Origin: Thermoplasmatota archaeon | GTDB taxonomy: Archaea; Thermoplasmatota; SW-10-69-26; JACQPN01; JAJPHT01 | Length of the DNA stretch: 59,051 bases | Assembly (NCBI GenBank): GCA_035687045.1 | Contig: DASRYU010000050.1 | Coordinates: 1-59,051, forward strand | Direction: 5' to 3' | Part shown: piece after piece, positions 1 through 59,051 of the stretch | How the letters are laid out: each line of letters starts with the position of its first letter | Position numbering within the stretch: the first letter of the stretch is position 1 | Program-made: the position numbers and the translations under genes | Notes under the pieces: model-generated | The model's input: the letters and a program-made list of their open reading frames with translations, nothing else | Database searches by the model: none | What the model was told of the DNA's origin: nothing

Positions 1-70
1 GAGTTCCTGGTGCCGAGTTCCTGGTGCCGAGTTCCTGGTGCCGAGTTCCTGGTGCCGAGTTCTCTGGCGA
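1..70. repeat. Tandem 14-bp repeat array, unit GAGTTCCTGGTGCC: 4 perfect copies (1-56) plus a degenerate fifth (57-70). Cut by the window edge.
   Basis: Direct reading of bases 1-70. Strict period 14, head-to-tail, no spacers. Confidence 0.9.
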
Positions 71-92
71 GAGGCGGACGAGGCCCGGCACG

Positions 93-114
93 TTAGTGAA
101 TGGTCATTCACTAA
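93..114. repeat. Perfect 22-bp AT-rich palindrome TTAGTGAATG-GT-CATTCACTAA (10-bp arms, 2-nt centre)
   Basis: Read directly. The reverse complement of 93-102 equals 105-114. It stands out as AT-rich in a ~70% GC background and lies between the two repeat arrays. Confidence 0.85.
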
Positions 115-184
115 TTCCTCCGCGCGTCCTCCGCGCGCTCCGCGCTCTCCGCGGTGAGCGGCGCGTGGCGACCCACAACGGAGA

Positions 185-247
185 GGCACTCGGCACTCGG
201 CACTCGGCACTTGGCACTCGGCACTCGGCACTCGGCACTCGGCACTT
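185..247. repeat. Tandem heptamer array (GGCACTC) x9; two copies are GGCACTT.
   Basis: Direct reading. The unit is the reverse complement of GAGTGCC, which is the 14-mer unit of array 1-70 minus its internal 7 nt, so the two arrays are inverted relative to each other. The array ends 2 nt from the stop codon of the YHS gene. Confidence 0.9.
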
Positions 248-249
248 CG

Positions 250-462
250 TCAGTGCATGTGGTGCGCGCCGCCGCCTCCGGAGAGGAACTTCGCCGGCTC
301 CTTGTCGAACTTCGCCTTGCAGCCGGCCGAGCAGAAGTAGTAGGTCTGCCCCTCGTGGTCGCTCTTGCCCGCGGCGCGCGCGGGGTCCACCTTCATGTGG
401 CAGACGGGGTCCGTGTGGCCGCCGGGGGGCGTCGCGGGTCGGATCTTGTCGAGGAAGCCCAT
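250..462 (-). CDS. YHS/TRASH-domain small metal-binding protein (copper chaperone-like), 70 aa
   Basis: - Motif: CHMKV...[15 protein letters not shown], typical of the YHS/TRASH metal-binding fold.
- C-terminal GGGGAHHMH tail.
- High GC3.
- Divergent from a P1B ATPase. Confidence 0.8.
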
Positions 463-559
463 GGTGTCCAGCGGGACGAATCGCGTCCCGGTTCATGCCC
501 CCATCGCTTCGCGGACGGCAAGCGCTCATCTCTTGAACGAGGAGCGCTTCCCGCTGACC

Positions 560-2776
560 GTGGTCACGTACACGTGCCCGATGGACCCCGAGGTGCGCCA
601 GGAGGGTCCCGGCGACTGCCCCGTCTGCGGCATGGCGCTGGAGCCCCTCGCTCCCGCCGCGCCCCTCACCAAGCGCGTCTGGACCTGCCCGATGCACCCG
701 GAGGTCGTGCAGGACGCCCCCGGCGACTGCCCGAAGTGCGGCATGGCGCTCGAGCCGCAGGACGTTCTGGAGGAGGAGCCCGCCGACCCCGAGCTCGTCT
801 CGATGACGCGCCGCTTCTGGGTGAGCGCCGTCCTGTCGGCGCCGCTCCTGGTGCTCGCGATGGGGGAGATGGTCGGCTTCATGCCCATCGACATGCGCAC
901 GATGGCGTGGCTGGGCCTCGCGCTCGCGCTCCCCGTCTGCACGTGGGCGGCGTGGCCGTTCTACGTGCGCGGCGTGAAGAGCGTCAAGAACCGCTCGCTC
1001 AACATGTTCACGCTCATCGCCATCGGCGTGAGCGTCGCGTTCGGCTACAGCATCGTCGCGACGCTCGCGCCGCAGATCTTCCCCGCCGGCTTCCGCGACG
1101 CGCACGGCGCCGTCGGCGTCTACTACGAGGCGGCGGCGGTCATCACGACGCTCGTCCTTCTCGGCCAGGTCCTCGAGCTTCGCGCGCGCCACCGGACGGG
1201 CGCCGCCATCCGCGCGCTCCTCGGCCTCGCGCCCAAGACCGCGCGGCGCGTGCGCCCGGACGGGACGGAGGAGGACGTGCCCCTCTCCGAGGTCTACCGC
1301 GGCGACACGCTGCGCGTGCGGCCGGGCGAGAAGGTGCCGGTGGACGGCGTCGTCCTCGAGGGCAAGAGCAGCGTCGACGAGTCGATGGTCACGGGCGAGT
1401 CCATCCCCGTCGAGAAGGCGGCCGGCGACAAGGTCATCGGCGCCACCGTCAACGGCACCGGCACGCTCCTCGTGCGCGCCGAGCGCGTGGGCCAGGAGTC
1501 GCTCCTCGCGCAGATCGTGCACATGGTCGCGCAGGCGCAGCGCAGCCGCGCGCCCATCCAGCGCCTCGCGGACGTCGTGAGCGGCTGGTTCGTGCCCGCG
1601 GTCGTCCTCATCGCCGTCCTCACGTTCGCCGCGTGGGCCGTCTGGGGCCCGCAGCCTTCCCTCGCGTACGCGACGATCAACGCCGTCGCGGTCCTCATCA
1701 TCGCGTGCCCGTGCGCGCTCGGCCTCGCGACGCCCATGAGCATCATGGTCGCCGCGGGGAAGGGCGCCAGCGCCGGCGTGCTGTTCAAGAACGCCGAGGC
1801 GATCGAGCAGCTCCGCAAGGTCGACACGCTCGTCGTGGACAAGACCGGCACGCTCACCGAGGGGAAGCCGCGCCTCATGACCGTGCGCGCGCTCCCAGGC
1901 TTCGACGAGAGCGACGTGCTCGGCCTCGCGGCGAGCGTCGAGCGCGGCAGCGAGCACCCGCTCGCGGCGGCCATCGTCGCGGGCGCGCAGGAGCGGGGCG
2001 TGCGCGTCGAGAAGGCGACCGACTTCGTCTCCGTCACGGGACAGGGTGTGGGCGCCAAGGTGGGCGCCCGCGAGGCGGCGCTTGGCAACGCGAAGCTCAT
2101 GGAGGCGCTCGAGGTCGACGTGTCGCCGCTCGCCGCGGAGGTCGACGCGCTGCGCCGCGAGGGGCAGACCGTCGTGTACGTCGCCGTCGAGGGCAAGCTC
2201 GCCGGCATCGTCGGCGTCGCCGATCCGATCAAGGCGTCCACGCCGGAGGCCATCCGCGAGCTGCGCGCCGACGGCATCCGCGTCGTCATGCTCACCGGCG
2301 ACAACGCCACCACCGCGAACGCCGTCGCGAAGCGCCTGGGCATCGACGAGGTCGTCGCCGACGTGCTGCCGCAGGACAAGGCGGAGGTCGTGAAGCGGCT
2401 GCAGGGCGAAGGCCGCTTCGTCGCCATGGCGGGCGACGGCGTCAACGACGCGCCGGCGCTCGCGCAGGCGCAGGTCGGCATCGCCATGGGCACCGGCACG
2501 GACGTCGCGATGGAGTCCGCCGGCGTGACGCTCGTGAAGGGCGACCTCCGCGGCATCCTGCGCAGCCGAAAGCTCAGCCGCGCGACGATGCGCAACATCC
2601 GGCAGAACCTCTTCTTCGCGCTCGTCTACAACGCGCTCGGCGTCCCCATCGCCGCGGGCGTCCTCTACCCGTTCCTCGGGATCCTGCTGAGCCCCATGAT
2701 CGCGGCCGCGGCGATGAGCCTGAGCTCGGTGAGCGTCATCGGGAACTCGCTGCGCCTGCGCGGCGTGGAGCTCTGA
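560..2776 (+). CDS. copA: Copper-translocating P1B-type ATPase (738 aa from GTG 560)
   Basis: - ORF 365..2776 carries TGES (VTGES), CPC ([13 protein letters not shown]), DKTGT, HP (SEHPLAAA) and GDGVNDAP.
- Two N-terminal CPM(D/H)PEV...GDCPxCGM modules.
- Start is uncertain. In-frame TTG 365 and ATG 461 overlap the divergent YHS gene.
- GTG 560 lies 22 nt after an AT-rich box (ATCTCTTGAA) and just before the first metal module. TTG 533 is an alternative. Confidence 0.9.
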
Positions 2777-2882
2777 CGAACGAACGCCGAAGCGCGCCCG
2801 GTCGCTCCGCCATCGTGCGCCTGAGCAGCGAAAAGGCTCAAGAGCGCGCGTCGGGACAGCGGCCCGGAGCGAGCGAGCGCTC

Positions 2883-4613
2883 ATGAGCCAGCGAGGGAGA
2901 CCCCAGCCTGCACTACGACCGGATGAGGACCACGGCGCGCTCACGACGGCGCCGCTCCTCGCGCGGGACGGGAACTTCCAGCGCGTCGTCGACTCCATCC
3001 ACGACTACGCCATCTTCACCCTCGACCGCGACGGGATCGTCGCCTCCTGGAACGCAGGCGCGGAGCGCATCAAGGGGTGGCGCGCCGAGGAGATCATCGG
3101 TCGGCCGTTCCGCGCGCTCTTCATGGAGGACGATCAGCGTTCCTCGAAGCCGGAGGCCGAGATCGAGCATGCGCGCGTTCACGGGCGCTACGACGGCGAA
3201 GGCTGGCGCCGCCGCAAGGACGGCTCGCGGTTCTGGGCCGGCGTCACGCTCACCTCGCTCTACGACGAGGGCGGCGACGTCGTCGGCTTCGTCAAGGTCA
3301 CGCGCGATCTCTCCGCGCGCCTGCGCGCGGAGCAGCTGCTGCGAGCACGCGCCCGCATGCAGGAGAGCGTGAACAGGCTCGGCCTCCACGCGCTGGGCGG
3401 GAAGCCGTTCGACCAGCTCATCGAGCGCGCGTCGCGCGCCGTCGCGCTCGCCTGCGACGCGGACTATGCGGTCGTGATGGAGTACCTGCAGCAGGACGAC
3501 TACTTCGTGCTGCGCGCGGGCTACGGGTGGGAGCGAGGCTTCGTCGCGAGCGACAAGCGGGTGAAAGGCGGTCGCGACAGCGTCGCAGGCTACGTGATGG
3601 AGTCGCAGGAGCCCATCCTCATCGACGATCTCGAGTGGGAGACACGCTTCCCGCCGCCGTCCTACCTGCACGACCACGAGGTGCGCTCCGGCATCGCGGC
3701 GCCCATCCAGAACGGGGACCCGGCCTACGGCGTCGTCGCCGTCTACTCGCGCACGCCTCGCGCGTTCACCGCGGACGAGGTCCACTTCGTGCAGAGCGTC
3801 GCGAACATCCTCCAGCTCGCCCTCGAGCGGGAGCGCCATGAGCAGGAGATGCGCACGATGAACGAGCAGCTCGAGCAGCGCGTCGCGGGCCGCACGCGCG
3901 ACCTGCAGCGCGCGAACGACGAGCTCGAGGCGTTCACGTACGTGGTCTCGCACGACCTCAAGGAACCCGTGCGCGCCATCCTCGCCTACCTCTCGAGCGC
4001 CGAAGCCGACCTCGCCAACAAGGACCTCGCGCGCAAGCACCTCGTCCACGCGGAGAAGACGGCGCAACACCTGGGAACGCTCCTGCAGGGGCTCCTCGAG
4101 TGGAGCCGCCTCGCGGTGGGGGCGAACGACCTCGAGCCGGTGAGCATCCCCGCCATCATGCGCGAGCCGCACTGCCACGTGCAGTGGGACAACCTCCTCG
4201 ACGAGCGCGGGGGCACGATCCACGTCGACGAGGACCTCCCGCCCGTGCTCGGGACGCCGGCCATCGTCTGCCAGGTCGTCGGGAACCTTGTCGTCAACGC
4301 GATCAAGCACAACCCGCGCCCGCACCCGACCGTGGACGTGAAGTACGTGCGCACGACCGAGGACGGCCGCGTCGAGATCGTCGTCGACGACTCGGGCCCG
4401 GGCTTCCCGGACGGCATCATCGAGCGCGTCGAGCGCCTTCGGACGGGGCGCCCGTCCACGATCCGCGGCGGCTTCGGCCTCGCGCTCACCGCGCGCGCCA
4501 TCGAGAAGCTCGGCGGCGAGATGCATCTTGCGCGGACGGAGTCGGGCTCCGGCCGCGTCCGGCTCTTCTTCCGCGCCGTCAGCGGCGGAGCCGACGCAGC
4601 AGGTTCGACGTGA
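2883..4613 (+). CDS. PAS-GAF sensor histidine kinase (576 aa)
   Basis: - PAS-like N-terminus (WNAGAERIKGWRAEEIIGRPF).
- Central GAF-like region.
- H-box FTYVVSHDLKEPVRAI.
- HATPase_c motifs (VVNAIKH, DSGPGFP, GGFGLAL).
- The 3' end overlaps the convergent aldehyde dehydrogenase gene by 35 nt. Confidence 0.85.
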   Translation: MSQRGRPQPALRPDEDHGALTTAPLLARDGNFQRVVDSIHDYAIFTLDRDGIVASWNAGAERIKGWRAEEIIGRPFRALFMEDDQRSSKPEAEIEHARVHGRYDGEGWRRRKDGSRFWAGVTLTSLYDEGGDVVGFVKVTRDLSARLRAEQLLRARARMQESVNRLGLHALGGKPFDQLIERASRAVALACDADYAVVMEYLQQDDYFVLRAGYGWERGFVASDKRVKGGRDSVAGYVMESQEPILIDDLEWETRFPPPSYLHDHEVRSGIAAPIQNGDPAYGVVAVYSRTPRAFTADEVHFVQSVANILQLALERERHEQEMRTMNEQLEQRVAGRTRDLQRANDELEAFTYVVSHDLKEPVRAILAYLSSAEADLANKDLARKHLVHAEKTAQHLGTLLQGLLEWSRLAVGANDLEPVSIPAIMREPHCHVQWDNLLDERGGTIHVDEDLPPVLGTPAIVCQVVGNLVVNAIKHNPRPHPTVDVKYVRTTEDGRVEIVVDDSGPGFPDGIIERVERLRTGRPSTIRGGFGLALTARAIEKLGGEMHLARTESGSGRVRLFFRAVSGGADAAGST

Positions 4614-6120
4614 GCCCCGCGCCCACGCGCGCCTTGTCCTTCGCGCTCCCGTAGAGGAAGCGCGCGCCGTCCATGAACGTGTCCCGCAGCTGCGGGCCGT
4701 ACGGGAACCACCACACGCTGGGCGCGCGCGGCGGCACGACGTTCACGTGGCGCGTGCGCGTCATCTCCAGGAGCCCCTCGTCGCCGTGCGTGCGCCCGTG
4801 GCCGCTGGCTTTCACGCCTCCCCACGGCGTCTCGCTCGCGGCGAAGGTGTAGGCGTGGTCGTTCACCGAGGCCGTGCCCGCCTCAAGCCGCCGCGCGATC
4901 GCCTCCCCCTTCGCCGCATCGCTCGTCCAGACGGAGGCGGTGAGCCCGAAGCGCGTGCCGTTGGCGAGGCGGATGGCCTCGTCGACGTCGTCGAAGGGCA
5001 CGATGGGAAGGATGGGGCCGAAGCACTCCTCCGTGAGGAGTCGCGCGTCGGGCGGGAGGTCGACGACGACCGTCGGCTCGAACACCTGCTTCCCCACGTC
5101 CGGCCGCGCGCGCCCGCCGCAGAGGACGCGCGCGCCGCGCTTGCGGGCATCTGCGACGAACGCCTCCATCTCGGCGACGCTGCGCGGGTCGGTGAGCGCG
5201 CCGACCTCCGTCGTCGGCTCCATCGGGTCGCCCAGGCGCAGCGCGCTCGCGCGCTTCACGACCTCCGCCACGAAGGCGTCGTGGATGCTGCGGTGCACGT
5301 ACACGCGCTTGATGGCGGCGCACGTCTGGCCGGCGTTCGTGAAGCGTCCCCACACGATGCCGCGCGCGGCGTGCTCCGGCGCGTCCGCCAGAACGATGGC
5401 CGGGTCGCTTCCGCCAAGCTCCATCGTGCTCCGCACGCCGCGCCCGACGAGCGCGCGCTCCACCTCGCGCCCCACCTCGACGCTCCCGGTGAAGACGAGG
5501 TGGTCGATGGGCGCCTCGATGAGCGCCTGCCCCGCCTCCTTCCCGCTGCCGGGCGCGACGAGGAGCACGTCCTCGGGCACGCCCGCGCGCGTCATGAGCT
5601 CGCGAACCTTGAGCGCCGTGAGCGGCGTGGAGCTCGCGGGCTTGAGCACGACGGAGTTCCCGGCCGCGAGCGCGAAGACGACGTTGCCCGTCGCGATGGC
5701 GAGCGGGTAGTTCCACGGGCTGATGATGCCGACGACACCGAGCGGCGCGCGCTCGAGGTGGCTCACGCGCCCGAGGAATAGCGGGTTCGAGAGGCGCAGC
5801 CGCCGCGGGCGCAGCACCCGCTCCGCGTTCGCGGCGACCCACTTCGTCGCGTCAAGCGCCGCGAGGACGTCGACGCCGAGCGCCTCGACGAACGGCTTCC
5901 CCGTCTCCTGCGTCACGAGCCGCGCGACCGCCTCGCGCTCCTCGAGAAGGGCCTGCTGGAAGCGCCGCAGGAGCTCCGCGCGCTCGGCGAGCGTGCGCGC
6001 GGCCCACGCCGGCTGCGCCGCCCGCGCGCGCTCGACGGCCGCGAAGACCTCCGCGCGCGTGAAGGACGGCGCCTCCCCGACGGGCTTGCCGGTGAAGGGG
6101 CTCGTGACGGCGATGGGCAT
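4579..6120 (-). CDS. NAD(P)-dependent aldehyde dehydrogenase family protein (513 aa)
   Basis: Aldedh family signatures: FTGS.EVGR, ELGGSDP, catalytic Cys context NAGQTCAA, and EECFGP near the C-terminus. Confidence 0.9.
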   Translation of the reverse strand: MPIAVTSPFTGKPVGEAPSFTRAEVFAAVERARAAQPAWAARTLAERAELLRRFQQALLEEREAVARLVTQETGKPFVEALGVDVLAALDATKWVAANAERVLRPRRLRLSNPLFLGRVSHLERAPLGVVGIISPWNYPLAIATGNVVFALAAGNSVVLKPASSTPLTALKVRELMTRAGVPEDVLLVAPGSGKEAGQALIEAPIDHLVFTGSVEVGREVERALVGRGVRSTMELGGSDPAIVLADAPEHAARGIVWGRFTNAGQTCAAIKRVYVHRSIHDAFVAEVVKRASALRLGDPMEPTTEVGALTDPRSVAEMEAFVADARKRGARVLCGGRARPDVGKQVFEPTVVVDLPPDARLLTEECFGPILPIVPFDDVDEAIRLANGTRFGLTASVWTSDAAKGEAIARRLEAGTASVNDHAYTFAASETPWGGVKASGHGRTHGDEGLLEMTRTRHVNVVPPRAPSVWWFPYGPQLRDTFMDGARFLYGSAKDKARVGAGLTSNLLRRLRR

Positions 6121-6143
6121 GCCCCTCGACCTGGCGCTCGCGA

Positions 6144-6153
6144 GGATAAAGCC
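6144..6153 (-). promoter_or_regulatory. TATA-like box GGCTTTATCC, 23 nt upstream of the aldehyde dehydrogenase ATG (leaderless geometry)
   Basis: The minus strand reads GGCTTTATCC-N23-ATG. It is the only AT-rich element in the 46-nt intergenic region. Confidence 0.5.
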
Positions 6154-6166
6154 TTGGGGAGCCGCC

Positions 6167-6541
6167 TCACGCGACGACGGGGTGCGTCTCGGACATGAGC
6201 AGGGCGCCGCCGACGATGCCCAGCGCGCCCGCGAGGAGGTTGCCGCCGACCGCGCTCACGATGCCGCCGACGAGCACCCACATCGCGCCGGAGCGCGCCT
6301 CGGCCGGGCGGCGCACGCGCGGCGCTCCCACGAGCATGAGGACGCCGCCCACGAGGCCGAACATGAGCATCCATGCGAAGAAGAGCGCCATGAAGCCGAG
6401 GGGCGCCGCGCCTCCGCCTCCGATCATGCCGACGGAGAAGCCGAACATCGCCATCATCATGAGGCCCATCATGAGGGCGCTCGCGATGGAGAGGACGCCG
6501 CCGATGAGCGAGAGGATGAAGCAGAGCTCCCTGCGGTCCAT
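6167..6541 (-). CDS. Small polytopic membrane protein, unknown function (124 aa)
   Basis: Four hydrophobic Gly/Met/Leu-rich segments, high GC3. No family recognised. Confidence 0.5.
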   Translation of the reverse strand: MDRRELCFILSLIGGVLSIASALMMGLMMMAMFGFSVGMIGGGGAAPLGFMALFFAWMLMFGLVGGVLMLVGAPRVRRPAEARSGAMWVLVGGIVSAVGGNLLAGALGIVGGALLMSETHPVVA

Positions 6542-6583
6542 GCGGAGCGGACGCGCGGCGCAGCGTTTCGCCTTTGCGCCCGC

Positions 6584-9454
6584 CTAGTTCCAGAACTGGC
6601 GCGTCTTCGCGTACGTGATCTCCGCTTCCATGATGGCGCGCAGGAACGCGTCGTGCCCCTCCGACTGCTTCGCGAGGATGCGCCCAGCGGTCTCGGGGCC
6701 GACGCCGCGCGCCGCGAGCGCCAGGAGCGCGCGCTCGCCGTGGTCCATGAAGAGGTTCGCGCTCGTGGCGAGCTTCGCGAGCTCCTTGCGCTCCTCGTCG
6801 TTGAGCTTCGCGTCCTTCGCGCGCATCATGACCTTCGCGCCGAGCTCGTTCCACGGTCGGGTGATGCCCAGGAGCATCCCGCCGCACTTGGGGCACTGGC
6901 GCGACTTCGCGGCGCGCTTGACGCGCGTCTCGCTCTTCCACGCGCGGCAGTTGAGGCAGCCGAGGAGCACGCGCTCGTCCTGGAGGCGCTGCTCGATGGC
7001 CGCGAGGAGCGTCTTGTCGGCGCGCGCGGGCGAGATGAGCTCGATGCGGCGGTCGAGCCCGGCCGCGCCCATGGGGGAGAGCCCCTGCTCGACGAGGGTG
7101 AGGTCGCCCGCGCGAAGCCGCCGCAGCACGTCCTGCGCGCGCGGGATGTCGAGCTTGTCCTCGAAGACCTCGCGCAGCGCCTCGCGGTGGAGCGGCGTGT
7201 CGCGGAACACGTCGAGGAGGCGCCCGACGTTCACGCGCTGGTAGTCGATCTGGCGCTCGAGGGCGCCGAACTTGCGCGCGCTGTGGAAGAGGCGGTACTT
7301 GAGGTACGTCGAGCCCTGGAGCACGAGGCCGAGGAGGGTGGGCACGTGGTCGGGCTCGATGGCCATGAGCACCTCGCGCACCGTCTCGTGCCGCACGCGC
7401 GTCGGGAGCGTGAGGACGATGCGGTACGGGTCGACGTCGAGGCCCACGGACGAGCCCAGGCGCGCGGTGAGGAGACTCGCGAGGATGCGCCCGAGCGTCT
7501 CGTTCACCTGCGTGCCGAAGCACGCGTGCAGCACGCACGTCGCGTTCGAGAGGTCCAGGCAGAGCTGCGTGTCCGTCGGGAGCGCGTACTGCCCCTGCTC
7601 CTCCACGTACTCCACGAGCGACCACGCCGCGTCCTTGTCCGTGTTGTACTCGCGCGCCACGTACTCCGCCGCGGCCTCCTCCCCCTGCGCCTCGACGATG
7701 TGGCGGATCGTGCGCCGCAGCGCCCCGACGCCCTGCGCGACGTCGTAGGGCACGGGGATCTCCTCGCCGATCCACGAGGGGATGGCGCCCGAGGGGTCCT
7801 TGATGGGCTCGACGCGCACCTCGAGCTTCTCCTGGTCGATCTCCGCGATGCGCCACGGGTGCCCCTGCACGATGAACACGGCGCCAGGCTCCGCGAAGCT
7901 CGCGATGAACCCCTCGGAGAGCGTGGCGACGCTGCGGCGCGTGACGAGGTTCACGACGCGGTACGTCTGCTCGTCCGGGATCATCGAGATGTTCTGGTAG
8001 AAGTAGTCGCGCGTGCGCTTCTTCGAGCCGATGACGCCGCTCTCGTAGCGCACGACCCAGAGCGCCGCGAGCTGCTTCACGACCTCCTCGAACTCGGAGA
8101 GCTTGAGGTCGCGGAAGCTGTGCGCGCGCGTGACGGTGCGGTACGCCTCGAGGTCGCCGATCTTCCCGCCCGTGAGCGCCATCGCCGCGACCTGGTTCGC
8201 CAGCACGTCCAGCGGCGCCCGCGGCGAACGCGCGCGCTCCACGCGGTCGTCGAGCGTGTGGCGCACGATGACCGCCGCCTCCGCGACGTCGTCCGGGTCC
8301 TGCGCGATGATGACGCCGTTCGACACGAGGTCGTGCCGGTGGCCGGCGCGGCCCACGCGCTGGACGAGGCGCGTGACCTGGCGCGGGCTCGTCATCTGCA
8401 CGACGAGGTCGGCGTCGCCGATGTCGATGCCGAGCTCCATGGAGCTCGTGCAGATGAGGCCGCGCGCCTGCCCGCTCTTGAACGCCTGCTCCGCGCCGAT
8501 GCGGACGTCGCGCGCGAGCGAGCCGTGGTGCACGACGATGTTGGGCACGTCGTCGCCGCGCTCGCGGAGCATCCGGATGCGAGCGGCGAGCACCTCGGCC
8601 GTCTCGCGCGTGTTGACGAAGAGGAGCGTCTGCTTCTGCTGCGCGATGCGGTCGAGCGCCGCGTGGAGGTACGCCGCCGCCTCGGCGCGCGCCATGATGC
8701 GCTCGGCCATGACGCGGTCGCGCTGCGTGGGCTTGGGCGAGACGACCTGGAGCGAGAGCTGCTTCGCCACCGGCACCTTCGCCACGTGCACGTCGCGGCC
8801 GGAGCCGCCCAGATACGCCGCCACCTCCACGGGGTCGCCGACCGTGGCGGAGAGGCCCACGCGCTGGAACTCGCCCGCGTGGTCCACGAGGCGCTCGAGC
8901 GCGATGGCAAGCTGCGCGCCGCGCTCGTCCGCCGCCAGCTCGTGCACCTCGTCGAGGACGACCCACTGCACCGCCTCGAGGTTCTTGCGCAGGCGCGACC
9001 CCAGGAACATGAGCTGGAGCGTCTCGGGCGTCGTGATGAGGACGTCGGGCGGGTGCCGCGCCTGCCGGTCGCGCTCCGCGGGGGTCGTGTCGCCGTGCCG
9101 CACGCGCACGTCGATGCGCAGCGCCTTGCCCCACTCGTGGAGGCGCCCCATGAGGTCGCGGTTGAGCGCGCGCAGCGGGGTGACGTAGATGAGGCCGATG
9201 CCTTTCGGCCGCGTCGTGTCGCGGCGCGCGCGCAGGAGGAGCGTGAAGAGGGGCAGGATGGCGCTCTCGGTCTTCCCCATGCCCGTGGGCGCCAGAAGAA
9301 GCGTGTGCTTGCCCGCGAGGATGGGGGGGATGGCCGCCTCCTGCGCCGCCGTCGGCTTCGTCCACCCCTCGCGCGCGAGGAGCGCCTGCACCTCGGGGTC
9401 GAGGAGGGCGAATGAGGAGGGCGTCGCGGGCGGCTCCATCTGAGGGATCAGCAT
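6584..9454 (-). CDS. lhr: Lhr-type DEAD/DEAH-box ATP-dependent helicase (Lhr-core-like, 956 aa)
   Basis: - Walker A APTGMGKTE.
- DEVH box (VLDEVHE).
- SAT motif.
- Helicase C motifs (TSSMELGIDIG, QRVGRAGH).
- C-terminal Cys4 ribbon (CLNC...CPKCG).
- A TATA-like box at 9469-9476 fits the second ATG (9439) better than 9454. Confidence 0.85.
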   Translation of the reverse strand: MLIPQMEPPATPSSFALLDPEVQALLAREGWTKPTAAQEAAIPPILAGKHTLLLAPTGMGKTESAILPLFTLLLRARRDTTRPKGIGLIYVTPLRALNRDLMGRLHEWGKALRIDVRVRHGDTTPAERDRQARHPPDVLITTPETLQLMFLGSRLRKNLEAVQWVVLDEVHELAADERGAQLAIALERLVDHAGEFQRVGLSATVGDPVEVAAYLGGSGRDVHVAKVPVAKQLSLQVVSPKPTQRDRVMAERIMARAEAAAYLHAALDRIAQQKQTLLFVNTRETAEVLAARIRMLRERGDDVPNIVVHHGSLARDVRIGAEQAFKSGQARGLICTSSMELGIDIGDADLVVQMTSPRQVTRLVQRVGRAGHRHDLVSNGVIIAQDPDDVAEAAVIVRHTLDDRVERARSPRAPLDVLANQVAAMALTGGKIGDLEAYRTVTRAHSFRDLKLSEFEEVVKQLAALWVVRYESGVIGSKKRTRDYFYQNISMIPDEQTYRVVNLVTRRSVATLSEGFIASFAEPGAVFIVQGHPWRIAEIDQEKLEVRVEPIKDPSGAIPSWIGEEIPVPYDVAQGVGALRRTIRHIVEAQGEEAAAEYVAREYNTDKDAAWSLVEYVEEQGQYALPTDTQLCLDLSNATCVLHACFGTQVNETLGRILASLLTARLGSSVGLDVDPYRIVLTLPTRVRHETVREVLMAIEPDHVPTLLGLVLQGSTYLKYRLFHSARKFGALERQIDYQRVNVGRLLDVFRDTPLHREALREVFEDKLDIPRAQDVLRRLRAGDLTLVEQGLSPMGAAGLDRRIELISPARADKTLLAAIEQRLQDERVLLGCLNCRAWKSETRVKRAAKSRQCPKCGGMLLGITRPWNELGAKVMMRAKDAKLNDEERKELAKLATSANLFMDHGERALLALAARGVGPETAGRILAKQSEGHDAFLRAIMEAEITYAKTRQFWN

Positions 9455-9468
9455 CGGCCGGTCTCGGC

Positions 9469-9476
9469 GATAAAGG
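9469..9476 (-). promoter_or_regulatory. TATA-like box CCTTTATC upstream of the Lhr helicase gene
   Basis: The minus strand reads CCTTTATC-GCC...; 14 nt to ATG 9454 and 29 nt to ATG 9439. Confidence 0.45.
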
Positions 9477-9523
9477 TGCTCGCACGACGCGGCGTCCAGA
9501 GGGTCGCACGGCGCTCCGCGCTA

Positions 9524-9591
9524 GACCCGCGGACCCGAGGACCCGTGGACCTCGCACATCCATGGTCCTCGGGTTCTCGGGTCCTCGGGTC
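9524..9591. repeat. 68-bp imperfect palindrome built from 8-bp tandem units: (GACCCGNG)x3.5 - 12-nt centre - (CTCGGGTY)x3.5
   Basis: The arms 9524-9551 and 9564-9591 are reverse complements at 25 of 28 positions. The element lies between the metallophosphoesterase stop (9635) and the Lhr TATA-like box, so it may be a terminator or insulator hairpin. Confidence 0.8.
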
Positions 9592-9634
9592 AAGCCCGGA
9601 GGGCTGGGACTGCCGCTCGATCACTCGATCCAGA

Positions 9635-10450
9635 TCACTCGATCCATCCCGGCCGTCGCTGCACCTTCTTCGCGCTGCGCCGCACGCGCTTGTCCTCGTC
9701 GCGCGTGAAGCGGCGAAGGGCGGGAATGGTGCCAAGATCCACGCCGTCGACGGTGAAGAGGCGCGCGGCGTCGAGGTCGACGAGGCCGTTGCCGAAGAGC
9801 GGCCCCAGGAGGCTCTCCCCCTCGCGCGCGTTGAACGCGGTGCCGCCGGTGAGCTCGTTGAACGCGGGCATCACGATGAGCTGCGCGCCCTCGGGCAGGT
9901 CGGGGTAACGCTCGCGCGCCTTCGCGGCGAAGGGTGCGCGCACCCAGCACGCCTCCTTGTGGCGGTGCCCCAGCTCGTCCATCAGCATGACCGCGGGGTG
10001 GTTGTGGCACGTGACGACCGTGGGCACGCGCATGATCTCCTCCGCCGGCCACGTGTGCCCGTGCAGAAGCGCCACGTCGCCGACTAGGATGCCCTCGGTC
10101 GGATGCGTCTCGACGGCGAGGATCCCCTGGAGGTCGATGTCGTGGTTCCCGGGCACGAGCTCGACGTTCGCGGGGAACTGCGCGAAGAAGTAGGGGAGCT
10201 CGCGCGCCTCCTGCCTCGTGCTGAACGGGATGCGGTGCTTGAGGTCCCCGATGACGACGAGGCGGCGCGCCTGCGTCTGGTGGAGGAGCGTGAGGAGGCG
10301 CGAGCGCATCCGGTCCGTCTGGCTCGGGAGGTTCACCCCCTTCGCGCGCAGCTCCGTCTCGAGCCCCACGTGGAGGTCGCCCACGACGACGGTCGCCTCC
10401 TCGGGAAGATGGAGCGCCCGCTCGCCAAAGAGGGGCATGGCGCTCGTCAT
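9635..10450 (-). CDS. Calcineurin-like metallophosphoesterase (ligase/helicase-associated MPE/PdeM-like, 271 aa)
   Basis: - Motifs GDLHVG, GDLKH, GNHD and LLHGH.
- Located directly upstream of, and co-directional with, the Lhr helicase gene. Confidence 0.75.
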   Translation of the reverse strand: MTSAMPLFGERALHLPEEATVVVGDLHVGLETELRAKGVNLPSQTDRMRSRLLTLLHQTQARRLVVIGDLKHRIPFSTRQEARELPYFFAQFPANVELVPGNHDIDLQGILAVETHPTEGILVGDVALLHGHTWPAEEIMRVPTVVTCHNHPAVMLMDELGHRHKEACWVRAPFAAKARERYPDLPEGAQLIVMPAFNELTGGTAFNAREGESLLGPLFGNGLVDLDAARLFTVDGVDLGTIPALRRFTRDEDKRVRRSAKKVQRRPGWIE

Positions 10451-10473
10451 CGCCGAAAGATGACCTCAACAAC

Positions 10474-10480
10474 GCTTATG
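10474..10480 (+). promoter_or_regulatory. TATA-like box GCTTATG, 25 nt upstream of the LVIVD-protein ATG
   Basis: GCTTATG-N25-ATG(10506). Lies in the short divergent intergenic region. Confidence 0.4.
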
Positions 10481-10505
10481 TGGGCTTCGGCCGGCTGGCG
10501 CCTCC

Positions 10506-11807
10506 ATGCGCCTCCTCGCCGCCCTCCTGGGCGCGCTCACGCTCGCCGGCTGCCTCGCCCCCTCCGCCGCGCAGGACCCGCTCGACGCGGCCGCCGCGCA
10601 GCCCCTGGTCGACGTCCTCGCCGCGCTCGAGGCGGGCGAGCCGAGCGCGAACCTGCGCCTCCTGGGCGAGTGGCGCAACAGCGGCAGCGAGATCGCCGCG
10701 CACGGCGACCTCGTCTACGTCATGCGCTCGGGCACGGTGGTCGTGCTCGACGTGAGCGACGTCTCGAACATCCGGGACATCGCGACCATCCAGGGCCCGC
10801 ACCGCGTGCTCGACGTCAAGCTCAGCGCCGACGGCAAGTACCTCTTCGTGGGGGACGACGACGAGGGCGCCATCGAGCCCCTCGCGTCCGCGCGCCTCGT
10901 CGCGGGCGGCCTCTACGTGTACGACGTGGAGGACCCGAAGGACGCGCGGCTCGTCGACTACCTGCCCATCGGCCCGCGCCGCGGCCCGCACATGGTCTTC
11001 TACCACCAGTACCCCGACGGCCGCGAGGTCGTCTTCGGCGCCAACGCCGACATCAGCATCAACGCGTTCGACCGCGAGGCCGGCACGCTCACGACGCTCG
11101 CCCGCTACGAGCCGGACATCGTCTTCGGCTACAACCGCCACCCCTACGTCTTCGACGTCCTCTACCAGGGGTGGGCGCACGACATGTTCGTCCAGACGGA
11201 GCCCGACGGCCGCGTGCTCATGTACGTCGCCAACTGGGACGCCGGCCTGCGCATCGTCGACGTCACGGACCCGGCGAGCCCGCAGGAGCTTGGCGGCTGG
11301 AACAGCTTCGGCGACGGCGAGAGCGGCAACCTGCACACCGTGAGCGCGGAGTGGATCGACGGCCGCCGCATCGTCGTCGGAAGCGCCGAGGTCGGCTTCG
11401 CCGTCGTCGGCGGCATCGGGTACGCGCAGGGCGCCGAGCCGGGCATGCTCTACGTCTGGGACGCGACCGACCCCGCCGACATCCAGCTCCTGGGCACGTG
11501 GGAGAACCCGGAGAAGATCAAGGCCGGCGGGCGCCCCGTGCTCGACAAGGGCGTCATGTCCACGCACAACCTCCAGCTCGAAGGCGGCCTCGTCTACCTC
11601 GCGCACTATGCGCTCGGCGTCTTCGTCGTCGACGTCTCCACGCCCGAACGCCAGGCCGCGCCGGAGGCGGTCGCCTACTACCGCGAGCCGGGCATGAGCA
11701 CGTGGGACGTCATCGTGCACCGCGGCATCGTCTTCTCGTCGGGCAGCGAGGGCGTCCTGGGGCTCGACTTCCCGAACGACGCGGTGGACCTCTCCAGCCG
11801 AGCGTGA
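10506..11807 (+). CDS. LVIVD-repeat beta-propeller protein, predicted secreted lipoprotein (433 aa)
   Basis: - Signal peptide with lipobox (LTLAGC).
- Repeated (V/I)xV(L/V)DVSxP-type motifs: VVVLDVSDVSN, LRIVDVTDPASP, VFVVDVSTPE. Confidence 0.7.
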   Translation: MRLLAALLGALTLAGCLAPSAAQDPLDAAAAQPLVDVLAALEAGEPSANLRLLGEWRNSGSEIAAHGDLVYVMRSGTVVVLDVSDVSNIRDIATIQGPHRVLDVKLSADGKYLFVGDDDEGAIEPLASARLVAGGLYVYDVEDPKDARLVDYLPIGPRRGPHMVFYHQYPDGREVVFGANADISINAFDREAGTLTTLARYEPDIVFGYNRHPYVFDVLYQGWAHDMFVQTEPDGRVLMYVANWDAGLRIVDVTDPASPQELGGWNSFGDGESGNLHTVSAEWIDGRRIVVGSAEVGFAVVGGIGYAQGAEPGMLYVWDATDPADIQLLGTWENPEKIKAGGRPVLDKGVMSTHNLQLEGGLVYLAHYALGVFVVDVSTPERQAAPEAVAYYREPGMSTWDVIVHRGIVFSSGSEGVLGLDFPNDAVDLSSRA

Positions 11808-11874
11808 CGGCGTCGTCGCGTCATCGCGGGGGGCCTGCGCGACGCGCTCCGCGCTACGGAACCGCGGACTGTCG

Positions 11875-11883
11875 CCTTTTTCC
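11875..11883 (+). promoter_or_regulatory. TATA-like box CCTTTTTCC, 24 nt upstream of the LLM oxidoreductase ATG
   Basis: CCTTTTTCC-N24-ATG(11908). Confidence 0.4.
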
Positions 11884-11907
11884 GCCGGAGCGCACTCGAA
11901 AGCGACC

Positions 11908-12930
11908 ATGGAGATCGGCCTCTTCAGCTTCGGCGACATCCTCGCGCACCCGGTCACCGGCGTCGCGCCCACGGCGAAGCAGCGCATGCGCGAGCTTGTC
12001 GAGATGGGCGCCCTCGCGGAGGAGGTGGGGCTCGACGTCTTCGCGCTCGGGGAGCATCACCGGCTCGACATGGTCGTCTCGTCGCCCGCCGTCGTGCTCG
12101 CCGCCGTCGCGGAGCGCACGAAGCGCATCAAGCTCTCGAGCGCGACGACGCTCCTCAACACGCTCGACCCCGTGCGCGTCTACGAGGACTTCGCGACGCT
12201 CGACCTCCTGAGCGGCGAACGCGCGGAGCTCATCGTCGGGCGCGGCTCGTTCACCGAGAGCTGGGACCTCTTCGGCTACGACATCAAGGACTACGACGCC
12301 CTCTTTGCCGAGAAGCTCGGGCTCGTCCTCGAGCTCAACAAGAGCGAGCGCGTCACGTGGAGCGGCAAGTTCCGCTCCGCGCTGCGCGACGCTGAGATCG
12401 CGCCGCGCGCGACGCGCGAGCTTCCCCTCTGGATCGGCGTCGGCGGCACCCCGCAGAGCGCGGCGCGGGCGGGCGCGCTCGGCCTCCCGATGAGCCTCGC
12501 CATCCTCGGCCAGCCCGCGCGCTTCGCGCCGTTCGCCGAGATCCACCGGCGCGCGGCCGCGCAGGCGGGCCACCCGCGCCCGCGCCTCGCCGTCGCGAGC
12601 CACGGGCTCATCGGGGACGATCGCGCCCAGGCGCGCGAGGAGTTCATCGCGGCCTGGGGCGGCATCATGGAGCGCGGCCTCCCGAACCGCTTCCCGCCGC
12701 GCGCCATCCCGCGCGAGTACCTCGAGATGGAGGCGGACCTGCAGGGCGCCTTCTTCGCCGGCGACGCGAAGGATATCATCGCGAAGATCAAGTGGCAGCA
12801 CTCGGTCCTCCAGCACGACCGCCTGCTCCTCCAGTTCGACTGGGGCGGCGTGCCCTTCGAGAAGGTGAAGCGCTCCATCGAGATCCTCGGCACCAAGGTC
12901 GCGCCCGCCATCCGCAAGGAGCTCGGCTGA
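11908..12930 (+). CDS. LLM-class (luciferase-like) flavin-dependent oxidoreductase (340 aa)
   Basis: Typical family N-terminus: MEIGLFSFGD...VFALGEHH...LSSATTLLNTLDPVRVYEDFATLDLLSGERAELIVGRGS. Confidence 0.85.
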   Translation: MEIGLFSFGDILAHPVTGVAPTAKQRMRELVEMGALAEEVGLDVFALGEHHRLDMVVSSPAVVLAAVAERTKRIKLSSATTLLNTLDPVRVYEDFATLDLLSGERAELIVGRGSFTESWDLFGYDIKDYDALFAEKLGLVLELNKSERVTWSGKFRSALRDAEIAPRATRELPLWIGVGGTPQSAARAGALGLPMSLAILGQPARFAPFAEIHRRAAAQAGHPRPRLAVASHGLIGDDRAQAREEFIAAWGGIMERGLPNRFPPRAIPREYLEMEADLQGAFFAGDAKDIIAKIKWQHSVLQHDRLLLQFDWGGVPFEKVKRSIEILGTKVAPAIRKELG

Positions 12931-13130
12931 GCCCTGCACGCGACGCTCCGCGCGCGGTCGGCCGAGCCCGGGGAGCTCTCGCCGTCGCTCTCCCCCTGCG
13001 GCACGTGCGCGTTCGCCCGCCCTCCGCCGGGCCTTCTCGCCGTGGGCGTCGGCCACCCGCCCGTCTCCATCCTCGCCCAGGCCGCCCTCTTCGCCCTCTG
13101 GCCGCGAGCCGCCCGCCGCCCCCACGAAAC

Positions 13131-13140
13131 GCTTTTATCC
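13131..13140 (+). promoter_or_regulatory. TATA-like box GCTTTTATCC, 47 nt upstream of mature tRNA-Asn
   Basis: It is the only AT-rich element in the 258-nt GC-rich spacer. The geometry implies a ~22-nt pre-tRNA leader, matching tRNA-Leu. Confidence 0.5.
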
Positions 13141-13187
13141 GGTTGGCCCACTGCCCGCGCGTCCCCCTTCGGTGGGGGCATCCAAAC

Positions 13188-13260
13188 GCCGCCTTAGCTT
13201 AGCCGGTAGAGCGTGGGACTGTTAATCCCAAGGTCCTCGGTTCAAATCCGTGAGGCGGCG
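13188..13260 (+). tRNA. tRNA-Asn(GUU): tRNA-Asn (anticodon GTT), 73 nt, no encoded CCA
   Basis: - Hand-folded cloverleaf: acceptor GCCGCCT/AGGCGGC, D stem GCTT/GAGC, anticodon stem TGGGA/TCCCA, loop CTGTTAA.
- T arm CTCGG-TTCAAAT-CCGTG, with one U:U mismatch at 50:64.
- Discriminator G. Confidence 0.9.
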
Positions 13261-13465
13261 CTCACCCTCCAGAGAGCCGCGCGCCACGCGCCGCGGCTTC
13301 CCCTTGGCTCCCGGCGCCCCAGAACGGGCGTCGCTCGCGGGCACTTTTCCGTCGTTCAACGTCCGGTCCACAACGGTGAACCCGCCTCGGCCAGGCTGCG
13401 CGCCGTTCGCGTCGCCTCGGATCCGCGAACGTATCGAGGATACGTATGCCCGTGGAGGTACCGTG

Positions 13466-14632
13466 ATGCCCGCTGACGCCCTCTCCCGTCGCATGAGGCC
13501 CAGGACGAACCCCGCCGCAAGCTCCCGCGCCGCGCTCACGCTCGCGGTCGCGCTCGCCGCCATGCTCGCGGGGTGCGCGGACGCGGTCGACCCCGCCGCC
13601 GATGCCCCAGGCACGGCCGCGGGGGGCGTGAAGCTCGAGTTCGAGCCCGCCGCGGGCGGCGGCGTGGCGGACGCTCCGCACGTGCACGACTACTGGGCCG
13701 GCCGCGAGCGCGTGACGCTCCTCGACGAGGACTTCACCGTCCAGCCGCCCACCGCCCTCTTCTGGGGCGCGGCGACGACGCTGTTCCTCGGCGAGACCGC
13801 ATTCGGCGGCGCGTTCGTCTCGTTCCCCGAGGGCGCCATCGTCTACGAAGGGACGGGGCGCATGGAGATCACCGTCACGTGGACGGACCCGAGCATCACG
13901 GGCATCCGGTTCCTTCACCGCCACGCCGGCAGCGGAGAGCTCCAGCCGTGGATCGAGACGCCCAACGGCGACACGGTCGTGCTTGACGTCGCGCCCGAGA
14001 TGACCGACATGCCCCACGCGCAGGCCTCGCGCTGGGGGTTCCTGATGACGGCCTCCGGGACGCCCGCCGTCGCCGTCGGCACGTTCAGCGTGCGCATCGA
14101 CATCGTCAAGATGCGCGACGTCGCCGAGTGGCCGGCGCACCCGGACCTCTGGGACGGCGAGGCGCGCCTCACGGTCCTCGACGCCGAGGGCGAGGCGCCC
14201 GCGCGCGTCGCGCTCACCGAGGTCGCCGACACCGGGCCGTGGGCCGTCCCCGCGGACACGCTCCCGGCGCAGCGCCTCGTCCCCATGGAGGCAGGCACGC
14301 TCCGCGTCACCGTCACCATCCTCGACCGCGAGAGCGCCGCCGGCATCGACGAGATCCGCCTCCTCGCACGCACGGCGAACGACGTGGCCTTCGACTTCAC
14401 CGACCAGGGGAAGCCGGTCGAGGCGAGCGACGACGGGACGACGTTCACGTGGGAGCGCGCCATCGAGATGGACGAGACGGACAACCCCTACGCCGACGCC
14501 AGCGCGTGGGGCTTCCGCGTCGTGGCGCGCGCCGTAAATGCGCCGCTGCCTTACTGCGAGCACGGCTGCTATCAGGCCGAGCTGCGCTATCACATCCACG
14601 CCGTGGTGGAGAAGGCGACGCCCGAGGCGTGA
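13466..14632 (+). CDS. Secreted lipoprotein of unknown function (388 aa)
   Basis: - ATG 13466 is preceded by GGAGGT.
- N-terminus MPADALSRRMRPRT...LAAMLAGC: an Arg-rich n-region plus a lipobox.
- High GC3. No family recognised. Confidence 0.55.
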   Translation: MPADALSRRMRPRTNPAASSRAALTLAVALAAMLAGCADAVDPAADAPGTAAGGVKLEFEPAAGGGVADAPHVHDYWAGRERVTLLDEDFTVQPPTALFWGAATTLFLGETAFGGAFVSFPEGAIVYEGTGRMEITVTWTDPSITGIRFLHRHAGSGELQPWIETPNGDTVVLDVAPEMTDMPHAQASRWGFLMTASGTPAVAVGTFSVRIDIVKMRDVAEWPAHPDLWDGEARLTVLDAEGEAPARVALTEVADTGPWAVPADTLPAQRLVPMEAGTLRVTVTILDRESAAGIDEIRLLARTANDVAFDFTDQGKPVEASDDGTTFTWERAIEMDETDNPYADASAWGFRVVARAVNAPLPYCEHGCYQAELRYHIHAVVEKATPEA

Positions 14633-14643
14633 CGCCGGTGGAG

Positions 14644-14676
14644 GCGCGCGGCCCGGCTTGATCCGGGCTCGCGCGC
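14644..14676. terminator. GC-rich stem-loop (13 bp, one bulge, 6-nt loop) between convergent genes
   Basis: GCGCGCGGCCCGG-CTTGAT-CCGGGC(T)CGCGCGC. It lies between stop 14632 (+) and stop 14732 (-). No flanking T-tract, so the terminator role is tentative. Confidence 0.4.
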
Positions 14677-14731
14677 GGCGGAGCTGGGGATGCGCGCGCT
14701 CCGCGAGGTGACCCTTGGACGTTCCCGAGGC

Positions 14732-15196
14732 TCAGAGGCCGAGAAGCGCGCCGAGGCTTCCCGAGAACTGCGCCAGGAGGTGGCCCATCACGTCGAGCAT
14801 GCCCTCGAGCATGCCATCGACGCCCACGCGCGTGCCGTCGACGCTCACGCCGGCCGCCGCGTTCGCGGCCGCGTCCACCGCGCCACCCACCTCGGGCAGC
14901 TCGGGCACGCCGCCCAGCGGGGCGAGCGCCGCGTCCGCGTGCGCCGTCGCGTCGGCCGCGAGGGCCTCGGCCGTGGCCTGCGCCTCGGACACCGCATCGG
15001 GCGTCTCGGGAAGCGCGGGAAGCTCGGGGAGCGCGGCCGTCGCGCTCGCGTCGGCCGACGTGGCGCCGGCGTAGGAGGCGCCGTTCTCGCTCGCGTGGAG
15101 CGCGCCGTCGGAGGAGGCCGAGGCCGCGGCGCTCGCGTGCTCGGACTCGATGCGGGTGTTCGCGTTCAGGGCGTTGGTGAGCCGGATGTCGCTCAT
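14732..15196 (-). CDS. Ala-rich acidic hypothetical protein (154 aa)
   Basis: - Very high GC3 in this frame compared with the overlapping plus-strand ORFs.
- ATG 15196 (alternative ATG 15223).
- Low-complexity Ala/Asp/Glu body with a repeated PELPxxP motif.
- Amphipathic C-terminus GMLEGMLDVMGHLLAQFSGSLGALLGL. Confidence 0.45.
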   Translation of the reverse strand: MSDIRLTNALNANTRIESEHASAAASASSDGALHASENGASYAGATSADASATAALPELPALPETPDAVSEAQATAEALAADATAHADAALAPLGGVPELPEVGGAVDAAANAAAGVSVDGTRVGVDGMLEGMLDVMGHLLAQFSGSLGALLGL

Positions 15197-15341
15197 GGCC
15201 CTGAGTGGCACCGCGAGGGTCATCCCCACGTTGGATGACGCGGGAAAACGAGGCGCGCGTCCGGCACGCGTCAAGGAGCCGTGCCGATGCGACGCGACCC
15301 CTACGAGAACGGCTAAGGGGGGCCGCGGCCGATGCGAGAGG

Positions 15342-16556
15342 GTGCGCGCGGGCTGGCTCGTCCCCCTCCTGCTCCTCGTCGCCGGTTGCACGGCGCCCCC
15401 TTCGGGCACGGACGCCGCCGGCGGTCCCTTCCTCGTCGCGCACGCGCCGCCCCTGGCCGCGTGGGGGCAGGGGTATGCGGGCGCGGGCACGGGCGCCGAG
15501 CCCACCGTCCTCGCGATGCGCGCGCACGACGCCGTCGTCGTCGGCACGTTCTTCACGACGTTCCGCAGCGAGGACCTCGGCGCGACGTGGGTGGAGAACG
15601 GCGACCCGCTCTTCCCGATGTTCCCCTTCATCGACGGCATCGCGCTCGCCGAGGACGACGCGGGCGGGCTGTACGCGGCGTCCATCAACGGCGTCGTCGT
15701 GAGCGTCGCGCGGAGCGCGGACGAGGGGCGCACGTGGGACGTGCACGGAAGGCTCGCGGCGGTCGACCGCATCGCCGACCGGCCTTGGGTGGCGGCGCGC
15801 GGCGCGAGCGAGGTCGCCATCGTCTACAACACCGGCAGCGGGACCGCGTGCGCGCGCTCCCTCGACCGCGGCGCCACGTGGACGCTCGCGCAGCTCTCGG
15901 CGCGCACGCCCGGCATCGCGGGCAACCTCGTCTTCGACGCGGACGGCGCGCTCTGGTACGCGAGCAACCGCAGCATCCACCGCTACGACGTCCCGTGCGC
16001 GGGCCAGCCGGCCTCCATCGCCCTGCCGCAAGGCGGCGCGCAGATCTTCGTGCAGGTGGACGTCGACGCGGACGGCGCGGTCTACGCCGCGATGCCGAGC
16101 CCCGACAACACGCAGATGTGGCTCTTCGGCGCGCGCGGTCCCGGAGGCGCGGACCAGCGCCTGCTCGCGGTGTCGCCGCCGGAGCTGCGCACGAACACGT
16201 TCGGCAGCGTCACCGTCTCGCCGACGGGCGAGGTCGCGGTCGCCTGGTACGCAAGCGAGACGCAGGGGCGGCCCGACCGCGACGGCTTCAACGGCACGTG
16301 GAAGGCCGCGGCCGCGCGCGTGTCCGGCTTCTGGAGCGACGCGCCCGACGTCAGCTCGCGCGTCGTGGACGAGGGGCCGCTCTATCGCGGGCCCATCTGC
16401 ATGGCCGGCTCCCACTGCACGCAGCGGCGCGACATGCAGGACTACCTCATGGCGGACCTCGACGCGCAGGGGCGGCTCTACGTCGCGTACACGAACGCGA
16501 GCGCGCTCCCGCCCAGCGTCCACGTCGCGCGCTGGGATCCCGCGCCCGCCCCGTGA
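15342..16556 (+). CDS. BNR/Asp-box repeat (sialidase-fold) secreted lipoprotein (~404 aa)
   Basis: - Asp-box motifs SEDLGATW, SADEGRTW and SLDRGATW.
- Lipobox LLLLVAGC.
- The start was placed at GTG 15342, just before the signal peptide (ORF opens at 15150), and is uncertain. Confidence 0.65.
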   Translation: MRAGWLVPLLLLVAGCTAPPSGTDAAGGPFLVAHAPPLAAWGQGYAGAGTGAEPTVLAMRAHDAVVVGTFFTTFRSEDLGATWVENGDPLFPMFPFIDGIALAEDDAGGLYAASINGVVVSVARSADEGRTWDVHGRLAAVDRIADRPWVAARGASEVAIVYNTGSGTACARSLDRGATWTLAQLSARTPGIAGNLVFDADGALWYASNRSIHRYDVPCAGQPASIALPQGGAQIFVQVDVDADGAVYAAMPSPDNTQMWLFGARGPGGADQRLLAVSPPELRTNTFGSVTVSPTGEVAVAWYASETQGRPDRDGFNGTWKAAAARVSGFWSDAPDVSSRVVDEGPLYRGPICMAGSHCTQRRDMQDYLMADLDAQGRLYVAYTNASALPPSVHVARWDPAPAP

Positions 16557-16568
16557 CGGTGCGCAACG

Positions 16569-17366
16569 TTGACGCTGCCGCATCCGCCTCGCCCACCGTT
16601 GCCCTCCTCGCGCCGCGCCGACGCGCACGAGCTTCCGCCCTCGGCCCCGAGCGGGTGGGGGCGGCACGCGGCCGTCGCGGCGCTGGGGGTCGTCCTCTCC
16701 CTCCTGTTCTGGCGCAGCCGGATGGAGTGGGACCCGGAGATGCGGCTCTGGAAGGCGACGGGCGACGCCTCGTTCGCGCTTCTCGCACTGGCCATGCTTG
16801 TCGGCCCGCTCGCCGTCCTCTGGGCGCGAGCGAAGCGGCTTCTCGCGTGGAGGAGGGCGCTCGGCGTGTGGTCCGCGCTCCTGGCGCTCGTGCACGCCTA
16901 CCTCGTGTGGGACGGGTGGGCGCGCTGGTCCTTCCAGCGGCTCCTGGGCTACGAGGACCTCCGCGGCGCGGGCGTGCCCGAGCCGGTGCTCACGATGCCG
17001 GGCTTCGGCCTCGCGAACCTCATGGGCCTCGTCGCGCTCGTGCTGGTGCTCCTTCTCGCGGCCGTCTCCTCGGAGCGCGCGCTCCACGCGCTCGGGCCGC
17101 GCGCGTGGAAGCATCTCCAGCAGTACGCCTACGTCGTGTTCTACCTCGTGGGGCTCCACACGGCGTACTTCCTGTTCCTCCACTACGAGCTCAGCCTCCT
17201 GCAGCTCGCGCTCGGGAAGGCGCTGACGCCGCCGAACTGGTTCCGCGCCTGGTTCGTCCTCCTCGTCGTCGCGGTGCTCGCGCTGCAGGCCGCGGCGTTC
17301 CTCCGCCTGGCGTCGCGGCGGCGAGACGCGAACGGGCCGCCCGAAGGTTCGCCGCGCGCGCGTTGA
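16569..17366 (+). CDS. Ferric-reductase-like / MsrQ-like transmembrane protein (265 aa)
   Basis: About 6 TM segments with conserved His residues in TM helices ([20 protein letters not shown]). TTG start. Confidence 0.5.
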
Positions 17367-17457
17367 GGCGCGGGCGACGCCGCGCGTGCGTCAGCCTCAC
17401 ATACGCGGCCGCGGCTTCAGGCGCGTGCCCGAGACGAAGCGGCCCCGCATCTTCGGG

Positions 17458-17799
17458 ATGAGCTTCGCGAGCGTCTACCCGCTCTACGTCCAGAAGGCGG
17501 CGCGGAAGGGGCGCACGAAGGAGGAGGTCGACGAGGTCATCCGCTGGCTGACCGGCTACACGCAGCCCGCGCTCGACGCGCAGCTCGCGAAGGGCACCGA
17601 CTTCGAGGCGTTCCTCGCGCAGGCGCCCCAGATGAACCCCGCGCGCACGCGGATCAAGGGTGTCGTCTGCGGCGTCCGCGTCGAGGACATCCAGGACCCC
17701 ACGATGCAGGGCATCCGCTACCTTGACAAGCTTGTCGACGAGCTCGCGAAGGGCAAGACGATGGACGCCATCCTGCGCAAGCGCGAGGCTCAGCAGTAG
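17458..17799 (+). CDS. DUF2200-family protein (113 aa)
   Basis: [34 protein letters not shown] is the conserved DUF2200 N-terminus. ATG 17458 was chosen over the upstream GTG 17386. Confidence 0.7.
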
Positions 17800-19088
17800 A
17801 CCTTGTACGGGATGTCCGGCGGCAGCGTGTACCAGCCGCTCGTCGGGACCCAGCGCCCGTTCGGGACCCACCGGTACAGGATGGCGAGGCCGTAGAGGTT
17901 GAGCGACGAGATGCAGCCGGCGGGGGTGCGCTCGCCGCCGTCGCCCACGGCGCTCCCGTCGCCGTACACGAACGTCGCGGGGCTGTTCATGAGGTCGCTG
18001 CCGTACTCCTGCGTCCACGTCTCCGTGTGGCCCAGGCCGAAGGCGTGCGCGAACTCGTGGAGCGTGACGGTGTAGAGGTCGTTGACCTCCGGGTAGTCGG
18101 GCGTGAGCTGCCCGGCTCGCGGCGAGTTCGCGAAGAGGCTGAGCACGATGAGGCGCCCGCTGAAGTGGGCGGCGTCGCCGAGGCCCCACGCGTCGAAGAG
18201 CGTCTGCGCGACGGGCGTGCCGGCGAACGCGACGCCGCGGAAGACGGGGCCGCTGTAGGGCACGTAGCCGATGATCATGTCGTACCCTGCAGGGTCCACC
18301 GGGTTCGCCCGGTCAAAGATCTCGACCTCGACCTCGATCTCGCGCAGGTACGCGTACTGCGGGTAGTCGGTCGCGAAGCGGTCGATGACCGGCTCCCACG
18401 CGCGCACGCCGCGCAGCGTCGCGTCGAGATAGTCGAGGACGGTCGGGCCCGCGGGGTTGCCGAGGTCGCCGTGCATCGGCGGCACGAGGAGCACGTGCGT
18501 GTCCGTGTGCCGCAGCGAGCCGCCCGCGAAGAACGACTGCGGAAGCACGCCGAAGTCGGGGCAGGCGGGCGGGAGGAAGCAGAGCCCGTAGTCGCCGGTG
18601 AAGCCGTACTCGCTCGTGATGCGCAGGTAGTAGTCGCCCGTGACGGGCGCCGCGACAAGGGTCACGCGCGCGTCCCCCTGGTTCGTGTTGGGCGTGTCGA
18701 GAAGCACGCCGTTGCCGTCGAGGAGCTGGAACGAGAGGCGCCGCAGGTTGTCGTTCGGACCGCTGAAGGTCGAGCCCGTCAGGAGCCCCGCGGCGATGGC
18801 GATGTTGATCTCGCTCCCCTGCGCGACGTGGAAGACGTACCAGTCCTCGGGGTCGTCGAAGCCGCCGTGCAGGCGCCCGGTGTACGGGCCGGAGGGTACG
18901 ATGCGCGTCGCGTCGGCGCGCGTGTCGCCCGCGTCGCCGCCGGGCTCCGCCCCCGCGCTCGCGGCGAAGGCGGCGGGCGCGACGGAGGAGGCCGCGAAGG
19001 CGGTGACGAGAAGAAGGCTCGCGAGGAGGGTGGCGAGCGCGCGGGGGGAGCGGCGCGACATGCGGCTGCAGCGCGCCAGGCAGTGCAA
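17790..19088 (-). CDS. Secreted zinc metalloprotease, metzincin type (432 aa)
   Basis: - [11 protein letters not shown] (HExxHxxGxxH) zinc site followed by a Met-containing turn (SDLMNSP).
- N-terminal signal peptide.
- N-terminal pre-peptidase-like domain ([10 protein letters not shown]...DWYVFHV). Confidence 0.7.
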
Positions 19089-19130
19089 AAGCGTTGGGGC
19101 CGGACGACGGCGCGCCCGGCCCTGACGGCC

Positions 19131-19628
19131 TCACTTCTTGATGGCCGTCTTCTGGAGGTACTCGTTCGTCAGGTGCGGGATGTGGTGGCTGAGGTAGTTC
19201 GCCATCTCCGTCTCCTGGTCGAGAAGCTCGCGGCAGACGCGCGCGACCTCCGTCTCGCCCATCGACTCGGCGGCCGCGACGAGCGACTTGTAGCAGGCGA
19301 TCTCGAAGTTCTCGATGCCGTGGTTGGCGAGCGCGATCTTCACGATGCCGTCGGGCGAGGACGCCGGCACCATGTTGTGGACGTGGCCCGCGATGGAGTA
19401 CGAGAGGTCCTTGAGGGTCGACGTGTCGCCGCCCATCTTCTTGATGACGGTCTCGAGGCGCTCCATCTGCATCTTCGTGACGTCGCGGTGCTCCTCGAGC
19501 TTCTGCTTCATCGCGGGGTGGCCCTCGGCGCGCTTCGCCTGCTTGTCGAGCATGCCGACGAGCGCCTTCTCCATCGCGTGCGCGTCGCGGAGCCAGTCGA
19601 GCAGCGTTTCCTTCGGGTTCGTAGTCAT
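19131..19628 (-). CDS. YciE/DUF892 ferritin-like stress protein (165 aa)
   Basis: The family-typical N-terminus LLDWLRDAHAMEKALVGMLDKQA and a four-helix-bundle pattern. Confidence 0.8.
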   Translation of the reverse strand: MTTNPKETLLDWLRDAHAMEKALVGMLDKQAKRAEGHPAMKQKLEEHRDVTKMQMERLETVIKKMGGDTSTLKDLSYSIAGHVHNMVPASSPDGIVKIALANHGIENFEIACYKSLVAAAESMGETEVARVCRELLDQETEMANYLSHHIPHLTNEYLQKTAIKK

Positions 19629-19783
19629 GGAAAGGACCGTGCTCGCCAGCCCGCGCGGGCGGCATCACGACTCCGGTACGCTCGCGGGAGCGGGCGCGCG
19701 CGCAGCCGGCAGGCGAGCGCCCGCGCCTCGCGCGATGCGTCCGCGCAGGAGGTCAATGAGGACCGAGCGCAGCGCCCCCGATC

Positions 19784-20365
19784 TCACCCTGCTGTCCTGC
19801 GGGAGGATCCTGCGGAGCGCACCTTCCGCGCCTTCGGGGCGCGCGCGGCGGCCTCGAGCGCCGCGACGTCGAGCCGCTTCATCTCGAGCATCGCCTTCAT
19901 CGCGCGCTCGGCCTTCGCGGCGTCGCGGGAGTTGAGGAGGCGCACGAGCGCGCGCGGCGTGAGCTGCCACGAGAGGCCGAAGCGGTCCTTCACCCATCCG
20001 CACTGCTCGGCCTCGGGCACGGCGGAGAGCGCGTCGTAGTAGCGGTCCATCTCCGCCTGGTCCTTGCAGTCGACGATGAAGGAGACGGCTTCGCTGAGGC
20101 GGAAGTACGGGCCCCCGTTGAGCGCCTGGAACGGCTTGCCGTCGAGCTTGAACTCGACGAGGAGCACCTCGCCCTTCTTCGTGCCCGGGTTGTCGGCGGG
20201 CGAGCGGTGCACCTTCGTGATCCTCGAGCGGGGGAAGACGGAGACGTAGTACTCCGCGGCCTCGAGCGCGTTCTTGTCGAACCACAGGCACGGCGTGAGC
20301 CCCGGCGGCGTGGAGGTGACCGGGCGGCGCGCGGCGCGCTTCTTCGCGGACTTCTTCGTGGGCAT
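19784..20365 (-). CDS. VOC-family protein (3-demethylubiquinone-9 3-methyltransferase-like domain, 193 aa)
   Basis: - LWFDKNALEAAEYYVSVFP...VEFKLDGKPFQALNGGP...CGWVKDRFGLSWQ is typical of PhnB-like VOC proteins.
- Start at ATG 20365, inside the longer ORF. Confidence 0.7.
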   Translation of the reverse strand: MPTKKSAKKRAARRPVTSTPPGLTPCLWFDKNALEAAEYYVSVFPRSRITKVHRSPADNPGTKKGEVLLVEFKLDGKPFQALNGGPYFRLSEAVSFIVDCKDQAEMDRYYDALSAVPEAEQCGWVKDRFGLSWQLTPRALVRLLNSRDAAKAERAMKAMLEMKRLDVAALEAAARAPKARKVRSAGSSRRTAG

Positions 20366-20376
20366 GGCGACACCTC

Positions 20377-20946
20377 TCAGAAGGGAAGCTCCGGCTCCAC
20401 AAGCTGCGCCAGCTTGTCGAGGCTCTGCGACCAGCCGTAGGGTGCGCCGCTCGCGGCGGGGCCTGCGGGGATGCCGCTCTGCTCGATCTCGACGAGCGTT
20501 CCCTCGGGGACGGGCGTGAGGTGGATGGTCACGCGCATCTCGCCTTGCATCGTCGGGTCGTCCGTCTCGAACTTGTCCGTGTGGACGATCCTCTTGTTCG
20601 GCACGAGCTCGAGGTAGGTGCCGCCGAACGTGTTCTCCCACGACTTCGTGACGGTGTAGAAGGACATGCGGAACGTGCCTCCCACGCGAGGCTCGAACGA
20701 GTGCATCTTGCCGACGAACCCGTGCGGCGGGAGCCACGCGGCGAGCGCGTCCGCGTCGAGGAACGCCTTGTAGACCTTCTCCGGCTTCGCCTTGATGACG
20801 CGGCGCAGGCGCAGCGTCACGGTGTCGCGGCCGTCGGTCTTGTGGGTGCTCACGGTGGCCGTCGTCGCGCCCACCTGGATGGGCGCGCCTTCGGGCGTCG
20901 CGGGCGGTGGCAGGTGGCTCGTCGTCTTCGTCGGGTTCTGCGTCAT
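20377..20946 (-). CDS. SRPBCC / Aha1-domain protein, single domain (189 aa)
   Basis: PEKVYKAFLDADALAAWLPP...GGTFRMSF...YLELVPNKRIVHT pattern. ATGA overlap with the upstream ArsR gene. Confidence 0.75.
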   Translation of the reverse strand: MTQNPTKTTSHLPPPATPEGAPIQVGATTATVSTHKTDGRDTVTLRLRRVIKAKPEKVYKAFLDADALAAWLPPHGFVGKMHSFEPRVGGTFRMSFYTVTKSWENTFGGTYLELVPNKRIVHTDKFETDDPTMQGEMRVTIHLTPVPEGTLVEIEQSGIPAGPAASGAPYGWSQSLDKLAQLVEPELPF

Positions 20947-21293
20947 CCTTCTTCCTCTCCTTCGACATGCCTGGCCAAGGCGTCGAGCGCGTCCTCCCAG
21001 AACAGACGGTACTGGACGATCCAGCCGAACGCGACCGAGAGCGGCGCGGCGTTGAGCTGGCAACGGCGCACACGTCCGTCGGGCGTCTGCTCCAGGAGGC
21101 CCGCGTCCTCGAGCACGCGCAGGTGCTTCGAGATCGCGGGGAGGCTCACGTCGTGCGGCGCAGCGAGGTCGCTCACCGTGCACTCCCCCTCCGACAGGCG
21201 CTCGATGATGGAGCGCCGGATCGGGTGGGCGAGCGCGGCGAAGACCGCGTCGAGGTCCACCTTCGCACGGGCGGCCGCACGACCCTTAACCAT
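20943..21293 (-). CDS. ArsR/SmtB-family transcriptional regulator (116 aa from ATG 21293; ORF extends to ATG 21338)
   Basis: - wHTH signature: VFAALAHPIRRSIIERLSEGECTVSDLA...LPAISKHLRVLEDAGLL.
- The longer form would place two palindromic sites inside the coding sequence, so the shorter start is preferred. Confidence 0.85.
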   Translation of the reverse strand: MVKGRAAARAKVDLDAVFAALAHPIRRSIIERLSEGECTVSDLAAPHDVSLPAISKHLRVLEDAGLLEQTPDGRVRRCQLNAAPLSVAFGWIVQYRLFWEDALDALARHVEGEEEG

Positions 21294-21335
21294 CGGGTTA
21301 ACAATGGCGCGGACGACGCTTAACCTTTCGGTTAA
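21286..21335. promoter_or_regulatory. Two copies of the palindrome TTAACC-N4-GGTTAA (21286-21301 and 21320-21335), candidate ArsR operator/promoter
   Basis: Both copies sit in the extended context CTTAACC-N4-GGTTAACA, 34 bp centre to centre. The first spans ATG 21293 of the ArsR gene. Confidence 0.5.
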
Positions 21336-21395
21336 CATTCGAGACGACGGCGAGGGAGGGAAGGGGGGCTCGAAGCGGTCCGTGGCGCGGGTGGC

Positions 21396-21480
21396 CCCTC
21401 GCCTTCGCCCTCGCCTTCGCCCTTGCCCTTGCCCTCGCCCTTCCCTCCTCCCTCTCTCCCCAGCCCTCCTCCCTTACTCC
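21396..21480. repeat. Polypyrimidine (plus strand) tract with hexamer periodicity (YTYGCC)x7, followed by a CT-rich run
   Basis: Read directly: CTCGCC TTCGCC CTCGCC TTCGCC CTTGCC CTTGCC CTCGCC CTTCCCTCCTCCCTCTCTCCCC. A complementary purine run, GGCGAGGGAGGGAAGGGGGG, lies at 21349-21368. Confidence 0.7.
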
Positions 21481-22361
21481 GCCAGCGCCTTCGCGAGCTT
21501 CGCGAAGTTCGCCTCCACGCCCTGGCGGGAGCCCTCGGTGTGCTCCGGCGTCGCGAGCGGCCCCTGCGTGAACGCCATGCGCGTGCCGCCGTTCGGGAGC
21601 GCCTCGAGCGTCAGGAGCATCGGGACGTCGTAGGGCTTCTGGCCCGGGGCGAGAAAGATGTCGAAGTGCCAGGTCCAGGCAAGGGTGGTGAAGGGCTCGA
21701 CGCGGCGGTAGGTGCCGCCATTCACGAGGTCGTGCCCGTTCCCCGTCATGCGGAAGGCGTAGCGACCGCCCACGCGCACGTCGAGCGCCTCGACGCGGAA
21801 GTCGTACCCCATCTCCTTCGCCGAGAGCGCCCACCACTTCATGAGCCCCTCCTCCGTCGTCCACATCCGCCAGACGCGCTCCGGCGCCGCGCGGAACTCG
21901 CGCTCGAGCGTGAAGCCGTCCACGAACGCCGCGAGGCGCGCCGTCGTCTGCTCGAGCCCCTGCACCGCCCCGTACGTCTCGACGGCGCTGCGATGGGCGC
22001 CGGGGTCCTGGAAGCGCATCTCGAAGAGCATGCGCGTCCCCTCGCCCTCGGGGTGGAACGTGACGGTGGTGCGGAAGTGCGGCTCCGAGAGGTGGTCGTA
22101 CACGAGCTTCCGCGGTGGGTCGACCTCGACAAAGCGGATGCGGTTCGGGTACTCGCGCCCGTCGGGCCCGCGCATCGTGTGGTGCCACTCGCCGCCGGGC
22201 CTCAGCTCGAAGCGGTGCGTCGTCGTCGAGAAGCCGTCGGGTCCGAACCAGCGCGCGAGCTTCGCGGGGTCGGTCCACGCGGCGAAGACGCGTTCGGGCG
22301 ACGCGCGGAAGACGCGCGTGAGGGCAATCGTGAGGTCGGTGTCCTGCGTGGTGCTCGTCAT
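21474..22361 (-). CDS. Tandem double SRPBCC / Aha1-domain protein (295 aa)
   Basis: Two repeats of the family pattern (PERVFAAWTDPAKLARWF...; PERVWRMWTTEEGLMKWW...). ATGA overlap with the upstream ArsR gene. Confidence 0.75.
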   Translation of the reverse strand: MTSTTQDTDLTIALTRVFRASPERVFAAWTDPAKLARWFGPDGFSTTTHRFELRPGGEWHHTMRGPDGREYPNRIRFVEVDPPRKLVYDHLSEPHFRTTVTFHPEGEGTRMLFEMRFQDPGAHRSAVETYGAVQGLEQTTARLAAFVDGFTLEREFRAAPERVWRMWTTEEGLMKWWALSAKEMGYDFRVEALDVRVGGRYAFRMTGNGHDLVNGGTYRRVEPFTTLAWTWHFDIFLAPGQKPYDVPMLLTLEALPNGGTRMAFTQGPLATPEHTEGSRQGVEANFAKLAKALAE

Positions 22362-22678
22362 GTCTCTTCCTCCTCCAGGGCGCGCGCGAGGCGGTCGAAG
22401 GCCGCGTTCCAGCGCGCCTCCGTCCTGCGCACGAACTCCTGCACCGGCGTGAGCCCCTGCGGGCGCAGGCGCACGTACCGGCTGCGGCCGACCTTGCGCG
22501 TCTCCACGAGGCCCGCCTCCTCCAGCGTCCTCACGTGCTTCTGCACGGCCATGAGGCTCATCGGCAGAGGCTCCGCGAGCTCGCTGAGGGTGCGTTCGCC
22601 GCGCTCTAGCCTGGACAGGAGCGCGCGGCGCGTCGGGTCGGCCAACGCCGCGAACGCGAGGTCCAGGCTCACGCTCAA
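22358..22678 (-). CDS. ArsR/SmtB-family transcriptional regulator (106 aa from TTG 22678; GTG 22672 fits the TATA spacing better)
   Basis: AFAALADPTRRALLSRLERGERTLSELA...MAVQKHVRTLEEAGLV. Confidence 0.85.
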   Translation of the reverse strand: MSVSLDLAFAALADPTRRALLSRLERGERTLSELAEPLPMSLMAVQKHVRTLEEAGLVETRKVGRSRYVRLRPQGLTPVQEFVRRTEARWNAAFDRLARALEEEET

Positions 22679-22697
22679 CTTGTAGGTTTAGCGTCGC

Positions 22698-22704
22698 GAT
22701 AAAG
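22698..22704 (-). promoter_or_regulatory. TATA-like box CTTTATC, 19-25 nt upstream of the second ArsR start codons
   Basis: The minus strand reads GCTTTATCGCG...TTGAGCGTG. Confidence 0.45.
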
Positions 22705-22786
22705 CTGTCGGCGGACGAGAAGGGGCAGAAGAAGAGGGGGAGAAGGGCGGCGCCGGGCGCCGCCGTTGGCGCGAGCGCGCGCGTCT

Positions 22787-23659
22787 CTACGCGAGGACGC
22801 GCTCGAGCTTGTCGAGGCACGCGCCGAAGCCCTGGCGCGCGACCTCGACGGGGAAGTCCTTGGGGAGCCCGCTCTGCGTGAGCACGAGGCGCGTCTTGTC
22901 GCCCGGGAGCGCTTCGAAGGTCACGCGCATCTGCATGGGGTGGCCGTCGAAGATGTCCGTGCGGTCGCGGTTCGCCTCGAACATCACGATCTCGCGCGGC
23001 TTGTCGAGCTTGAGGAAGAGGAACGCCGCCTCGGGGTAGCGCTCCCCATTCTCGCCGATCATCGTGAAGCGGCCGCGGCCACCGGGGCGCGGGTCGAACT
23101 CGTGCACCTCGGCGTCCGCGCGGAAGGGGCTGATCCACTTCTTGTAGACCTCGCGGTCGGTGAAGGCCGTCCAGACGTCCTCGGGCGTCGCGTCGAGCAC
23201 GCGCTCGAGCGACCACGACTGGCCGCCGATGGGCGTGCTGCGCGCGAGCTCGACGTCGAGGTTGACGAGGCACTGGCCCCAGCCGACCATCGCGGCCTCG
23301 TGCCAGTCGGGCGGGACGCCCGTGATCTCGACGAGGAGGCGGCAGCGCGCCTTCCCGACGGGCTCGATGCGCACGTCGAGGAGGAAGCTCTTGTCCTCGC
23401 TCCCGGAGACGAGGTGGGAGTAGGGGCGGAGGAGGTGGAAGACGCCCTCCTGCGGGTTCTTGTTGCCGTCGGGCTGCGGCATGTCGAAGCGCATGCGCCC
23501 GCCCTCGCGGAGGTCCCACTCGTGGATGACGAGGTCGATGCCCGACGGGTTGAGCCACTTGGCGTAGTGGGTCGGGTCGGTCCACGCCTCCCACATCTCC
23601 TGCGGGGTGGCGTCGAAGGTGCGTTCGAGTCGGAGCGGCTTGGGCTGCGCGATGGTCAT
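22787..23659 (-). CDS. Tandem double SRPBCC / Aha1-domain protein (290 aa)
   Basis: Two repeats (PQEMWEAWTDPTHYAKWL...; PEDVWTAFTDREVYKKWI...). ATGA overlap with the upstream ArsR gene. Confidence 0.75.
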   Translation of the reverse strand: MTIAQPKPLRLERTFDATPQEMWEAWTDPTHYAKWLNPSGIDLVIHEWDLREGGRMRFDMPQPDGNKNPQEGVFHLLRPYSHLVSGSEDKSFLLDVRIEPVGKARCRLLVEITGVPPDWHEAAMVGWGQCLVNLDVELARSTPIGGQSWSLERVLDATPEDVWTAFTDREVYKKWISPFRADAEVHEFDPRPGGRGRFTMIGENGERYPEAAFLFLKLDKPREIVMFEANRDRTDIFDGHPMQMRVTFEALPGDKTRLVLTQSGLPKDFPVEVARQGFGACLDKLERVLA

Positions 23660-24009
23660 GGTCGTCCTTCCTTCTTCCTCTTCGCCTGCGCGAGGTGTTC
23701 CGCGAGCTTGTCCAAGCGCGCCTCCCACAGACGTCGGTAGTCGTTCACCCACTCCTCCAGCTCCACGAACGGCTCGGGCCGCAGCGAGTAGTAGCGGCGG
23801 TTCGCCTCCGCGCGCACGTCGACGAACCCTGCCTCGTGGAGAAGGCGGAGCTGCTTCGAGACGCCGGGCTGGTGGATGTCGACCTCGTCGACGAGCTCGC
23901 TCACCGTGCGCTCTCCGTCGCGCAGCGCCTCGATGAGGCGCCGTCGCGTCGGGTCCGCGAGGATCTCGAACACGTCGGCCACGCGCCCTGAATATCGCTT
24001 ATGGAGCAT
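23656..24009 (-). CDS. ArsR/SmtB-family transcriptional regulator (117 aa from ATG 24009; GTG 23982 possible)
   Basis: VFEILADPTRRRLIEALRDGERTVSELV...QPGVSKQLRLLHEAGFV. Confidence 0.85.
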   Translation of the reverse strand: MLHKRYSGRVADVFEILADPTRRRLIEALRDGERTVSELVDEVDIHQPGVSKQLRLLHEAGFVDVRAEANRRYYSLRPEPFVELEEWVNDYRRLWEARLDKLAEHLAQAKRKKEGRP

Positions 24010-24054
24010 ATTCCTTTCCAGCGATACGGGGGCGCGTGCGCTGGGGCGGAGAAG

Positions 24055-24094
24055 GGAAGGGAAAGAAAAGAAGGGGGCCGGGCGGGGCCCGGCC
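24055..24094 (-). terminator. Hairpin (7-bp GC stem, 5-nt loop, 24076-24094) followed on the transcribed strand by a C/T-rich run with a T4 tract
   Basis: The minus strand downstream of stop 24103 reads GGCCGGG-CCCCG-CCCGGCC then CCCTTCTTTTCTTTCCC, which is intrinsic-terminator-like. Confidence 0.5.
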
Positions 24095-24102
24095 GGACGG
24101 GC

Positions 24103-24897
24103 TCAGCTCTCGTATTCGCGCGAGAGGTCCTTGCCCTGGAGCTTGCGGTCGGATTCCGCGAGCGGGGTCTTGCTGATGTCGGGCATCTCGGTGCCCTGGC
24201 CGGTCGAGCCGGCGCCGAGGGAGGAGCCGCTCGTGCCCAGCTGCGAGCCGCCCATGCCCATGCCGGTCGAGCCGCTGGTGCCGCCGATCGAGCTGGGCTC
24301 GTTGTAGGCGCTCGTCATCCCCATGGAGCCGGTGGAGCCGAGGCTGCTGCCCATCGACGACGGGGACGAGGACGAGGACGAGGACGAGGAGCTTCCGGAG
24401 CTCGAGCCCAGCGTGCTCTTCGTCTTGTCGACGTTCTCCTGCACGGCGCTCTTCACCGTGTGGGCCGTCTCGCTGAGCTTCTGGCCCGCCTCCTTCATCG
24501 GCTCCTTGAGGCTCGTCGCCTCGTCGCGGACGCTGCTGAAGGTGGACTTCGCCGTGCTCGACAGGTCCTTCGCCGTCTCGCTGATCTTCTGGCCCGCGTC
24601 CTTCACGGGCTGGCGGAGGCTGCTCACCTCTTCGCTCACGCTCGAGACGGTCGTGCGCGCGGTCTCGCCCGCGCTGCGGATCGCGTTCTGCGTCTCGCCC
24701 GCGATGTTGCTCTTCTCCGTCTCGCGGTTGAAGCCCTGGAGGGCGCCCGCGACGGCGGCGACGCCCTTCTCGACGACCTCCTTGACGCGGGAGCGGACCT
24801 CCTCAGGAGAGCCGGTCTTGAAGGTCTCCTTGATGCTCGACTTGTTCTCGCTCGACATGCTGCTGCTGTTGCTCGTGTTGTTGATCTGTTCGTCCAT
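24103..24897 (-). CDS. LEA/apolipoprotein-like repeat protein with a Ser/Gly/Thr/Met low-complexity tail (264 aa)
   Basis: - Internal repeats: ...SLRQPVKDAGQKISETAKD... and ...SLKEPMKEAGQKLSETAHT...
- C-terminal half is almost only S/G/T/M, with a poly-Ser run encoded by (GACGAG)x4 at 24365-24388.
- No TM segment or signal peptide. Confidence 0.55.
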   Translation of the reverse strand: MDEQINNTSNSSSMSSENKSSIKETFKTGSPEEVRSRVKEVVEKGVAAVAGALQGFNRETEKSNIAGETQNAIRSAGETARTTVSSVSEEVSSLRQPVKDAGQKISETAKDLSSTAKSTFSSVRDEATSLKEPMKEAGQKLSETAHTVKSAVQENVDKTKSTLGSSSGSSSSSSSSSSPSSMGSSLGSTGSMGMTSAYNEPSSIGGTSGSTGMGMGGSQLGTSGSSLGAGSTGQGTEMPDISKTPLAESDRKLQGKDLSREYES

Positions 24898-24908
24898 GGA
24901 CCATCACC

Positions 24909-25886
24909 TCAATATGCCCTGCCTCGCCCGAAGGCGTCGCGCACCGGTCGCACCACGTGGCGGACCTCCTCGCGCACGTTCTGCATGCGTTCCTCGCGCT
25001 CGCGCGCGGCCTTCGCCTTCGCGTTGCGCGACACCGCGAACGCGATGCCGCCGATCACCAGGTAGAGCAACGCCACGACGAAGGTGCCCGCCGGGTCGCC
25101 GATGAGAGCGTTGAGCCCGACGACGAGCGCGATCGTGAGAACGATGAGCGCGATGGTGGCGAAGACGACGAGCGCGAGCGTCATCGCGATCGACACGACG
25201 AGCGCGCGCTTCCACACCGCGAACGCCTCGCTGAGCTCCTGCGCGATGTGGCCGGGCGCGAGCTTCGCGCGGCGGCCGCTCTCGGCGACCGCGTCGGCGC
25301 GCACCTTCACCTCGGCCTTCGCGCGGTGCGCGGCGTACTTCGCGGACTCGACCGCGTCGTGCACGCCCTGCTTCGCGTCGTGCGCCGTGTGGCGGACCGC
25401 GTCCGCGGCGCCGTGCACCTTGTCGCTGACGGCGTGCCCGAGGTCGCTCACCTTGCCGGTGACGCCGTCGCGCACCCCTGTCGCGGTGGAGGCGACGCTG
25501 TGGCCGACGTGGCTCGCCTTGTCGCCCACCGCATGCCCCGCGTCGGAGGCCTTCGTGCCGACCGCGTGCGCGACGTCGGAGACCTTCGCCCCCGCGGTCT
25601 GGATGCCGTGCTTGAGCTGCTGCATCTCGGGCGTCTGCGCCTGCGTCTTGGCCTCGCCGGCGGCCGCTCGCGTCACGGAGCCCGCGTTCTCGATGGCCCG
25701 GCGCCCCTCGTTCGCGAGGTCGTAGCGCTCCAACGCGTCGACGAGCCCTTCCAGCGCGCCCCCGATGGCCGCCGCGATGCGCCTCGTGGCGTCCTCGGTC
25801 CGTGCGCCGGCGCTCTCGATGCGCCGCGACATGTCCGGGCGCTCGCCTGCGCCTGATCGTTCGATGTCGTCCGTGATAGTGGTCAC
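24909..25886 (-). CDS. Membrane protein with a His-rich LEA-like repeat N-domain and a holin-X (phage holin 3_6)-like two-TM C-domain (325 aa)
   Basis: - Repeats: KVSDVAHAVGTKASDAGHAVGDKASHVGHSV...KVSDLGHAVSDKVHG.
- Two long hydrophobic helices (ALVVSIAMTLALVVFATIALIVLTIALVVGL; FVVALLYLVIGGIAFAV) and a basic tail.
- GTG start. Confidence 0.55.
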   Translation of the reverse strand: MTTITDDIERSGAGERPDMSRRIESAGARTEDATRRIAAAIGGALEGLVDALERYDLANEGRRAIENAGSVTRAAAGEAKTQAQTPEMQQLKHGIQTAGAKVSDVAHAVGTKASDAGHAVGDKASHVGHSVASTATGVRDGVTGKVSDLGHAVSDKVHGAADAVRHTAHDAKQGVHDAVESAKYAAHRAKAEVKVRADAVAESGRRAKLAPGHIAQELSEAFAVWKRALVVSIAMTLALVVFATIALIVLTIALVVGLNALIGDPAGTFVVALLYLVIGGIAFAVSRNAKAKAAREREERMQNVREEVRHVVRPVRDAFGRGRAY

Positions 25887-25997
25887 CTCGGGTCTGACAC
25901 CGACTTGCCGGACAAGCGGCTAAAGGGGTTCTGGCGGATGCGTCACTTTCGGCGCGCCGCGGGAATCGAGGACTAGGAGGAGGGGCTCCGTCGAAGC

Positions 25998-27395
25998 GTG
26001 ACGCTCACGGCGGAGCAGCGGCGCGCGGTCGCGTCGAAGGCGCACGCGCTCGAGGTGCGCGCGGGCGCGGGCACGGGCAAGACCACGACGCTCGCCCACC
26101 GCCTCGCGCGCCTCGCGGCCGAAGGCGCGCCCGAGCACCGGCTCCTCGCGGTGACGTTCACGCGCGACGCGACGGTGGCGCTCGAGCGGAAGCTCGCCAT
26201 CATCCTCGGGAGGGGGCACGGCGTGCGCGTGTCGAGCTTCCACGCGTGGGCGGCGCGCGAGCTCGCGCCCGAGGAGCCGCGCTACCTCGCGCAGGACGAC
26301 GCGCGCCGCATCGTCCTCCGCGCGCTCCAGCGCCGCCCGCCGCGCCTCGGGTTCTCGTCCGCGCTGGGCGCGGGGAGCGAGGACCTCGCGAGCCGCGTGC
26401 TCGGGTTCCTGAGCTTCGTGAAGAACGCGGAGACGAGCGTGGGCGGCGCCATCGACCGCCAGTTCCCCGCCCTTGCGCCCTACGTCGCGGAGCTGGAGTC
26501 GCTCGCGGAGCGCTATGCGGAGGAGAAGCGCGACCGGCTCGACTACGACGACCTCCTGCTGCGCTTCCGCGACCGCATGCGCGGCGCGACGTTCCGCATG
26601 GACGTCTCCTCGCGCCTCGACCACCTCGCCGTCGACGAGTTCCAGGACGTCAACGCGCCCCAGGCGGAGGTCGTGCGCCTCGCGACGACGGGGCCCGAGG
26701 CCCCCTCCGTCACGGTCGTCGGCGACGCGCGGCAGAGCATCTACGCCTTCCGCGGCGGCGGCCCGCAGCACCTCGACCGCTTCCTCGACGCGTACGGGAA
26801 GCACGGCGCGCGCGTGCCGCTGACGGTCTGCTTCCGATCGACGCGCGCCATCGTGCGCGCGGGCAACGCGCTTCTCCCCGACGCGCACCCGCTGCGCGCG
26901 CGGCCGAAGGCGCCCCCCGGCGTGGAGCCGACACTCGCGGGCTACGACGACGGCCTCGCCGAAGCGCGCGGCGTCGCGGAGCATCTGGCCGCGCTGCGCG
27001 AGACGGGCGCGCAGCCGCAGGATTGCGTCGTCCTTGTGCGGGCGCGCTCGCTCGCGTCGCGCTTCGTCGAGGAGGCGCGCGAGCGGGGCGTCGACGACGT
27101 CCCCGTCGCCACCATCCACGCGGCGAAGGCGCTCGAGTGGGACCACGTCGTCCTGCTGGGCGCGCGCGAGGGTGGCCTTCCCAGCTCGCACGCGCTGCGC
27201 GCGGCGCCGGCCGCCCAGCCCTCGCTGCTGGAGGAGGAGCGGCGGCTTCTCTACGTCGCCGTCACGCGCGCCCGCAAGACGCTGATGGTCACCTGGGCCG
27301 GCACGCCCTCGCGCTTCCTGGCGCCGCTCCGGGAGCCGGCGGCCGTCGTCGCGGCGCGGCCGGCGCGGCGGAAACGCGCCGCGGCCATCGCCTGA
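25998..27395 (+). CDS. UvrD/Rep/PcrA-family (SF1A) helicase, unusually compact (465 aa)
   Basis: - Motifs: AGAGTGKT (Walker A), DEFQD (motif II), VVGDARQSIYAFRGG (III), TIHAAKALEWDHVVL (V), YVAVTRARKTL (VI).
- GTG start preceded by AGGAGGAGGGG. Confidence 0.85.
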   Translation: MTLTAEQRRAVASKAHALEVRAGAGTGKTTTLAHRLARLAAEGAPEHRLLAVTFTRDATVALERKLAIILGRGHGVRVSSFHAWAARELAPEEPRYLAQDDARRIVLRALQRRPPRLGFSSALGAGSEDLASRVLGFLSFVKNAETSVGGAIDRQFPALAPYVAELESLAERYAEEKRDRLDYDDLLLRFRDRMRGATFRMDVSSRLDHLAVDEFQDVNAPQAEVVRLATTGPEAPSVTVVGDARQSIYAFRGGGPQHLDRFLDAYGKHGARVPLTVCFRSTRAIVRAGNALLPDAHPLRARPKAPPGVEPTLAGYDDGLAEARGVAEHLAALRETGAQPQDCVVLVRARSLASRFVEEARERGVDDVPVATIHAAKALEWDHVVLLGAREGGLPSSHALRAAPAAQPSLLEEERRLLYVAVTRARKTLMVTWAGTPSRFLAPLREPAAVVAARPARRKRAAAIA

Positions 27396-27435
27396 GCTGG
27401 GGGAGAAGAGGCGGCGCGCGGAGGCGGCCGAGAAG

Positions 27436-27520
27436 TGCGCAGGTACGGATTTGAACCGTAGAATCCCTAAGGAACTAGCCCCTCAAGCTAGCACCGTTGG
27501 CCAGGCTTGGTTACCTGCGC
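27436..27520 (-). tRNA. tRNA-Leu(GAG): tRNA-Leu (anticodon GAG), 85 nt with long variable arm, no encoded CCA
   Basis: Hand-folded cloverleaf:
- acceptor GCGCAGG/CCTGCGC, discriminator A
- D-loop AAGCCTGGCCAAC (archaeal type)
- anticodon stem CTAGC/GCTAG, loop TTGAGGG
- variable arm TTCCTTAGGGATTC
- T arm TACGG-TTCAAAT-CCGTA. Confidence 0.9.
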
Positions 27521-27565
27521 GGATGCGCTCCCCGGATGGGGGGCGACGCGAACAATGGGGCGCCT

Positions 27566-27575
27566 CTATTTGAAG
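27566..27575 (-). promoter_or_regulatory. TATA-like box CTTCAAATAG, 45 nt upstream of mature tRNA-Leu
   Basis: Same distance class as the box upstream of tRNA-Asn (47 nt). Confidence 0.4.
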
Positions 27576-27646
27576 CATTCGGGCCCGGGGCGGCCGCGAC
27601 CGCGCGGCGGCAAGACATAGAAAGGAAGCGCGCCCGCATCGGAGGG

Positions 27647-28360
27647 ATGGTCCGGCTCCGGGTGCGCCGCATGGAGGTTGGCGACGCGCCCGCCGTCGCC
27701 GCGGCCGAGGAGCGCGCGTTCGCCGACGCGGAGGACATGGCGACCTTCTACGAGGGCGACTACCGCCGCCACGTCGCGCGCTACCCGGAGGGGCAGCTCG
27801 TCGCGGTGGACGAGGAGACGGGGGCCATCGTCGGCGCCGCCGTCGCGCTGCGGCTGCCGGCGGAGGTCGCGCTGCGCCGCCACCACTGGTGGGACGCGAC
27901 GGGAGGCACCGGATTCTCCGCGCACGAGCGGGACGGGGACGTGCTCTACGGCGCCGCGGCCTTCGTCGATCCCGCATGGCAGGCGCGCGGTGTCGGTCGC
28001 GCGCTCTACGCGGCGCGCGCGGAGCTTCTCGCGAGCACGGGCTGCCTCGCGCTCGCCACGGGGGGACGCATGCCGGGCTACGGCGCGCACGCGCGCGAGG
28101 GCATGGCGGCCGCCGCCTACGTGCGCCGCGTCGAGGAGGGGGCGCTGAGCGACCCCGTGCTGAGCTTCCAGCTCGCGCAGGGGATGCTCGCGCTCGACGT
28201 CCTGCCGCGCTACCTCACCGACGCCCAGAGCGCGCACCACGCGTGCCTCGTCGCGCTCCCGAACCCGACGCGACCAGGCGCGCGCCGGCGCGTGCTGGAG
28301 CACCGCGCGCTCCCGGGTGCGCCGCCCGTCCGCGCCGCGAAGGAGCGCGCGAGCGCGTAG
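27647..28360 (+). CDS. GNAT-family N-acetyltransferase (237 aa)
   Basis: - Acetyl-CoA site-like WQARGVGRALY.
- ATG 27647 is preceded by GGAGGG and, 27 nt upstream, by AT-rich CATAGAAAGGAA.
- The ORF track start at 27497 overlaps the tRNA. Confidence 0.65.
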   Translation: MVRLRVRRMEVGDAPAVAAAEERAFADAEDMATFYEGDYRRHVARYPEGQLVAVDEETGAIVGAAVALRLPAEVALRRHHWWDATGGTGFSAHERDGDVLYGAAAFVDPAWQARGVGRALYAARAELLASTGCLALATGGRMPGYGAHAREGMAAAAYVRRVEEGALSDPVLSFQLAQGMLALDVLPRYLTDAQSAHHACLVALPNPTRPGARRRVLEHRALPGAPPVRAAKERASA

Positions 28361-28363
28361 GGG

Positions 28364-28867
28364 TCACGGCTCGACGAGGCCGCCGAGGAAGCCCAGCGCG
28401 AGCACCGCGACCGTCGCGAGCGTCACGACGGGCATGAACGGGTAGGCGGGCTTCCCGCGCGCAAGGAGCTTCGCCGCCGGCCACGAGAGAAGCTTGAGCA
28501 GCAGGAAGAACGCGAGGACGAGGCCGGCCGGGAGGAGCATGGCCGCCGCGACGCAGGCCGCCACGTCGGCCGTCGCGAGGCGGAGCCAGAGGCCGACCGC
28601 GCGGTGGCTGAGCACCCCGAAGAGCGCGACGAGGACCCACTTCGCGAGAAGCGGCGGCGCGGGGTCAAGCTCCGACTGCCACACCTGGATGCCCAGGAGC
28701 ACGAGCGCGACGGCCCACCAGACGTCCATGAACTCGCGCTGCGCCGCCATGTGCTTGATGTCGGAGAGCGTGGCGACGGCGAAGCTGCCGAGAAGGAAGA
28801 AGAGGCCGTAGACCTCCCAGCGCGAGAGGTCGAGCGCGACGAGGTCGAGGAGCTCGCGGTGGAGCAT
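28364..28867 (-). CDS. A24-family (prepilin/preflagellin peptidase-like) polytopic membrane protein, short and divergent (167 aa)
   Basis: - The first Asp motif is conserved (ATLSDIKH).
- The second site reads ATADVAA rather than GxGD.
- C-terminal YPFMPVV resembles the (I/A)PFGP motif.
- The start overlaps the ugd-like stop by 1 nt (TGATG). Confidence 0.45.
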   Translation of the reverse strand: MLHRELLDLVALDLSRWEVYGLFFLLGSFAVATLSDIKHMAAQREFMDVWWAVALVLLGIQVWQSELDPAPPLLAKWVLVALFGVLSHRAVGLWLRLATADVAACVAAAMLLPAGLVLAFFLLLKLLSWPAAKLLARGKPAYPFMPVVTLATVAVLALGFLGGLVEP

Positions 28868-30186
28868 CAGGGGGCCCCGAGGCCGATGGCGCGGTAGCGG
28901 ACGCCCGCGGCGCGCATGGCGTCAGGGTCGCAGGTGCGGCGGCCGTCGACGACGACCGGGGTCCGCATCAGGCCGAGGAAGGAGCGCGGATCGATGCTCG
29001 CGTACGAGCGCCATTCCGTCTGGATGATGCAGCCATCGGCGCCGCGCAGGGCGTCCTCCACCGTGGGCGCTTTCGCGTCGAGGTGGCCCACGAGCCGTTC
29101 GAAGTTGTCGAGGGCCACGGGGTCGTGGACGACCACATGCGCGCCCGCCTTCCGGAGCGCGTCGTAGATGGGGAGCGCCCGCGTCGCGCGCACGTCGTCC
29201 GTGTCCGGCTTGAACGCGAGGCCGAGCAGCGCGATGCGCTTGCCACCGAGCGCGCCGAGCTCGTCCTCGAGCATCCGCACCGCGACGAGCGGCTGCTCCT
29301 CGTTCGTCGCGAGCACCGCCTCGAGGACGTGGGAGGGCGCGCCCGATGCGCGCGCGATGCCGGCGATGGCAGCGACGTCCTTCGGGAAGCACGAGCCGCC
29401 GAAGCCCACGCCGGCGCGCAGGAACAGCGGGCCGATGCGCGGGTCGTGCCCGATGCCCTCGGCGACGCGGTACCAGTCGACGCCATGCTTCGCGGCGACG
29501 TTCGCGAGCTCGTTCGCGAGCGCCACCTTCGTGGCGAGGAACGCGTTCGCGCTGTACTTCACCATCTCGGCGGTCGTGCAGTCGACCTCGACACGCGGGC
29601 ATCGGTGCGCTTCAAAGAGCGTCCACACGAGCCGTGCCGCCTCGGGCTCGTCAGCTCCGACGACGATGCGGTCGGGCGAGAGCGCGTCCCTGACCGCGGC
29701 CCCCTCGCGGAGGAACTCGGGGACGCTCGCGACGTGGAAGTCGGCTCCCGCGCGCAGGCCTGAGACGCGTTCGATCGTGGTCCGGACGAGGCCGCGCGTA
29801 GTGCCGGGCGGGACCGTGCTTTTCGTGATCACAACGACCGGGCGTGGCCAGCGCGGAAGCGCGCCGGCGACGTCGCGCGCGGCGCCTTCGACGAAGCGCA
29901 GGTCGGCCGCGCCCGAGGCGTCGCCGGGGGTCCCGACGCAGAGGATCACGAAGGAGGGCGCTTCCGCGGCCGCGATGTTCTGCGCCGTGCGCAACCGCCC
30001 GCTGGCGACGTGGCGGGAGACGAGCTCGTCGAGGCCCGGCTCATGGAAGGGCGCGCGGCCGTCCGTCACCGCCTCGAGCTTGCGCGCGTCGAGGTCCACC
30101 AGCGTGACGTGGTGACCGCTCTCCGCGAGGGCGGCGCCCGTGCAAAGGCCGACGTAGCCGGCACCGACGACGAGGACGCGCCCCAT
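28867..30186 (-). CDS. UDP-glucose/GDP-mannose dehydrogenase-family nucleotide-sugar 6-dehydrogenase (Ugd-like, 439 aa)
   Basis: N-terminal Rossmann fold VLVVGAGYVGLCTG, catalytic Cys context GFGGSCFPKD, and a C-terminal UDPG_MGDP_dh_C pattern. Confidence 0.85.
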   Translation of the reverse strand: MGRVLVVGAGYVGLCTGAALAESGHHVTLVDLDARKLEAVTDGRAPFHEPGLDELVSRHVASGRLRTAQNIAAAEAPSFVILCVGTPGDASGAADLRFVEGAARDVAGALPRWPRPVVVITKSTVPPGTTRGLVRTTIERVSGLRAGADFHVASVPEFLREGAAVRDALSPDRIVVGADEPEAARLVWTLFEAHRCPRVEVDCTTAEMVKYSANAFLATKVALANELANVAAKHGVDWYRVAEGIGHDPRIGPLFLRAGVGFGGSCFPKDVAAIAGIARASGAPSHVLEAVLATNEEQPLVAVRMLEDELGALGGKRIALLGLAFKPDTDDVRATRALPIYDALRKAGAHVVVHDPVALDNFERLVGHLDAKAPTVEDALRGADGCIIQTEWRSYASIDPRSFLGLMRTPVVVDGRRTCDPDAMRAAGVRYRAIGLGAP

Positions 30187-30209
30187 GTCGCGGCCGATGC
30201 CGGGTTCGC

Positions 30210-30218
30210 GAGAAAGCC
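30210..30218 (-). promoter_or_regulatory. TATA-like box GGCTTTCTC, 23 nt upstream of the ugd-like ATG
   Basis: The minus strand reads GGCTTTCTC-N23-ATG(30186). Confidence 0.45.
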
Positions 30219-30247
30219 TTTGCGGAGCCGGCGTGGGCGACCGGAGC

Positions 30248-30255
30248 GTTTATGA
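30248..30255 (+). promoter_or_regulatory. TATA-like box GTTTATGA, 24 nt upstream of GTG 30280 (galU)
   Basis: GTTTATGA-N24-GTG. The GTG gives the N-terminus VKAVIPAAGLGTR, typical for GalU. Confidence 0.45.
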
Positions 30256-30279
30256 TTGCGGGGCGGGCGTCGTTCCGTT

Positions 30280-31143
30280 GTGAAAGCGGTCATCCCCGCG
30301 GCGGGTCTCGGGACGCGGATGCTTCCCGCGACGAAGAGCAGCCCCAAGGAGATGCTCCCCGTCGTGGACAAGCCCGCCATCCAGTACGTCGTGGAGGAGT
30401 GCGTCGCCAGCGGCATCCGCGACATCCTGATCATCACGGGGCGCGGCAAGCGGGCCATCGAGGACCATTTCGATCGCTCGGTCGAGCTCGAATCGCTCCT
30501 GGAGCAGAAGGGGGACACGGAGCGTCTCGCCGAGATGCGCCACATCGCGGAGATGGCGAACCTCCATTACGTCCGGCAGCGCGAGATCCGAGGCCTCGGC
30601 CACGCCGTGCTGTGCGCGCGCCCGTTCGTCGGCGACGAGCCGTTCGCGCTCCTCCTTGGCGACGACCTCGTCCGCTCCGACACGCCTTGCACGCGCCAGC
30701 TGATGGACGTGCACGCGCGCCGCGGCGGCTCCGTCCTCGCCGTGGAGCGGCTCCCGCGCGCCCGCCTCTCCGCCTATGGCGTGGTCGCCCCGGGAAGAAC
30801 GGTCGAGGAGCGCCTGATGGAGGTGCACGACCTGGTCGAGAAGCCGACGCCCGAGGAGGCGCCTTCCGAGTACGGCATCATGGGCCGCTACGTCCTCTCT
30901 CCCGCGATCTTCGACGCGCTCGAAGCGACGGGTCCAGGGTTCAACGGCGAGATCCAGCTCACGGACGCGCTGAGGAAGGTCCTGCGCGGCGAGCCGGTCT
31001 GGGGCTATCACTTCGACGGGCAACGGCTCGACGTCGGGACGAGGCTCGAATGGCTCAAGACGAACATCGACCTCGCGCTCGAGCGGGCGGACCTCGCCGC
31101 TCCCCTCAAGGCGTACCTCGAGGACAGGCTCGCGCGGAAGTAG
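30280..31143 (+). CDS. galU: UTP--glucose-1-phosphate uridylyltransferase (287 aa from GTG 30280; ORF opens at TTG 30256)
   Basis: KAVIPAAGLGTRMLPATKSSPKEMLPVVDKPAIQYVVEE, and VEKP in the middle of the protein. Confidence 0.85.
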   Translation: MKAVIPAAGLGTRMLPATKSSPKEMLPVVDKPAIQYVVEECVASGIRDILIITGRGKRAIEDHFDRSVELESLLEQKGDTERLAEMRHIAEMANLHYVRQREIRGLGHAVLCARPFVGDEPFALLLGDDLVRSDTPCTRQLMDVHARRGGSVLAVERLPRARLSAYGVVAPGRTVEERLMEVHDLVEKPTPEEAPSEYGIMGRYVLSPAIFDALEATGPGFNGEIQLTDALRKVLRGEPVWGYHFDGQRLDVGTRLEWLKTNIDLALERADLAAPLKAYLEDRLARK

Positions 31144-31144
31144 C

Positions 31145-32968
31145 TCACTCGACGGTGACGCTCTTCGCGAGGTTGCGCGGCTTGTCGATGTTGCAGCCGC
31201 GCGCGCGGGCCGCGTAGTACGCGAGGAGGTAGAGCGCGACCGACGCCGGCACAGGGAAGAAGAGCGGGTCGCACGAGGGGACGCGGAACACCTTCTCCGC
31301 GTGCTTGTCGGCCTTCGCATCGCCCGCACTGGCGATGGCGAGGACCTTCGCGCCGCGCGCGCGGACCTCGCCGAGGTTCGACGTCATCACGCCGTAGGTG
31401 GGGTCGCGCTCGGGGAGGAGCGCCACCACGGGGAAGCCTCCTTCGAGGAGCGCGAGCGGCCCGTGCTTTAGCTCGCCCGCGGCGTACCCTTCGGCGTGGA
31501 CGTAGCTGATCTCCTTGAGCTTGAGCGCGCCTTCCATCGCGAGGCCGTAGTTCGCCTGCCGGCCGAGGTAGAACGCGTTGTCGAAGGCGCTGAAGAACGT
31601 CCCGCCCAGCGTGCGCAGCTCCTCCGCCTTCTCGAGCGTCTGCTGCGCGAGGCGCGGGAGCCCGCGCAGGTCGGCGAGGTAGCGCTTCGTCTCGTCGGGC
31701 GTGATGCGGCCGCGCTGCTTCGCGAGGTGCAGGCCGAGGAGATAGAAGGAGCCCAGCATGTTGACGAACGCCTTCGTGGAGGCGACGCCGATCTCGGGCC
31801 CGGCGCGCAGATAGAAGACGCCGTCCGCCTCGCGCGCGAGCGAGGAGCCGACGACGTTCACGAGCGCGAGCGTCTTGCAACCCAGCTGCTGGGCGCGCCG
31901 GAGCGCCTCGAGCGTGTCCGCCGTCTCGCCGCTCTGGGAGACGAGGATGGCGAGCGTGTTCTCCGGGTGGATGGAGGGCGCGTAGCGGAACTCGCTCGCG
32001 AGGTGCACCTCCACCGGCACGCCTGCGAGCTGCTCGACGATGCTCTTGCCGACCATGCCCGCGTAGTGCGACGTGCCGCACGCGAGGACCATCACGCGCT
32101 GCGTCGAGCGGAGGTGGTCCTCAGTGAGCCGCCCCTCCACGTCGAACCTGGAGCCCACGGACGCGAGGCGGCCGCGGAACAGCTCGTGGAGCGCGTCCGG
32201 GATCTCGTGGATCTCCTTGAGCATGAAGTGCTCGAAGCCGCCCTTCTCGGCGGCCTCGGGCGTCCAATCCAGCTCGCGGACGATGGGGATCTTCGCCTCG
32301 CCGTTGCGGTCGTAGAGGTGGATTCGGTCGTGCTCCAGCTCCACGACGTCGCCGTCGTCGAGGAAGACGACCTTGTTCGTGTGCGCGAGGATGGCCGTCG
32401 CGTCGGAGGCGAGGATGGCGCCCTTGTCGGACATGCCGACGAGGAGCGGGCTCTTGTGGCGCGCCGCGACGATGCGGTCGGGCGAGTCCGCCGAGACGAC
32501 GACGATCGCGTAGCTCCCCTCGAGGTGCTGGATCGCGCTGCGGACCGCCTTCAGGAGGTCCCCCTCGAGGTGCTGCTCGACGAGGTGCGCGATGACCTCA
32601 GTGTCCGTCTCGCTCGTGAACGCGTGGCCGTTCGCGACAAGCTTCTCGCGCAGCTCGAGGAAGTTCTCGATGATGCCGTTGTGCGCCAGCGCGAGGCGCC
32701 CCGAGCAGTCCTTGTGCGGGTGCGCGTTGAGCTCCGTTGGCGCGCCGTGCGTCGCCCAGCGCGTGTGGCCCACGCCGGTGTGGCCCTGCGGCGCGGGGCG
32801 CGCGGCGAGGTGCGCGACCGGCCCGGCGGCGCGCTCGATGGTGAGGCCGGAGTCGGTGAGGACGGCGAGGCCGGCGCTGTCGTAGCCGCGATACTCGAGG
32901 CGACGGAGGCCGTCGAGGATGGTCTTGGCGGCGTCCGGGGTCCCCACTACGCCGATGATGCCGCACAT
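31145..32968 (-). CDS. glmS: Glutamine--fructose-6-phosphate aminotransferase (isomerizing), 607 aa
   Basis: - MCGIIG Ntn-glutaminase N-terminus.
- Two SIS domains.
- C-terminal ...NLAKSVTVE.
- GGAGGT lies 8 nt before the ATG.
- TATA-like CTTATAAG at ~33014-33021. Confidence 0.95.
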   Translation of the reverse strand: MCGIIGVVGTPDAAKTILDGLRRLEYRGYDSAGLAVLTDSGLTIERAAGPVAHLAARPAPQGHTGVGHTRWATHGAPTELNAHPHKDCSGRLALAHNGIIENFLELREKLVANGHAFTSETDTEVIAHLVEQHLEGDLLKAVRSAIQHLEGSYAIVVVSADSPDRIVAARHKSPLLVGMSDKGAILASDATAILAHTNKVVFLDDGDVVELEHDRIHLYDRNGEAKIPIVRELDWTPEAAEKGGFEHFMLKEIHEIPDALHELFRGRLASVGSRFDVEGRLTEDHLRSTQRVMVLACGTSHYAGMVGKSIVEQLAGVPVEVHLASEFRYAPSIHPENTLAILVSQSGETADTLEALRRAQQLGCKTLALVNVVGSSLAREADGVFYLRAGPEIGVASTKAFVNMLGSFYLLGLHLAKQRGRITPDETKRYLADLRGLPRLAQQTLEKAEELRTLGGTFFSAFDNAFYLGRQANYGLAMEGALKLKEISYVHAEGYAAGELKHGPLALLEGGFPVVALLPERDPTYGVMTSNLGEVRARGAKVLAIASAGDAKADKHAEKVFRVPSCDPLFFPVPASVALYLLAYYAARARGCNIDKPRNLAKSVTVE

Positions 32969-33014
32969 GCCCTGGACCTCCGCCTTCTCGGCGAGCGCGC
33001 GAGCGCTTGCTTGC

Positions 33015-34169
33015 TTATAAGACGTGCGAACGGTCAGGCACGTTCGCGTGGAGGGTCCTGCCGGGCGCCACCTGCACGTGATTTCCTATGATTGACCCGG
33101 GCAGGAGCGTCGACGCTCCGCCCACTCTGCAGTCCTCGCCGATGATGGCGCCGAAGTCCTCCAGGTGGTGCCAGCCGTCGGTGAGCTGCACCTCGCATCG
33201 GCCAGAGAGCGCGGTGAAGCGAGCTCCGATGCGCGTGCCCGCACCGACGATGGTGTTGCGGAGGATGCTGCCCGCTGCGATCTGCACGTCGTCGTACACC
33301 ACGCAGTTCTCGAGAACGCAGTTGGGGCCGATCACCACGTTGTGCCCGATGCACGTGCCGGCGGCGAGTGTGGTCCCGGGGCCGACGATGCACTCGTCCC
33401 CCACGCGCACGGGGGCCTCCGCGTGCACGCCGGGAGCGTCCAGCGGGGGAGGAGGGTGCGCGCGCAGGAGGTCGGCGTGCACGCGCAGGAGGTCCCACGG
33501 GTAGACGGCGTCGGACCAAAGGGATTCGGAGCGGACGACGTGAACGCGCATGCCGCGAGCAAGAGCGCGCTCCAAGACGTCGGGAAGCCCCCCCTCGCCC
33601 GCGCGCGCAAGCTCAGCCGCCTCGTCGTAGAGCTCTGGCGTGAGCACGTAAACACCCGTGCTCACCCACTCGGATCGGGCATGCGCAGGCTTTTCCTCGA
33701 GGGCCAGGAGCCGGTCGCCATCCAAGGTCGCGACACCATAGCGCGTGGGTGTGCGGCTGCGATGGACGACGAGCGCTGGCTCTCGCTTCGGAGCGCTCAG
33801 CGCAGCGGCGATGAGCTCTGCGTCAACGACGTTGTCACCCCCGAGCGCAAGGAATGGCTCCGCGGGCCGGGAAGCGGTGGTGAGCGCACGTGCGGTGCCA
33901 GTGAGCGCGCTTTGGAAGGCGTACGAGATACGTGCGCCGTGCTTCCTGCCGTCACCGAAGTGAGACTGCACGCGCTCGCGTTGGTATCCCACGACGATCG
34001 TGATGTCGCGGACGCCGTTCGCTACGAGAGACTCCACGGCGTACTGGAGGATCGGCTTGTTCGCCGCGCGGATCATCGGCTTCGGCTTGTCCGCGGTGAA
34101 GGGGCGCAGGCGAGACCCTTCGCCGGCCGCGAGGAGGACGGCTTCCACGATCGCGCACCGCATCCGCAC
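33015..34169 (-). CDS. Bifunctional sugar-1-phosphate nucleotidyltransferase / left-handed beta-helix acetyltransferase (archaeal GlmU-like, 384 aa)
   Basis: - N-terminal LLAAGEGSRLRPFTADKPKPM nucleotidyltransferase signature.
- C-terminal hexapeptide repeats (IGHNVVIGPNCVLENCVVYDDVQIAAGSILRNTIVGAGTRIG).
- The start could also be ATG 34163. Confidence 0.75.
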   Translation of the reverse strand: MRMRCAIVEAVLLAAGEGSRLRPFTADKPKPMIRAANKPILQYAVESLVANGVRDITIVVGYQRERVQSHFGDGRKHGARISYAFQSALTGTARALTTASRPAEPFLALGGDNVVDAELIAAALSAPKREPALVVHRSRTPTRYGVATLDGDRLLALEEKPAHARSEWVSTGVYVLTPELYDEAAELARAGEGGLPDVLERALARGMRVHVVRSESLWSDAVYPWDLLRVHADLLRAHPPPPLDAPGVHAEAPVRVGDECIVGPGTTLAAGTCIGHNVVIGPNCVLENCVVYDDVQIAAGSILRNTIVGAGTRIGARFTALSGRCEVQLTDGWHHLEDFGAIIGEDCRVGGASTLLPGSIIGNHVQVAPGRTLHANVPDRSHVL

Positions 34170-34420
34170 ACGCCCGTGAATAGCTATCCGAAGGCGATCT
34201 CGTGCTTCGCACGCCGCGCGCTCCCCGATCAGGGCGCCGTGCGCTGGGCGGCGGCCGCAGCCGAGGGCGGCGCGACGCCGTCCGCTGCCACGCCGCAGCC
34301 CCGTCCGCGGTCGGAAGGTGGCCGAGGCAAATCCTTATGGCCGGCGCCTTTCCTCGCCGCCATGTCGCCCTGCCCCACGACAGGGTCGACCCCGCGGGCG
34401 CCTGCGCGCTCGCGCCGCGG

Positions 34421-35413
34421 ATGGGTCGCATGCGGTATCTTGTCACGGGTTGCGCAGGGTTCATCGCCTCACGCGTCGCGCAGCAGCTTCTGGAGCGGGG
34501 GCACGAGGTCGTCGGTGTCGACGACATGAACGACGCTTACGACCCGCGCCTGAAGGAATGGCGCCTCGAGCAGCTCCGCCGGCATGCGAGCTTCCGCTTC
34601 ATGCGAGCTGACGTCGCTGACATCGGCGCGCTCGCAGCCGCCTTCGCCGACGGCCCCGTCGAAGGCGTATACAACCTCGCCGCGCGTGCAGGAGTGCGCC
34701 AGAGCATAGCGGACCCGTGGACCTACCTGCGCACGAACGCCCAGGGGACGCTCAACGTTCTCGAACTCGCGCGGAAGCACGATGTGAACAGGATCGTCAC
34801 CGCGAGCACGTCGAGCCTCTATGGCAAGCACAACCCTCGCCCGTTCCGCGAGAGTGCGGATACGGACCGCCCGCTCTCGCCGTACGCTTCGTCCAAGAAG
34901 GCGGCAGAGAGCTTCTGCGCAAGCTACGCGCACATCTACGGCCTGTCGACCCCCGTCTGCCGCTATTTCACGGTCTACGGCCCCGCCGGCCGGCCCGACA
35001 TGAGCATGTTCCGATTCATCCGCTGGATCAGCGAAGGTGAGCCCATCCTCCTTTACGGCGACGGCTCCCAGGAGCGCGATTTCACCTACGTTGACGACAT
35101 CGCGCGGGGCACGCAACTCGCACTCGAAAAGACGCGCGGCTTCGACGTCTACAATCTTGGTGGCGACCGGCCGGTCCTACTCCGTGACATGATCGGCCTC
35201 ATCGAGAAGCTCGTCGGCAAGCCTGCCAAGCTCGACCAGCGCCCTGCGCACGTCGCCGACGTTCCCGCCACGTGGGCGGATATCACGAGGGCGCGCACAA
35301 AGCTCGGGTGGGAGCCGACGACGAGTTTCGAGGACGGCGTCCGAGCGACGGTCAAGTGGTACCAGATGAACCATGCTCTCGCGTCGAACCTGTCCCTGGG
35401 GGTAGACGCATGA
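34421..35413 (+). CDS. NAD-dependent nucleotide-sugar epimerase (UDP-GlcA / UDP-GlcNAcA 4-epimerase-like, WbpP/TviC-like), ~330 aa
   Basis: - YLVTGCAGFIASRV Rossmann motif.
- YxxxK (YASSKKAAE).
- ATG 34421 or 34430; the ORF track start at 34202 is unlikely.
- ATGA overlap with the next gene. Confidence 0.8.
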   Translation: MGRMRYLVTGCAGFIASRVAQQLLERGHEVVGVDDMNDAYDPRLKEWRLEQLRRHASFRFMRADVADIGALAAAFADGPVEGVYNLAARAGVRQSIADPWTYLRTNAQGTLNVLELARKHDVNRIVTASTSSLYGKHNPRPFRESADTDRPLSPYASSKKAAESFCASYAHIYGLSTPVCRYFTVYGPAGRPDMSMFRFIRWISEGEPILLYGDGSQERDFTYVDDIARGTQLALEKTRGFDVYNLGGDRPVLLRDMIGLIEKLVGKPAKLDQRPAHVADVPATWADITRARTKLGWEPTTSFEDGVRATVKWYQMNHALASNLSLGVDA

Positions 35414-36714
35414 GCCCGCCAGGAACCGTCGCCGTGATTGGCTTGGGCTACGTGGGCCTCCCGCTCGCTGTCGCGTTCGCGCGACACCTTCCGACGATCG
35501 GTTTCGACGTGAACCGCGTACGCGCGGAGGAGCTCACGCGGGGCCTCGACCGCAACGGCGAGGTGACGGAGCACGACCTCCGCCAGCCGATGCTCTCCTT
35601 CACGAGCGACCCGAACGAGCTGCGCCGCGCGGACGTGCTGATCGTCGCCGTGCCGACGCCTGTGGACCGGATGAAGAGCCCCGACCTCTCGTACCTGGAG
35701 TCGGCGAGCCGGATCGCGGGCGCAGCGATCGCGGCGCGTGCGAAGGAGCGACCGGAGGCGCAGCCCGCGATCCTCGTGTACGAATCCACCGTCTTCCCCG
35801 GCTGCACCGAGGAGGTGTGCGCGCCGATCGTGGAGGCGGCGTCGGGCCTGTCCTCCGGCAGGGACTTCAAGCTCGGCTATTCGCCTGAGCGCATCAACCC
35901 TGGGGACGCGGAGCACACGCTCGAACGCGTGGTGAAGGTCGTGGCGGCGCAGGACGCGCCGACGCAGGCGACCCTCACCGCGCTCTACGGCCTCGTCGTG
36001 AAGGCTGGGATTCACGAAGCGCCGGACATCCGCACCGCCGAAGCCGCGAAGGTGATCGAGAACACGCAGCGCGACCTCAATATCGCGCTGATGAACGAGC
36101 TGAGCATGCTCTTCCACAAGCTCGGGATCGACACGCAGGCTGTGCTGGCGGCCGCGCGGACGAAGTGGAACTTCCTGCCGTTCCAGCCCGGTCTTGTCGG
36201 CGGTCACTGCATTCCGGAGGACCCATACTATCTCACGTACAAGGCAGCGCTCGTCGGGCACCACCCTGACGTCATTCTCGCCGGTCGGCGGATCAACGAC
36301 GGCATGGGGATTTACACAGCCCATGAGGCGCTCCGTCTCCTCATTGCTACCGGCGCTCCCGCACGTGGCGCGCGTGTCCTCGTCCTCGGCGTAACGTTCA
36401 AAGAAGACGTGAAGGACACGCGGAACTCGCGCGTCGTTGACATCGTGCGCGAGCTGGAGCGTTTCGGCATGGCCGTGGGCGCACGTGACGAAGTGGCCGG
36501 GGTGGAGGGCGTGCGTGCTCTCGGACTGCAAGACGCTCCGACGGAAGGCCCGCCGGTGGATGTGCTCGTCCTCGCGGTGCCGCATCGCGCCTACAAGGCG
36601 GAAGGGCTTCGCCTCCTGGCCTTGGTCCGAGAGGGCGGCGTCGTCGTGGACGTGAAGGGGGCGCTGGATCGTCGCGCCGTCGAAGCGTCGGGCCGCTCCT
36701 ACTGGCGGCTCTAA
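35410..36714 (+). CDS. UDP-N-acetyl-hexosamine 6-dehydrogenase-like nucleotide-sugar dehydrogenase (WbpO/TviB/WecC-like, 434 aa)
   Basis: VAVIGLGYVGLPLAVAF and the catalytic Cys context GLVGGHCIPEDPYYL. Confidence 0.8.
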   Translation: MSPPGTVAVIGLGYVGLPLAVAFARHLPTIGFDVNRVRAEELTRGLDRNGEVTEHDLRQPMLSFTSDPNELRRADVLIVAVPTPVDRMKSPDLSYLESASRIAGAAIAARAKERPEAQPAILVYESTVFPGCTEEVCAPIVEAASGLSSGRDFKLGYSPERINPGDAEHTLERVVKVVAAQDAPTQATLTALYGLVVKAGIHEAPDIRTAEAAKVIENTQRDLNIALMNELSMLFHKLGIDTQAVLAAARTKWNFLPFQPGLVGGHCIPEDPYYLTYKAALVGHHPDVILAGRRINDGMGIYTAHEALRLLIATGAPARGARVLVLGVTFKEDVKDTRNSRVVDIVRELERFGMAVGARDEVAGVEGVRALGLQDAPTEGPPVDVLVLAVPHRAYKAEGLRLLALVREGGVVVDVKGALDRRAVEASGRSYWRL

Positions 36715-36787
36715 CACGACGGCCAACTCGTGATCGCTCGCCGCAGCCACGTCGAGGAGGAGGGGGCCTTACTCTCCTGTTTCATCC

Positions 36788-37951
36788 TCACATCCGTACG
36801 GCGCGCTCCAAAACAGAACGCGCCGCAACGCCGGCGCGCACGGCGTCCTCCTCACTCATGGTAGGATGGACAAGGAAAGCGAGCGAGGACTCGTGGAGGA
36901 CGCGCGCGACGGGTTGTGCGTTCATCGACCCGAAGCGCTCGAAGGCCTTCTCGCGGTAGATCTCGCCGCAGCTCCCCGAAGCGCATGGCACCTGCTCCGC
37001 CTCCATGCTGGATAGCAAGCGCCCGCGGTCCCATCCGTCAGCGAGGTGCGCAGGATCAAGATAGGCGTAGAGGCGATAGTACGCGTTGCGTGCGCTGGGA
37101 CTAGGAATAGGGACGCGCAGGCCTGGCACTCCCTCGAGCGCCTTGGTGACGGCACGTGCGTTGCGTTGCCGCGCCGCGACCCACGCGGGGAGCTTGCGGA
37201 GCTGGATGCGCCCGATGGCGGCCTGCATCTCCGTCATCCTGTAGTTCGAGCCGAACGACTCGTGCAGCCACCGGAAGCCGGGGGGGTGCTGCCGTGCCAC
37301 TGCGGCCAGCGACTTCCCGTGGTCTTTGAACGACCACATGCGCTCAAAGAGGGCGTCGTCGTCGGTCACCACAAGCCCGCCCTCGCCGCCCGTCGTGATG
37401 ATCTTGTCCTGGCAGAAGGAGAATGCGGCGACGTGGCCGAAGCTGCCGACGGGCTTTCCATCGATCTCCGCCCCGTGCGCTTGCGCGCAGTCCTCAACGA
37501 CCGGGATATCGGTCTCGCGCGAGAGCTCCATGATCGGCGCCATCTCGCACGGCCAGCCGCCGAGATGAACGACGATCATGGCGCGAGTAGCAGGCGTCAG
37601 CGCCGCGCGCAGCGTGTCCGCGGTGACGTTGCCGCTCTCGGCGTCGACGTCGGCGACGACCGGCCGCGCTCCGACGAGCACGGCGGCCGCGGCCGTGGCG
37701 ATGAACGTGCGGCTCGGCACGACAACGTCGTCGCCAGGGCCGACCCCCAGCGCCCGGAGCGCAAGCTCCAGCGCAACGGTGCCGTTCGCGAGGGAGATCG
37801 CGTGGCGCCGCCCGAGGTGGGCCGCGTACTCGCGCTCGAACTCGCGGCACTCGTTGCCCGTCCAGAAGTTGACCTTGCCGGACGACAGGACGCGCTGGAC
37901 CGCCGCAATCTCGTCCTCCTCGAAGACGGGCCAACGAGGGTAAGGGAGCAC
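36788..37951 (-). CDS. DegT/DnrJ/EryC1-family PLP-dependent sugar aminotransferase (387 aa from GTG 37951). Last gene of the operon.
   Basis: - Family pattern ...EFEREYAAHLGRRHAISLANGTVALELALRALGVGPGDDVVVPSRTFIATA...
- Lys-containing SFCQDKIITTGEGG motif.
- The ORF track start (38416) lies inside the upstream gene. Confidence 0.85.
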   Translation of the reverse strand: MLPYPRWPVFEEDEIAAVQRVLSSGKVNFWTGNECREFEREYAAHLGRRHAISLANGTVALELALRALGVGPGDDVVVPSRTFIATAAAAVLVGARPVVADVDAESGNVTADTLRAALTPATRAMIVVHLGGWPCEMAPIMELSRETDIPVVEDCAQAHGAEIDGKPVGSFGHVAAFSFCQDKIITTGGEGGLVVTDDDALFERMWSFKDHGKSLAAVARQHPPGFRWLHESFGSNYRMTEMQAAIGRIQLRKLPAWVAARQRNARAVTKALEGVPGLRVPIPSPSARNAYYRLYAYLDPAHLADGWDRGRLLSSMEAEQVPCASGSCGEIYREKAFERFGSMNAQPVARVLHESSLAFLVHPTMSEEDAVRAGVAARSVLERAVRM

Positions 37952-37973
37952 GGTGCAGGGCACGCGCGGAGGG

Positions 37974-39218
37974 CTACAAGTGCGTTTTCTCGGCGTCCTG
38001 CCGCGGCGCCAGCGCCACAAGGACCCCCGCGAGAACCCAGAACGCCCGGAAGTTCTCGATGTTGGTGAACAGACCCTGGACGAGGGAGGCGATGAAATAG
38101 CAGGAGAGCGCGACCGCGGCGCCCCATTCTCGTTGCGCGAAGGCGCGTAGCTGGAACCCCGCGGAGAGGATGAGCCACGCGCCGGCCGCAAGTCCGAGCA
38201 CGCCGAGCTCTGCGGCCATCGAGAGGTACGTGTTGTGGACGACGGTGGGCGTCCCGACGATGGGCTCCAGGTGAAGAGCGGCTTGACCGATACCTGCGCC
38301 GAGGAGCGGGTATTCAAGAAAGGCCCGCAGCGCCGCCTTCCAGAGCACCATGCGGTGGCCGACGTCCTTCCGCTCCGGCTCCTCACCCTCACCCGGTGTG
38401 ACCTCCTCGACTGCACGCGAGATCCGAGATGCGGGATCCGGAGCGGCCACCACGTACGCTGCCAGCACCAGCAGCGCGACCGACGCCCCCGGAGCGAGCG
38501 TCTTCAGCGCCTTCGTTCGTCGAAACACAAGCGGCAGCGCCGCCACGGCCGCGACAACGACGCCCAAGAGCATCCCTCGCGATGCCGTGGCGACGAGGCC
38601 TGCGAGCAGGATCCCTGCGCATAGTCCCTTCCAGGCGCTCCGGCGCCGCTGGGGAGTGCCATCCATCGCCTCGGTCGCGAGCAGCGCCGCGCAAGCCGCC
38701 GCAAGGAAGTTCGCGAAGAGGTTCGGGTTCGTGAATGTCGTCACAGGACGCGCGTCGCCCGCGAGCGAACGCACGATGGCCCATCCGGCGAGCGCGATCC
38801 CGCCGAACGTGAGGCCTCGGAGCAGCGCGCGCGTCGCGCTGCGATCTCCCCGCAGGAGCGCCCACGTCGCCAGGGCCCAGGCGACCGCGCCGACCAGCTT
38901 GATGAGGTCGACGACGCCGCGGCCGACGTCCAGCACATAGCCCGACGCCACGCCGACCATGAGCGAGAGCGCGGCGGCTCCCAGCAAGGCGAGGACCGGA
39001 CCCACGAGAACCGGTGGCGACGCGCGGAGCTGCCGAGCGATCGAGGCGCTCATGACGACAATGGCGGCAGCGACGAACAAGTCGCCGGCGCTCAAGGTCA
39101 GTCCCCAGCCCCCCGGGGCGACAGCCGTGAAGTGGAGCGGAAGGAGCAGCGCGAGCGCGAGGGCGGCAGGGACGCGCAGAGCGGCAATGTGCGAAGCAAC
39201 GCGCTGGCGCGGCGTCAT
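37974..39218 (-). CDS. Wzy_C-domain (O-antigen ligase/polymerase/PglL-type) polytopic membrane protein (414 aa)
   Basis: About 10 TM segments, with the signature VVHNTYLSMAAELGVLGLAAGAWLI (HN...E.G..G) in a late loop/TM region. Confidence 0.65.
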   Translation of the reverse strand: MTPRQRVASHIAALRVPAALALALLLPLHFTAVAPGGWGLTLSAGDLFVAAAIVVMSASIARQLRASPPVLVGPVLALLGAAALSLMVGVASGYVLDVGRGVVDLIKLVGAVAWALATWALLRGDRSATRALLRGLTFGGIALAGWAIVRSLAGDARPVTTFTNPNLFANFLAAACAALLATEAMDGTPQRRRSAWKGLCAGILLAGLVATASRGMLLGVVVAAVAALPLVFRRTKALKTLAPGASVALLVLAAYVVAAPDPASRISRAVEEVTPGEGEEPERKDVGHRMVLWKAALRAFLEYPLLGAGIGQAALHLEPIVGTPTVVHNTYLSMAAELGVLGLAAGAWLILSAGFQLRAFAQREWGAAVALSCYFIASLVQGLFTNIENFRAFWVLAGVLVALAPRQDAEKTHL

Positions 39219-39835
39219 GGGAGCGGCTCGCGCTCCCGCGCGCCGGTGAACTCAGGCATCGTCGCGTGCCCCTCGGCGCTCACGCCCTTCCGCGAGAAAA
39301 CCAGGAGGGCCGTCCGCCAAAGGATCTTCAGGTCAAGCGCGAAGGAGCGATGGTCCACGTACCACACATCCAGGCGGAAACGGTCCTCCCATCCCAACGC
39401 ATTCCGACCGTGCACGACAGCCCAGCCGGTGAGGCCCGGCCGCACCTCGAGACGCCGCGACTGGAAAGCCGTGTAACGGGGGATGTAGTGGACGTAGAGC
39501 GGTCGCGGTCCCACAAGGCTCATGTCGCCGCGTAGGACGTTCCACAGTTCAGGAAGCTCGTCGAGCGTCGTCCCGCGCAGGAACCGCCCGAAGCGCGTGA
39601 GCCGCGCCTCGTCGGAACGCAGAGCGCCGTCGGGTCCACGCGCGTCCGTCATCGTGCGGAACTTCAGCAGCTCGAAAGGACGTCCGCGAAGCCCCGCGCG
39701 CGTCTGGCGGAACAGCACGGGTGAACCGAGGCGCCAGCGGACGAGGAGCGCGACGACGAGCATGACGGGAAGCGCCAGCACGAGCAGCGCAAGCGACGTG
39801 ACGATGTCGAACAACCGCTTTGCACCGTCGCCCAT
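39215..39835 (-). CDS. Small PglC/WbaP-C-type phosphoglycosyl transferase (Bac_transf family, 206 aa)
   Basis: KRLFDIVTSLALLVLALPVMLVVALLVRWRLGSPVLFRQTRAGLRGRPFELLKFRTM...DELPELWNVLRGDMSLVGPRP. Start at ATG 39835, inside the longer ORF. Confidence 0.85.
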   Translation of the reverse strand: MGDGAKRLFDIVTSLALLVLALPVMLVVALLVRWRLGSPVLFRQTRAGLRGRPFELLKFRTMTDARGPDGALRSDEARLTRFGRFLRGTTLDELPELWNVLRGDMSLVGPRPLYVHYIPRYTAFQSRRLEVRPGLTGWAVVHGRNALGWEDRFRLDVWYVDHRSFALDLKILWRTALLVFSRKGVSAEGHATMPEFTGAREREPLP

Positions 39836-39864
39836 CGCAACCGAGCGAGGCCAGCGCGGGTTTT

Positions 39865-40995
39865 TCAACGTGTCGTAGCGGCGAGGAGCTCGCCATAAAG
39901 TTCCAGCGTCCGGTCGACGACGGACGTGAGGCTGAACTCGTTCTCGACGAGCGCGCGAGCCGCGTCCGAGAACCCGCGCCGCGATGTCGGGTCGCTTGCG
40001 AGCCGCAGGAAGGCCTCCGCGAGCGCGTGCGCGTCGCGCGCGGGCACGAGAAGCCCGGTCGACCCGTGCCGCACGACCTCGCGGCATCCGGCCACGTCCG
40101 TCGCAACAAGCGTCCGCCCCGTCGCTGCGCCCTCCAGGAGGATGCGTGGGAGGCCTTCGCGGTAAGATGGTAGGCAGACGACGTGCGCGCTCGCCAGCAC
40201 TTCCGGCATGTCGTCGCGCTGTCCCCACCACTCGATGTCGCCGTCCGACGTCCAGCGATGAAGCTCGTCCTCCGCGATTGCCGCAGGATTGCCGGGGTCG
40301 AGACCGCCGACGAGGATGAAGCGTGCCTCCGGGAGCTTCGCGCGGACGAGGCGAGCCGCCTCCACGAACTCGCCGATGCCCTTGTCTCGGAGCATCCGCG
40401 CGCCCAGTACGACCGTGAACGGTCCCTCCGGTTCGGGGCATCGGGGGAAGCGCGCGAGGTCAATCCCCGAGCCGCGGATGAGCCGCGTTCGGTCGGCCTT
40501 GACAAGACCCATACGAAGAAACTCTTCGCGGTCATCCGAGTTCTGGAAGACCGTGATCGCGTTGCGATGACGGAACGCGGCGCGGTATCCGACGCGCGCG
40601 ATGGCGCGCGCCGTGCGGGCTCTGCGGGAGTCGTTGATGAACGCGTACCCCAAGCCCGTGATCGTCGACACGCTAGCGGGGACGCTCGCCGCGCGAGCCG
40701 CCAGGCCTCCGTAGAGGCAGGGTTTGATCGTGAAATGGTGGACGAGATCGGGGCGGACCGCCCTGTAGATACGCAGAACCTCCGCGACGGTGGCCGCTTC
40801 GCGCAGCGGATCGGTGCTTTTGCGATCGAGCGGCAGGGGGTGGAACGCGAACTCGCGGATGATCTCGTCCGCTCGTGGTCCGGGAGGCGCGACCACGTGC
40901 ACGTCATACTTGGCTGCCCGGCACGCGCGCGCCAGCGCCATCCTTTGCGGGAAGAACGCAGCGGCCTCATTGACAAAGAGGAGGACGCGGCTCAC
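39865..40995 (-). CDS. GT4-family (GT-B, Glycos_transf_1) glycosyltransferase (376 aa)
   Basis: C-terminal EGLPRILLEGAATGRTLVATDVAGCREVV (ExxxxxxE-type motif). GTG start, in a GTGA overlap with the upstream gene. Confidence 0.75.
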   Translation of the reverse strand: MSRVLLFVNEAAAFFPQRMALARACRAAKYDVHVVAPPGPRADEIIREFAFHPLPLDRKSTDPLREAATVAEVLRIYRAVRPDLVHHFTIKPCLYGGLAARAASVPASVSTITGLGYAFINDSRRARTARAIARVGYRAAFRHRNAITVFQNSDDREEFLRMGLVKADRTRLIRGSGIDLARFPRCPEPEGPFTVVLGARMLRDKGIGEFVEAARLVRAKLPEARFILVGGLDPGNPAAIAEDELHRWTSDGDIEWWGQRDDMPEVLASAHVVCLPSYREGLPRILLEGAATGRTLVATDVAGCREVVRHGSTGLLVPARDAHALAEAFLRLASDPTSRRGFSDAARALVENEFSLTSVVDRTLELYGELLAATTR

Positions 40996-42920
40996 TTCGC
41001 CCGCTCCTGGTGCTCAAGCCACAGCTGGAACATGAGCACGTTCCAGAGGTGATACTGCCAATCGCGCTTCCCCGAGAGGTGCTCGCGCCAGAGACGCGCA
41101 ACCGGCTCCGGACGCAGGTAGCCTTCACGTGCAAGTCGTCCCTCGTCGAGGAGCGCGCTCGCCCAGTCTCGGAGCGGGCCGCGGAGCCACTCGCCGATCG
41201 GAATGCCAAAGCCGGTCTTCGGCCTGTCCACGAGGTGGGCCGGCACGTGCCGGTGAAGGAGGCGACGGAGGATCCGCTTCCCTTGGCCGCCTTTCACGCG
41301 CGCCTCCAGCGGCAACGACCACGCCACCTCGAAGACGCCAGGGTCCAAGAACGGGACGCGGACCTCCAGCGCGTGCGCCATGCTTGCACGGTCCACCTTG
41401 ACGAGGATGTCGTCCGGCAGGTACGTCAGCGTGTCGCGCAGCATCATGCGCTCCGCTAGAGCCAGCTCCTGCTCTTGCGGGAGAAGAGCGTCTGTTTCCG
41501 GGCGCTCGCTCAAGCCGACCACGGCCGTCCACGCCTCTGGCCAACGACGCGCGAAGGTGGCGTAGAACTCGTCCGCGTCCCGGCTGCGGAGCGCGAGGGC
41601 GAGCTTCTGGATCTTTTCGCCGGTGAAGCGGGGTCTACGCCTCTCGGGAAGGAGGCGAGCCAGCGCGTCCCACGTCCCCGGGCGCATCGACAGGAGGCCG
41701 GCGGCCCCTACTTGTCGCAGGGGTCTCGGCAGGCGCGCGGCGGCCTCCCAGAGCGTCGGGCCGTGCACGTGACGGTTGTACCCTCCAAAGAGCTCGTCGC
41801 CGCCGTCGCCAGAGAGGGCGACCGTCACGTGCCGACGCGCCAGCCGAGCCACGAGATAGGTCGGGATCTGCGACGCGTCCGCGAAGGGCTCGTCGTAGAT
41901 GCGCGGAAGCGCGGGAAGGACGGCGAGCGCGTCCTCCGGGGTGACGCGGAACTCCGTGTGCTGGGTGCCAAGGTGCTCCGCCACCGCCCGAGCCGCCTGC
42001 GACTCGTCGTAGTCGGAGTCGTCCCAGCCGATCGTGAAGGTGCGCACGGCAGCCGCGCTCTCGCTCTGCATGATGGACACGATCAAGGACGAGTCGATCC
42101 CGCCAGAGAGGAACGCGCCCAACGGCACGTCCGACTCCATGCGCAGCCGCACTGCGACGCGCAACGCTCGCTCCAGCCGCTCGGCAAGCGCGTCCTCGTC
42201 CATCGCGCGGGAAGCCTGACGCGCCGCGGCCGCCACGGCCTCGGCCGACCAGAAGCGCGTCGGCTCCGAGGGCGCTTCCCCTGGTCTCACGGACAGCCAT
42301 GTCGCCGGGGGAAGCTTGCGGACCACCGGATGAATGGTGCGTGGGGCCGGGATGCAGTCTCGCTCGAGGAGGAGCGCCAGCGACGCCCGGTCGACGCTGC
42401 GGGACAGCAGGCCATGCGCGCGCAGCGCCTTGAGCTCGGAGCCGAAGAGGAACGTGCCATTCTGCACAGCGTAGTAGAGCGGCTTCTCGCCGAATCGGTC
42501 GCGCGCCAGGTAGGCGACCCCTTCCTGCTCGTCCCAGATGGCGAGCGCGAACATCCCGTTGAGCAACGGAAGCGTCTCGACGACCCCGAACCGCTCCACT
42601 GCGGCCAGCAGGACCTCGGTATCGCTGCCGCCGCGGAAGCTGATGCCTTGCGCCTCGAGCTGTGTCCGGAGCTCGCGGAAGTTGTAGATCTCACCGTTGA
42701 ACGAGACCGTGAATCGGCCGCTCGCCGACGCCATCGGCTGGTGGCCGGCGGGGGAGAGATCGATGATTGCGAGCCTCCGGTGGCCGAGCGCCACGCCGGA
42801 GCTTGCCCATGTCCCCGCGGAATCTGGACCGCGGTGGGCAATCGCCAGCGCCATGGCTTCGGCCGCCTTTGGGGATGCGGCGGCAGTGTCGTGGGAGAGG
42901 ATCCCGCAGATGCCGCACAC
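40992..42920 (-). CDS. asnB: Asparagine synthase (glutamine-hydrolysing)-family amidotransferase, copy 2 (642 aa from GTG 42920)
   Basis: - (V/M)CGICGI N-terminal nucleophile Cys2.
- PP-loop SGGIDSS.
- Located in a glycan operon, so sugar amidation is the likely role. Confidence 0.85.
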   Translation of the reverse strand: MCGICGILSHDTAAASPKAAEAMALAIAHRGPDSAGTWASSGVALGHRRLAIIDLSPAGHQPMASASGRFTVSFNGEIYNFRELRTQLEAQGISFRGGSDTEVLLAAVERFGVVETLPLLNGMFALAIWDEQEGVAYLARDRFGEKPLYYAVQNGTFLFGSELKALRAHGLLSRSVDRASLALLLERDCIPAPRTIHPVVRKLPPATWLSVRPGEAPSEPTRFWSAEAVAAAARQASRAMDEDALAERLERALRVAVRLRMESDVPLGAFLSGGIDSSLIVSIMQSESAAAVRTFTIGWDDSDYDESQAARAVAEHLGTQHTEFRVTPEDALAVLPALPRIYDEPFADASQIPTYLVARLARRHVTVALSGDGGDELFGGYNRHVHGPTLWEAAARLPRPLRQVGAAGLLSMRPGTWDALARLLPERRRPRFTGEKIQKLALALRSRDADEFYATFARRWPEAWTAVVGLSERPETDALLPQEQELALAERMMLRDTLTYLPDDILVKVDRASMAHALEVRVPFLDPGVFEVAWSLPLEARVKGGQGKRILRRLLHRHVPAHLVDRPKTGFGIPIGEWLRGPLRDWASALLDEGRLAREGYLRPEPVARLWREHLSGKRDWQYHLWNVLMFQLWLEHQERAK

Positions 42921-42921
42921 G

Positions 42922-45036
42922 TTACCGTGCACCTCCGATGGGGCTCTGCCGGAGCTGACGCTCCAGCGTCTCGCGCTGGGAGGTCCGCACGCGTGAGGGC
43001 AGCAGGCCCCACGCGAGGCGAGCGAGCAGGACCGCCCAACTCCGCGCTCCACCGCCCAACTCCTGGATGGCACGCGCTTGCACTTGGGCGCTCCCCCACA
43101 GGTAGCGCAGGCGGCGCTTCGCCTCGAACGACTGGCCTTCGTGGATGCGCTTCGCCTGGAGGGGCACATTCGCGATACCGATGCGATAGCGCGCCGCGGC
43201 AAGACGCACCCACAGGTCGTAGTCGAACTGTGAGCGGCGCTTGACGGAATAACCGCCGACGCTGAGCACGTCCTCCCGACGCATCAGTACCGCGCTGTGG
43301 CACACCGGGTTGTAGTTCGCGAGAGCGTCGGTGGCGTCCTCGACGCGGACAACGCCCTTGACCTCCTCCCAACGCGGCTCCTCGTCGCCCCGCACGATGA
43401 TCGCGTCAGTCCCGATGACGGAGAAGTCGGGGCGCTCCGCCATCAGCCGGGACAGGACCTCGAGCCGGCGGGGGTGCGCGGGGTCGTCCGCGTCGATGTT
43501 CGCGACGAGCGGTCCGCGCGCGCGCGACAAGGCCAGGTTCAGGGCGGCGCCGCGACCGATGGGCCCGGAGCGCACCAGCACGACGCGGTCGTCGTCCTTC
43601 GCGAGCGACGCGACGAAGTCTGGCGTGCCATCGATCGAGCCGTCATCCACGATGACCATCTCCCAGCGGGTGTGGGTCTGCTGCTGGATGCTGCGGATGA
43701 CGCTTGACAAAGTGCGCCGCGCGTTCCTCGTCGTGCAGATGACGCTCACGAGCGGGCGCTCGGGGAGAGGCGCGGAGTCCGATGCGGCGCGCACGGGCGA
43801 CGGAAGCGCCCGCGGCCCCTGGATCGCGAGCGGGAGGAGGAGCATCGTCCAGAACGCGGGGTGGCGGAGGATGAAATGGAACTGCGCGAACGCGACGAGA
43901 GCGAGGGCCATAAGCCCCATCGCGAGCGAGCCGCCGCGCCATGCCTCGCGCGCGGCCCATATGAAGAATGCGACGAGGAGCAATCCTCCGACAAGCCCCG
44001 CGTTCGTCGCCCAGTCGATGACCGCGTTATGCGCCTCATATCCTTGAAGCGGCCCGTTCAGCCCTGAGTAAGCGCCTGGCCCATGCCCGACGAGGTAGGA
44101 GGAGAGGACCGCGTCCGCACCGTTATGCCAGAGCTCGAGGCGTATGGAGACTTGGCGATCGACCGCGTTGAGGTCGGCGAGGACGCGGGGGGCGAGCAAG
44201 AGGGCGGCGACGATGCCGGCCACGATCGCAACGCCTGCGATCGCGTTCGCTGCGCGTCTCGGGAGGCTGCGCGCGGGGGCTTTGCGCCCGAGACGAAGGA
44301 CAAGCACGATGCCGCCCACCGCCGCGCTCAGACTCCACGAGACGAGAAGCGCTTCGCTTGCGACGCCGATCCCGACGACGACCGCTGCGGCGCCGGCGAC
44401 GGACCACCCCAGCTGGCGCCATCCTCCCTCCCGGAAGAGGAGCAGCGCAAGGTACGGAATGGGCAGGAGCGCGAGCGCGACTTGGTTCGGGTTCTGGGAG
44501 AGCCCCATGAATCGCACGCCCGTGCCTGGGCCGAAGCCGACGAGTCCCTGGCTGCGTTGCAGCGCGAAAAGAATCGCGAGAGGCACCACCGTCGCGATGA
44601 GGAAGGCTTGAGCGGCGATGCGGGACCTGTCGCGGAGGTCGGGCTGCGTCATGAACAGGCTCGTCGCTCCGGCGGCGACGACGAGGCCGAGCAGGGTGCG
44701 CAGCCCGCTCCGGTCCCACGTTCCTGAGAGGAGGCCTTGCGCCCATCCGATCCCCAGGAGGAGGAACGCGAGCGCCCAAAAGCCCATCACGACGATGGCC
44801 GGCGTGCGGACGCTTAGGCCATGCCTCGTCCACGCTTCCCTCAGACGGTAGGCGATCCACGCTCCCATGATGATCTCGCCGGGGCCTGCGGCCCATGGGT
44901 CGAGCCGCAGGGCCGTGAAGGTGGTGAGGGCGAGGCCGACGCCGAACACGGCGGACGAAAGGTGGCCGGTCCTCAACCTGCCGCCTCCGTGACGAAGAAC
45001 ACTCGCATCCACAGCTCGAGGTTCACGATGCGCCAC
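42922..45036 (-). CDS. Fusion protein: N-terminal Wzy_C-like polytopic membrane domain plus C-terminal GT2 glycosyltransferase (up to 704 aa)
   Basis: - N-terminal ~400 aa has 9 or more hydrophobic segments and EAHNAVIDWATNAGLVGGLL.
- C-terminal part has VSVICTTRNARRTLSSVIRSIQQQTHTRWEMVIVDDGSIDGT and a DxD motif (NIDADD).
- The first 64 nt overlap asnB copy 1, so the real start may be GTG 44949. Confidence 0.65.
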   Translation of the reverse strand: MAHREPRAVDASVLRHGGGRLRTGHLSSAVFGVGLALTTFTALRLDPWAAGPGEIIMGAWIAYRLREAWTRHGLSVRTPAIVVMGFWALAFLLLGIGWAQGLLSGTWDRSGLRTLLGLVVAAGATSLFMTQPDLRDRSRIAAQAFLIATVVPLAILFALQRSQGLVGFGPGTGVRFMGLSQNPNQVALALLPIPYLALLLFREGGWRQLGWSVAGAAAVVVGIGVASEALLVSWSLSAAVGGIVLVLRLGRKAPARSLPRRAANAIAGVAIVAGIVAALLLAPRVLADLNAVDRQVSIRLELWHNGADAVLSSYLVGHGPGAYSGLNGPLQGYEAHNAVIDWATNAGLVGGLLLVAFFIWAAREAWRGGSLAMGLMALALVAFAQFHFILRHPAFWTMLLLPLAIQGPRALPSPVRAASDSAPLPERPLVSVICTTRNARRTLSSVIRSIQQQTHTRWEMVIVDDGSIDGTPDFVASLAKDDDRVVLVRSGPIGRGAALNLALSRARGPLVANIDADDPAHPRRLEVLSRLMAERPDFSVIGTDAIIVRGDEEPRWEEVKGVVRVEDATDALANYNPVCHSAVLMRREDVLSVGGYSVKRRSQFDYDLWVRLAAARYRIGIANVPLQAKRIHEGQSFEAKRRLRYLWGSAQVQARAIQELGGGARSWAVLLARLAWGLLPSRVRTSQRETLERQLRQSPIGGAR

Positions 45037-46982
45037 ACTTCCGTCGACGCTTCCTTGTCGCCCTTCGCGGCCAGGACCTCGTCGAGCAGCGCCGCCACCC
45101 TCGCCGGGTCCACGTAGGGGTACGACAGGGTGCGCCCGTCGGTGAAGAGGGCGCGGATGTGGTCAGCGTTGGCGCGCAGCCACGCGACCTCGGGTGTCAC
45201 GAACCCCTTCTTGTCGCGCCGCCATTGGATCTCCGGCGGGAGGAGACCCTCCATCGCCTGCCGGAGGACGAGCTTCGTCCACCCGTCGGAGATGCGGAGG
45301 TCCGCCGGGAGAGAGAGGCCCACCTCGACGAGCCGGTAATCGAGGAACGGCGTGCGCGCCTCGACCGAGAACGCCATGGAGCTGCGGTCTTCGTAGCGAA
45401 GGAGCGCAGGGAGGCTGTAGCGCAGCGTGTCCGCCTCGAGGCGCGCCGGAAGATCCCGCATCAGGCGCGCCTGCTCCCGCGCAAAACTCTCCCGCCGCGC
45501 GCGGTGGGCACGCGCGAATTCGGGCCGCATCAGCCGCAACACCGCGCCTTCGGGCGCGAGCCCCGGCGCGACTCGGCGCATGGCCGCGCGGGAGGCGCGC
45601 CGCAGCGGGCCTGGCAGGAGCGCGTACGCCGCGCGAGCCAAGACGCGCGGGGGGCCGGAGTGCGAGACAGCGTCGGGTACCGCGCGGGCGGCGCGCGCCG
45701 CGCTCCTGAGCCGCCCGCGCGCGAGGAGCGTCGCGACAAGCACGCCGTGATAGCCGGGATACCCGCCGAGGACCTCGTCGCTGCCTTGCCCGTCGAGAGT
45801 GACGGTGACGCCGGACTCGCGAGCCAATCGCATGACGCACCATTGCGTGTACTGGCTCGTGGATTGGAAGGGCTCGTCCATGTGCCAGATCACGCGCGGG
45901 AGGTCTTCCCAGAACCGCTCGTGCGTCGGCAGCGTCTCCTTGTTGTCCGCGCCCGTAGAGGCGATGACCTTCTGCACGTGCTGGCGCTCGTCGAAGCGTG
46001 CGTCATCAAAGCCCGCCGTGAAGGTGCGCTGATGCTCGCCGGCGACGGAGCGGTCAAGCTTCAGCTCGTCGAACATCAGGCGGTTCGCCACGACGACGAT
46101 GGAAGACGAGTCAAGCCCGCCACTCAGGCAGGTGCCGACAGGCACGTCGGAGCGCAGACGGATTCGCACGGCGTCCTCGAATGTGGCGCGAAAAAGTGAG
46201 ACGAGGCGAAGCTTCTCTTCGGGCGTGGACGCGAGGGCACCTCCGGCGCGCGCTTCGTACCAACGCCAGCGCTGGAGACGCCCGTCCGCGTGCAGGCGGA
46301 GCGCGTGCGAGCCCGGCAGCTGCAGGATGCCTTCAAAGAAGGTGCGCTCGGTGTGGTCGACGAGACGCAGCGCGAGGTAGTCGTGCACGGCCGCGTCGTC
46401 GGGCCTGCGCGGCACTCCCGGATGCTCGATGATGACCTTGATCTCCGACCCGAACACGAAGAGGCCGTTCGCGTGGTGGTAATAAAACGGCTTCACGCCG
46501 AAGCGGTCGCGGGCGCAGAAGAGCGACCCGTCGCGCGAGTCGTAGAGCGCGAAGGCGAACATGCCGTTGAAGCGCGAGAGGCAATCGACGCCCCATTCAC
46601 GGTAGCTTGCGAGGATCACCTCGGTGTCCGTGCCGGTGCGGAAGGAGTGCCCACGCTTCTCCAACTCCGCGCGGAGCTCGATGAAGTTGTACACCTCGCC
46701 GTTGTACGTGATGGCGAACTCGCCCGCGGCGTCCCACATCGGCATGTGGCCAGCCGGCGAGAGGTCAACGATGGCGAGTCTGCGGTTGCCCAGCGCAACG
46801 TCGTGCTCGATGGGCGGCGCGGCGTCGCGGGCGTCCCATCGAGCGCCGTCGGCTACACGGAGGAGAAGTTGGCCCTCGTCGTTCGGGCCGCGGTGCCGCA
46901 TGACGTCGGTCATCCGCCGGATGACGGCGACGTCAGCAGGCGCGAGCCGGCCGAACACGCGGTAGCCTGCGATGCCGCACAT
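44973..46982 (-). CDS. asnB: Asparagine synthase (glutamine-hydrolysing)-family amidotransferase, copy 1 (669 aa)
   Basis: MCGIAG N-terminus and PP-loop SGGLDSS. Clearly divergent from copy 2. Confidence 0.85.
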   Translation of the reverse strand: MCGIAGYRVFGRLAPADVAVIRRMTDVMRHRGPNDEGQLLLRVADGARWDARDAAPPIEHDVALGNRRLAIVDLSPAGHMPMWDAAGEFAITYNGEVYNFIELRAELEKRGHSFRTGTDTEVILASYREWGVDCLSRFNGMFAFALYDSRDGSLFCARDRFGVKPFYYHHANGLFVFGSEIKVIIEHPGVPRRPDDAAVHDYLALRLVDHTERTFFEGILQLPGSHALRLHADGRLQRWRWYEARAGGALASTPEEKLRLVSLFRATFEDAVRIRLRSDVPVGTCLSGGLDSSSIVVVANRLMFDELKLDRSVAGEHQRTFTAGFDDARFDERQHVQKVIASTGADNKETLPTHERFWEDLPRVIWHMDEPFQSTSQYTQWCVMRLARESGVTVTLDGQGSDEVLGGYPGYHGVLVATLLARGRLRSAARAARAVPDAVSHSGPPRVLARAAYALLPGPLRRASRAAMRRVAPGLAPEGAVLRLMRPEFARAHRARRESFAREQARLMRDLPARLEADTLRYSLPALLRYEDRSSMAFSVEARTPFLDYRLVEVGLSLPADLRISDGWTKLVLRQAMEGLLPPEIQWRRDKKGFVTPEVAWLRANADHIRALFTDGRTLSYPYVDPARVAALLDEVLAAKGDKEASTEVWRIVNLELWMRVFFVTEAAG

Positions 46983-47027
46983 CCGCGGCCCATCGTGGAC
47001 CCCCCCCTTAGCCGTTGCCGAGGCGGC

Positions 47028-48500
47028 TCAACGCGCAGCTGGCTCCGTGCCGATGGCTTGTGGGGCGGTGTCAAGGACTTCCCGTAGCCGCCGCCACGTG
47101 CTGGGGCCGGCCAAAATTACCACCGCGGCGACCTGAGCAGCGGCGAGTATCCAGGGCCGCAGCGGCAGAAGGGCGAGGAGCAGCACCGCTGCCAATGCAC
47201 CGACAGGAACAAGTACGCTAGCGTAGAAACGACGTATCTCCGCGCCACTCGCGTCGAGTGCGCGTAGGGCGCCCCTGCTGGTCGCGGCGAAGTAGGTGGC
47301 GTAACCTGCGGCGGCTCCCCCGGCGACGCCCTCGAGACCCAGGCCCGCCCGCGCCAGCAGTATGCTCGCTGGGAACCCGACGGCCGATGCCAGCAGAAGC
47401 GCGCTGTTCCTGGCCCGCCTAAGATCAAGCGCAAGGAGGACGTTCACCGACGTCCCGGCCAAGCCTACCAGGAACAGTCCCGCGACGACGACGCGCGCCG
47501 CGCCCACGCCCCCTGCGTACTCTGGGAGCAGGAGCCGCACCGCGAGGGGCAGCGCAATGACAATGGTCGCGACCACCGCGCCGACGAGGGCGGCAAGCCG
47601 CGCCGTGCTGGAAAGGAGGTCGGCCAGAAGCCCGCGTGGCTGGCCATCATCACCGAAGCGGCGACACATGAGAGCGTAGACGACCGAGTTGGCGGCGTTG
47701 AACACGGTGTGCGGGAGCACGAATGCCATCGCCCCGAGCGCGTAGAGCCCGAGCTCGGCCTCCGTGAACATCCCCAGCACGACGACCCGGTCCATCGTGC
47801 TCATCCACTGCAGCGCGACCACAAAGCCAAGAATGGGGAGACCGACCGACACGAGTCGCCGCGCCGCGCCGCGGTGGAAAGCTGGCTTGGCGAGGTCTGC
47901 CATCACAGCGAGCCCATAAGCAGCCACGGCGCCGTACGTGAGAAGGACGCCTGCAAGAAAGCCGTGCAGCCCCAGAGCGAGCGTGAGAACGACGCCAACC
48001 GTGTGTCCCAGCGCCTCGGCCAACGACATCCGCCCGACCAGATCGAAGCGCTGACGGGCGCGATGCACCGCGCCGGCATAGGCGCTCGCTTGGAGGAGGA
48101 CGAGCGTCGGCGCGAGAAAGCGCAGGCAGAGCCTCCAGTTGTCGTCGAGCGGGAGGACCCAGGTGAGCGCGAATAGCAGTAGCGCCGCAAGGGCAGCAGA
48201 GCTGAGAGCGATGCCGAACGCCGTCGATCGAACGCGCACTTCCTCGCCCATGTCGCGGAGCATTGGGAGCTCACGCTGCATGCTGTCGACGGTGCCGAGG
48301 TGCAGGTTCGCGCCGTACGTCAGCAGGAGTCGGGTGCCGATCCAAACACCCCAAATCGCGGGGCCGAGCAGCAGCGCCGCAGCGTAGTTGTTGAGCAGCG
48401 CCGCCCCGCTCGCGAGCACAGAGGACGCCCAATACTGCGTGCCGCCATGCATGAGGAGCCCACGCAGGCGCGGGAGGAGCGCGACGACGCGCGTACGCAT
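47028..48500 (-). CDS. MOP-superfamily oligosaccharide/polysaccharide flippase (Wzx-like, 490 aa from ATG 48500)
   Basis: About 12-14 TM segments. N-terminal pattern LLNNYAAALLLGPAIWGVW... is typical of the Polysacc_synt families. The ORF track start at 48701 overlaps the upstream gene. Confidence 0.7.
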   Translation of the reverse strand: MRTRVVALLPRLRGLLMHGGTQYWASSVLASGAALLNNYAAALLLGPAIWGVWIGTRLLLTYGANLHLGTVDSMQRELPMLRDMGEEVRVRSTAFGIALSSAALAALLLFALTWVLPLDDNWRLCLRFLAPTLVLLQASAYAGAVHRARQRFDLVGRMSLAEALGHTVGVVLTLALGLHGFLAGVLLTYGAVAAYGLAVMADLAKPAFHRGAARRLVSVGLPILGFVVALQWMSTMDRVVVLGMFTEAELGLYALGAMAFVLPHTVFNAANSVVYALMCRRFGDDGQPRGLLADLLSSTARLAALVGAVVATIVIALPLAVRLLLPEYAGGVGAARVVVAGLFLVGLAGTSVNVLLALDLRRARNSALLLASAVGFPASILLARAGLGLEGVAGGAAAGYATYFAATSRGALRALDASGAEIRRFYASVLVPVGALAAVLLLALLPLRPWILAAAQVAAVVILAGPSTWRRLREVLDTAPQAIGTEPAAR

Positions 48501-48502
48501 GT

Positions 48503-49930
48503 CTATACCCGCGCCGCCACCATCGTCAGGTCGCTGAGCGCCCGAACGTTCCCTTCGTCGAGGACGCGAGCATCCGTCCACGGGTTCTGTAGCGAGACCT
48601 TCGCTTCCACCGTGCCCTCGAGCACCGCCGCAACGTAGCGGAGGAGCGTCTCTCGGTCCGGCCGCCAAGTGCGAACGGCCGTTTGGAAGAGGCGTGGCCA
48701 CTCAGGCTTCGGGATTTGCCCAGCGCGGAGGAGAAGCGGATAGTCATCGTAGAACATCTCGCCGAAGGCGACCACGGGCCGCTCGAAGAGGATCGCCTCC
48801 CAGCCCATCGTCCCTGTGATCGTCGCGACGGCGGAGGCGCGCTCAAGGAGATCGAACGAGTCGACGTATGGGCTGACGAGGCGCACGTTCCAGATGCGCT
48901 TGATCCGGTGGTAGTCCTCGACGCTCCGCCGGCCCAAGCTGGCGAAGTGCTCCTTGACGTAGAGGCGGTGGCCCACCGGGAGGCTTCTCGCGATATCCTC
49001 GATGAGCGATACTTGGTCGAGGAAGAACGGCGCGAGGACGAGCGTCGAAGCTTCAGGCTGGAAGTGCAGCGGGTAAAGCACGAACTTTTCCCCAGGTGGG
49101 GGCACCTCGAAGAGCGGCGCGCTGCGCGAGTGCCGCCATAGACGCCGCGCGCGCTGCCGCAGCATCGTGCCTGCACGATCGAGCGTCACGTTGTCGGGGT
49201 CGACGCGCCGGCGCCGCAGCGTCATCCGCATCCGCCTGAACCCCTCCGCCAGGTCGATGTCGGGCTTCTTCACCGAGGATATCTCGCCGAGCACGACTGG
49301 CCGCGGGCGCCTCGTGCGGAAGTCTGCGAGGAACGCTTCCGCTGCCGCGTGCTCCTCCGGGCGAAGGCCCTCGGCCTGCATGCGCGCGAATGCTCGGCGA
49401 GCTAGCGGCCAGCGTTGACAAGCGTCGTTGTACACGGCGACGCGGCCGCGGATCCGCCCAGTGTCGAAGCCGATGCAGCGGATACCTCGCGTCTTCGCGA
49501 CGGCGTATAGGATCCAGCTCGCCATTCCCTCGACGCTCTCGAAGATGACGGCATCCGGCCGCACCGCATCGAGGGCCGCCTCGACCTGTCGAATGCTGAT
49601 CTCGAGAAGCCGCAGCATGCGGTCGTAGGGGAGGCGGGCGAGATGACGGTCTGCCCCCACGATGGTGTACAAGTTAGGCTGTCCCAAGGCGATCTCTGCC
49701 TTCTCCAGGAACGCCAGGTCGGCCTGCTCGCCGTCGCCCGAGGCGCGCAGCCAATCCGAGATGAAGTCGATCCTTGACCAGGTCACGCCGCAGGACTCGA
49801 GCGAGGGGAGCTGGTCGCGGCCGAACGCGAGCGCGCCGAACGTCTCCACGCCGTGGCGGTCGCGCAGATCGCGCGCGACGGCCGCGAAGAGCGGGTCGTG
49901 GACGGAGACGAAGATGTACGCGCGCTTCAC
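48503..49930 (-). CDS. Capsule polysaccharide biosynthesis (KpsS/KpsC, Capsule_synth)-family protein (475 aa from GTG 49930)
   Basis: C-terminal pattern LHFQPEASTLVLAPFFLDQVSLIEDIARSLPVGHRLYVKEH...ITGTMGWEAILFERPVVAFG. GTGA overlap with the upstream gene. Confidence 0.55.
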   Translation of the reverse strand: MKRAYIFVSVHDPLFAAVARDLRDRHGVETFGALAFGRDQLPSLESCGVTWSRIDFISDWLRASGDGEQADLAFLEKAEIALGQPNLYTIVGADRHLARLPYDRMLRLLEISIRQVEAALDAVRPDAVIFESVEGMASWILYAVAKTRGIRCIGFDTGRIRGRVAVYNDACQRWPLARRAFARMQAEGLRPEEHAAAEAFLADFRTRRPRPVVLGEISSVKKPDIDLAEGFRRMRMTLRRRRVDPDNVTLDRAGTMLRQRARRLWRHSRSAPLFEVPPPGEKFVLYPLHFQPEASTLVLAPFFLDQVSLIEDIARSLPVGHRLYVKEHFASLGRRSVEDYHRIKRIWNVRLVSPYVDSFDLLERASAVATITGTMGWEAILFERPVVAFGEMFYDDYPLLLRAGQIPKPEWPRLFQTAVRTWRPDRETLLRYVAAVLEGTVEAKVSLQNPWTDARVLDEGNVRALSDLTMVAARV

Positions 49931-50925
49931 AGTGCATACCTCGTCGGGCGGTAGCGGTCGAGGTGGCTGCGCATCCACTCGATGGTGCGGGATAACCCCT
50001 CCTCCAGCGTGACGCCCGGCGTCCATCCGAGCAATTCCTCGGCGAGGTTGTTCGACGCGATCAATCTGCCCACCTCGCTCGCATCAGGCCGCACGCGCGC
50101 TTCCTCCGACACGATGCGGACGTCGCGGCCGCAGAGCCGAACGATCTCGGCAGCGAGCTCGCCGATGCTAATCTCGCGCCCGCTGCCCAAGTTGACAGTG
50201 CGGCCGATGGCGCGGGAGGACTCCGCCGCTCGCAAGAAGCCGTCGACCGTGTTGCTGACGTAGTTCAGGTCCCTCGTCGGCGTAAGGTTCCCCAAGCGAA
50301 CCTCGTTGCCGGTCAAGCACTGGCTAATGATGGTGGGAATGACCGCGCGCGCGGACTGGCGTGGCCCGAAGGTGTTGAACGGTCGCACCGTCACAACAGG
50401 CAGGCCAAAGGACAGGTGATATGACTGCGCGAGCTTGTCCGCGCCGATCTTCGTCGCCGCGTAGGGAGACTGCCCCTGTAGCGGGTGCTCCTCGTCAATG
50501 GGAGCGTAGCGGGCCGTACCATACGCTTCGCTCGTAGAGGTATGGACGACGCGGCTGACCCCATGCTCCCGGGCGAGCTCAAGGATGTTCAAGGTGCCCT
50601 CGACGTTCGTGCGAACATACGACCGTGGCGCCGCATACGAGTACGGGATGCCGATCAGCGCGGCGAGGTGGAAGACGACGTCCGCTTCTTTCATCGCCGC
50701 AGAGAGGCTCCCGGGATCCTGCACATCAGCTAAGTGGACCGTGATCTCGTCGCGTGCTGGCGATTCGTCGAGCCAGCCCCAGCTTCCCAGTGCGTTGTAG
50801 TGGACCACCGCTTGGACGTCCGCGCCCTCGCGTGCGAGCGCTTCCGTCAGATGGCTTCCGATGAAGCCTCCTGCGCCTGTGACCACGACGCGCTTTCCGC
50901 GGAGACTCAAGAGGTCGACCTCCAT
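49927..50925 (-). CDS. Extended-SDR NAD-dependent nucleotide-sugar dehydratase/epimerase (LegB/4,6-dehydratase candidate, 332 aa)
   Basis: VVVTGAGGFIGSHL and YAATKIGADK (YxxxK). Confidence 0.8.
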   Translation of the reverse strand: MEVDLLSLRGKRVVVTGAGGFIGSHLTEALAREGADVQAVVHYNALGSWGWLDESPARDEITVHLADVQDPGSLSAAMKEADVVFHLAALIGIPYSYAAPRSYVRTNVEGTLNILELAREHGVSRVVHTSTSEAYGTARYAPIDEEHPLQGQSPYAATKIGADKLAQSYHLSFGLPVVTVRPFNTFGPRQSARAVIPTIISQCLTGNEVRLGNLTPTRDLNYVSNTVDGFLRAAESSRAIGRTVNLGSGREISIGELAAEIVRLCGRDVRIVSEEARVRPDASEVGRLIASNNLAEELLGWTPGVTLEEGLSRTIEWMRSHLDRYRPTRYAL

Positions 50926-51983
50926 GACTCCACGTCGCGCTGGGCTTGCTCGTAGTCGCTCAGTCGGCCGATGTCGAGCCAGTACTCGTGCACGGGGAAG
51001 CTCGCGACGGTGCGGCCCTTTGCGATGAGCCGGCCGATGAGGTCGGGCATGTCGAGTCGCTCGCCCGGCGTGATCTCGGCGTGCGCGGACGGCGACAGGA
51101 GGTAGATGCCGGCATTCACGAAGAACGAGAGCCGCGGCTTCTCCTCGATGCGCTCCACAACGGCGCCGCGCGAGTGGATGATGCCGTAGGGCACCTGGAG
51201 CTCGTATTGCCGCACACCAACGGTAAGGTCCGCCTTCTGCTCCTCATGGAAGGCGAGCATCGCGCGGAAGTCGACGCGCGTCAAGATGTCGCCATTGATG
51301 ACGAGGCGCGGGCGGTCGCTCGGCGGCAGGAGGCCGAGCGCTCCAGCGGTGCCGAGCGGCTTCTCCTCGGCGACGTATTCCAGGCTAACGCCGAAGGCCG
51401 CACCGTCGCCAAAATGGGCGCGGATCTTGTCGGCTTGGTAGTGAGTAGTGAGACTCACCTGTTGCACTCCGGCGTCCCGCAGCTGCAGGACGAGGCGCTC
51501 GAGGAGCGGCTTGTCGCCGACAGGCAGCATAGGCTTGGGCACGTCCTTCGTGAGAGGAAGCAGGCGCGTTCCGAAGCCGCCCGCCATCACGACGGCCTCG
51601 AGCAAGAGTGCTGCGGGTGGCGCTGGATCGGCGACGGCGAGGCCCGATGCTCCGCCGTCCGGACCGACGAGAGGGAGGTGCCGCACGCCGCGGCCGCGCA
51701 TCAAACGCGCAAGCTCCGCATGGGATGTTCCGGGCGCCGCCGTCAGCGGGCGCGCGAAGGGCCCCTGCGCCTTCTGCGCGAGCACCTCAGTGAGCGGGGC
51801 GTCGAGCGGAAGCTCCGCCAAGATGGCGCGCCGCACGTCGCCGTCGGTGATCGTGCCGGCGAACCGGCGCCCCTCGTCGAGCGCGAGCACGATGCCTACG
51901 CCGGTGCGGTCCAGGAGCGTCATCGCCGCACGAAGCGACTCATTCGCGGAGAGCGACAGCGGGGCAGGATCCAGTATCTTCAA
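50907..51983 (-). CDS. CBS-pair plus sugar-phosphate nucleotidyltransferase (PtmE-like, 358 aa)
   Basis: N-terminal tandem CBS motifs, then VMAGGFGTRLLPLTKDVPKPMLPV. TTG start, in a TTGA overlap with the upstream gene. Confidence 0.8.
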   Translation of the reverse strand: MKILDPAPLSLSANESLRAAMTLLDRTGVGIVLALDEGRRFAGTITDGDVRRAILAELPLDAPLTEVLAQKAQGPFARPLTAAPGTSHAELARLMRGRGVRHLPLVGPDGGASGLAVADPAPPAALLLEAVVMAGGFGTRLLPLTKDVPKPMLPVGDKPLLERLVLQLRDAGVQQVSLTTHYQADKIRAHFGDGAAFGVSLEYVAEEKPLGTAGALGLLPPSDRPRLVINGDILTRVDFRAMLAFHEEQKADLTVGVRQYELQVPYGIIHSRGAVVERIEEKPRLSFFVNAGIYLLSPSAHAEITPGERLDMPDLIGRLIAKGRTVASFPVHEYWLDIGRLSDYEQAQRDVESWRSTS

Positions 51984-52651
51984 GCGTCCACCTCTCGCAC
52001 GAGCATGAATGCTTCCGCGTATTCCACGCCTATCGCGGCCCCCCGGACGCGGGCGAGCGCGCGAATCGCGGACGAGCCGCGCGGCAGCGGGTCATCCTGC
52101 ACTTCGGTGCCGAACATCCGCATGATCTCGAGCTTGCGCTCAAGATAGGGGGTGATATCACAGTACACGTTCGGAAGGAAGGCTCGAGCCGGAAACGGGG
52201 GGGCAGCCTCGGTGGAGGAAAGGCATTCGAATGCGAGAATGCGGCGGACGCCAAGCCGGCGCATGTGGAACGCCTTCAGCACGATCATCGCGGCGTTCGC
52301 GACGACCTGGTGGTCGGTATGAACGTCGCCATGATGGACGAGGTACACGATCTCGGGCCGCACGCGCTCGATCACCTGCCGCAGCGCGTCCACCACCTCG
52401 TTGAGCGGGAGGTCCGTCAGGCGCGTGCTGGGAAGGCCGAGCCACGCGACGTCTTTGATGCCGAAAGCGCGCGCTACGCGTTCGACCTCGGCTTCCTTGG
52501 CGCGGATCGTCGCAGGGGCCCACCGATCGGGAGTTGCCTTCGTGACGATGGTCCAATGGACATCGTCGCCACGCTGGACGTGCGCGAGCATCGTGCCGCC
52601 GCATCCGATCGTTTCGTCGTCCGGATGGGCGCTCAGGATCAGGATCCTCAC
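51980..52651 (-). CDS. PIG-L/LmbE-family N-acetyl-sugar deacetylase (223 aa)
   Basis: ILILSAHPDDETIGCGGT plus downstream HxDH (HGDVHTDH). Confidence 0.8.
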   Translation of the reverse strand: MRILILSAHPDDETIGCGGTMLAHVQRGDDVHWTIVTKATPDRWAPATIRAKEAEVERVARAFGIKDVAWLGLPSTRLTDLPLNEVVDALRQVIERVRPEIVYLVHHGDVHTDHQVVANAAMIVLKAFHMRRLGVRRILAFECLSSTEAAPPFPARAFLPNVYCDITPYLERKLEIMRMFGTEVQDDPLPRGSSAIRALARVRGAAIGVEYAEAFMLVREVDA

Positions 52652-52661
52652 GTCAATCTCC

Positions 52662-53822
52662 TCAGAAGGTGTTTGTCTTGTTCAGCAGCCGTTCGTCGAT
52701 GGGCGTCGCCGCCAGTATGTGCGCGATGCGCTCGCCCGCGCGGCCGTCGCCGTACGGGTTCGAGCACTTCGCGACGCGAGCGCGGTAGCCGTCGTCGAAT
52801 GCCGCACGCTCAACGGCAGCCTGAATCTCGCGAGCGTCGTTGTTGACGAACTCGACATTCTCAGCGGCCTCACGACCGCGTTGGCGGGGGCCGGTATTGA
52901 CGACGGGCAGCCCGAACAGCGGGGCTTCAATGATGCCAGCGCTGGAGTTGCCCACCATGACGCGGGCGCGGCGCAGAAGCGTCACGAACACTTCCCGAGG
53001 CAGATTTCGGAAATCGTGCACGAGGGAAGGGTGTTCCCGCCGCGCGCGCTCAATCTCCCGAACGACCGGCTCGCGGCCGGCGTCGCTGTTCGGGTGGATT
53101 ACCACGAGGGGAAGCCCCGTCGCAAGCACGCCCTCCAGCGTCGCGCGCATCTCCGCGCCGGCGCCATCCGCGTTCGTGAGGATAGGGTGCTGGATGACGA
53201 GCGCGAAGTCGCCGTCGGCGACGGCGGATCCCAGGCGCGCGCGTATCTCCGTCGCCTCAAGTGGCGGCGTCCGAACCAGGCGGTCCAGCCCGGGCGCGCC
53301 GACGACGTGAACGCGCCACGCGTCCTCCCCCATGCGCTCAACGCGCTCAGCGCTGCGGGGCGTCGTGACCAGGTGAAGGTGCGCGAGCTTCGTGACGGCG
53401 TGACGTACAGCGTTGTCAACGTTCCCATCGGAGGCGATGTCGCCGCCGCCGATGTGGGCCACTGGAATGCGGAGGTACGCCCCCGCGAGCGCCACAGTGA
53501 TGGCCTCCTCACGGTCCATCGGCGCGACCACCCAATCAGGCCGCTCGCGCTCGAAGGTCTCGACCAGGCTCGCGAGCTGGATGCCGGCGCCACGCACGCG
53601 CGCCCCCTTCGAATCAGAATCCAGGAGGCTCTCGATGCGCGCCACGATGCGCACACCATCGCGCTCAATCTCGCCTACGGTGCCGCCGAAGCGCGCGGAA
53701 AGGTGCGCGCCCGTGACGATCACGCCTGGGTCCAAACCCCTCGCGGCGCAGGCGGCGATCACGGGCTGGAGGATGTCGTATTCGGAGCGGATCCCCGTGG
53801 TGAACAGGATCTTGCTGGGCAT
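52662..53822 (-). CDS. neuC: Hydrolysing nucleotide-HexNAc 2-epimerase (NeuC/LegG-like, 386 aa)
   Basis: KILFTTGIRSEYDILQPVI...PVAHIGGGD...HAVTKLAHLH pattern of Epimerase_2 / NeuC. Start at ATG 53822, inside the longer ORF. Confidence 0.85.
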   Translation of the reverse strand: MPSKILFTTGIRSEYDILQPVIAACAARGLDPGVIVTGAHLSARFGGTVGEIERDGVRIVARIESLLDSDSKGARVRGAGIQLASLVETFERERPDWVVAPMDREEAITVALAGAYLRIPVAHIGGGDIASDGNVDNAVRHAVTKLAHLHLVTTPRSAERVERMGEDAWRVHVVGAPGLDRLVRTPPLEATEIRARLGSAVADGDFALVIQHPILTNADGAGAEMRATLEGVLATGLPLVVIHPNSDAGREPVVREIERARREHPSLVHDFRNLPREVFVTLLRRARVMVGNSSAGIIEAPLFGLPVVNTGPRQRGREAAENVEFVNNDAREIQAAVERAAFDDGYRARVAKCSNPYGDGRAGERIAHILAATPIDERLLNKTNTF

Positions 53823-54757
53823 CAATACACGTCCGAATCCATCATCGCGTAGCTCCAGGCGCGCGGGTCGTCGAGGCCGGTGCAGCCGCCGAGGGAGCGC
53901 GCGCCCATGTAGGTGACGGGGGAAGTGAGGCCGAATCCAGCCTTCTCCAGGTCGCCGTGGAGGGGGTGGCGCAGCGGCAGCCAGCAGTTGACCGCGGAGG
54001 CACCTGCCAAAGCAGCTTCCTGCAGGAGACCTCCGACAAGACGGCGGCGAGCATCGTTGTCGTCGATCGAACGGAGTTCCAGGACGTCCAGCTCGGAACC
54101 GTAGCGCTTGTAGACGACGTACGCGCGCAGGTCGCGTCCGTCCTGCACTCCGCGAAGAACGTAGCTGTTCTCCGGGTGGCGGCCCAGGCGCCACCGGAGG
54201 TGTGCACCGTCCCGCACAACCTCGACGCCCGTCGCGCTCCGCGTCTCTCGCCACAGGTCGTCGAGGCGCGTGTCGTCCGCATCGAGGGGGGCCAGAGCCT
54301 CGCCTCCGCCCCGTGCCGGCCCGGGAAGGCGCAGGGTGGGAATCTCGAGGAGGTCTTCCCACCCGAGATCGCGGACGAAGCCGCGGTGACTCTGCGCGTT
54401 CGGGAAGCCCCACACGGCACCGTACCCTTCTCGCGACATACGCTCGTAGAGCCGCAGCGCAAGCGTCGTGAACAGCCCTTTGCCGCGATGCGCCGGGTGA
54501 GTCATCGTTGTCATCGAGAGGGCCGAAAGCACTTCGCGGCCGTCGACCAGGAGGCGCACCGGCGAGACCGCGTAGTGCGCTGCTAGGGTGTCGCCCGCCC
54601 ATGCGAGCTCGATCATCGGCTGCGCTCCTGAAGGGTTGTCGAGGAAGCGCCAGCGCCAGAACGCTTCGGACATGGGCCGTTGGAAGCAGATCGCGAAAAG
54701 GTCGAGGATCGCCTTCTCGTCGCCGGGCCTGTAAGGCCGGATGTCCAAGCCGCTCAC
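53822..54757 (-). CDS. GNAT-family N-acetyltransferase (311 aa from GTG 54757; ORF opens at 54772)
   Basis: IRPYRPGDEKAILDLF...HPAHRGKGLFTTLA (acetyl-CoA site-like). GTG 54757 gives a GTGA overlap with the neuB stop, like other junctions in this operon. Confidence 0.6.
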   Translation of the reverse strand: MSGLDIRPYRPGDEKAILDLFAICFQRPMSEAFWRWRFLDNPSGAQPMIELAWAGDTLAAHYAVSPVRLLVDGREVLSALSMTTMTHPAHRGKGLFTTLALRLYERMSREGYGAVWGFPNAQSHRGFVRDLGWEDLLEIPTLRLPGPARGGGEALAPLDADDTRLDDLWRETRSATGVEVVRDGAHLRWRLGRHPENSYVLRGVQDGRDLRAYVVYKRYGSELDVLELRSIDDNDARRRLVGGLLQEAALAGASAVNCWLPLRHPLHGDLEKAGFGLTSPVTYMGARSLGGCTGLDDPRAWSYAMMDSDVY

Positions 54758-55809
54758 GCTAAGTCCTCCCATCCGACGATATGGTCGGCCGCCAGATCCT
54801 GACGCGCTACGCGACCCACCACCCGCGGCAGCTCACGCGGGGCGAGCCCGCTGCCCGGGCGCTTCATCGCCAAGTGGGAGCGAGTGAGTCTCTCGCCCGC
54901 GCGTACAGGCGCGCGCAGCACGATGCTTTTGCGGCCGATCGCCGTGTTGTCCACCTCCGGTCCCCGCGGGCGCTTGACGCCGTCGCCCAGCGCCGCCTCG
55001 ACCAGGCGGACGGCGCGCACGAGCGCGGCGAACTCGTCGGGCGCCATGGACGCCGAGTGATCCGGGCCGCTCATGCTGCGGTCCAGCGTTATGTGCTTCT
55101 CGAGGAGCGCGGCACCGCGGGCGACCGCGGCAAGAGCCACCTCCACGCCCTGCGTGTGGTCGCTGAAGCCGACGGGTACCGCGAAGGCCGTGCGCAGCGT
55201 GTCCATGGCTCGAAGGTTCGCATCGGCGGCCGCGGCCGGATAAGCGGAGACGCAGTGGAGAAGCGCGAGCGGCCCTCCTCTGGCGGCGTGGATCGATGCA
55301 ACCGCCTCCTCCACCTCGGCAAGATAAGACATTCCCGTCGAAAGGAGCAGCGGTAGCCCGCTCTGCGCGAGGTGCTGGAGGAAGGGCAGGTTCGTGATCT
55401 CGCCGGAGCCGATCTTGATGGCTCGCACGCCGAGGCGTACGAGCAGGTCGGCGCTCTCCTCGTCAAAGGGGCTGCTGAGGAACTCGATGCCGCGCGAACG
55501 CGCCTCGTCGCGAAGCTCAGCGTGCGCGCGCTCGTCGAGCTCGAGGCGCCGCAGCATCTCCATCTGCGACTCGTCCGGCTGGGTCGTCGCGGCTTGATAT
55601 TTCGCCTTCGGGGCGCCAACGGTGGCGAGGCGGCCCGCGGAGAAAGTCTGGAACTTGATCGCGTCGGCGCCAGCGTCAGCCGCGACGTGCACGAGGCGCC
55701 GGGCGAGCGCGAGATCGCCATTGTGATTGACGCCAGCTTCTGCGATGACATAGCATGGTGTTCCCTCGCCGAGGAGCTTTGAGCCTATCCGGACCGTGCG
55801 CGGGACCAT
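54754..55809 (-). CDS. neuB: Nonulosonic acid synthase (NeuB/LegI/PseI family, 351 aa)
   Basis: CYVIAEAGVNHNGDLALARRLV...AGADAIKFQTF and a C-terminal SAF/antifreeze-like domain. Confidence 0.9.
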   Translation of the reverse strand: MVPRTVRIGSKLLGEGTPCYVIAEAGVNHNGDLALARRLVHVAADAGADAIKFQTFSAGRLATVGAPKAKYQAATTQPDESQMEMLRRLELDERAHAELRDEARSRGIEFLSSPFDEESADLLVRLGVRAIKIGSGEITNLPFLQHLAQSGLPLLLSTGMSYLAEVEEAVASIHAARGGPLALLHCVSAYPAAAADANLRAMDTLRTAFAVPVGFSDHTQGVEVALAAVARGAALLEKHITLDRSMSGPDHSASMAPDEFAALVRAVRLVEAALGDGVKRPRGPEVDNTAIGRKSIVLRAPVRAGERLTRSHLAMKRPGSGLAPRELPRVVGRVARQDLAADHIVGWEDLA

Positions 55810-55817
55810 GCATCGCC

Positions 55818-57125
55818 TCAGTTGTATTTGCGGAAGACCGGCTTCACGGGGCGGCCCACGAGGTGCTTGTGGACGCCTTCGTCGAGCGCCTTGCGATAGA
55901 CGCGGAACGCGCCGTCCGCCGCTTCGAGTGTGCGTTCGACCTCGGCCGGCCCGTGCGCCGCGCTGATGGCAAGGTAAGGGATGAGGACGCCGCGGCGCAC
56001 CATCTCTTGTAGAAAGAGCGCGCGGAACGCGGGGTCTGCCTCGCGCCCTTGGTTGCGCGTCACAATGAACGGGCTACAGGAGATGCCTTCGCAGGAGACG
56101 ATGCCGCTCAGCCCATTCTGTTCCGCGAGCTTGTTCATGCCCGACTGGAGCAGCTCGCCCGTCTTCCAGAGCTGTGGCACGACGTTCTTCTCGCGCACCT
56201 CGCGCACCGTTGCAAGACAGGCGGCGAGGCTGTGCGTTTCCGCGCCGTGCGTGGAGCTGAGAAGGAATACCTTGTGCTTGTCATGCCGGAGCCCGCCCAG
56301 CTCCATGATGTCCCGACGGCCTGCGAGCACCGCGACGGAGAAACCGTTCGCGATCGCCTTGCCGAATGTCGAGAGGTCGGGCGTGACGCCGTAGTACGCC
56401 TGCGCGCCGCGCTCGTGCCAGCGGAATCCTGTGATCATCTCGTCTAGGATGAGCAGCGCGCCGTGACGGTGGGCGAGGTCGCGCACCCTCTTGAGGAACT
56501 CGTCGCGCGGGTGCTCGAGCGTCGCGGCCTCGAGGATGACGCACGCGACCCCGTCCGGGTGCTGCTCGAAGATGCGCTCGAGGGAGGCGATGTCGTTGTA
56601 ACGGAACGGCAGGCTGAGGTCAGACACGGGGCGCGGGACGCCGTTGTTGGGCGGAGTCGTTCCAATGAACCAGTCGTCGAAGCTGAAGAAGGTGGGGCCT
56701 TGGCAGAACGCGACCGTGTCGCGCCCGGTGAAAGCGCGGGCGAGGCGCACGGCGGCTGTAGTCACATCGCTGCCGTTCTTCGCGAATTTGACCATCTGGG
56801 CGCTGGGGATGGTAGCGACTAGCTCCTCTGCCAGCTCCACCTCGATCGGGGACGGTCGCGTGAAGTTCGGGCCCTTCTCGAGCTGGCGCCGCACCGCGTC
56901 GAGGACGCGCGGGTGACCGTAGCCCAGAAGGACCGATCGGAGACCCATCCCCCAATCGAGGAACTCGTTGCCGTCGACATCCCAGACCGTAGAGCCATCG
57001 GCCCGCTCAATGAACCCGGGCGCGAGCTCGGGGAACTGGTCGTCACCTTTGCTGTAGGTGTGGCAGCCGGCGGGAATGATCTCGTGGGCGCGCGCCGAGA
57101 GCGCCTTCGACCGGGCGAACCTCAT
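55818..57125 (-). CDS. Class-III PLP aminotransferase (glutamate-1-semialdehyde 2,1-aminomutase-like, 435 aa)
   Basis: - N-terminus SKALSARAHEIIPAGCHTYSK...GSTVWDVDGNEFLDWGMG.
- LILDEMITGFRW.
- PLP-Lys context TFGKAIANG. Confidence 0.8.
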   Translation of the reverse strand: MRFARSKALSARAHEIIPAGCHTYSKGDDQFPELAPGFIERADGSTVWDVDGNEFLDWGMGLRSVLLGYGHPRVLDAVRRQLEKGPNFTRPSPIEVELAEELVATIPSAQMVKFAKNGSDVTTAAVRLARAFTGRDTVAFCQGPTFFSFDDWFIGTTPPNNGVPRPVSDLSLPFRYNDIASLERIFEQHPDGVACVILEAATLEHPRDEFLKRVRDLAHRHGALLILDEMITGFRWHERGAQAYYGVTPDLSTFGKAIANGFSVAVLAGRRDIMELGGLRHDKHKVFLLSSTHGAETHSLAACLATVREVREKNVVPQLWKTGELLQSGMNKLAEQNGLSGIVSCEGISCSPFIVTRNQGREADPAFRALFLQEMVRRGVLIPYLAISAAHGPAEVERTLEAADGAFRVYRKALDEGVHKHLVGRPVKPVFRKYN

Positions 57126-58102
57126 GGTGATGCTCTCGACTCCTCGCGTCGCGCGTCGCGCTCCGCGGCCTCAAGGGCCTCAAGGACGAGGCACTCCTCG
57201 CGGAAGGTGTAAGGGTAACGCCGCTCGTTGCGAAGCGCTTCGAGGAACAGCCGCATCTCCTCGACGTACATCGCCTCCAGGCGCGCGGAGCTGGCGGCGC
57301 AGGGCAGCACGTCCCGCGTTCCGGCCGCATCCACCACGACCTCCCCGCGTGTCGCGTCCCACTCGACCGTTCCCTCGGAGCCCACTACGCGCAGGGCGCG
57401 GATCGGTCTGCGCGCTAGCACGTCCGCCTGCAGGTGGCCGATCGCGCCCGAGGACGTCTCGAACAGGAAGTGGACGACATCGTCCACCTTCACGTCGAGA
57501 TCGCTCACTTTCCCGCCCAGCGAGCGTGAACGCACGGGCAGGCCGAAGAGCCAGCAGAGCCAACTCATTTCTATCGCGGCGACCTCACGGCACGCGGCCG
57601 TGCGCGGCTCGGCGACGAAAAAGGAGCGGTAATCTTCCCACGGATGCCAGTCCGGGAGGTACTGCCCCGAGTGGTGCGTGAACGCGAGCGGGCGACCGAT
57701 GCGGCCCGCCTCGAGCGCCGCCCGCACGAGCGCGACGGCGGGGTGGTGGCGCATCGTGGTGGATGGCGCGGCGAGGCTGCCGTGAGATGCCGCCACGCGC
57801 TCCGCCTCCAGGAGGCCGTCGCGGACGAGATTGAGCTCGCAGAAGTATGGAATGCCGCGCTCGGCCGCGGCCAACACGAAGGACTCGTGTGCCGCCGGCG
57901 CCGTGCTGATGATGAGGAAATCAGGTGACGCGGCCAGAGCCGCCTCGAAAGTCTCCGCCGTAGAGATCCCGTACTTCTGAGCAGCTTCTGCGCGCCGATC
58001 CGCGCGAACGTCCAGTCCGATGATGTCTCGCTCGCCCAGGGCGATGAGGTTGCGGACACGGCGCTGGCCCATGGAGCCGAGACCAACCACGAGCGCTTTC
58101 AC
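57122..58102 (-). CDS. Gfo/Idh/MocA-family NAD(P)-dependent oxidoreductase (326 aa from GTG 58102)
   Basis: VKALVVGLGSMGQRRVRNL Rossmann N-terminus. GTGA overlap with the upstream gene. Confidence 0.75.
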   Translation of the reverse strand: MKALVVGLGSMGQRRVRNLIALGERDIIGLDVRADRRAEAAQKYGISTAETFEAALAASPDFLIISTAPAAHESFVLAAAERGIPYFCELNLVRDGLLEAERVAASHGSLAAPSTTMRHHPAVALVRAALEAGRIGRPLAFTHHSGQYLPDWHPWEDYRSFFVAEPRTAACREVAAIEMSWLCWLFGLPVRSRSLGGKVSDLDVKVDDVVHFLFETSSGAIGHLQADVLARRPIRALRVVGSEGTVEWDATRGEVVVDAAGTRDVLPCAASSARLEAMYVEEMRLFLEALRNERRYPYTFREECLVLEALEAAERDARREESRASP

Positions 58103-58905
58103 GCGCCGCCCTCCATGTGCGTGTGCAGGGTTTCCTTGGTCCGCAATGCTTCCCAGTGCTTCGCGTACCAGTTCACGCCCGCATAGCGGGAATTCATAGC
58201 TGCGATGTCGGGGCGGCGCTCGAGCAGCGCGAGGATCTCCCGCATGCCGAAGAAGCCCCCTGGAATATAGAGCTCCTCGTAGACGGCTTTCACGAAGGCG
58301 TAGTCCTCGGGGTAATCGAGCGTCCACCGCTCGCGCTGCGATAGGTCGACCTCGTTGACCACGTTCCCCACGCGGAAGCGGCGAGGCTGGTCCCAAATGA
58401 ATGGCGATACGTGCTCGCGCTCGTGCGGCGCCTTCGCTTCCGACCACGCGATCTTCAGCGCCTCGTAGGAGAATGTCTCTGTGTCCAGCCCATCTGGGAA
58501 TGTGGCCGGGTGATTCGTGCTGACGTAATCGTAATTGCCGTCGCGGAACGTGCGCACGACCCGATCGACGACGTCGGGCTCGATCAGCGGACAATCCGAT
58601 GTCACGCGGACCACCGGATCGATGTCGTATGCCGTCGCGGCTTGATAGTAGCGGTCGAGGACGTCGTTCTCGCTCCCACGGAAGACTTCGTAGCCAACCT
58701 CTTCGACGAGCCGGACGATGACGTCGTCTGCGGGATTCGTCGTCGTTGCCACGATGATTCGGTCGACCTCGCGGCAGAGTTGCATGCGGTCGAGCATGTG
58801 GAGAAGGAGCGGTTTGCCGCACGCGGTCAGGAGCACCTTTCCAGGAAGGCGGCTCGATCCCATGCGGGCCTGGATGACCGCTGCTGCCTTGCCTCGTTCT
58901 GCCAT
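58099..58905 (-). CDS. Cytidylyltransferase-family protein (acylneuraminate cytidylyltransferase / SpsF-FlmC-like; CMP-NulO synthetase candidate, 268 aa). First gene of the operon.
   Basis: AAVIQARMGSSRLPGKVL...FRGSENDVLDRYY...VRVTSDCPLIEP. Start at ATG 58905. Confidence 0.75.
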   Translation of the reverse strand: MAERGKAAAVIQARMGSSRLPGKVLLTACGKPLLLHMLDRMQLCREVDRIIVATTTNPADDVIVRLVEEVGYEVFRGSENDVLDRYYQAATAYDIDPVVRVTSDCPLIEPDVVDRVVRTFRDGNYDYVSTNHPATFPDGLDTETFSYEALKIAWSEAKAPHEREHVSPFIWDQPRRFRVGNVVNEVDLSQRERWTLDYPEDYAFVKAVYEELYIPGGFFGMREILALLERRPDIAAMNSRYAGVNWYAKHWEALRTKETLHTHMEGGA

Positions 58906-58943
58906 GGGGCCGCGCCTCGTCGGGGCGCACATCTCGCTGGGCG

Positions 58944-58951
58944 CCTTATAC
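58944..58951 (-). promoter_or_regulatory. TATA-like box GTATAAGG, ~38 nt upstream of the first gene of the glycan operon
   Basis: The minus strand reads GGGTATAAGGCGCC. It is the only AT-rich element between 58906 and the window end, and implies a short (~15-nt) leader. Confidence 0.4.
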
Positions 58952-59051
58952 CCGTTGGCCGCGCGCGCAGCCCTAATGGAGCGAGCGCGCTCTCGCCGGC
59001 ACGCCCACCACCGTCGTGCCCGCAGCAACGTCACGCAGCACCGCGGCGCCC

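Follow-up and report, generated by a model that had tools for sequence, protein, structure and literature searches.

A candidate bacterial-type lipid-linked glycan operon in a Thermoplasmatota archaeon

A long string of genes resembling a bacterial pathway for lipid-linked surface glycans lies on a contig labelled as archaeal, which raises the question of whether the host is an archaeon, what the genes would build and where they came from. We analyzed the entire contig (59,051 bp; the window), part of a metagenome-assembled genome that NCBI assigns to a Candidatus Thermoplasmatota archaeon. An earlier note on this DNA had allowed for a bacterial contig, but the host is archaeal: beyond the NCBI label, all nine genome matches of the Lhr helicase are archaeal (best, Thermoplasmatota at 73% and 56%), the named relatives of a GlmU-like gene (47-62% identity) are all Thermoplasmatota, and archaeal-style TTTAT boxes lie about 25 nt upstream of several start codons. 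Just three copies of CTTTATC are present in the window, all on the gene strand and 15-31 nt ahead of a start codon. The host is known from metagenomes only.

Gene string and its upstream end

An ORF check of the window and the matching gene calls of a near-identical ENA contig (ERZ27256749:k141_571430; 3 mismatches over 14,298 overlapping bases) bore out the 18 consecutive minus-strand genes described previously, which span 36788-58905 and contain no internal stop codon. All eight stop/start overlaps listed earlier were found, but two more (TTGA at 50907-50910 and 44973-44976) bring the total to ten. Gaps of 45 nt or less hold throughout the string once the start of one gene (AsnB-b) is moved to GTG 42920, which restores the N-terminus MCGICG, and the high GC3 was measured at 0.79-0.87. 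SD-like motifs precede 11 of the 18 internal genes, and the string is presumably co-transcribed. It is better than chance, since every one of the 18 ORFs exceeds the Pfam threshold of a curated family, and these families belong to a single pathway type.

The upstream end differs from the earlier description, which had a TATA-like box preceding the operon's first gene. Instead, a 19th co-directional gene lies upstream of the box:

58973..59051, minus: 3' end of a NeuD/PglB/VioB (PglD/LegH-type) sugar N-acetyltransferase gene, its head beyond the window end
58944..58951, minus: TATA-like GTATAAGG, candidate internal promoter in a 67-nt internal gap

Translation of 58973-59051 ends in VGVPARARSLH and a stop, and the complete gene (217 aa; ENA contig positions 6184-6837) matches TIGR03570 (NeuD/PglB/VioB) at 187 bits (cut-off 160.8). 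The operon runs past the end of the window and comprises at least 19 genes. Because this NeuD/PglD-type gene precedes 58099..58905, the GTATAAGG box (39-46 nt before ATG 58905; GAGG at -13) is internal and could serve at most as a promoter within the operon. The operon actually begins outside the window, at a 256-nt divergent region with a PglF/WbpM-like dehydratase gene on its other side.

Sugar supply and nonulosonic acid synthesis

The reading of 28867-36714 as nucleotide-sugar supply genes holds:

28867..30186, minus: UDP-glucose 6-dehydrogenase (TIGR03026, 417 bits; AglM and TuaD models about 400-412 bits, below their own cut-offs)
30256..31143, plus: GalU, UTP-glucose-1-phosphate uridylyltransferase (TIGR01099, 358 bits; cut-off 326.8)
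31145..32968, minus: GlmS (TIGR01135, 753 bits; native GC3 0.96)
33015..34163, minus: archaeal-type bifunctional sugar-1-phosphate nucleotidyltransferase/acetyltransferase, GlmU-like (best NCBIfam TIGR03992 Arch_glmU, 235 bits)
34337..35413, plus: TviC/WbpP-like SDR nucleotide-sugar epimerase/dehydratase (Pfam Epimerase, GDP_Man_Dehyd; every NCBIfam match under cut-off)
35410..36714, plus: TviB/WbpO-like UDP-GlcNAc 6-dehydrogenase (NF011729, 379 bits, below cut-off; TIGR03026, 330 bits)

The upstream part of the string includes the nonulosonic acid genes:

58099..58905, minus: CMP-nonulosonate synthetase, LegF/NeuA-type cytidylyltransferase, 268 aa (Pfam CTP_transf_3, 111 bits; start from the ENA contig call)
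57122..58102, minus: GFO/IDH/MocA-family NAD(P) oxidoreductase, 326 aa (Pfam GFO_IDH_MocA and C3 domain; GTGA overlap with its upstream neighbor)
55818..57125, minus: class-III (glutamate-1-semialdehyde-aminomutase-like) aminotransferase, 435 aa (Pfam Aminotran_3; NCBIfam NF004856, 647.6 bits, cut-off 486)
54754..55809, minus: NeuB/LegI-type nonulosonic acid synthase, 351 aa (Pfam NeuB and SAF; TIGR03569, 435.9 bits, cut-off 399.65; PseI model 271, below 340)
53822..54757, minus: GNAT-family acyltransferase, 311 aa (Pfam Acetyltransf_9, 61.6 bits; no match in NCBIfam)
52662..53822, minus: NeuC/LegG-type hydrolysing NDP-sugar 2-epimerase, 386 aa (TIGR03568, 350.8 bits, cut-off 235.9, versus WecB 77.8)
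51980..52651, minus: PIG-L/LmbE-family de-N-acetylase, 223 aa (Pfam PIG-L, 96 bits)
50907..51983, minus: CBS-domain sugar-1-phosphate nucleotidyltransferase, PtmE-like architecture, 358 aa (Pfam CBS and NTP_transferase)
49927..50910, minus: LegB-like NAD-dependent NDP-GlcNAc 4,6-dehydratase, 327 aa (TIGR04180, 444 bits, slightly below cut-off 475; other SDR models far lower)

PDB relatives of the synthase are SpsE and NeuB, and the CBS-domain enzyme is presumably comparable to PtmE of the Campylobacter GDP-linked Leg pathway. The class-III aminotransferase may serve sugar amination or N-acyl decoration, and N-acyl decoration is the probable role of the GNAT-family enzyme. No dedicated LegC was found, the operon's DegT protein reaching only 203 bits on the LegC model (cut-off 420), so the candidate product is assigned to the legionaminic type rather than to an exact sugar.

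Priming, assembly and transfer

The remaining genes would serve priming, assembly and movement of the chain:

48503..49930, minus: soluble KpsC/KpsS-like protein, 475 aa (Pfam Capsule_synth, 27 bits, cut-off 20; PDB KpsC 6mgd, E 2.5e-6)
47028..48500, minus: MOP/Wzx-type polysaccharide flippase, multi-TM, 490 aa (Pfam Polysacc_synt_3, 38.7 bits, cut-off 23)
44973..46982, minus: asparagine-synthase-type glutamine amidotransferase (AsnB-a), 669 aa (Pfam GATase_7 and Asn_synthase; TIGR01536, 465 bits)
42922..44976, minus: fusion of a Wzy_C membrane domain (residues ~1-390; Pfam 32.5 bits, cut-off 31.7) and a GT2 glycosyltransferase (~408-665; Glycos_transf_2, 87 bits), 684 aa
40992..42920, minus: second AsnB-type amidotransferase (AsnB-b), corrected GTG start, 642 aa (TIGR03108, XrtA/PEP-CTERM EPS amidotransferase, 538 bits, below cut-off; TIGR01536, 477 bits)
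39865..40995, minus: GT4 glycosyltransferase, 376 aa (Pfam Glyco_trans_1_4, Glycos_transf_1, Glyco_trans_4_2)
39215..39835, minus: small monotopic phosphoglycosyl transferase (PGT; PglC/EpsL type), priming enzyme, 206 aa (Pfam Bac_transf, 210 bits)
37974..39218, minus: Wzy_C (O-antigen ligase/polymerase/O-OTase family) membrane protein, 414 aa (Pfam Wzy_C, 73.5 bits; ATGA overlap with the PGT gene)
36788..37963, minus: DegT-family sugar 4-aminotransferase (PglE function, Pcryo_0638 type), last gene, 391 aa (Pfam DegT_DnrJ_EryC1, 313 bits; PDB 7l7x, E 8.7e-126)

HMM searches at these scores upheld the previous Bac_transf, Wzy_C and flippase calls, and also supported those for GT4, GT2, NeuB, Epimerase_2 and CTP_transf_3. 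The PGT aligns end to end with Campylobacter concisus PglC (E 2e-57), has one hydrophobic, N-terminal helix, and keeps the Asp-Glu dyad, the PRP motif and all five aromatic-box residues (motifs as defined in PMC10186338). Its AF2 model (pLDDT 82) predicts a PglC fold, with PglC 8e37 as top Foldseek match (TM 0.71/0.79). In place of the GxLLP loop motif found in its nearest homologs and in diNAcBac-specific PGTs, the protein has GALRS, so its substrate may differ or the enzyme may be impaired. Named relatives at 64-71% identity are all bacterial (proteobacterial and others), and by sequence its affinity is bacterial.

The 414-aa Wzy_C protein has about ten TM segments, matches WaaL 7tpg (E 5.5e-9) and retains R214, R289 and H328-N329, which are unchanged across distant homologs; its predicted structure is of low confidence (pLDDT 49). 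The fusion, a candidate polymerase/transferase, had no full-length counterpart among the best 150 matches from 1.84 billion representatives, its own representative excepted, each half matching stand-alone proteins only. Wzy_C family sequence does not separate polymerases, ligases and O-oligosaccharyltransferases, and either protein may play either role; our guess, held with low confidence, is that the fusion acts as polymerase and the 414-aa protein as ligase, with an S-layer or other envelope protein, or a lipid, as the acceptor. No Wzz/PCP chain-length regulator or export component occurs in the window or the 8.9 kb past its end.

Together, these families suggest the following route. The PglF-like dehydratase (encoded just beyond the window), the DegT aminotransferase, whose 7L7X relative has been characterized biochemically as aminating UDP-4-keto-6-deoxy-GlcNAc (PMC8040287), and the PglD/NeuD-type acetyltransferase would make a UDP-2,4-diacetamido-2,4,6-trideoxyhexose (diNAcBac type), and the PGT would transfer its sugar-1-phosphate to polyprenyl phosphate. 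The GT4 enzyme, the GT2 domain and the KpsC/KpsS-like protein, a candidate CMP-nonulosonate glycosyltransferase with no predicted TM segment, would extend the chain. Its sugars are likely to include N-acetylhexosaminuronic acids, which the TviB-like dehydrogenase and the epimerase would provide and the two AsnB-type enzymes would amidate; AsnB-a probably acts on a uronic or nonulosonic acid carboxylate. A legionaminic-type 5,7-diamino nonulosonic acid, made and CMP-activated by the LegB-, PtmE-like, NeuC-, NeuB- and NeuA-type enzymes, would also be added. The flippase would then carry the lipid-linked glycan across the membrane, and on the outer face the two Wzy_C-family proteins may polymerize it, transfer it en bloc onto a surface acceptor, or both.

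Origin of the locus and relation to known systems

The earlier note had offered two explanations, a horizontally acquired bacterial-type pathway or an undescribed archaeal glycoconjugate system. The evidence favors acquisition: the PGT relatives are bacterial, and the PGT-PglD-DegT-PglF cassette follows an arrangement standard in bacteria, recurring beside a Wzz/GNVR kinase and MqsRA in surroundings that are plainly bacterial. MOP-type flippases are not bacterial hallmarks: AglR, which has been proposed to flip haloarchaeal N-glycans, belongs to the MOP type as well. Nor are nonulosonic acids: legionaminic acid has been published on an archaeal N-glycan (PMC6137143), and roughly 160 NeuB sequences from archaea are on record (PMC8208679). 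What is truly out of place here is the small monotopic PGT, together with the Wzy_C proteins.

GC3 also speaks for acquisition, falling from 0.91-0.98 to 0.76-0.87 at about 33,000. The lower-GC3 segment, which opens with the GlmU-like gene, differs from other assemblies about 15-fold less often than the flank does. This low divergence fits recent acquisition, but a mis-join would produce it too. The cassette is established in the lineage, because a 217-kb related contig carries it at the same site, adjoining glmU-glmS (its GlmS and GlmU 86% and 68% identical to those of the window). We favor acquisition of the locus core from bacteria, the operon being at least partly of that origin, and consider it reasonably likely that the whole is a surface-glycan pathway acquired horizontally, primed with diNAcBac, dependent on a flippase and Wzy_C proteins, and including synthesis of a legionaminic-acid-type sugar.

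Lipid-linked surface-glycan loci of this kind are routine in bacteria, and every part of the locus comes from known families. What stands out is the priming PGT, a family described, to our knowledge, as exclusively bacterial, within an archaeal operon predicted to build a lipid-linked surface sugar chain with a sialic-acid-like sugar. Campylobacter-type PGTs use undecaprenyl phosphate as carrier, whereas the archaeal enzyme presumably uses dolichyl phosphate.

Host and layout of the operon

Gene affinities and promoter signals point to an archaeal genome as the carrier of the locus. The earlier note had taken the host to be archaeal unless marker genes proved the contig bacterial, an outcome that was not borne out: the Lhr helicase gene, the GlmU-like gene and the promoter signals all favour an archaeon. 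All nine relatives of the Lhr helicase (6584-9454) recovered across 185,579 species genomes were archaeal, the best being two Thermoplasmatota MAGs (73% and 56%), and the named relatives of the GlmU-like gene (33015-34163; 62% to 47% identity) were without exception Thermoplasmatota, with the archaeal GlmU subfamily as its best family. The motif CTTTATC occurs three times in the window, always on the minus strand (6145-6151, 9469-9475 and 22698-22704), and on the gene strand the three copies precede the start codons for an aldehyde dehydrogenase (Aldedh), Lhr and an ArsR regulator by 15-31 nt. These are probably archaeal TATA boxes with leaderless or short-leader transcripts, and the PglF-like and PglD-like genes are among further leading genes with similar AT-rich boxes at -18 to -32. 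A haloarchaeal host was ruled out, with protein pI mostly between 6 and 10 and no excess of acidic residues. An Rfam scan of the window returned only a tRNA and nothing domain-diagnostic.

Other features of the window are as follows.

6584-10450, minus strand: pair of Lhr-type helicase and metallophosphoesterase (MPE-like) genes
10506-11807, plus strand: acidic LVIVD-repeat protein, divergent from the Lhr pair
13188-13261, plus strand: tRNA-Asn(GTT)
13250-14632, plus strand: 460-aa protein with no Pfam match
20377-24009, minus strand: tandem pairs of ArsR-family HTH regulators and AHSA1/SRPBCC proteins

On the ENA contig, the ArsR/AHSA1 region consists of two complete pairs followed by an ArsR-type gene that the locus end truncates. 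For the 460-aa protein, the true start must be downstream of that of its longest ORF, which overlaps the tRNA gene at its 3' end. A related MAG (L016/L017) holds a BNR pair syntenic with this protein and its BNR-repeat neighbour, both of which could be surface proteins.

Window G+C is about 70%, and raw ORF lists are therefore full of spurious frames. Analysis of GC3 and the gene calls on L003, a near-identical ENA contig (ERZ27256749:k141_571430; three differences in 14,298 overlapping bases) that extends about 8.9 kb past the window, nevertheless agree with the earlier count of 18 consecutive minus-strand genes (36788-58905), which contain no internal stops and have even GC3 along the whole string. 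The eight stop/start overlaps reported previously were all recovered, and two more (50907-50910 and 44973-44976) bring the total to ten. The second AsnB-type gene (40992-42920, minus strand) starts at GTG 42920, which is separated from the preceding stop by 1 nt and yields the N-terminus MCGICG; the ATG at 42854 used by automatic calls drops the catalytic N-terminal Cys. Shine-Dalgarno-like motifs precede 11 of the 18 genes. Two further genes lie upstream.

58973-59051, minus strand: tail of a further co-directional gene, complete on L003, where it encodes a 217-aa NeuD/PglB/VioB-family acetyltransferase
Outside the window, on L003, divergent from the operon: 635-aa PglF/WbpM-like membrane-anchored 4,6-dehydratase

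Given the acetyltransferase gene, the operon comprises at least 19 genes. A 256-nt divergent region precedes this gene on L003 and separates it from the PglF/WbpM-like gene on the opposite strand. The TATA-like box GTATAAGG (58944-58951), which had been placed ahead of the first gene, is thus not at the operon head and sits instead in an internal 67-nt gap; this gap and another of 45 nt may be sites of internal promoters. No oligo-T terminator was evident after the last operon gene. By gene layout, 19 co-directional genes with ten overlaps are consistent with one transcription unit.

Predicted sugar synthesis and priming

Pfam and NCBIfam profiles upheld all functional calls of the earlier note. 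The 5' half of the operon forms a nonulosonic-acid module, whose genes are all on the minus strand.

Operon head: NeuD/LegH-type N-acetyltransferase (TIGR03570, 187 bits versus cut-off 161)
5' half: LegB-like dehydratase (TIGR04180, 444 bits versus cut-off 475; next-best model 155 bits)
5' half: NeuC/LegG-type hydrolysing 2-epimerase (TIGR03568, 351 bits versus cut-off 236)
5' half: NeuB/LegI-type synthase (TIGR03569, 436 bits versus cut-off 400; clearly not PseI)
5' half: NeuA/LegF-type cytidylyltransferase (CTP_transf_3, 111 bits)
5' half: CBS-nucleotidyltransferase with PtmE-like architecture (Pfam)
5' half: class-III aminotransferase (NF004856, above cut-off)
5' half: GFO-family oxidoreductase (Pfam)
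5' half: GNAT (Pfam)
5' half: PIG-L deacetylase (Pfam)

The models for NeuC, NeuB, NeuA and NeuD (TIGR03568, TIGR03569, CTP_transf_3 and TIGR03570) do not tell Neu5Ac from legionaminic acid, and it is because a dehydratase, an aminotransferase and an acetyltransferase accompany NeuC, NeuB and NeuA that the predicted genes indicate a legionaminic-type 5,7-diamino nonulosonic acid rather than Neu5Ac. No protein passed the LegC aminotransferase model (TIGR04181), for which the sole DegT protein scored 203 bits against a cut-off of 420; this protein is closest to the UDP-specific Pcryo_0638, and the locus has the class-III aminotransferase instead. Given the additional GFO oxidoreductase, class-III aminotransferase, GNAT and PIG-L deacetylase, the product may be a modified legionaminic-type derivative. 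The genes at 28867-36714, previously read as nucleotide-sugar supply, do encode such functions: UGDH, GalU, GlmS, the GlmU-like protein, an SDR epimerase and a TviB/WbpO-like UDP-GlcNAc dehydrogenase. The legionaminic half of the locus is not new, since legionaminic acid has been characterized in one archaeon, Halorubrum sp. PV6, on an N-glycan and with genes clustered near aglB (PMC6137143), and NeuB homologues are numerous in archaea (PMC8208679).

Priming would fall to a 206-aa monotopic phosphoglycosyl transferase (PGT). Its PF02397 (Bac_transf) domain spans the whole protein (210 bits, profile positions 1-178 of 179), and it aligned with residues 10-203 of Campylobacter concisus PglC (E = 2e-57), with an Asp-Glu dyad and a PRP motif (LDELP and GPRPL) identical to those of PglC. 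Across 34 homologues D92, E93, P110, R111 and P112 were invariant. Membrane-segment prediction gave a single hydrophobic segment (residues 14-32), of re-entrant or spanning topology, and the AF2 model (pLDDT 82) had as its best Foldseek matches the PglC structures 8e37 and 8g1n (TM 0.71/0.79), followed by WbaP. PGTs specific for UDP-diNAcBac carry a fingerprint of a five-residue aromatic box and a GLLLP loop (PMC10186338). The box is fully conserved here (5/5; Y, Y, W, F, F), whereas residues 70-74 read GALRS in place of the GxLLP mobile loop found in the 33 closest homologues and in diNAcBac-specific PGTs, possibly a sign of altered specificity for the donor or the carrier, or of relaxed constraint. 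The DegT aminotransferase matched PDB 7L7X (E = 9e-126), an enzyme biochemically shown to aminate UDP-4-keto-6-deoxy-GlcNAc en route to UDP-diNAcBac (PMC8040287). Judged by their sequences, the PGT, DegT, PglF-like and PglD-like genes constitute a complete predicted diNAcBac-type priming module at the locus. An exclusively bacterial distribution has been stated for small monotopic PGTs, which on that ground have been proposed as antibiotic targets (PMC11257628); this generalization is now qualified by the PGT on this Thermoplasmatota contig and by a second one on the related contig L014.

Proposed glycan assembly and last step

The 3' half of the operon forms an assembly module, again entirely on the minus strand.

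42922-44976: Wzy_C-GT2 fusion, 684 aa, in frame (Wzy_C, 32.5 bits)
39215-39835: Bac_transf protein, the 206-aa PGT
37974-39218: 414-aa Wzy_C protein (Wzy_C, 73.5 bits)
3' half: KpsC/KpsS-like soluble protein, candidate nonulosonate transferase (PDB KpsC, E = 2.5e-6)
3' half: MOP (Wzx-type) flippase, 490 aa, multi-TM (Polysacc_synt_3, 38.7 bits versus cut-off 23)
3' half: two AsnB-type amidotransferases (Pfam/NCBIfam)
3' half: GT4 (Pfam)
3' half: DegT aminotransferase (matches PDB 7L7X)

In the pathway we propose, nucleotide sugars would be made in the cytoplasm and the PglC-type enzyme would prime polyprenyl phosphate, the carrier in an archaeon presumably being dolichyl phosphate. GT4, GT2 and KpsC/S-like enzymes would then extend the chain with amidated uronic acids and a CMP-activated legionaminic-type sugar, and the MOP protein would flip the lipid-linked glycan. 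A Wzy_C-dependent final step is argued from the presence of two Wzy_C proteins in the operon, one of them translationally coupled to the PGT.

The Wzy_C family mixes polymerases, ligases and O-oligosaccharyltransferases. A word-indexed homologue search returned only four distant bacterial relatives of the 414-aa protein, almost an orphan (31-36% identity; 31% for the best non-self relative), against which R214, R289 and H328-N329 were invariant; these align with R, R and HN of WaaL (7TPG), which we take to be its catalytic residues. Conservation of these positions tentatively favours a ligase or O-oligosaccharyltransferase role for this protein; its AF2 model, built from a thin alignment, reached a pLDDT of 49 and was unusable. 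In the Wzy_C-GT2 fusion, the first Arg is replaced (SEA), and a polymerase role is a similarly tentative assignment. Among 1.84 billion cluster representatives, the best 150 matches to the fusion included no full-length counterpart except its own representative, and each half matched only stand-alone proteins. Neither the window genes nor the 8.9-kb extension yielded Wzz/PCP or Wza/OPX components, so the Wzx/Wzy label fits only in part, and this absence would be reasonable for a single-membrane cell.

Just past the window, a gene convergent with the PglF-like gene (L003 2515-4023, plus strand; window-equivalent 61787-63295) encodes a protein of 502 aa, for which about 9-10 TM segments and a soluble C-terminal domain of some 130 aa are predicted. 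No significant Pfam, NCBIfam or PDB sequence match was obtained for it. Its first loop, HMDAYVHWGRAK, vaguely recalls what we take to be the first-loop motif of STT3/AglB-type GT-C enzymes, and the protein is possibly an unrecognized glycan transferase.

The main rival to a Wzy_C-dependent last step, itself unlikely in our view, has the operon glycan as donor for archaeal N-glycosylation, with an STT3-type AglB encoded elsewhere and a route like that of Campylobacter pgl, in which case the Wzy_C proteins would either work on a second product or act solely as polymerases. A diNAcBac module with a PglC-type PGT is indeed the front end of Campylobacter N-glycosylation, and the 502-aa protein could be a GT-C-type transferase. 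Bacterial PglB is itself thought to derive from the archaeal domain. This reading also draws on the sole characterized archaeal legionaminic acid being part of an N-glycan, with its genes near aglB (PMC6137143). However, the domain search found no STT3/AglB among the window genes, as the earlier note had said, nor in the 8.9-kb extension; no sequence similarity between the 502-aa protein and structures of AglB or PglB could be detected; and the operon contains two Wzy_C proteins, one coupled to the PGT. Equally doubtful is the broader proposal of a dolichyl-phosphate pathway primed with a diNAcBac-type sugar by the PglC-type PGT, its product passing to AglB or to a new transferase, candidates for which are the orphan-like 414-aa Wzy_C protein and the 502-aa multi-TM protein adjoining the locus. 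If true, either outcome would be a first in archaea: a protein-glycosylation pathway started by a monotopic PGT. Less probable still are two separate systems sharing a strand, a legionaminic module (49.9-59.6 kb) for decoration of archaella, pili or the S-layer via a dedicated transferase, and a PGT/Wzy_C exopolysaccharide module (36.8-49 kb). Such a division would accord with the low tetranucleotide correlation between 33-46 kb and 46-59 kb (0.63), with possible internal promoters in the 45-nt and 67-nt gaps, with the PGT cassette of L014, which shows no Leg module in the 18 kb examined, and with an AsnB-GT4-PGT block found alone on another metagenomic contig. Yet the KpsC/KpsS-like candidate transferase and the flippase lie between the modules, joined to adjacent genes by junctions of 2 nt and 4 nt, GC3 is uniform over the whole string, and the single DegT aminotransferase and single NeuD/PglD acetyltransferase sit at opposite ends of it, which suggests shared use of both.

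Origin of the locus and comparison with known systems

The third alternative, that the contig is bacterial or joins an archaeal left part to a bacterial right part and was mis-binned, would reduce the locus to an ordinary O-antigen, capsule or EPS cluster, and we judge it highly improbable. Some signals favour it. At about 33,000, GC3 drops sharply from 0.91-0.98 to 0.76-0.87, the change across the junction being from 0.96 to 0.83, and stays low up to the end of the longer contig, and comparison with other assemblies shows a step in divergence at the same place (~32,968-33,015), from 29 differences in 11.8 kb on the left to 4 in 26 kb on the right. Named relatives of the PGT at 64-71% are all bacteria (Comamonas, Acidovorax, Simplicispira, Cupriavidus, Mesorhizobium, Rubricoccaceae and Geminicoccaceae). 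Tetranucleotide correlation between the left and right parts (0.66-0.79) is below that inside the left part (0.84), and the proteome, not being acidic, excludes a haloarchaeon. Against this, the GC3 step is not a domain boundary, because the first low-GC3 gene encodes the archaeal-type GlmU with its exclusively Thermoplasmatota named relatives. Three assemblies (the window, ERZ27256749 k141_571430 and ERZ27256757 k141_464251) cross the junction identically, and AT-rich boxes stand at archaeal TATA distance ahead of the PglF-like and PglD-like genes. The tetranucleotide signal is weak, the right part being heterogeneous within itself at the correlation of 0.63. Finally, the related 217-kb ENA contig L014 (ERZ1758341), with GlmS 86%, a neighbouring 167-aa protein 83% and GlmU 68% identical to those of the window, carries an intact PGT-PglD-DegT-PglF cassette at the same site (2657-10131), directly upstream of glmU-glmS and with a divergent AsnB-type gene; the contig end falls inside its cluster. 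Its DegT and PglF-like proteins are closer to ours (63%/50%) than those of the bacterial cassettes examined (56%/43% on contig L020 and 40%/43% on contig L018). We therefore rejected a chimera on the archaeal GlmU, the identical junction in three assemblies, the moderate tetranucleotide shift and the cassette at glmU-glmS on L014.

Our favoured and credible reading is that the archaeon obtained this bacterial-type glycan locus by horizontal transfer, given the bacterial relatives of the PGT and a further PGT-PglD-DegT-PglF cassette whose surroundings, a Wzz/GNVR tyrosine kinase and MqsRA toxin-antitoxins, are unmistakably bacterial. The coincident composition and divergence steps fit a relatively recent island, although a chimeric join would show the same, and they suggest an island that recently spread or was swept, taking in a native-type glmU. 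In the simplest history, the diNAcBac cassette would have entered the lineage from bacteria at the glmU-glmS site, which in a more distant relative lacks any glycan cluster; in the organism of the window the cassette would later have been split and about 20 kb of nonulosonate, flippase, glycosyltransferase and Wzy_C genes added.

All components belong to well-described families, arranged as in bacterial loci for O-antigen, capsule or protein O-glycosylation. What is unusual is the archaeal host, with two related archaeal contigs carrying such a PGT, and the Wzy_C-GT2 fusion. The locus is known from metagenome-assembled sequence, nothing in which indicates a new mechanism, and horizontal transfer of glycan loci is common. 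Archaeal envelopes use dolichol carriers and are without lipopolysaccharide, peptidoglycan and an outer membrane. If functional, the locus would mean that a whole bacterial-style assembly line (priming enzyme, flippase, Wzy_C transferases and synthesis of a sialic-acid-like sugar) can be transplanted into such an envelope, and it raises the testable question of whether the PglC-type enzyme and the Wzy_C proteins accept dolichyl carriers, and what the acceptor is. A legionaminic-acid coat would also shape virus recognition and cell-cell interactions in this uncultured archaeal group. Our literature searches found nothing specific on Wzy-dependent pathways or O-antigen-type loci in archaea or Thermoplasmatota, and no report of Wzy_C- or PglC-type pathways in Thermoplasmatota.

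Among known systems, Agl N-glycosylation resembles the locus in its lipid-linked glycan built on the cytoplasmic face, MOP-like flippase, uronic-acid and amidated sugars and clustered nucleotide-sugar genes. To our knowledge, the characterized Agl pathways start with polytopic GPT-type or GT2 enzymes rather than a monotopic PGT, and none includes Wzy_C proteins. In contrast to AglB-dependent Agl pathways, AglB was not found in the window or its 8.9-kb extension. The monotopic PGT family is exemplified by bacterial PglC (PMC10859629). The CMP-legionaminic acid pathways of Campylobacter jejuni (Leg/Ptm) and Halorubrum sp. PV6 (PMC6137143) have counterparts in the locus in a LegB-like dehydratase and NeuC/LegG-, NeuB/LegI-, NeuA/LegF- and NeuD/LegH-type enzymes, and its CBS-nucleotidyltransferase resembles PtmE of C. 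jejuni. The locus differs from them in that no protein passes the LegC model and in its extra GFO oxidoreductase, class-III aminotransferase, GNAT and PIG-L deacetylase. Whereas the Halorubrum genes feed N-glycosylation, those described here lie inside a PGT/flippase/Wzy_C operon.

Bacterial Wzx/Wzy loci and Wzy_C-type O-glycosylation (PglL) systems likewise combine a PGT, cytoplasmic glycosyltransferases, a MOP flippase, Wzy_C proteins and sugar supply in one co-directional cluster, and the S-layer O-glycan of Tannerella forsythia is Pse/Leg-terminated (PMC5378307). Unlike these systems, the locus has no Wzz/PCP, Wza/OPX or LCP-type components, its host has no lipid A core or peptidoglycan as ligation target, and one Wzy_C domain is fused to GT2. 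Closest in their priming steps are Campylobacter pgl (PglF, PglE, PglD and PglC) and Bacillus subtilis eps (EpsC, EpsN, EpsM and EpsL), in which the same four activities occur: a membrane-anchored 4,6-dehydratase, a DegT aminotransferase, a left-handed-helix acetyltransferase and a monotopic PGT of about 200 aa. Our PGT aligns end to end with Campylobacter PglC and keeps its catalytic dyad, PRP motif and aromatic box. Relative to pgl and eps, the GxLLP loop is lost (GALRS), no PglB or AglB is adjacent and the cassette is split, with PglD heading the operon, PglF divergent and PGT and DegT at the 3' end, while the host is archaeal and the carrier presumably dolichyl phosphate instead of undecaprenyl phosphate.

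Follow-up and report, generated by a model that had tools for sequence, protein, structure and literature searches.

The 414-aa membrane protein P0001, encoded at 37974-39218 on the minus strand of the 59,051-nt contig of a soil archaeon analysed here (the window), is probably an inverting Wzy-type repeat-unit polymerase acting on dolichyl-diphosphate glycans. The enzyme would work at the outer surface of the membrane, within a Wzx-dependent glycan pathway of bacterial type that came in by horizontal transfer. An earlier note, made from the letters of the sequence, had proposed either a protein O-oligosaccharyltransferase (OTase) or a polymerase; the Wzx, Wzc and Wza context of relatives favours the polymerase, and the OTase half of the proposal gained no specific support. 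The assignment as a 12-TM Wzy_C enzyme of the GT-C(B) type and candidate polymerase draws on the open reading frame, Pfam, AF2, Foldseek and a family profile.

The P0001 gene starts with ATG, its reading frame is intact with all family-invariant residues present, and its GC3 is typical of coding sequence. Pfam assigned Wzy_C (PF04932) to residues 201-344 (E 2e-20; 73.5 bits against a cut-off of 31.7 bits), a match that, judged by sequence, is well beyond chance and bears out the domain named in the earlier note; no NCBIfam model matched the protein. The length of 414 aa and the HN...E.G..G signature described there were also recovered, the latter as VVHNTYLSMAAELGVLGLAAG at residues 326-346 (38181-38243, minus strand), read in the sequence and in family alignments and containing H328. 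H328, G339 and G342 were invariant or almost so in the three family alignments (A1, A2 and A3), and R289 (codon 38352-38354, minus strand) was invariant in all three. R214, in a TASRG motif (codon 38577-38579, minus strand), and R157, in an RP..F.NPN motif placed by topology and alignments in the outside loop that joins TM5 to TM6 (codon 38748-38750, minus strand), were invariant in A1 and A3.

The polytopic character noted earlier was retained, but the count of about ten segments was not: 12 TM helices were predicted, with a 68-residue outside loop joining helices 9 and 10. A single-sequence AF2 model (pLDDT 48) was discarded, and the alignment-based model (pLDDT 84.7, pTM 0.84) was used instead. 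Foldseek with this model returned the ligase WaaL (7TPG) as the top solved structure (E 1.8e-8, TM 0.58), followed by the SEDS proteins FtsW and RodA (TM about 0.45). The family profile likewise matched 7TPG (E 2e-13), and also 9RMK, a solved 610-aa 'Oligosaccharyltransferase' (E 4e-8). The modelled fold of P0001 is therefore WaaL-like, of GT-C class B. R214, R289 and H328 align with R191, R265 and H313 of WaaL 7TPG, in which the Arg pair binds the diphosphate and the His activates the acceptor (PMC10920833); R289 also corresponds by motif and position to R290 of the polymerase MagA. Profile-profile and structure comparison, which the earlier note had suggested with attention to loop Arg and His residues, thus gave WaaL as the best match with these residues present. 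P0001 has counterparts of the two diphosphate-binding Arg and the acceptor-activating His expected of CAZy GT121, and MagA has equivalents (R290, H323). The conserved His had been considered as a discriminator between ligases and polymerases, following PMC10920833, and was dropped, as the polymerase MagA has the same His. For the same reason the R-R-H residues cannot tell the role of P0001, and its sequence by itself does not distinguish a polymerase from a ligase, the set being common to WaaL and PglL.

P0001 lies in a co-directional operon on the minus strand, and the coupling to a PglC-like gene reported earlier was read directly: at 39218-39215 the ATG of P0001 sits on the stop of that gene in an ATGA overlap (...CTCCCATGACGCC...). 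The PglC-like gene (39215-39835) encodes a small phosphoglycosyl transferase (PGT) according to Pfam and start analysis. Its Bac_transf match covers residues 208-382 of a long ORF (E 2e-62), and translation most likely begins at the ATG at 39835, which makes the product 206 aa long; Bac_transf was present in just one of 40 relatives. Upstream follow a GT4 glycosyltransferase (39865-40995), an AsnB-like amidotransferase with an approximate start (40992-42900), the fused protein P0003 (42922-45036), a second AsnB-like amidotransferase (44973-46982), a Wzx-type flippase of the Polysacc_synt_3 family with an uncertain start codon (47028-48701) and a KpsS/KpsC-like gene (48503-50026), whose weak Capsule_synth match (E 3e-6) makes its product a candidate ulosonic-acid transferase. 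A legionaminic-acid-type nonulosonic acid module (49927-59034, minus strand) contains a dehydratase, a CBS-NTP transferase, PIG-L, a 2-epimerase, GNAT, NeuB, an aminotransferase, an oxidoreductase and a CMP-transferase. On the other side, a DegT/DnrJ/EryC1 sugar aminotransferase identified by Pfam (36788-37963, minus strand) begins 10 nt downstream of P0001, and precursor genes occupy the left end of the island (28867-36714): Ugd, GalU-like, GlmS (70% identity to a Thermoplasmatota MAG), GlmU-like, an epimerase/dehydratase and a UDP-sugar dehydrogenase. The operon thereby unites P0001 with Wzx, the initiating PGT, the GT4 and GT2 glycosyltransferases, the KpsS-like enzyme and sugar-precursor genes, which is the gene set of a Wzx/Wzy pathway.

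P0003 joins an N-terminal, remotely Wzy_C-like polytopic domain to a C-terminal GT2 domain. Its Wzy_C score was 35 bits in a six-frame search and 17 bits, under the cut-off, in hmmscan; BLASTP gave 29% identity to P0001 across 115 aa (E 0.004), and hhalign related its membrane domain to the P0001 family with 97% probability, in an alignment where the first conserved Arg is missing. The earlier note had called it a fused paralogue: the fusion stands, but the protein is a remote relative of P0001. A word-index homologue search with its N-terminal domain returned P0003 alone. The combination of a glycosyltransferase and a Wzy_C-like polytopic domain in one polypeptide resembles WadA of Brucella, a bifunctional glycosyltransferase and O-antigen ligase in which a cytoplasmic glycosyltransferase is joined to a Wzy_C-like domain acting on the opposite membrane face (PMC9938171). 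In P0003 the domain order is inverted, with the membrane part N-terminal and the glycosyltransferase C-terminal, and the latter belongs to GT2 whereas that of WadA belongs to GT25. Either P0001 or P0003 could be the polymerase of the operon.

The host is a Thermoplasmatota MAG (88.5% complete) with Ribosomal_S3Ae and at least three STT3/AglB homologues over the cut-off. Contamination or misbinning of the contig was considered and rejected: the left half fits the genome composition, and the Lhr helicase is 73-84% identical in four same-genus genomes. The left flank of the island shares 84% identity with a same-genus archaeal genome, and the genes flanking the island are syntenic in both same-genus genomes examined (G001, G004). 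Across 40 related archaeal genomes, four of them of the same genus, no homologue of P0001 reached E <= 1e-3, a scan of genome contigs with P0001 as query gave no match, and the word-index search returned merely six weak matches, all bacterial. Wzy_C exceeded the Pfam cut-off in 3 of the 301 genomes searched across the phylum, and the island differs in composition from the genome (GC 0.686 versus 0.718; a tetranucleotide distance that exceeds the 90th percentile of contigs). On account of this rarity and atypical composition, the island was likely acquired horizontally from bacteria.

The gene neighbourhoods of relatives bear on the role of P0001. Its closest relatives, from metagenome loci, share 30-38% identity, a level at which the transfer of function is tentative. 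Among the 12 closest-relative loci with sufficient upstream DNA, nine had a Wzx gene immediately upstream of the relative's gene, and in L132, L133 and L140 Wzz/GNVR/AAA_31 co-polymerase and/or Poly_export genes adjoined Wzx, an association expected for the Wzy pathway. PGT and GT4 genes occurred inside 10 kb in six closest-relative loci, and the order of PGT then Wzy_C seen in the window recurred in L146 and L148. Of seven more distant homologues looked up, six were the sole Wzy_C-family gene in Wzx-containing exopolysaccharide clusters; these clusters hold Wzx, GT4 and Bac_transf, and the Wzy_C gene is their sole recognised polymerase candidate. A maximum-likelihood tree of 62 relatives, in which P0001 formed a long basal branch of its clade (support 80/84) and deep nodes were unresolved, carries no information on the role. 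Because the closest relatives mostly stand directly behind Wzx, and several have genes for a Wzc-type co-polymerase or Wza-type export nearby, a polymerase is favoured over an OTase.

Carrier, donor and product fate, like the role as polymerase, are inferred along the following route. The coupled PglC-like enzyme would load a sugar-1-phosphate onto polyprenyl (dolichyl) phosphate, thereby forming a diphosphate-linked primer, which the GT4 and KpsS-like enzymes, together with the GT2 domain of P0003, may lengthen into a unit of about four sugars, presumably including amidated uronic acids along with a sugar of the legionaminic-acid type. Wzx would flip this unit outward. R214 and R289 of P0001 would then hold the donor diphosphate while H328 activates the acceptor hydroxyl, and P0001 would link the units into a surface polymer with inversion at the anomeric carbon.

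A close counterpart for such a role is MagA (Wzy_K1) of Klebsiella pneumoniae, a polytopic protein of 408 aa. Its residues R290, P305, G308, G310, H323, N324, G334 and G337 (PMC3485256) have counterparts in R289, P304, G307, G309, H328, N329, G339 and G342 of P0001, so that in both proteins an outside loop bears one conserved residue set at nearly equal positions. The R290A and H323A substitutions abolished capsule production (PMC3485256), and Wzy_C is reported for 82% of the beta-linking Wzy proteins surveyed in work cited in PMC12502699. P0001 resembles Wzy polymerases such as MagA in being part of a Wzx, PGT and glycosyltransferase operon, and its size falls in the range of both Wzy and WaaL proteins. 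However, its host, an archaeon, has a single membrane and carriers of the dolichol type, its identity to any named protein is only about 30-36%, and, in contrast to MagA-type systems, the operon holds a second Wzy_C-like domain and no co-polymerase of the Wzz/Wzc kind turned up in the genome. The Wzz-type family (PF02706), which does not strictly define the pathway, had no match in the 88.5% complete host genome. Wzy proteins are able to polymerise without Wzz.

That P0001 acts instead as a terminal ligase or protein OTase is, taken as a whole, rather doubtful. The form with the most behind it, to which we still attach a low probability, is a terminal en-bloc transferase that would move the flipped diphosphate-linked glycan to Ser/Thr of surface proteins, as PglL, TfpO and WsaB do, leaving any polymerisation to P0003 or to nothing, a corollary that is equally improbable. 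The WaaL-like fold, the R-R-H residues and the profile match to 9RMK are consistent with it, and P0001 shares with PglL, TfpO (PilO) and WsaB-WsfB a Wzy_C domain that has the conserved Arg and the histidine of the HN pair. These OTases take their diphosphate-linked donors on the outer side of the membrane, and single-membrane bacteria with S-layers are the setting of WsaB and WsfB (PMC2943079). However, PglL_A (PF15864) and Wzy_C_2 (PF11846), one or both of which accompany Wzy_C in PglL-type OTases, were absent from P0001 even at E <= 10, with Wzy_C alone reported. P0001 also has no TPR or additional outside domain and is shorter than the characterised or candidate OTases compared (9RMK, 610 aa; P0005, 631 aa). 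Nor does the locus supply a substrate: neither a pilin gene, as expected for a TfpO/PilO-type enzyme, nor another acceptor gene lies beside P0001, whose direct neighbours are the PGT and DegT genes. P0005, a more distant relative, does lie directly behind two pilin genes, like TfpO, but it is an exception, the closest relatives occurring in Wzx/Wzc/Wza settings and not beside acceptor genes. A pilin link through an A24-peptidase-like gene about 9 kb away (28364-28867) was rejected, as the gene has no Pfam match and belongs to the backbone outside the island, being kept in the same-genus genome G004, which has no island at that position. The search for Ser/Thr-rich acceptors proposed in the earlier note was partly productive: a genome-wide ORF scan, swamped by false high-GC frames, left about three plausible proteins, including surface-type proteins with poly-Ser/Thr linkers at C13:8218-9225 and C51:3-695, but none was tied to the locus.

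The presence of two Wzy_C-like proteins in the operon would suit one polymerase and one ligase. In that arrangement P0001 or P0003 would be the first archaeal protein OTase, with its partner serving as glycan polymerase, a proposal that we consider a long shot; the corresponding transfer of a dolichyl-diphosphate-linked legionaminic-acid glycan to the Ser/Thr-rich linkers of surface proteins is just as speculative. The machinery of archaeal O-glycosylation is stated to be unidentified (PMC6098224), in line with the earlier note and with room for such an enzyme.

Ligation of the WaaL type was also weighed. WaaL of Cupriavidus metallidurans (7TPG, CAZy GT121) shares with P0001 the 12 TM helices and the outside loop after TM9, but its gene belongs to a core-oligosaccharide locus, whereas that of P0001 stands beside a PGT inside a glycan-unit operon. 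The classical role, ligation to lipid A-core, is out because the host is an archaeon, with S3Ae and STT3, and no LpxC was found in its 88.5% complete genome; the earlier note had held WaaL function to be inapplicable in an archaeon, and the diderm host with lipid A genes that would have contradicted it was not what the genome revealed. If some other membrane glycolipid, such as an archaeal lipid bearing sugars, served as acceptor in place of lipid A, ligation by P0001 would yield a lipoglycan, an outcome that we judge very improbable. WaaL is the best solved match by both sequence and fold, P0001 equals it in size and topology, and lipoglycans are present in the wall-less Thermoplasma. Against this, no acceptor pathway could be identified, the relatives occur in Wzx/Wzc contexts typical of polymerases, and Wzy_C is too rare in the phylum (three genomes, as above) to be part of a conserved lineage envelope pathway. 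Finally, the foreign composition of the island and the several STT3 homologues could suggest that single units are passed to Asn by AglB/STT3 and that P0001 is idle baggage from the transfer, but its intact frame and retained invariant residues, tight translational coupling within the operon and coding-type GC3 make this highly implausible.

On present evidence, P0001 itself is an unexceptional representative of a large bacterial enzyme family, and no archaeal Wzy-type polymerase or OTase was found in the literature searched. The locus provides, in a genuine archaeal chromosome, a full bacterial-style module whose steps on a diphosphate carrier run from initiation through flipping to polymerisation or ligation, and the island is a likely case of surface-glycan genes passing between domains in soil. 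For this reason the module offers a concrete, clonable target for addressing two questions, namely, how repeating-unit surface glycans are built in archaea and whether a bacterial Wzx/Wzy module can use dolichol carriers.

P0001, the 414-residue Wzy_C protein, is encoded by a genuine open reading frame at 37974-39218 on the minus strand, starting with ATG. Its sole Pfam domain is Wzy_C (residues 201-344, E 2e-20, 73.5 bits against a cut-off of 31.7 bits), no matching NCBIfam model was found, and residues 326-346 read VVHNTYLSMAAELGVLGLAAG; the family, length and signature proposed in the earlier note were confirmed. Hydropathy and an AlphaFold model both gave 12 transmembrane helices rather than the approximately 10 first suggested; they place both termini in the cytoplasm and a loop of 68 residues, linking helices 9 and 10, on the outside. 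The claimed overlap of its start with the stop of a PglC-like gene is seen in the sequence (...CCATGACG...), where the TGA belongs to an upstream Bac_transf phosphoglycosyl transferase (PGT) gene (39215-39835, minus strand). This PGT probably starts at the ATG at 39835, giving a 206-aa PglC-type enzyme. A DegT-type aminotransferase gene (36788-37963, minus strand) starts ten bases downstream of P0001.

The identified genes from approximately 59.0 kb down to 36.8 kb are all close-packed on the minus strand. They comprise a legionaminic-acid-type nonulosonic acid module (49927-59034), a KpsS-like protein (48503-50026), a Wzx-type flippase (47028-48701), two AsnB-like amidotransferases (44973-46982 and 40992-42900), the fusion protein P0003 (42922-45036) and a GT4 (39865-40995), followed by the PGT, P0001 and DegT. 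Further left, at 28.9-36.7 kb, are the precursor genes Ugd, GalU-like, GlmS, GlmU-like, an epimerase/dehydratase and a UDP-sugar dehydrogenase.

HMMER, run in full over 1.84 billion representatives, retrieved 2645 relatives of P0001, and the best full-length ones are only 27-38% identical. When P0001 was aligned with 39 of the top full-length hits, R157, R214, R289, H328 and several Gly and Pro proved invariant. The family profile matched the Cupriavidus WaaL structure 7TPG (E 2e-13) and the 610-aa 'Oligosaccharyltransferase' 9RMK (E 4e-8). In the profile alignment to 7TPG, R214, R289 and H328 aligned with WaaL R191 and R265, the diphosphate-binding arginines, and H313, the proposed acceptor-activating histidine (PMC10920833). 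The alignment-based AlphaFold model was confident (pLDDT 84.7, pTM 0.84) and, among solved structures, again matched WaaL best (E 1.8e-8, TM 0.58), with the SEDS polymerases FtsW and RodA next. Family, fold and outside diphosphate-glycan chemistry are well supported, and the aligned residues and predicted model argue strongly that P0001 would be a GT-C class B enzyme acting on a polyprenyl-diphosphate-linked glycan at the outer membrane face. The PGT-P0001 pair appears mechanistically coherent because the PGT would make exactly this kind of donor.

The host genome (3.13 Mb, 275 contigs, 88.5% complete) encodes archaeal ribosomal protein S3Ae and several STT3/AglB homologues, and no LpxC was found in it. 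The GlmS of the window shares 70% identity with its counterpart in a soil MAG labelled 'Thermoplasmatota archaeon'. A binning error was rejected because the left 28 kb fits the tetranucleotide profile of the genome, the Lhr helicase shares 73-84% identity with its counterparts in four same-genus genomes, and the flanking genes are syntenic in both same-genus genomes examined (G001 and G004). The archaeal, lipid-A-less host was thus borne out, and a classical WaaL function of P0001 is therefore excluded. For the contig backbone, a useful marker is the pair formed by the Lhr-like helicase and a PdeM/SbcD-related phosphoesterase (9635-10450 and 6584-9454, minus strand), which is conserved at 69-84% identity in both same-genus genomes examined.

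The other half of the window (28000-59051) has a GC content of 0.686 versus 0.718 for the genome, and by tetranucleotide distance it lies beyond the 90th percentile of contigs. In G004, the conserved backbone extends up to an A24-like gene; the next ~33 kb held only weak GT4/GT2 matches, with no homologues of the Ugd-to-DegT genes or the PGT-P0001 pair. A search of 40 related genomes gave no P0001 homologue at E <= 1e-3, and Bac_transf was present in one of the 40. Wzy_C exceeded the Pfam cut-off in 3 of 301 genomes searched of the phylum (the host and two others; completeness is 90% or more in all 300 besides the host), and four archaeal control genomes gave no such hit. Among the ten closest P0001 relatives looked up, the only named protein was from Armatimonadota; more distant named relatives were from actinomycetes, Deferrimicrobiaceae and Thermoanaerobaculia. 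The simplest reading is that this glycan island was horizontally acquired as a bacterial module. Unrelated Wzy_C genes occur in glycan clusters of some other Thermoplasmata (G016 and G017, both of the same class as the host). In G017 (L106:6677-15966), the cluster around a 482-aa Wzy_C protein comprises an AglH-like Glycos_transf_4, a GT4, a GT2, a sulfotransferase and a fused ABC flippase-like transporter; the GT2 and the P0003 GT2 domain share 45% identity.

Catalytic residues alone do not decide among polymerase, ligase and oligosaccharyltransferase (OTase) roles. Polymerase families of the clan usually carry Asp or Glu in place of the ligase His (PMC10920833). The 408-aa Klebsiella K1 polymerase MagA has R290, P305, G308, G310, H323, N324, G334 and G337, and R290A and H323A abolish capsule synthesis (PMC3485256); the P0001 counterparts are R289, P304, G307, G309, H328, N329, G339 and G342. 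Of the beta-linking Wzy proteins examined, 82% are reported to carry Wzy_C, as cited in PMC12502699. In the phylogeny, P0001 formed a long basal branch, which gave no help on role.

Gene context was therefore examined. A metagenome scan with the closest P0001 relatives yielded 80 loci, annotated by local HMMs and checked with Pfam; in the close loci, the Wzy_C gene matched the close-family profile at E 1e-120 to 1e-135. A Polysacc_synt_3 flippase gene lay directly upstream of Wzy_C in 9 of the 12 close loci where upstream DNA extends for 1.5 kb or more. The order in L133 was Poly_export, Wzz/GNVR/AAA_31 (Wzc-like), Wzx and Wzy_C, and Poly_export and GNVR genes occurred near Wzx in L132 and L140, respectively. 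PGT and GT4 were within 10 kb in six loci, and two more distant loci (L146 and L148) had the PGT immediately before Wzy_C, as in the window. For six of seven more distant homologues looked up singly, the surrounding Wzx + GT4 cluster contains no other Wzy_C-family gene, and therefore no other recognised polymerase candidate; three of these clusters also contain a Bac_transf PGT. Two of the six homologues were from actinomycetes, which are not known to make LPS. P0001 is most likely an inverting Wzy-type repeat-unit polymerase. The absence of any detected Wzz in the host genome (88.5% complete) weakens this reading but does not overturn it.

A terminal ligase acting onto protein or lipid is rather unlikely. 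The seventh homologue, the 631-aa P0005 of a Deferrimicrobiaceae MAG, looks like a TfpO-type OTase because its gene directly follows a pair of type IV pilin genes (N_methyl, PilA-like; L126:9043-11896), with an A24 prepilin peptidase nearby. P0001, however, has neither a TPR nor an extra domain, no acceptor gene adjoins it, and a search relaxed to E <= 10 showed neither a PglL_A nor a Wzy_C_2 motif. Of the two roles in the earlier note, polymerase was favoured by the Wzx, Wzc-like and export context, and O-OTase was not supported. A pilin link through the A24-peptidase-like gene of the window (28364-28867) was rejected, as that gene lacks Pfam support and is part of the conserved backbone. Elsewhere in the host genome, two surface-type proteins with long poly-Ser or Ser/Thr linkers are possible glycosylation acceptors: one (C13:8218-9225) combines a signal peptide and WDWGDG repeats with a hydrophobic anchor at its C terminus, and the other, a fragment (C51:3-695), contains QSWGGY modules in repeated copies as well as N-x-S/T sequons. 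A hydrophilic apolipoprotein/LEA-like repeat protein in the window (24103-24897, minus strand), with a Ser/Gly/Thr tail of ~100 aa containing a poly-Ser run, is an unlikely acceptor because it has no obvious signal peptide. That P0001 is an inert passenger gene is very improbable.

In P0003, a polytopic N-terminal domain is fused to a GT2 domain. The fusion described earlier was upheld, and its membrane domain proved only a remote relative of P0001 (BLASTP 29% identity over 115 aa, E 0.004; hhalign probability 97% against the P0001 family). Its Wzy_C score was 17 bits by hmmscan and 35 bits in a six-frame search, and the first conserved Arg is missing from its membrane domain in the hhalign alignment. 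A second archaeal Wzy_C-GT fusion is found in G016 (L107:8323-10968), an 881-aa single ORF with a Wzy_C membrane domain (E 2.4e-10) and a C-terminal GT4. A bacterial counterpart of the two Wzy_C-type proteins of the window is a marine metagenome cluster (L136:3212-11188) with two Wzy_C genes (537 and about 445 aa), GT2, Wzx, GT4s and PGT.

The product could stay on its carrier or be handed to AglB, or the P0003 membrane domain could transfer it in a WadA-like manner; WadA combines GT and ligase in one protein (PMC9938171). On present evidence, P0001 is a known kind of enzyme in an unusual host, with no new mechanism. As no archaeal Wzy or O-OTase was found in the literature searched, P0001 merits a bench test.

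Follow-up and report, generated by a model that had tools for sequence, protein, structure and literature searches.

Legionaminic-acid-type nonulosonic acid genes within a surface glycan operon of an uncultured Thermoplasmatota archaeon

The gene cluster and its host

The DNA analysed here (the window, 59,051 nt) is part of a 61.6-kb source contig (L001) from an uncultured Thermoplasmatota archaeon. Positions 49927-58905 hold a gene cluster for a legionaminic-acid-type, sialic-acid-like nine-carbon surface sugar (Table 1). The seven genes that an earlier note had named, a distal DegT aminotransferase among them, are all real minus-strand genes, at the positions given there and of the families proposed; as their HMM E-values range from 1e-17 to 1e-131, these matches are not due to chance. 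Three further genes inside the span had been overlooked, coding for a PIG-L deacetylase, a class-III aminotransferase (AT3) and a Gfo/Idh/MocA oxidoreductase, as had a PglD/NeuD-type acetyltransferase gene and a divergently transcribed PglF-like dehydratase gene past the window end. From PglD through DegT, the gene calls number about 20 across 23 kb and either overlap or are separated by 1-67 nt, and owing to this tight packing the earlier placement of the distal DegT in the same operon is reasonable.

The cluster lies in a glycan locus that is variable and compositionally distinct, and has its nearest relatives in bacteria. Two native genes of the window find their best matches in Thermoplasmatota. 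Experimental records of nonulosonic acids (NulOs) in archaea are few (PMC6137143), and the earlier remark to this effect was apt. Herein lies the main interest of the locus; the pathway is otherwise well known, and the cluster represents one variant of it.

Table 1. Predicted genes and gene blocks of the glycan locus.
Feature	Position	Strand	Evidence
GlmS + GlmU-like block, likely hexosamine precursor supply	31145-34169	-	homology and synteny in related archaea
GlmS	31145-32968	-	part of 31145-34169 block
Archaeal-type GlmU-like nucleotidyltransferase/acetyltransferase	33015-34169	-	part of 31145-34169 block
DegT-family aminotransferase, PglE-like, not LegC family	36788-37951	-	HMM; 63% identity to DegT of L168 cassette
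Wzy_C (O-antigen polymerase/ligase-like) membrane protein	37974-39218	-	domain search
Glycan assembly genes (block)	39215-46982	-	domain search
Bac_transf initiating transferase	39215-39850	-	domain search
GT4	39865-40995	-	domain search
AsnB-type amidotransferase	40992-42920	-	domain search
Wzy_C-GT2 fusion	42922-44976	-	domain search
Second AsnB	44973-46982	-	domain search
Wzx-type flippase	47028-48500	-	gene call and domain search
Capsule_synth/KpsC-like protein, candidate CMP-ulosonic-acid-dependent glycosyltransferase	48503-49930	-	PF05159, 3e-6; KpsC (6mgd), 2.5e-6
LegB-like NAD-dependent 4,6-dehydratase, extended SDR	49927-50925	-	best family LegB TIGR04180, 443.9 bits (cut-off 475); next family 155
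CBS + nucleotidyltransferase, PtmE/LegX-like	50907-51983	-	CBS and NTP_transferase domains
PIG-L/LmbE-family N-deacetylase	51980-52651	-	PF02585, 3.1e-27; AHPDDE and HxDH motifs visible
NeuC/LegG-type hydrolysing 2-epimerase	52662-53822	-	Epimerase_2; NeuC TIGR03568, 350.8 bits (cut-off 235.9)
GNAT acyltransferase, candidate re-acylating enzyme	53822-54757	-	Acetyltransf_9
NeuB/LegI-type NulO synthase	54754-55809	-	NeuB and SAF domains; TIGR03569, 435.9 bits (cut-off 399.65)
AT3, class-III (GSA-aminomutase-like, PRK06209) aminotransferase	55818-57125	-	NF004856, 647.6 bits (cut-off 486); Aminotran_3
Gfo/Idh/MocA oxidoreductase, PtmF-like	57122-58102	-	domain search
SpsF-type cytidylyltransferase, candidate CMP-legionaminic acid synthetase	58099-58905	-	CTP_transf_3, PF02348, 4.5e-32
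PglD/NeuD-family hexapeptide N-acetyltransferase, candidate LegH, 3' end (79 nt)	58973-59051	-	PglD_N and Hexapep; full gene L001 6184-6837

NulO synthase and hydrolysing epimerase

The synthase conserves the catalytic residues E25, E134, E234 and R314, and its best match among solved structures is Bacillus subtilis SpsE (201.7 bits). It passes the NeuB/LegI model, falls under the PseI cut-off (271 bits; cut-off 340) and lies far from three PseI references drawn from pse operons in a neighbour-joining (NJ) tree, which together rule out a PseI enzyme. Likewise, the epimerase passes the NeuC model and reaches only 77.8 bits on the wecB model (cut-off 210), and hence does not group with the non-hydrolysing WecB enzymes. 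The expectation that Neu, Leg and Pse clades separate cleanly fails for the first two: the NJ tree, where Escherichia coli K1 NeuB nests within a large clade, mingles Neu with Leg synthases, and so does a large-scale published tree (PMC8208679). The legionaminic (Leg) assignment therefore rests on gene context, and the intermixing weighs against our preferred explanation.

Among 80 genome loci of the closest NeuB relatives, 43 carry LegB (at least 45% identity) and 49 PtmE; where the nearest relatives are fully flanked, LegB and/or PtmE occur in 34 of 47 loci (~72%). With a NeuB that is not PseI, a NeuC of the hydrolysing type and LegB-like and PtmE-like genes in the operon, these mostly LegB/PtmE-bearing loci bear out the earlier preference for a Leg-type rather than a pseudaminic product. 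NeuB and NeuC do pass models bearing Neu5Ac enzyme names, and the mixed trees would also suit a pathway to CMP-Neu5Ac that starts from UDP-GlcNAc and runs through NeuC, NeuB and the cytidylyltransferase, leaving LegB and PtmE to an unrelated deoxysugar. Yet one operon interleaves LegB, PtmE and a PglD-type acetyltransferase with NeuB and NeuC, a NeuA-type synthetase is absent and the closest NeuB relatives reside mainly in Leg-context loci, all of which renders a Neu5Ac product highly improbable.

Dehydratase, nucleotidyltransferase and the missing LegC

The LegB-like protein displays GxxGxxG, STSE and YxxxK motifs; the public call of its gene begins at 50910. Its score is 31 bits under the curated TIGR04180 cut-off, which counts against the preferred explanation; the LegB of locus L083, situated beside a true LegC, scores 453.7 bits. 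LegB and PtmE are 50-67% and 46-53% identical, respectively, to genes beside true LegC genes, and the PtmE range also covers homologues adjoining LegB in Leg loci. Of the "CBS-pair" described earlier, one domain exceeds the Pfam threshold (residues 5-55), whereas the second CBS-like stretch of the 125-residue N-terminal region is discernible by eye only. PtmE/LegX is a published marker of Leg pathways, required for Leg synthesis where tested (bioRxiv 10.1101/2022.03.25.485807), and GDP-GlcNAc was the sole substrate used by Tannerella forsythia LegB (PMC5378307).

An HMM search of the 61.6-kb contig revealed no LegC-family gene, an absence that likewise weighs against the preferred explanation. 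The distal DegT is ruled out as a LegC-family enzyme by its TIGR04181 score (203 bits; cut-off 420; true LegC 470.7). Judged by homology, it forms, along with Bac_transf, PglD and PglF, a bacillosamine-type cassette that is common to related archaea, one of which (L168) has the order Bac_transf-PglD-DegT-PglF. The PglD/NeuD-type acetyltransferase scores 187.2 bits on TIGR03570 (cut-off 160.8).

The full PglF-DegT-PglD set on the contig would allow a UDP-linked route and in this respect also speaks against the preferred explanation. On the model of Legionella pneumophila and B. subtilis, PglF, the PglE-like DegT and PglD would form UDP-diNAcBac as both the first sugar for Bac_transf and the NeuC substrate for legionaminic acid, while LegB and PtmE would be redundant or feed another sugar. 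This route is possible, if on balance doubtful. All four cassette genes are present and LegC is absent; a related archaeon shares the cassette (46-65% identity), and the 8 kb visible up to the end of its contig contain no Leg genes; SpsF-type cytidylyltransferases are part of UDP-linked Bacillus pathways (PMC7439481); and Legionella NeuABC make Leg, as cited in PMC3694923. However, LegB and PtmE are translationally coupled within the NulO operon, their identities above are to GDP-type locus versions, and the requirement for PtmE/LegX also argues for a GDP-linked route.

Cytidylyltransferase, oxidoreductase and class-III aminotransferase

No NeuA or PseF model matched the cytidylyltransferase, which gave only weak N-terminal hits to KdsB and has the N-terminal motif alone in common with E. 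coli K1 NeuA. A NeuA/LegF-type enzyme is thus ruled out in favour of the SpsF type: the protein aligns over its full length with PDB 6oew (139 bits) and with the SpsF-like gene of a Bacillus cereus pse operon (24% identity). CMP-Leg synthesis in B. subtilis depends on SpsF (PMC7439481). The remote kinship to characterised CMP-NulO synthetases nevertheless counts against the preferred explanation.

Gfo homologues adjoin the cytidylyltransferase in many Leg loci, and PtmF is a 326-aa oxidoreductase assigned to the GDP-sugar segment (PMC4481668). AT3, which contains an FGK motif with the PLP lysine, occupies the position of PtmA or a second Gfo in other Leg loci, and its nearest relatives (57-67% identity) neighbour a Gfo gene in Leg loci. 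Three uncharacterised metagenomic NulO loci (L083, L084, L086) carry the SpsF-Gfo-AT3 set as in the window, and both LegB and PtmE are present in L083 and L086, which are of Leg type; a fourth (L115) has the Gfo-AT3 pair only. Gfo proteins of the four are 37-44% identical to that of the window. The recurrent trio points to a separate precursor-supply branch.

AT3 might instead replace LegC by aminating C4 of the NDP-4-keto-6-deoxy-GlcNAc made by LegB. It is the sole aminotransferase within the NulO core, the Leg operons of the window and L086 are compact and include AT3 but no LegC-family gene, and more distant family members reside in deoxysugar-type clusters. This substitution is unlikely, though, given that L083 and L115 possess both a LegC-type gene and AT3, that L043, L053 and L067 are Leg loci lacking AT3 as well as LegC within ±10 kb, that AT3 is nearly always paired with a Gfo oxidoreductase, unneeded by a keto-sugar aminotransferase, and that no solved AT3 homologue acts on NDP-sugars.

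Alternatively, Gfo and AT3 could act late, oxidizing and transaminating a NulO hydroxyl (e.g., at C8 or C4) to yield a triamino sugar. A dehydrogenase plus an aminotransferase is the standard conversion of a sugar hydroxyl to an amine, Flexibacter maritimus has an 8-amino NulO (PMC3210612), and a CN_hydrolase (omega-amidase-like) gene follows AT3 in six loci, fitting a glutamine-dependent transaminase. Many Leg loci, however, carry a PtmF-like Gfo without an aminotransferase partner, PtmF and PtmA are assigned to the precursor segment (PMC4481668; bioRxiv 10.64898/2026.04.20.719630) and no structural data tie the gene set to a triamino sugar; we regard late amination as quite improbable.

Deacetylase and acyltransferases

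The window NeuC belongs to a subclade linked to PIG-L (with L012, L043, L068, L082 and L084). PIG-L homologues (48-60% identity) follow NeuC in L005, L009, L012 and L068; in all, NeuC is followed by PIG-L in 12 of the loci analysed, where the partner is a formyltransferase (7), an ATP-grasp ligase (1) or a GNAT (2). If the earlier note meant the GNAT as the LegH equivalent, the fit is poor; a hexapeptide acetyltransferase of the PglD/NeuD type is encoded at the window end, mostly beyond it. Among 160 loci, a GNAT homologue occurs only in L082 (Clostridium beijerinckii HUN142), in the order NeuB-GNAT-NeuC-PIG-L also found in the window. None of L082, L083, L084, L086 and L115 unites both sub-modules as the window does; L083 and L115 moreover have LegC, HisH/HisF-type amidotransferase genes and a HisF-SpsF fusion are found in L083, and a Gfo-SpsF fusion in L086. 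A Leg-type cluster with deacetylase and formyltransferase yields CMP-NulOs whose amine is free or formylated (bioRxiv 10.64898/2026.04.20.719630), and the NeuC-PIG-L pair (with GNAT) points to a non-acetyl N-acyl group. For AT3, Gfo, PIG-L and GNAT, the proposed roles come from gene context only.

Proposed route

The span 49927-58905 is very probably the biosynthetic core of the ~23-kb, ~20-gene operon, with a CMP-activated legionaminic-acid-type NulO as its predicted product, to be built into a lipid-linked surface glycan. Enzyme families are assigned from the sequence, and the order of steps and the substrates follow by analogy with Campylobacter jejuni, T. forsythia and B. subtilis. GlmS and/or the PtmF-like Gfo-AT3 pair would supply hexosamine phosphate, which the PtmE-like enzyme would activate, probably with GTP, before an acetyltransferase yields NDP-GlcNAc. 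After 4,6-dehydration by LegB, an aminotransferase would introduce the C4 amino group; as LegC is lacking, the candidates are the PglE-like DegT and AT3. The PglD/NeuD-type enzyme would acetylate this amine, NeuC strip the nucleotide and epimerise C2, NeuB condense the sugar with phosphoenolpyruvate and the SpsF-type enzyme form the CMP-sugar. PIG-L may take off an N-acetyl group, most likely the future N5, for GNAT to add a different acyl. The KpsC-like protein, weak homologues of which adjoin NulO genes in L035, L040 and L061, is a candidate transferase, and Bac_transf, glycosyltransferases, Wzx and Wzy-like proteins would assemble and export the glycan.

Comparison with known systems

The C. 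jejuni CMP-legionaminic acid pathway, as outlined in PMC5378307 and PMC4481668 after Schoenhofen et al. 2009, comprises LegB/C/H/G/I/F with PtmE, PtmF and PtmA. Relative to this outline, the archaeal locus shares the LegB-like dehydratase, PtmE-like CBS-nucleotidyltransferase, PglD/LegH-type acetyltransferase, NeuC-type hydrolysing 2-epimerase and NeuB-type synthase, as well as a cytidylyltransferase adjoining a PtmF-like Gfo. In contrast, it lacks a LegC-family aminotransferase, uses an SpsF-type rather than a NeuA-type cytidylyltransferase, has a class-III aminotransferase at the position of PtmA and adds PIG-L and GNAT; it belongs to an archaeon and lies within a Wzx/Wzy-type glycan operon, not a flagellin glycosylation island.

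The B. subtilis sps system (PMC7439481) likewise combines an SpsF-type cytidylyltransferase with a NeuB homologue (SpsE), but employs UDP-linked precursors, PseG-like SpsG instead of NeuC and DegT-type SpsC, and is devoid of PtmE. In Candidatus Kuenenia stuttgartiensis, a deacetylase, comparable to PIG-L by its description, likewise stands amid leg genes; CMP-NulOs whose amine is free or re-acylated have been linked to it, the modification taking place at the nucleotide-sugar level (bioRxiv 10.64898/2026.04.20.719630), and its partner is a formyltransferase rather than a GNAT.

Among archaea, the NeuB encoded on a Halorussus plasmid shares 51.7% identity with that of the window. Halorubrum sp. 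PV6 (PMC6137143) similarly clusters LegB, LegG, LegI and an acetyltransferase, with GlmS nearby. Unlike the window, it has LegC, a NeuA-type LegF and a formyltransferase; no PIG-L, GNAT, AT3 or Gfo is reported for it, and a text search of the paper returned no occurrence of PtmE. Its product, 5-N-formyl-Leg, carries a non-acetyl group at N5, the counterpart of which in the window would be the non-acetyl acyl group suggested by PIG-L and GNAT.

Gene content and organization of the cluster

The seven genes of the nonulosonic acid (NulO) pathway proposed in the earlier note were all recovered by HMM searches, on the minus strand and with the coordinates and family assignments that it had given them. 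Within the same span lie three genes missing from its list, which code for a PIG-L deacetylase, a class-III aminotransferase resembling glutamate-1-semialdehyde (GSA) aminomutases (termed AT3) and a Gfo/Idh/MocA oxidoreductase (Gfo). The source contig of 61.6 kb (L001; ENA ERZ27256749 k141_571430) extends past the window end and adds an acetyltransferase and a membrane dehydratase; the same cluster is carried by L002, an independent Logan assembly. L001 was identified via exact matches of the encoded proteins. According to the gene calls on L001, the operon is co-directional and tightly packed, with neighbouring genes overlapping by 1-4 nt or lying at most 67 nt apart, and translational coupling links the LegB-like and PtmE-like genes to those of NeuC and NeuB.

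Features of the NulO gene cluster (window positions unless L001 is indicated; model scores in bits)
Feature	Position	Strand	Model match and remarks
LegB-like extended SDR	49927-50925	-	TIGR04180 (LegB, best family) 443.9, cut-off 475; next family 155
PtmE/LegX-like, CBS + NTP_transferase	50907-51983	-	
PIG-L deacetylase	51980-52651		
Hydrolysing NeuC	52662-53822	-	TIGR03568 350.8, cut-off 235.9; wecB 77.8, cut-off 210
GNAT	53822-54757	-	Acetyltransf_9
NeuB + SAF	54754-55809	-	TIGR03569 435.9, cut-off 399.65
AT3, class-III aminotransferase	55818-57125		NCBIfam PRK06209 647.6
Gfo/Idh/MocA oxidoreductase	57122-58102		
Cytidylyltransferase	58099-58905	-	CTP_transf_3
DegT aminotransferase	36788-37951	-	
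PglD/NeuD-type hexapeptide acetyltransferase	L001 6184-6837		TIGR03570 187.2, cut-off 160.8; last 79 nt within the window
PglF-like membrane dehydratase	L001, past window end		Divergent transcription

A probable legionaminic-type product

The cluster is of the legionaminic acid (Leg) type and not of the pseudaminic acid (Pse) type, and the main interpretation, drawn initially from the co-occurrence of NeuC-like and PtmE-like proteins, holds in the light of model scores, phylogeny and gene context. A Pse product was excluded, since the NeuB-family synthase reaches only 271 bits on the PseI model (cut-off 340), no core protein matches PseG, and the short-chain dehydrogenase (SDR) obtains 58 bits on PseB. 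Reference pse operons are also arranged differently from the locus. In a neighbour-joining (NJ) tree with the synthases of E. coli K1 and N. meningitidis, B. subtilis SpsE and three PseI proteins from annotated pse operons as references, the window's NeuB falls outside the Pse clade, far from the three PseI proteins. The NeuC-like protein passes the model of hydrolysing epimerases and fails that of WecB.

The earlier note had further assumed that Neu (Neu5Ac-type), Leg and Pse synthases form cleanly separated clades. This is true for Pse, but neither the NJ tree nor the NCBIfam model separates Neu from Leg: E. coli K1 NeuB nests within a large clade where both kinds of synthases are mixed, as is likewise seen in a published tree of 7,714 sequences (PMC8208679). 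The window's NeuB conserves the catalytic residues E25, E134, E234 and R314 (N. meningitidis numbering) and, as expected of a LegI, belongs to the Neu/Leg group and not to Pse. Since the two are inseparable by model and tree, the Leg assignment rests on gene context.

The context departs from a Neu5Ac pathway, as a NeuA-type enzyme is missing and genes for LegB, PtmE and a PglD-type acetyltransferase stand among those for NeuB and NeuC. Gene context was also surveyed in the 80 genome loci harbouring the closest NeuB relatives, all of which are at most 60% identical to the window's NeuB. PtmE homologues occur in 49 and PglD-type acetyltransferases in 59 of these loci, while 43 have a LegB homologue (45% identity or more); where full flanks of ±10 kb were available, LegB and/or PtmE are encoded in 34 of 47 loci. 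On functional as well as bioinformatic grounds, PtmE (LegX) is an established marker for the presence of Leg pathways in the literature (bioRxiv 10.1101/2022.03.25.485807), and GDP-GlcNAc is the sole substrate accepted by LegB of T. forsythia (PMC5378307).

Individual steps of the pathway

The SDR is likely a LegB orthologue, although its score falls short of the curated cut-off. The LegB of L083, a comparison locus where it stands beside a bona fide LegC, likewise remains below this cut-off (453.7 bits), and the window protein is 50-67% identical to the LegB proteins of Leg loci. The PtmE-like protein shows the architecture of a CBS domain combined with a nucleotidyltransferase, is 46-53% identical to PtmE-like proteins encoded beside LegB, and is predicted to use GTP. 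The LegG step is represented by the NeuC-type hydrolysing 2-epimerase, which stems from a divergent, PIG-L-linked subclade, and the PglD/NeuD-type acetyltransferase on L001 scores above its family cut-off, as expected of a LegH.

A bona fide LegC was not found on the 61.6-kb contig: its sole DegT gene product reaches 203.4 bits on TIGR04181 (cut-off 420), while the LegC encoded next to LegB in L083 obtains 470.7 bits on the same model. The DegT protein shares 63% identity with its PglE-like counterpart from a Bac_transf-PglD-DegT-PglF cassette, which adjoins GlmU-GlmS in the related Thermoplasmatota contig L168. In the window, components of such a cassette flank the NulO and assembly genes, an arrangement suggestive of an insertion into a bacillosamine-type cassette.

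A LegF of the NeuA type is lacking as well, as neither NeuA nor PseF models were matched by profile search. The cytidylyltransferase of the cluster matches PDB 6oew over its full length (139 bits) and is 24% identical, also over the full length, to the SpsF-like protein of a B. cereus pse operon, whereas its resemblance to E. coli K1 NeuA is confined to an N-terminal motif. In B. subtilis, the production of CMP-Leg requires spsF (PMC7439481). SpsF-type domains also occur as fusions, namely Gfo-SpsF in L086 (8190-9974) and HisF-like-SpsF in L083 (7309-8853), which point to a functional coupling of CMP activation with an oxidoreductase and with amidino-forming enzymes.

A recurrent SpsF-Gfo-AT3 trio

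The closest AT3 relatives retrieved in a metagenome scan (57-67% identity) reside in NulO loci, and remoter ones (at most 57%) are found in other deoxysugar-type clusters. A Gfo gene is located directly upstream of AT3 in L083, L084 and L115, in L086 the Gfo-SpsF fusion occupies this place, and an SpsF-type gene is adjacent in L083, L084 and L086. Leg loci devoid of AT3 (L033, L042, L052) have two Gfo-like genes, one of them PtmF-like and adjacent to the cytidylyltransferase. PtmF is an oxidoreductase of 326 amino acids (PMC4481668, a secondary source) and has been assigned, along with PtmA, to the first segment of the pathway, which builds the GDP-sugar (PMC4481668; bioRxiv 10.64898/2026.04.20.719630). 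The position of the PtmF-like Gfo and this published placement lead us to read Gfo and AT3 as a putative variant of the precursor-supply branch, where AT3 would take the position of PtmA.

Two other roles were considered. As the cluster lacks LegC, AT3 might take over this step, which we hold to be unlikely; L083 encodes an AT3 as well as its own LegC. Gfo and AT3 might instead carry out a late amination that yields a triamino sugar, of a kind known from Flexibacter maritimus (PMC3210612), and this appears quite improbable given the placement of PtmA and PtmF in the precursor segment. Searches of solved structures provided no functional lead: AT3 retrieved only GSA aminomutases and distant class-III enzymes, and Gfo only weak generic matches.

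Outside the window, which has no such gene, a CN_hydrolase of the nitrilase/omega-amidase family is encoded directly downstream of AT3 in L083 (11302-12093), L084 (11302-12087), L139 (11416-12084) and L162 (2233-2967) and within the respective locus in L091 and L158, amounting to six loci. This combination suggests a glutamine-transaminase/omega-amidase pair. A literature search linking legionaminic acid with glutamate-1-semialdehyde yielded a single find, the lipopolysaccharide (LPS) loci of Legionella pneumophila serogroups 6/12 (non-Sg1). There, a GNAT, a PseG-like protein, a class-III “GSA aminomutase” and an SpsF-like “glycosyltransferase” are encoded beside HisH/HisF (PMC3694923). The set resembles L083 and the trio of the window, and the paper assigns no function to it.

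NeuC-PIG-L and a predicted N-acyl group

The window's NeuC is just 30-40% identical to most NeuC proteins linked to NeuB relatives and shares a subclade with those of L012, L043, L068, L082 and L084. In four of these five loci PIG-L directly follows NeuC, as in the window, and in seven other loci a formyltransferase is inserted between the two. The order NeuB-GNAT-NeuC-PIG-L is the same in L082 from Clostridium beijerinckii. According to the simplest reading of these arrangements, PIG-L would free an amine, which is then formylated, aminoacylated or acylated. Halorubrum makes 5-N-formyl-Leg (PMC6137143), and a Leg-type cluster of Kuenenia with a deacetylase and a formyltransferase gives rise to CMP-NulOs whose amines are free or formylated (bioRxiv 10.64898/2026.04.20.719630). 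Since the partner of PIG-L in the window is a GNAT, a putative N-acyl group other than acetyl or formyl is inferred, with N5 as its probable position. A search of solved structures with the GNAT retrieved Eis at E = 0.04 and gave no functional lead.

In L043, an ATP-grasp ligase gene lies just upstream of NeuC-PIG-L. This flagellin-type Leg locus of an Acetobacterium wieringae MAG (5425-17413) comprises a Maf glycosyltransferase, LegB, PtmE, PglD, NeuB, ATP-grasp, NeuC, PIG-L and radical SAM genes, and looks like a route to N-aminoacyl legionaminic acid. Such a sugar has been reported on clostridial flagellins.

Proposed sugar transfer and glycan assembly

Directly downstream of LegB, a 475-amino acid protein is encoded that shows weak yet specific similarity to KpsC beta-Kdo transferases (Pfam Capsule_synth, 3e-6; PDB 6mgd, 2.5e-6), enzymes that use a CMP-ulosonic acid donor. 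Weak homologues adjoin NulO genes in three other loci, two from archaea and one from an Omnitrophota bacterium, and the protein is a candidate legionaminyl transferase. Further downstream follow a Wzx-type flippase, two AsnB-type amidotransferases, a Wzy_C-GT2 fusion, a GT4, a Bac_transf initiating enzyme and a second Wzy_C protein, which together form a bacterial-style lipid-linked assembly system. The AsnB-type glutamine amidotransferases (642 and 669 amino acids) flank the Wzy_C-GT2 fusion (42922-44976) within positions 40992-46982 and may amidate uronic acids supplied by the NDP-sugar dehydrogenases encoded at 28867-30186 and 35272-36714.

Host and origin of the locus

Judged by its protein matches, the host is a Thermoplasmatota archaeon. 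The identification comes from two genes located where GC3 is high in the window: the named matches of GlmS (55-77% identity) are all proteins of Thermoplasmata/Thermoplasmatota MAGs, with bacterial ones at about 50%, and the Lhr helicase matches a Thermoplasmatota MAG protein at 84% identity, all of its named top matches being archaeal. A bacterial host is ruled out by these matches. Moreover, HerA-Mre11-Rad50 and an archaeal preflagellin peptidase are found on related contigs, of which L171, from a related Thermoplasmatota, shares synteny with the window along its GlmS-UvrD-holin part.

Past GlmU, gene content diverges among the relatives: L168 continues with a PglFED and Bac_transf cassette, L171 with GT87/DUF6311 and L172 with unrelated genes. 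These differences beside GlmU-GlmS identify the site as a hypervariable surface-glycan locus of the lineage, and among the few relatives sampled the Leg module is found solely in the window's organism. At about position 33000, between GlmS (31145-32968) and the GlmU-like gene (33015-34169), GC3 drops from 0.91-0.98 in all genes to the left to 0.76-0.87 in every gene on the rest of the 61.6-kb contig, among them ABC-transporter genes past the window end. In composition, the 28 kb on the right stand apart as a glycan island. A chimeric assembly at this step was rejected, since the adjacency of GlmU and GlmS is kept in four related contigs and an independent assembly of a different run, L002, contains the cluster as well.

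For both NeuB and LegB, the nearest relatives come from bacteria, namely Rokubacteria/Methylomirabilota and Acidobacteriota (59-67% identity). Archaeal NeuB proteins from the genome-scan loci reach 46-51% and a plasmid-borne one of Halorussus 51.7%; the closest plasmid-borne NeuB, from Azospirillum lipoferum (56.7%), has a different gene context. Taken together, the drop in GC3, the bacterial relatives and the variable locus suggest that the Leg module was acquired from bacteria. Composition alone is no proof of acquisition, because the syntenic GlmU-like gene already has a lower GC3.

Two other regions of the window deserve mention. A tRNA-Asn gene (13188-13261) is followed by some 12 kb of genes mostly without Pfam matches, where GC is slightly lower (0.69-0.70), AT skew is strongly negative at 24-26 kb and the end lies near a “Holin-X” protein (24909-25886). 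This stretch (13188-25900) may represent an integrated element or lineage-specific genes; the UvrD-holin neighbourhood is kept in L171. At 6584-10450, the Lhr-type helicase and an SbcD-related/PdeM-like phosphoesterase (TIGR00024, 100.6 bits) constitute a ligase-associated DNA-damage-response pair, which no ligase adjoins.

Significance and comparison with known systems

Nonulosonic acids mediate recognition between cells and of hosts and viruses. They have been shown chemically in just a couple of archaea, and complete pathways were predicted in 6 of 122 genomes (PMC6137143), in agreement with the earlier statement that they are documented in few archaea. The cluster extends a probable Leg pathway to Thermoplasmatota of soil and sediment. 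Furthermore, it suggests that archaeal surface glycans can be remodelled by the uptake of bacterial-type modules at a variable locus beside glmU-glmS. In its most far-reaching form, which we consider doubtful, the cluster would make an undescribed Leg-type sugar: the N5 acetyl group would be swapped via PIG-L and GNAT, AT3 and Gfo would provide the LegC step or a third amine, and a bacterial NulO and Wzx/Wzy module would have been inserted into a native bacillosamine cassette. If true, Thermoplasmatota would gain their first Leg pathway, one that relies on a new enzyme solution.

NulO clusters abound in prokaryotic genomes, and the locus is otherwise an ordinary member of the family, with nothing categorically new. 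The added or substituted parts of its pathway recur in uncultured bacteria. A moderate interest arises from the archaeal host and from two recurrent Leg sub-modules, cytidylyltransferase-Gfo-class-III aminotransferase and NeuC-PIG-L with a variable acyl or formyl transferase, which represent targets for enzymology. Compared with the GDP-linked pathway of C. jejuni, strict membership fails on LegC and LegF; even so, the archaeal cluster most likely works in the same mode.
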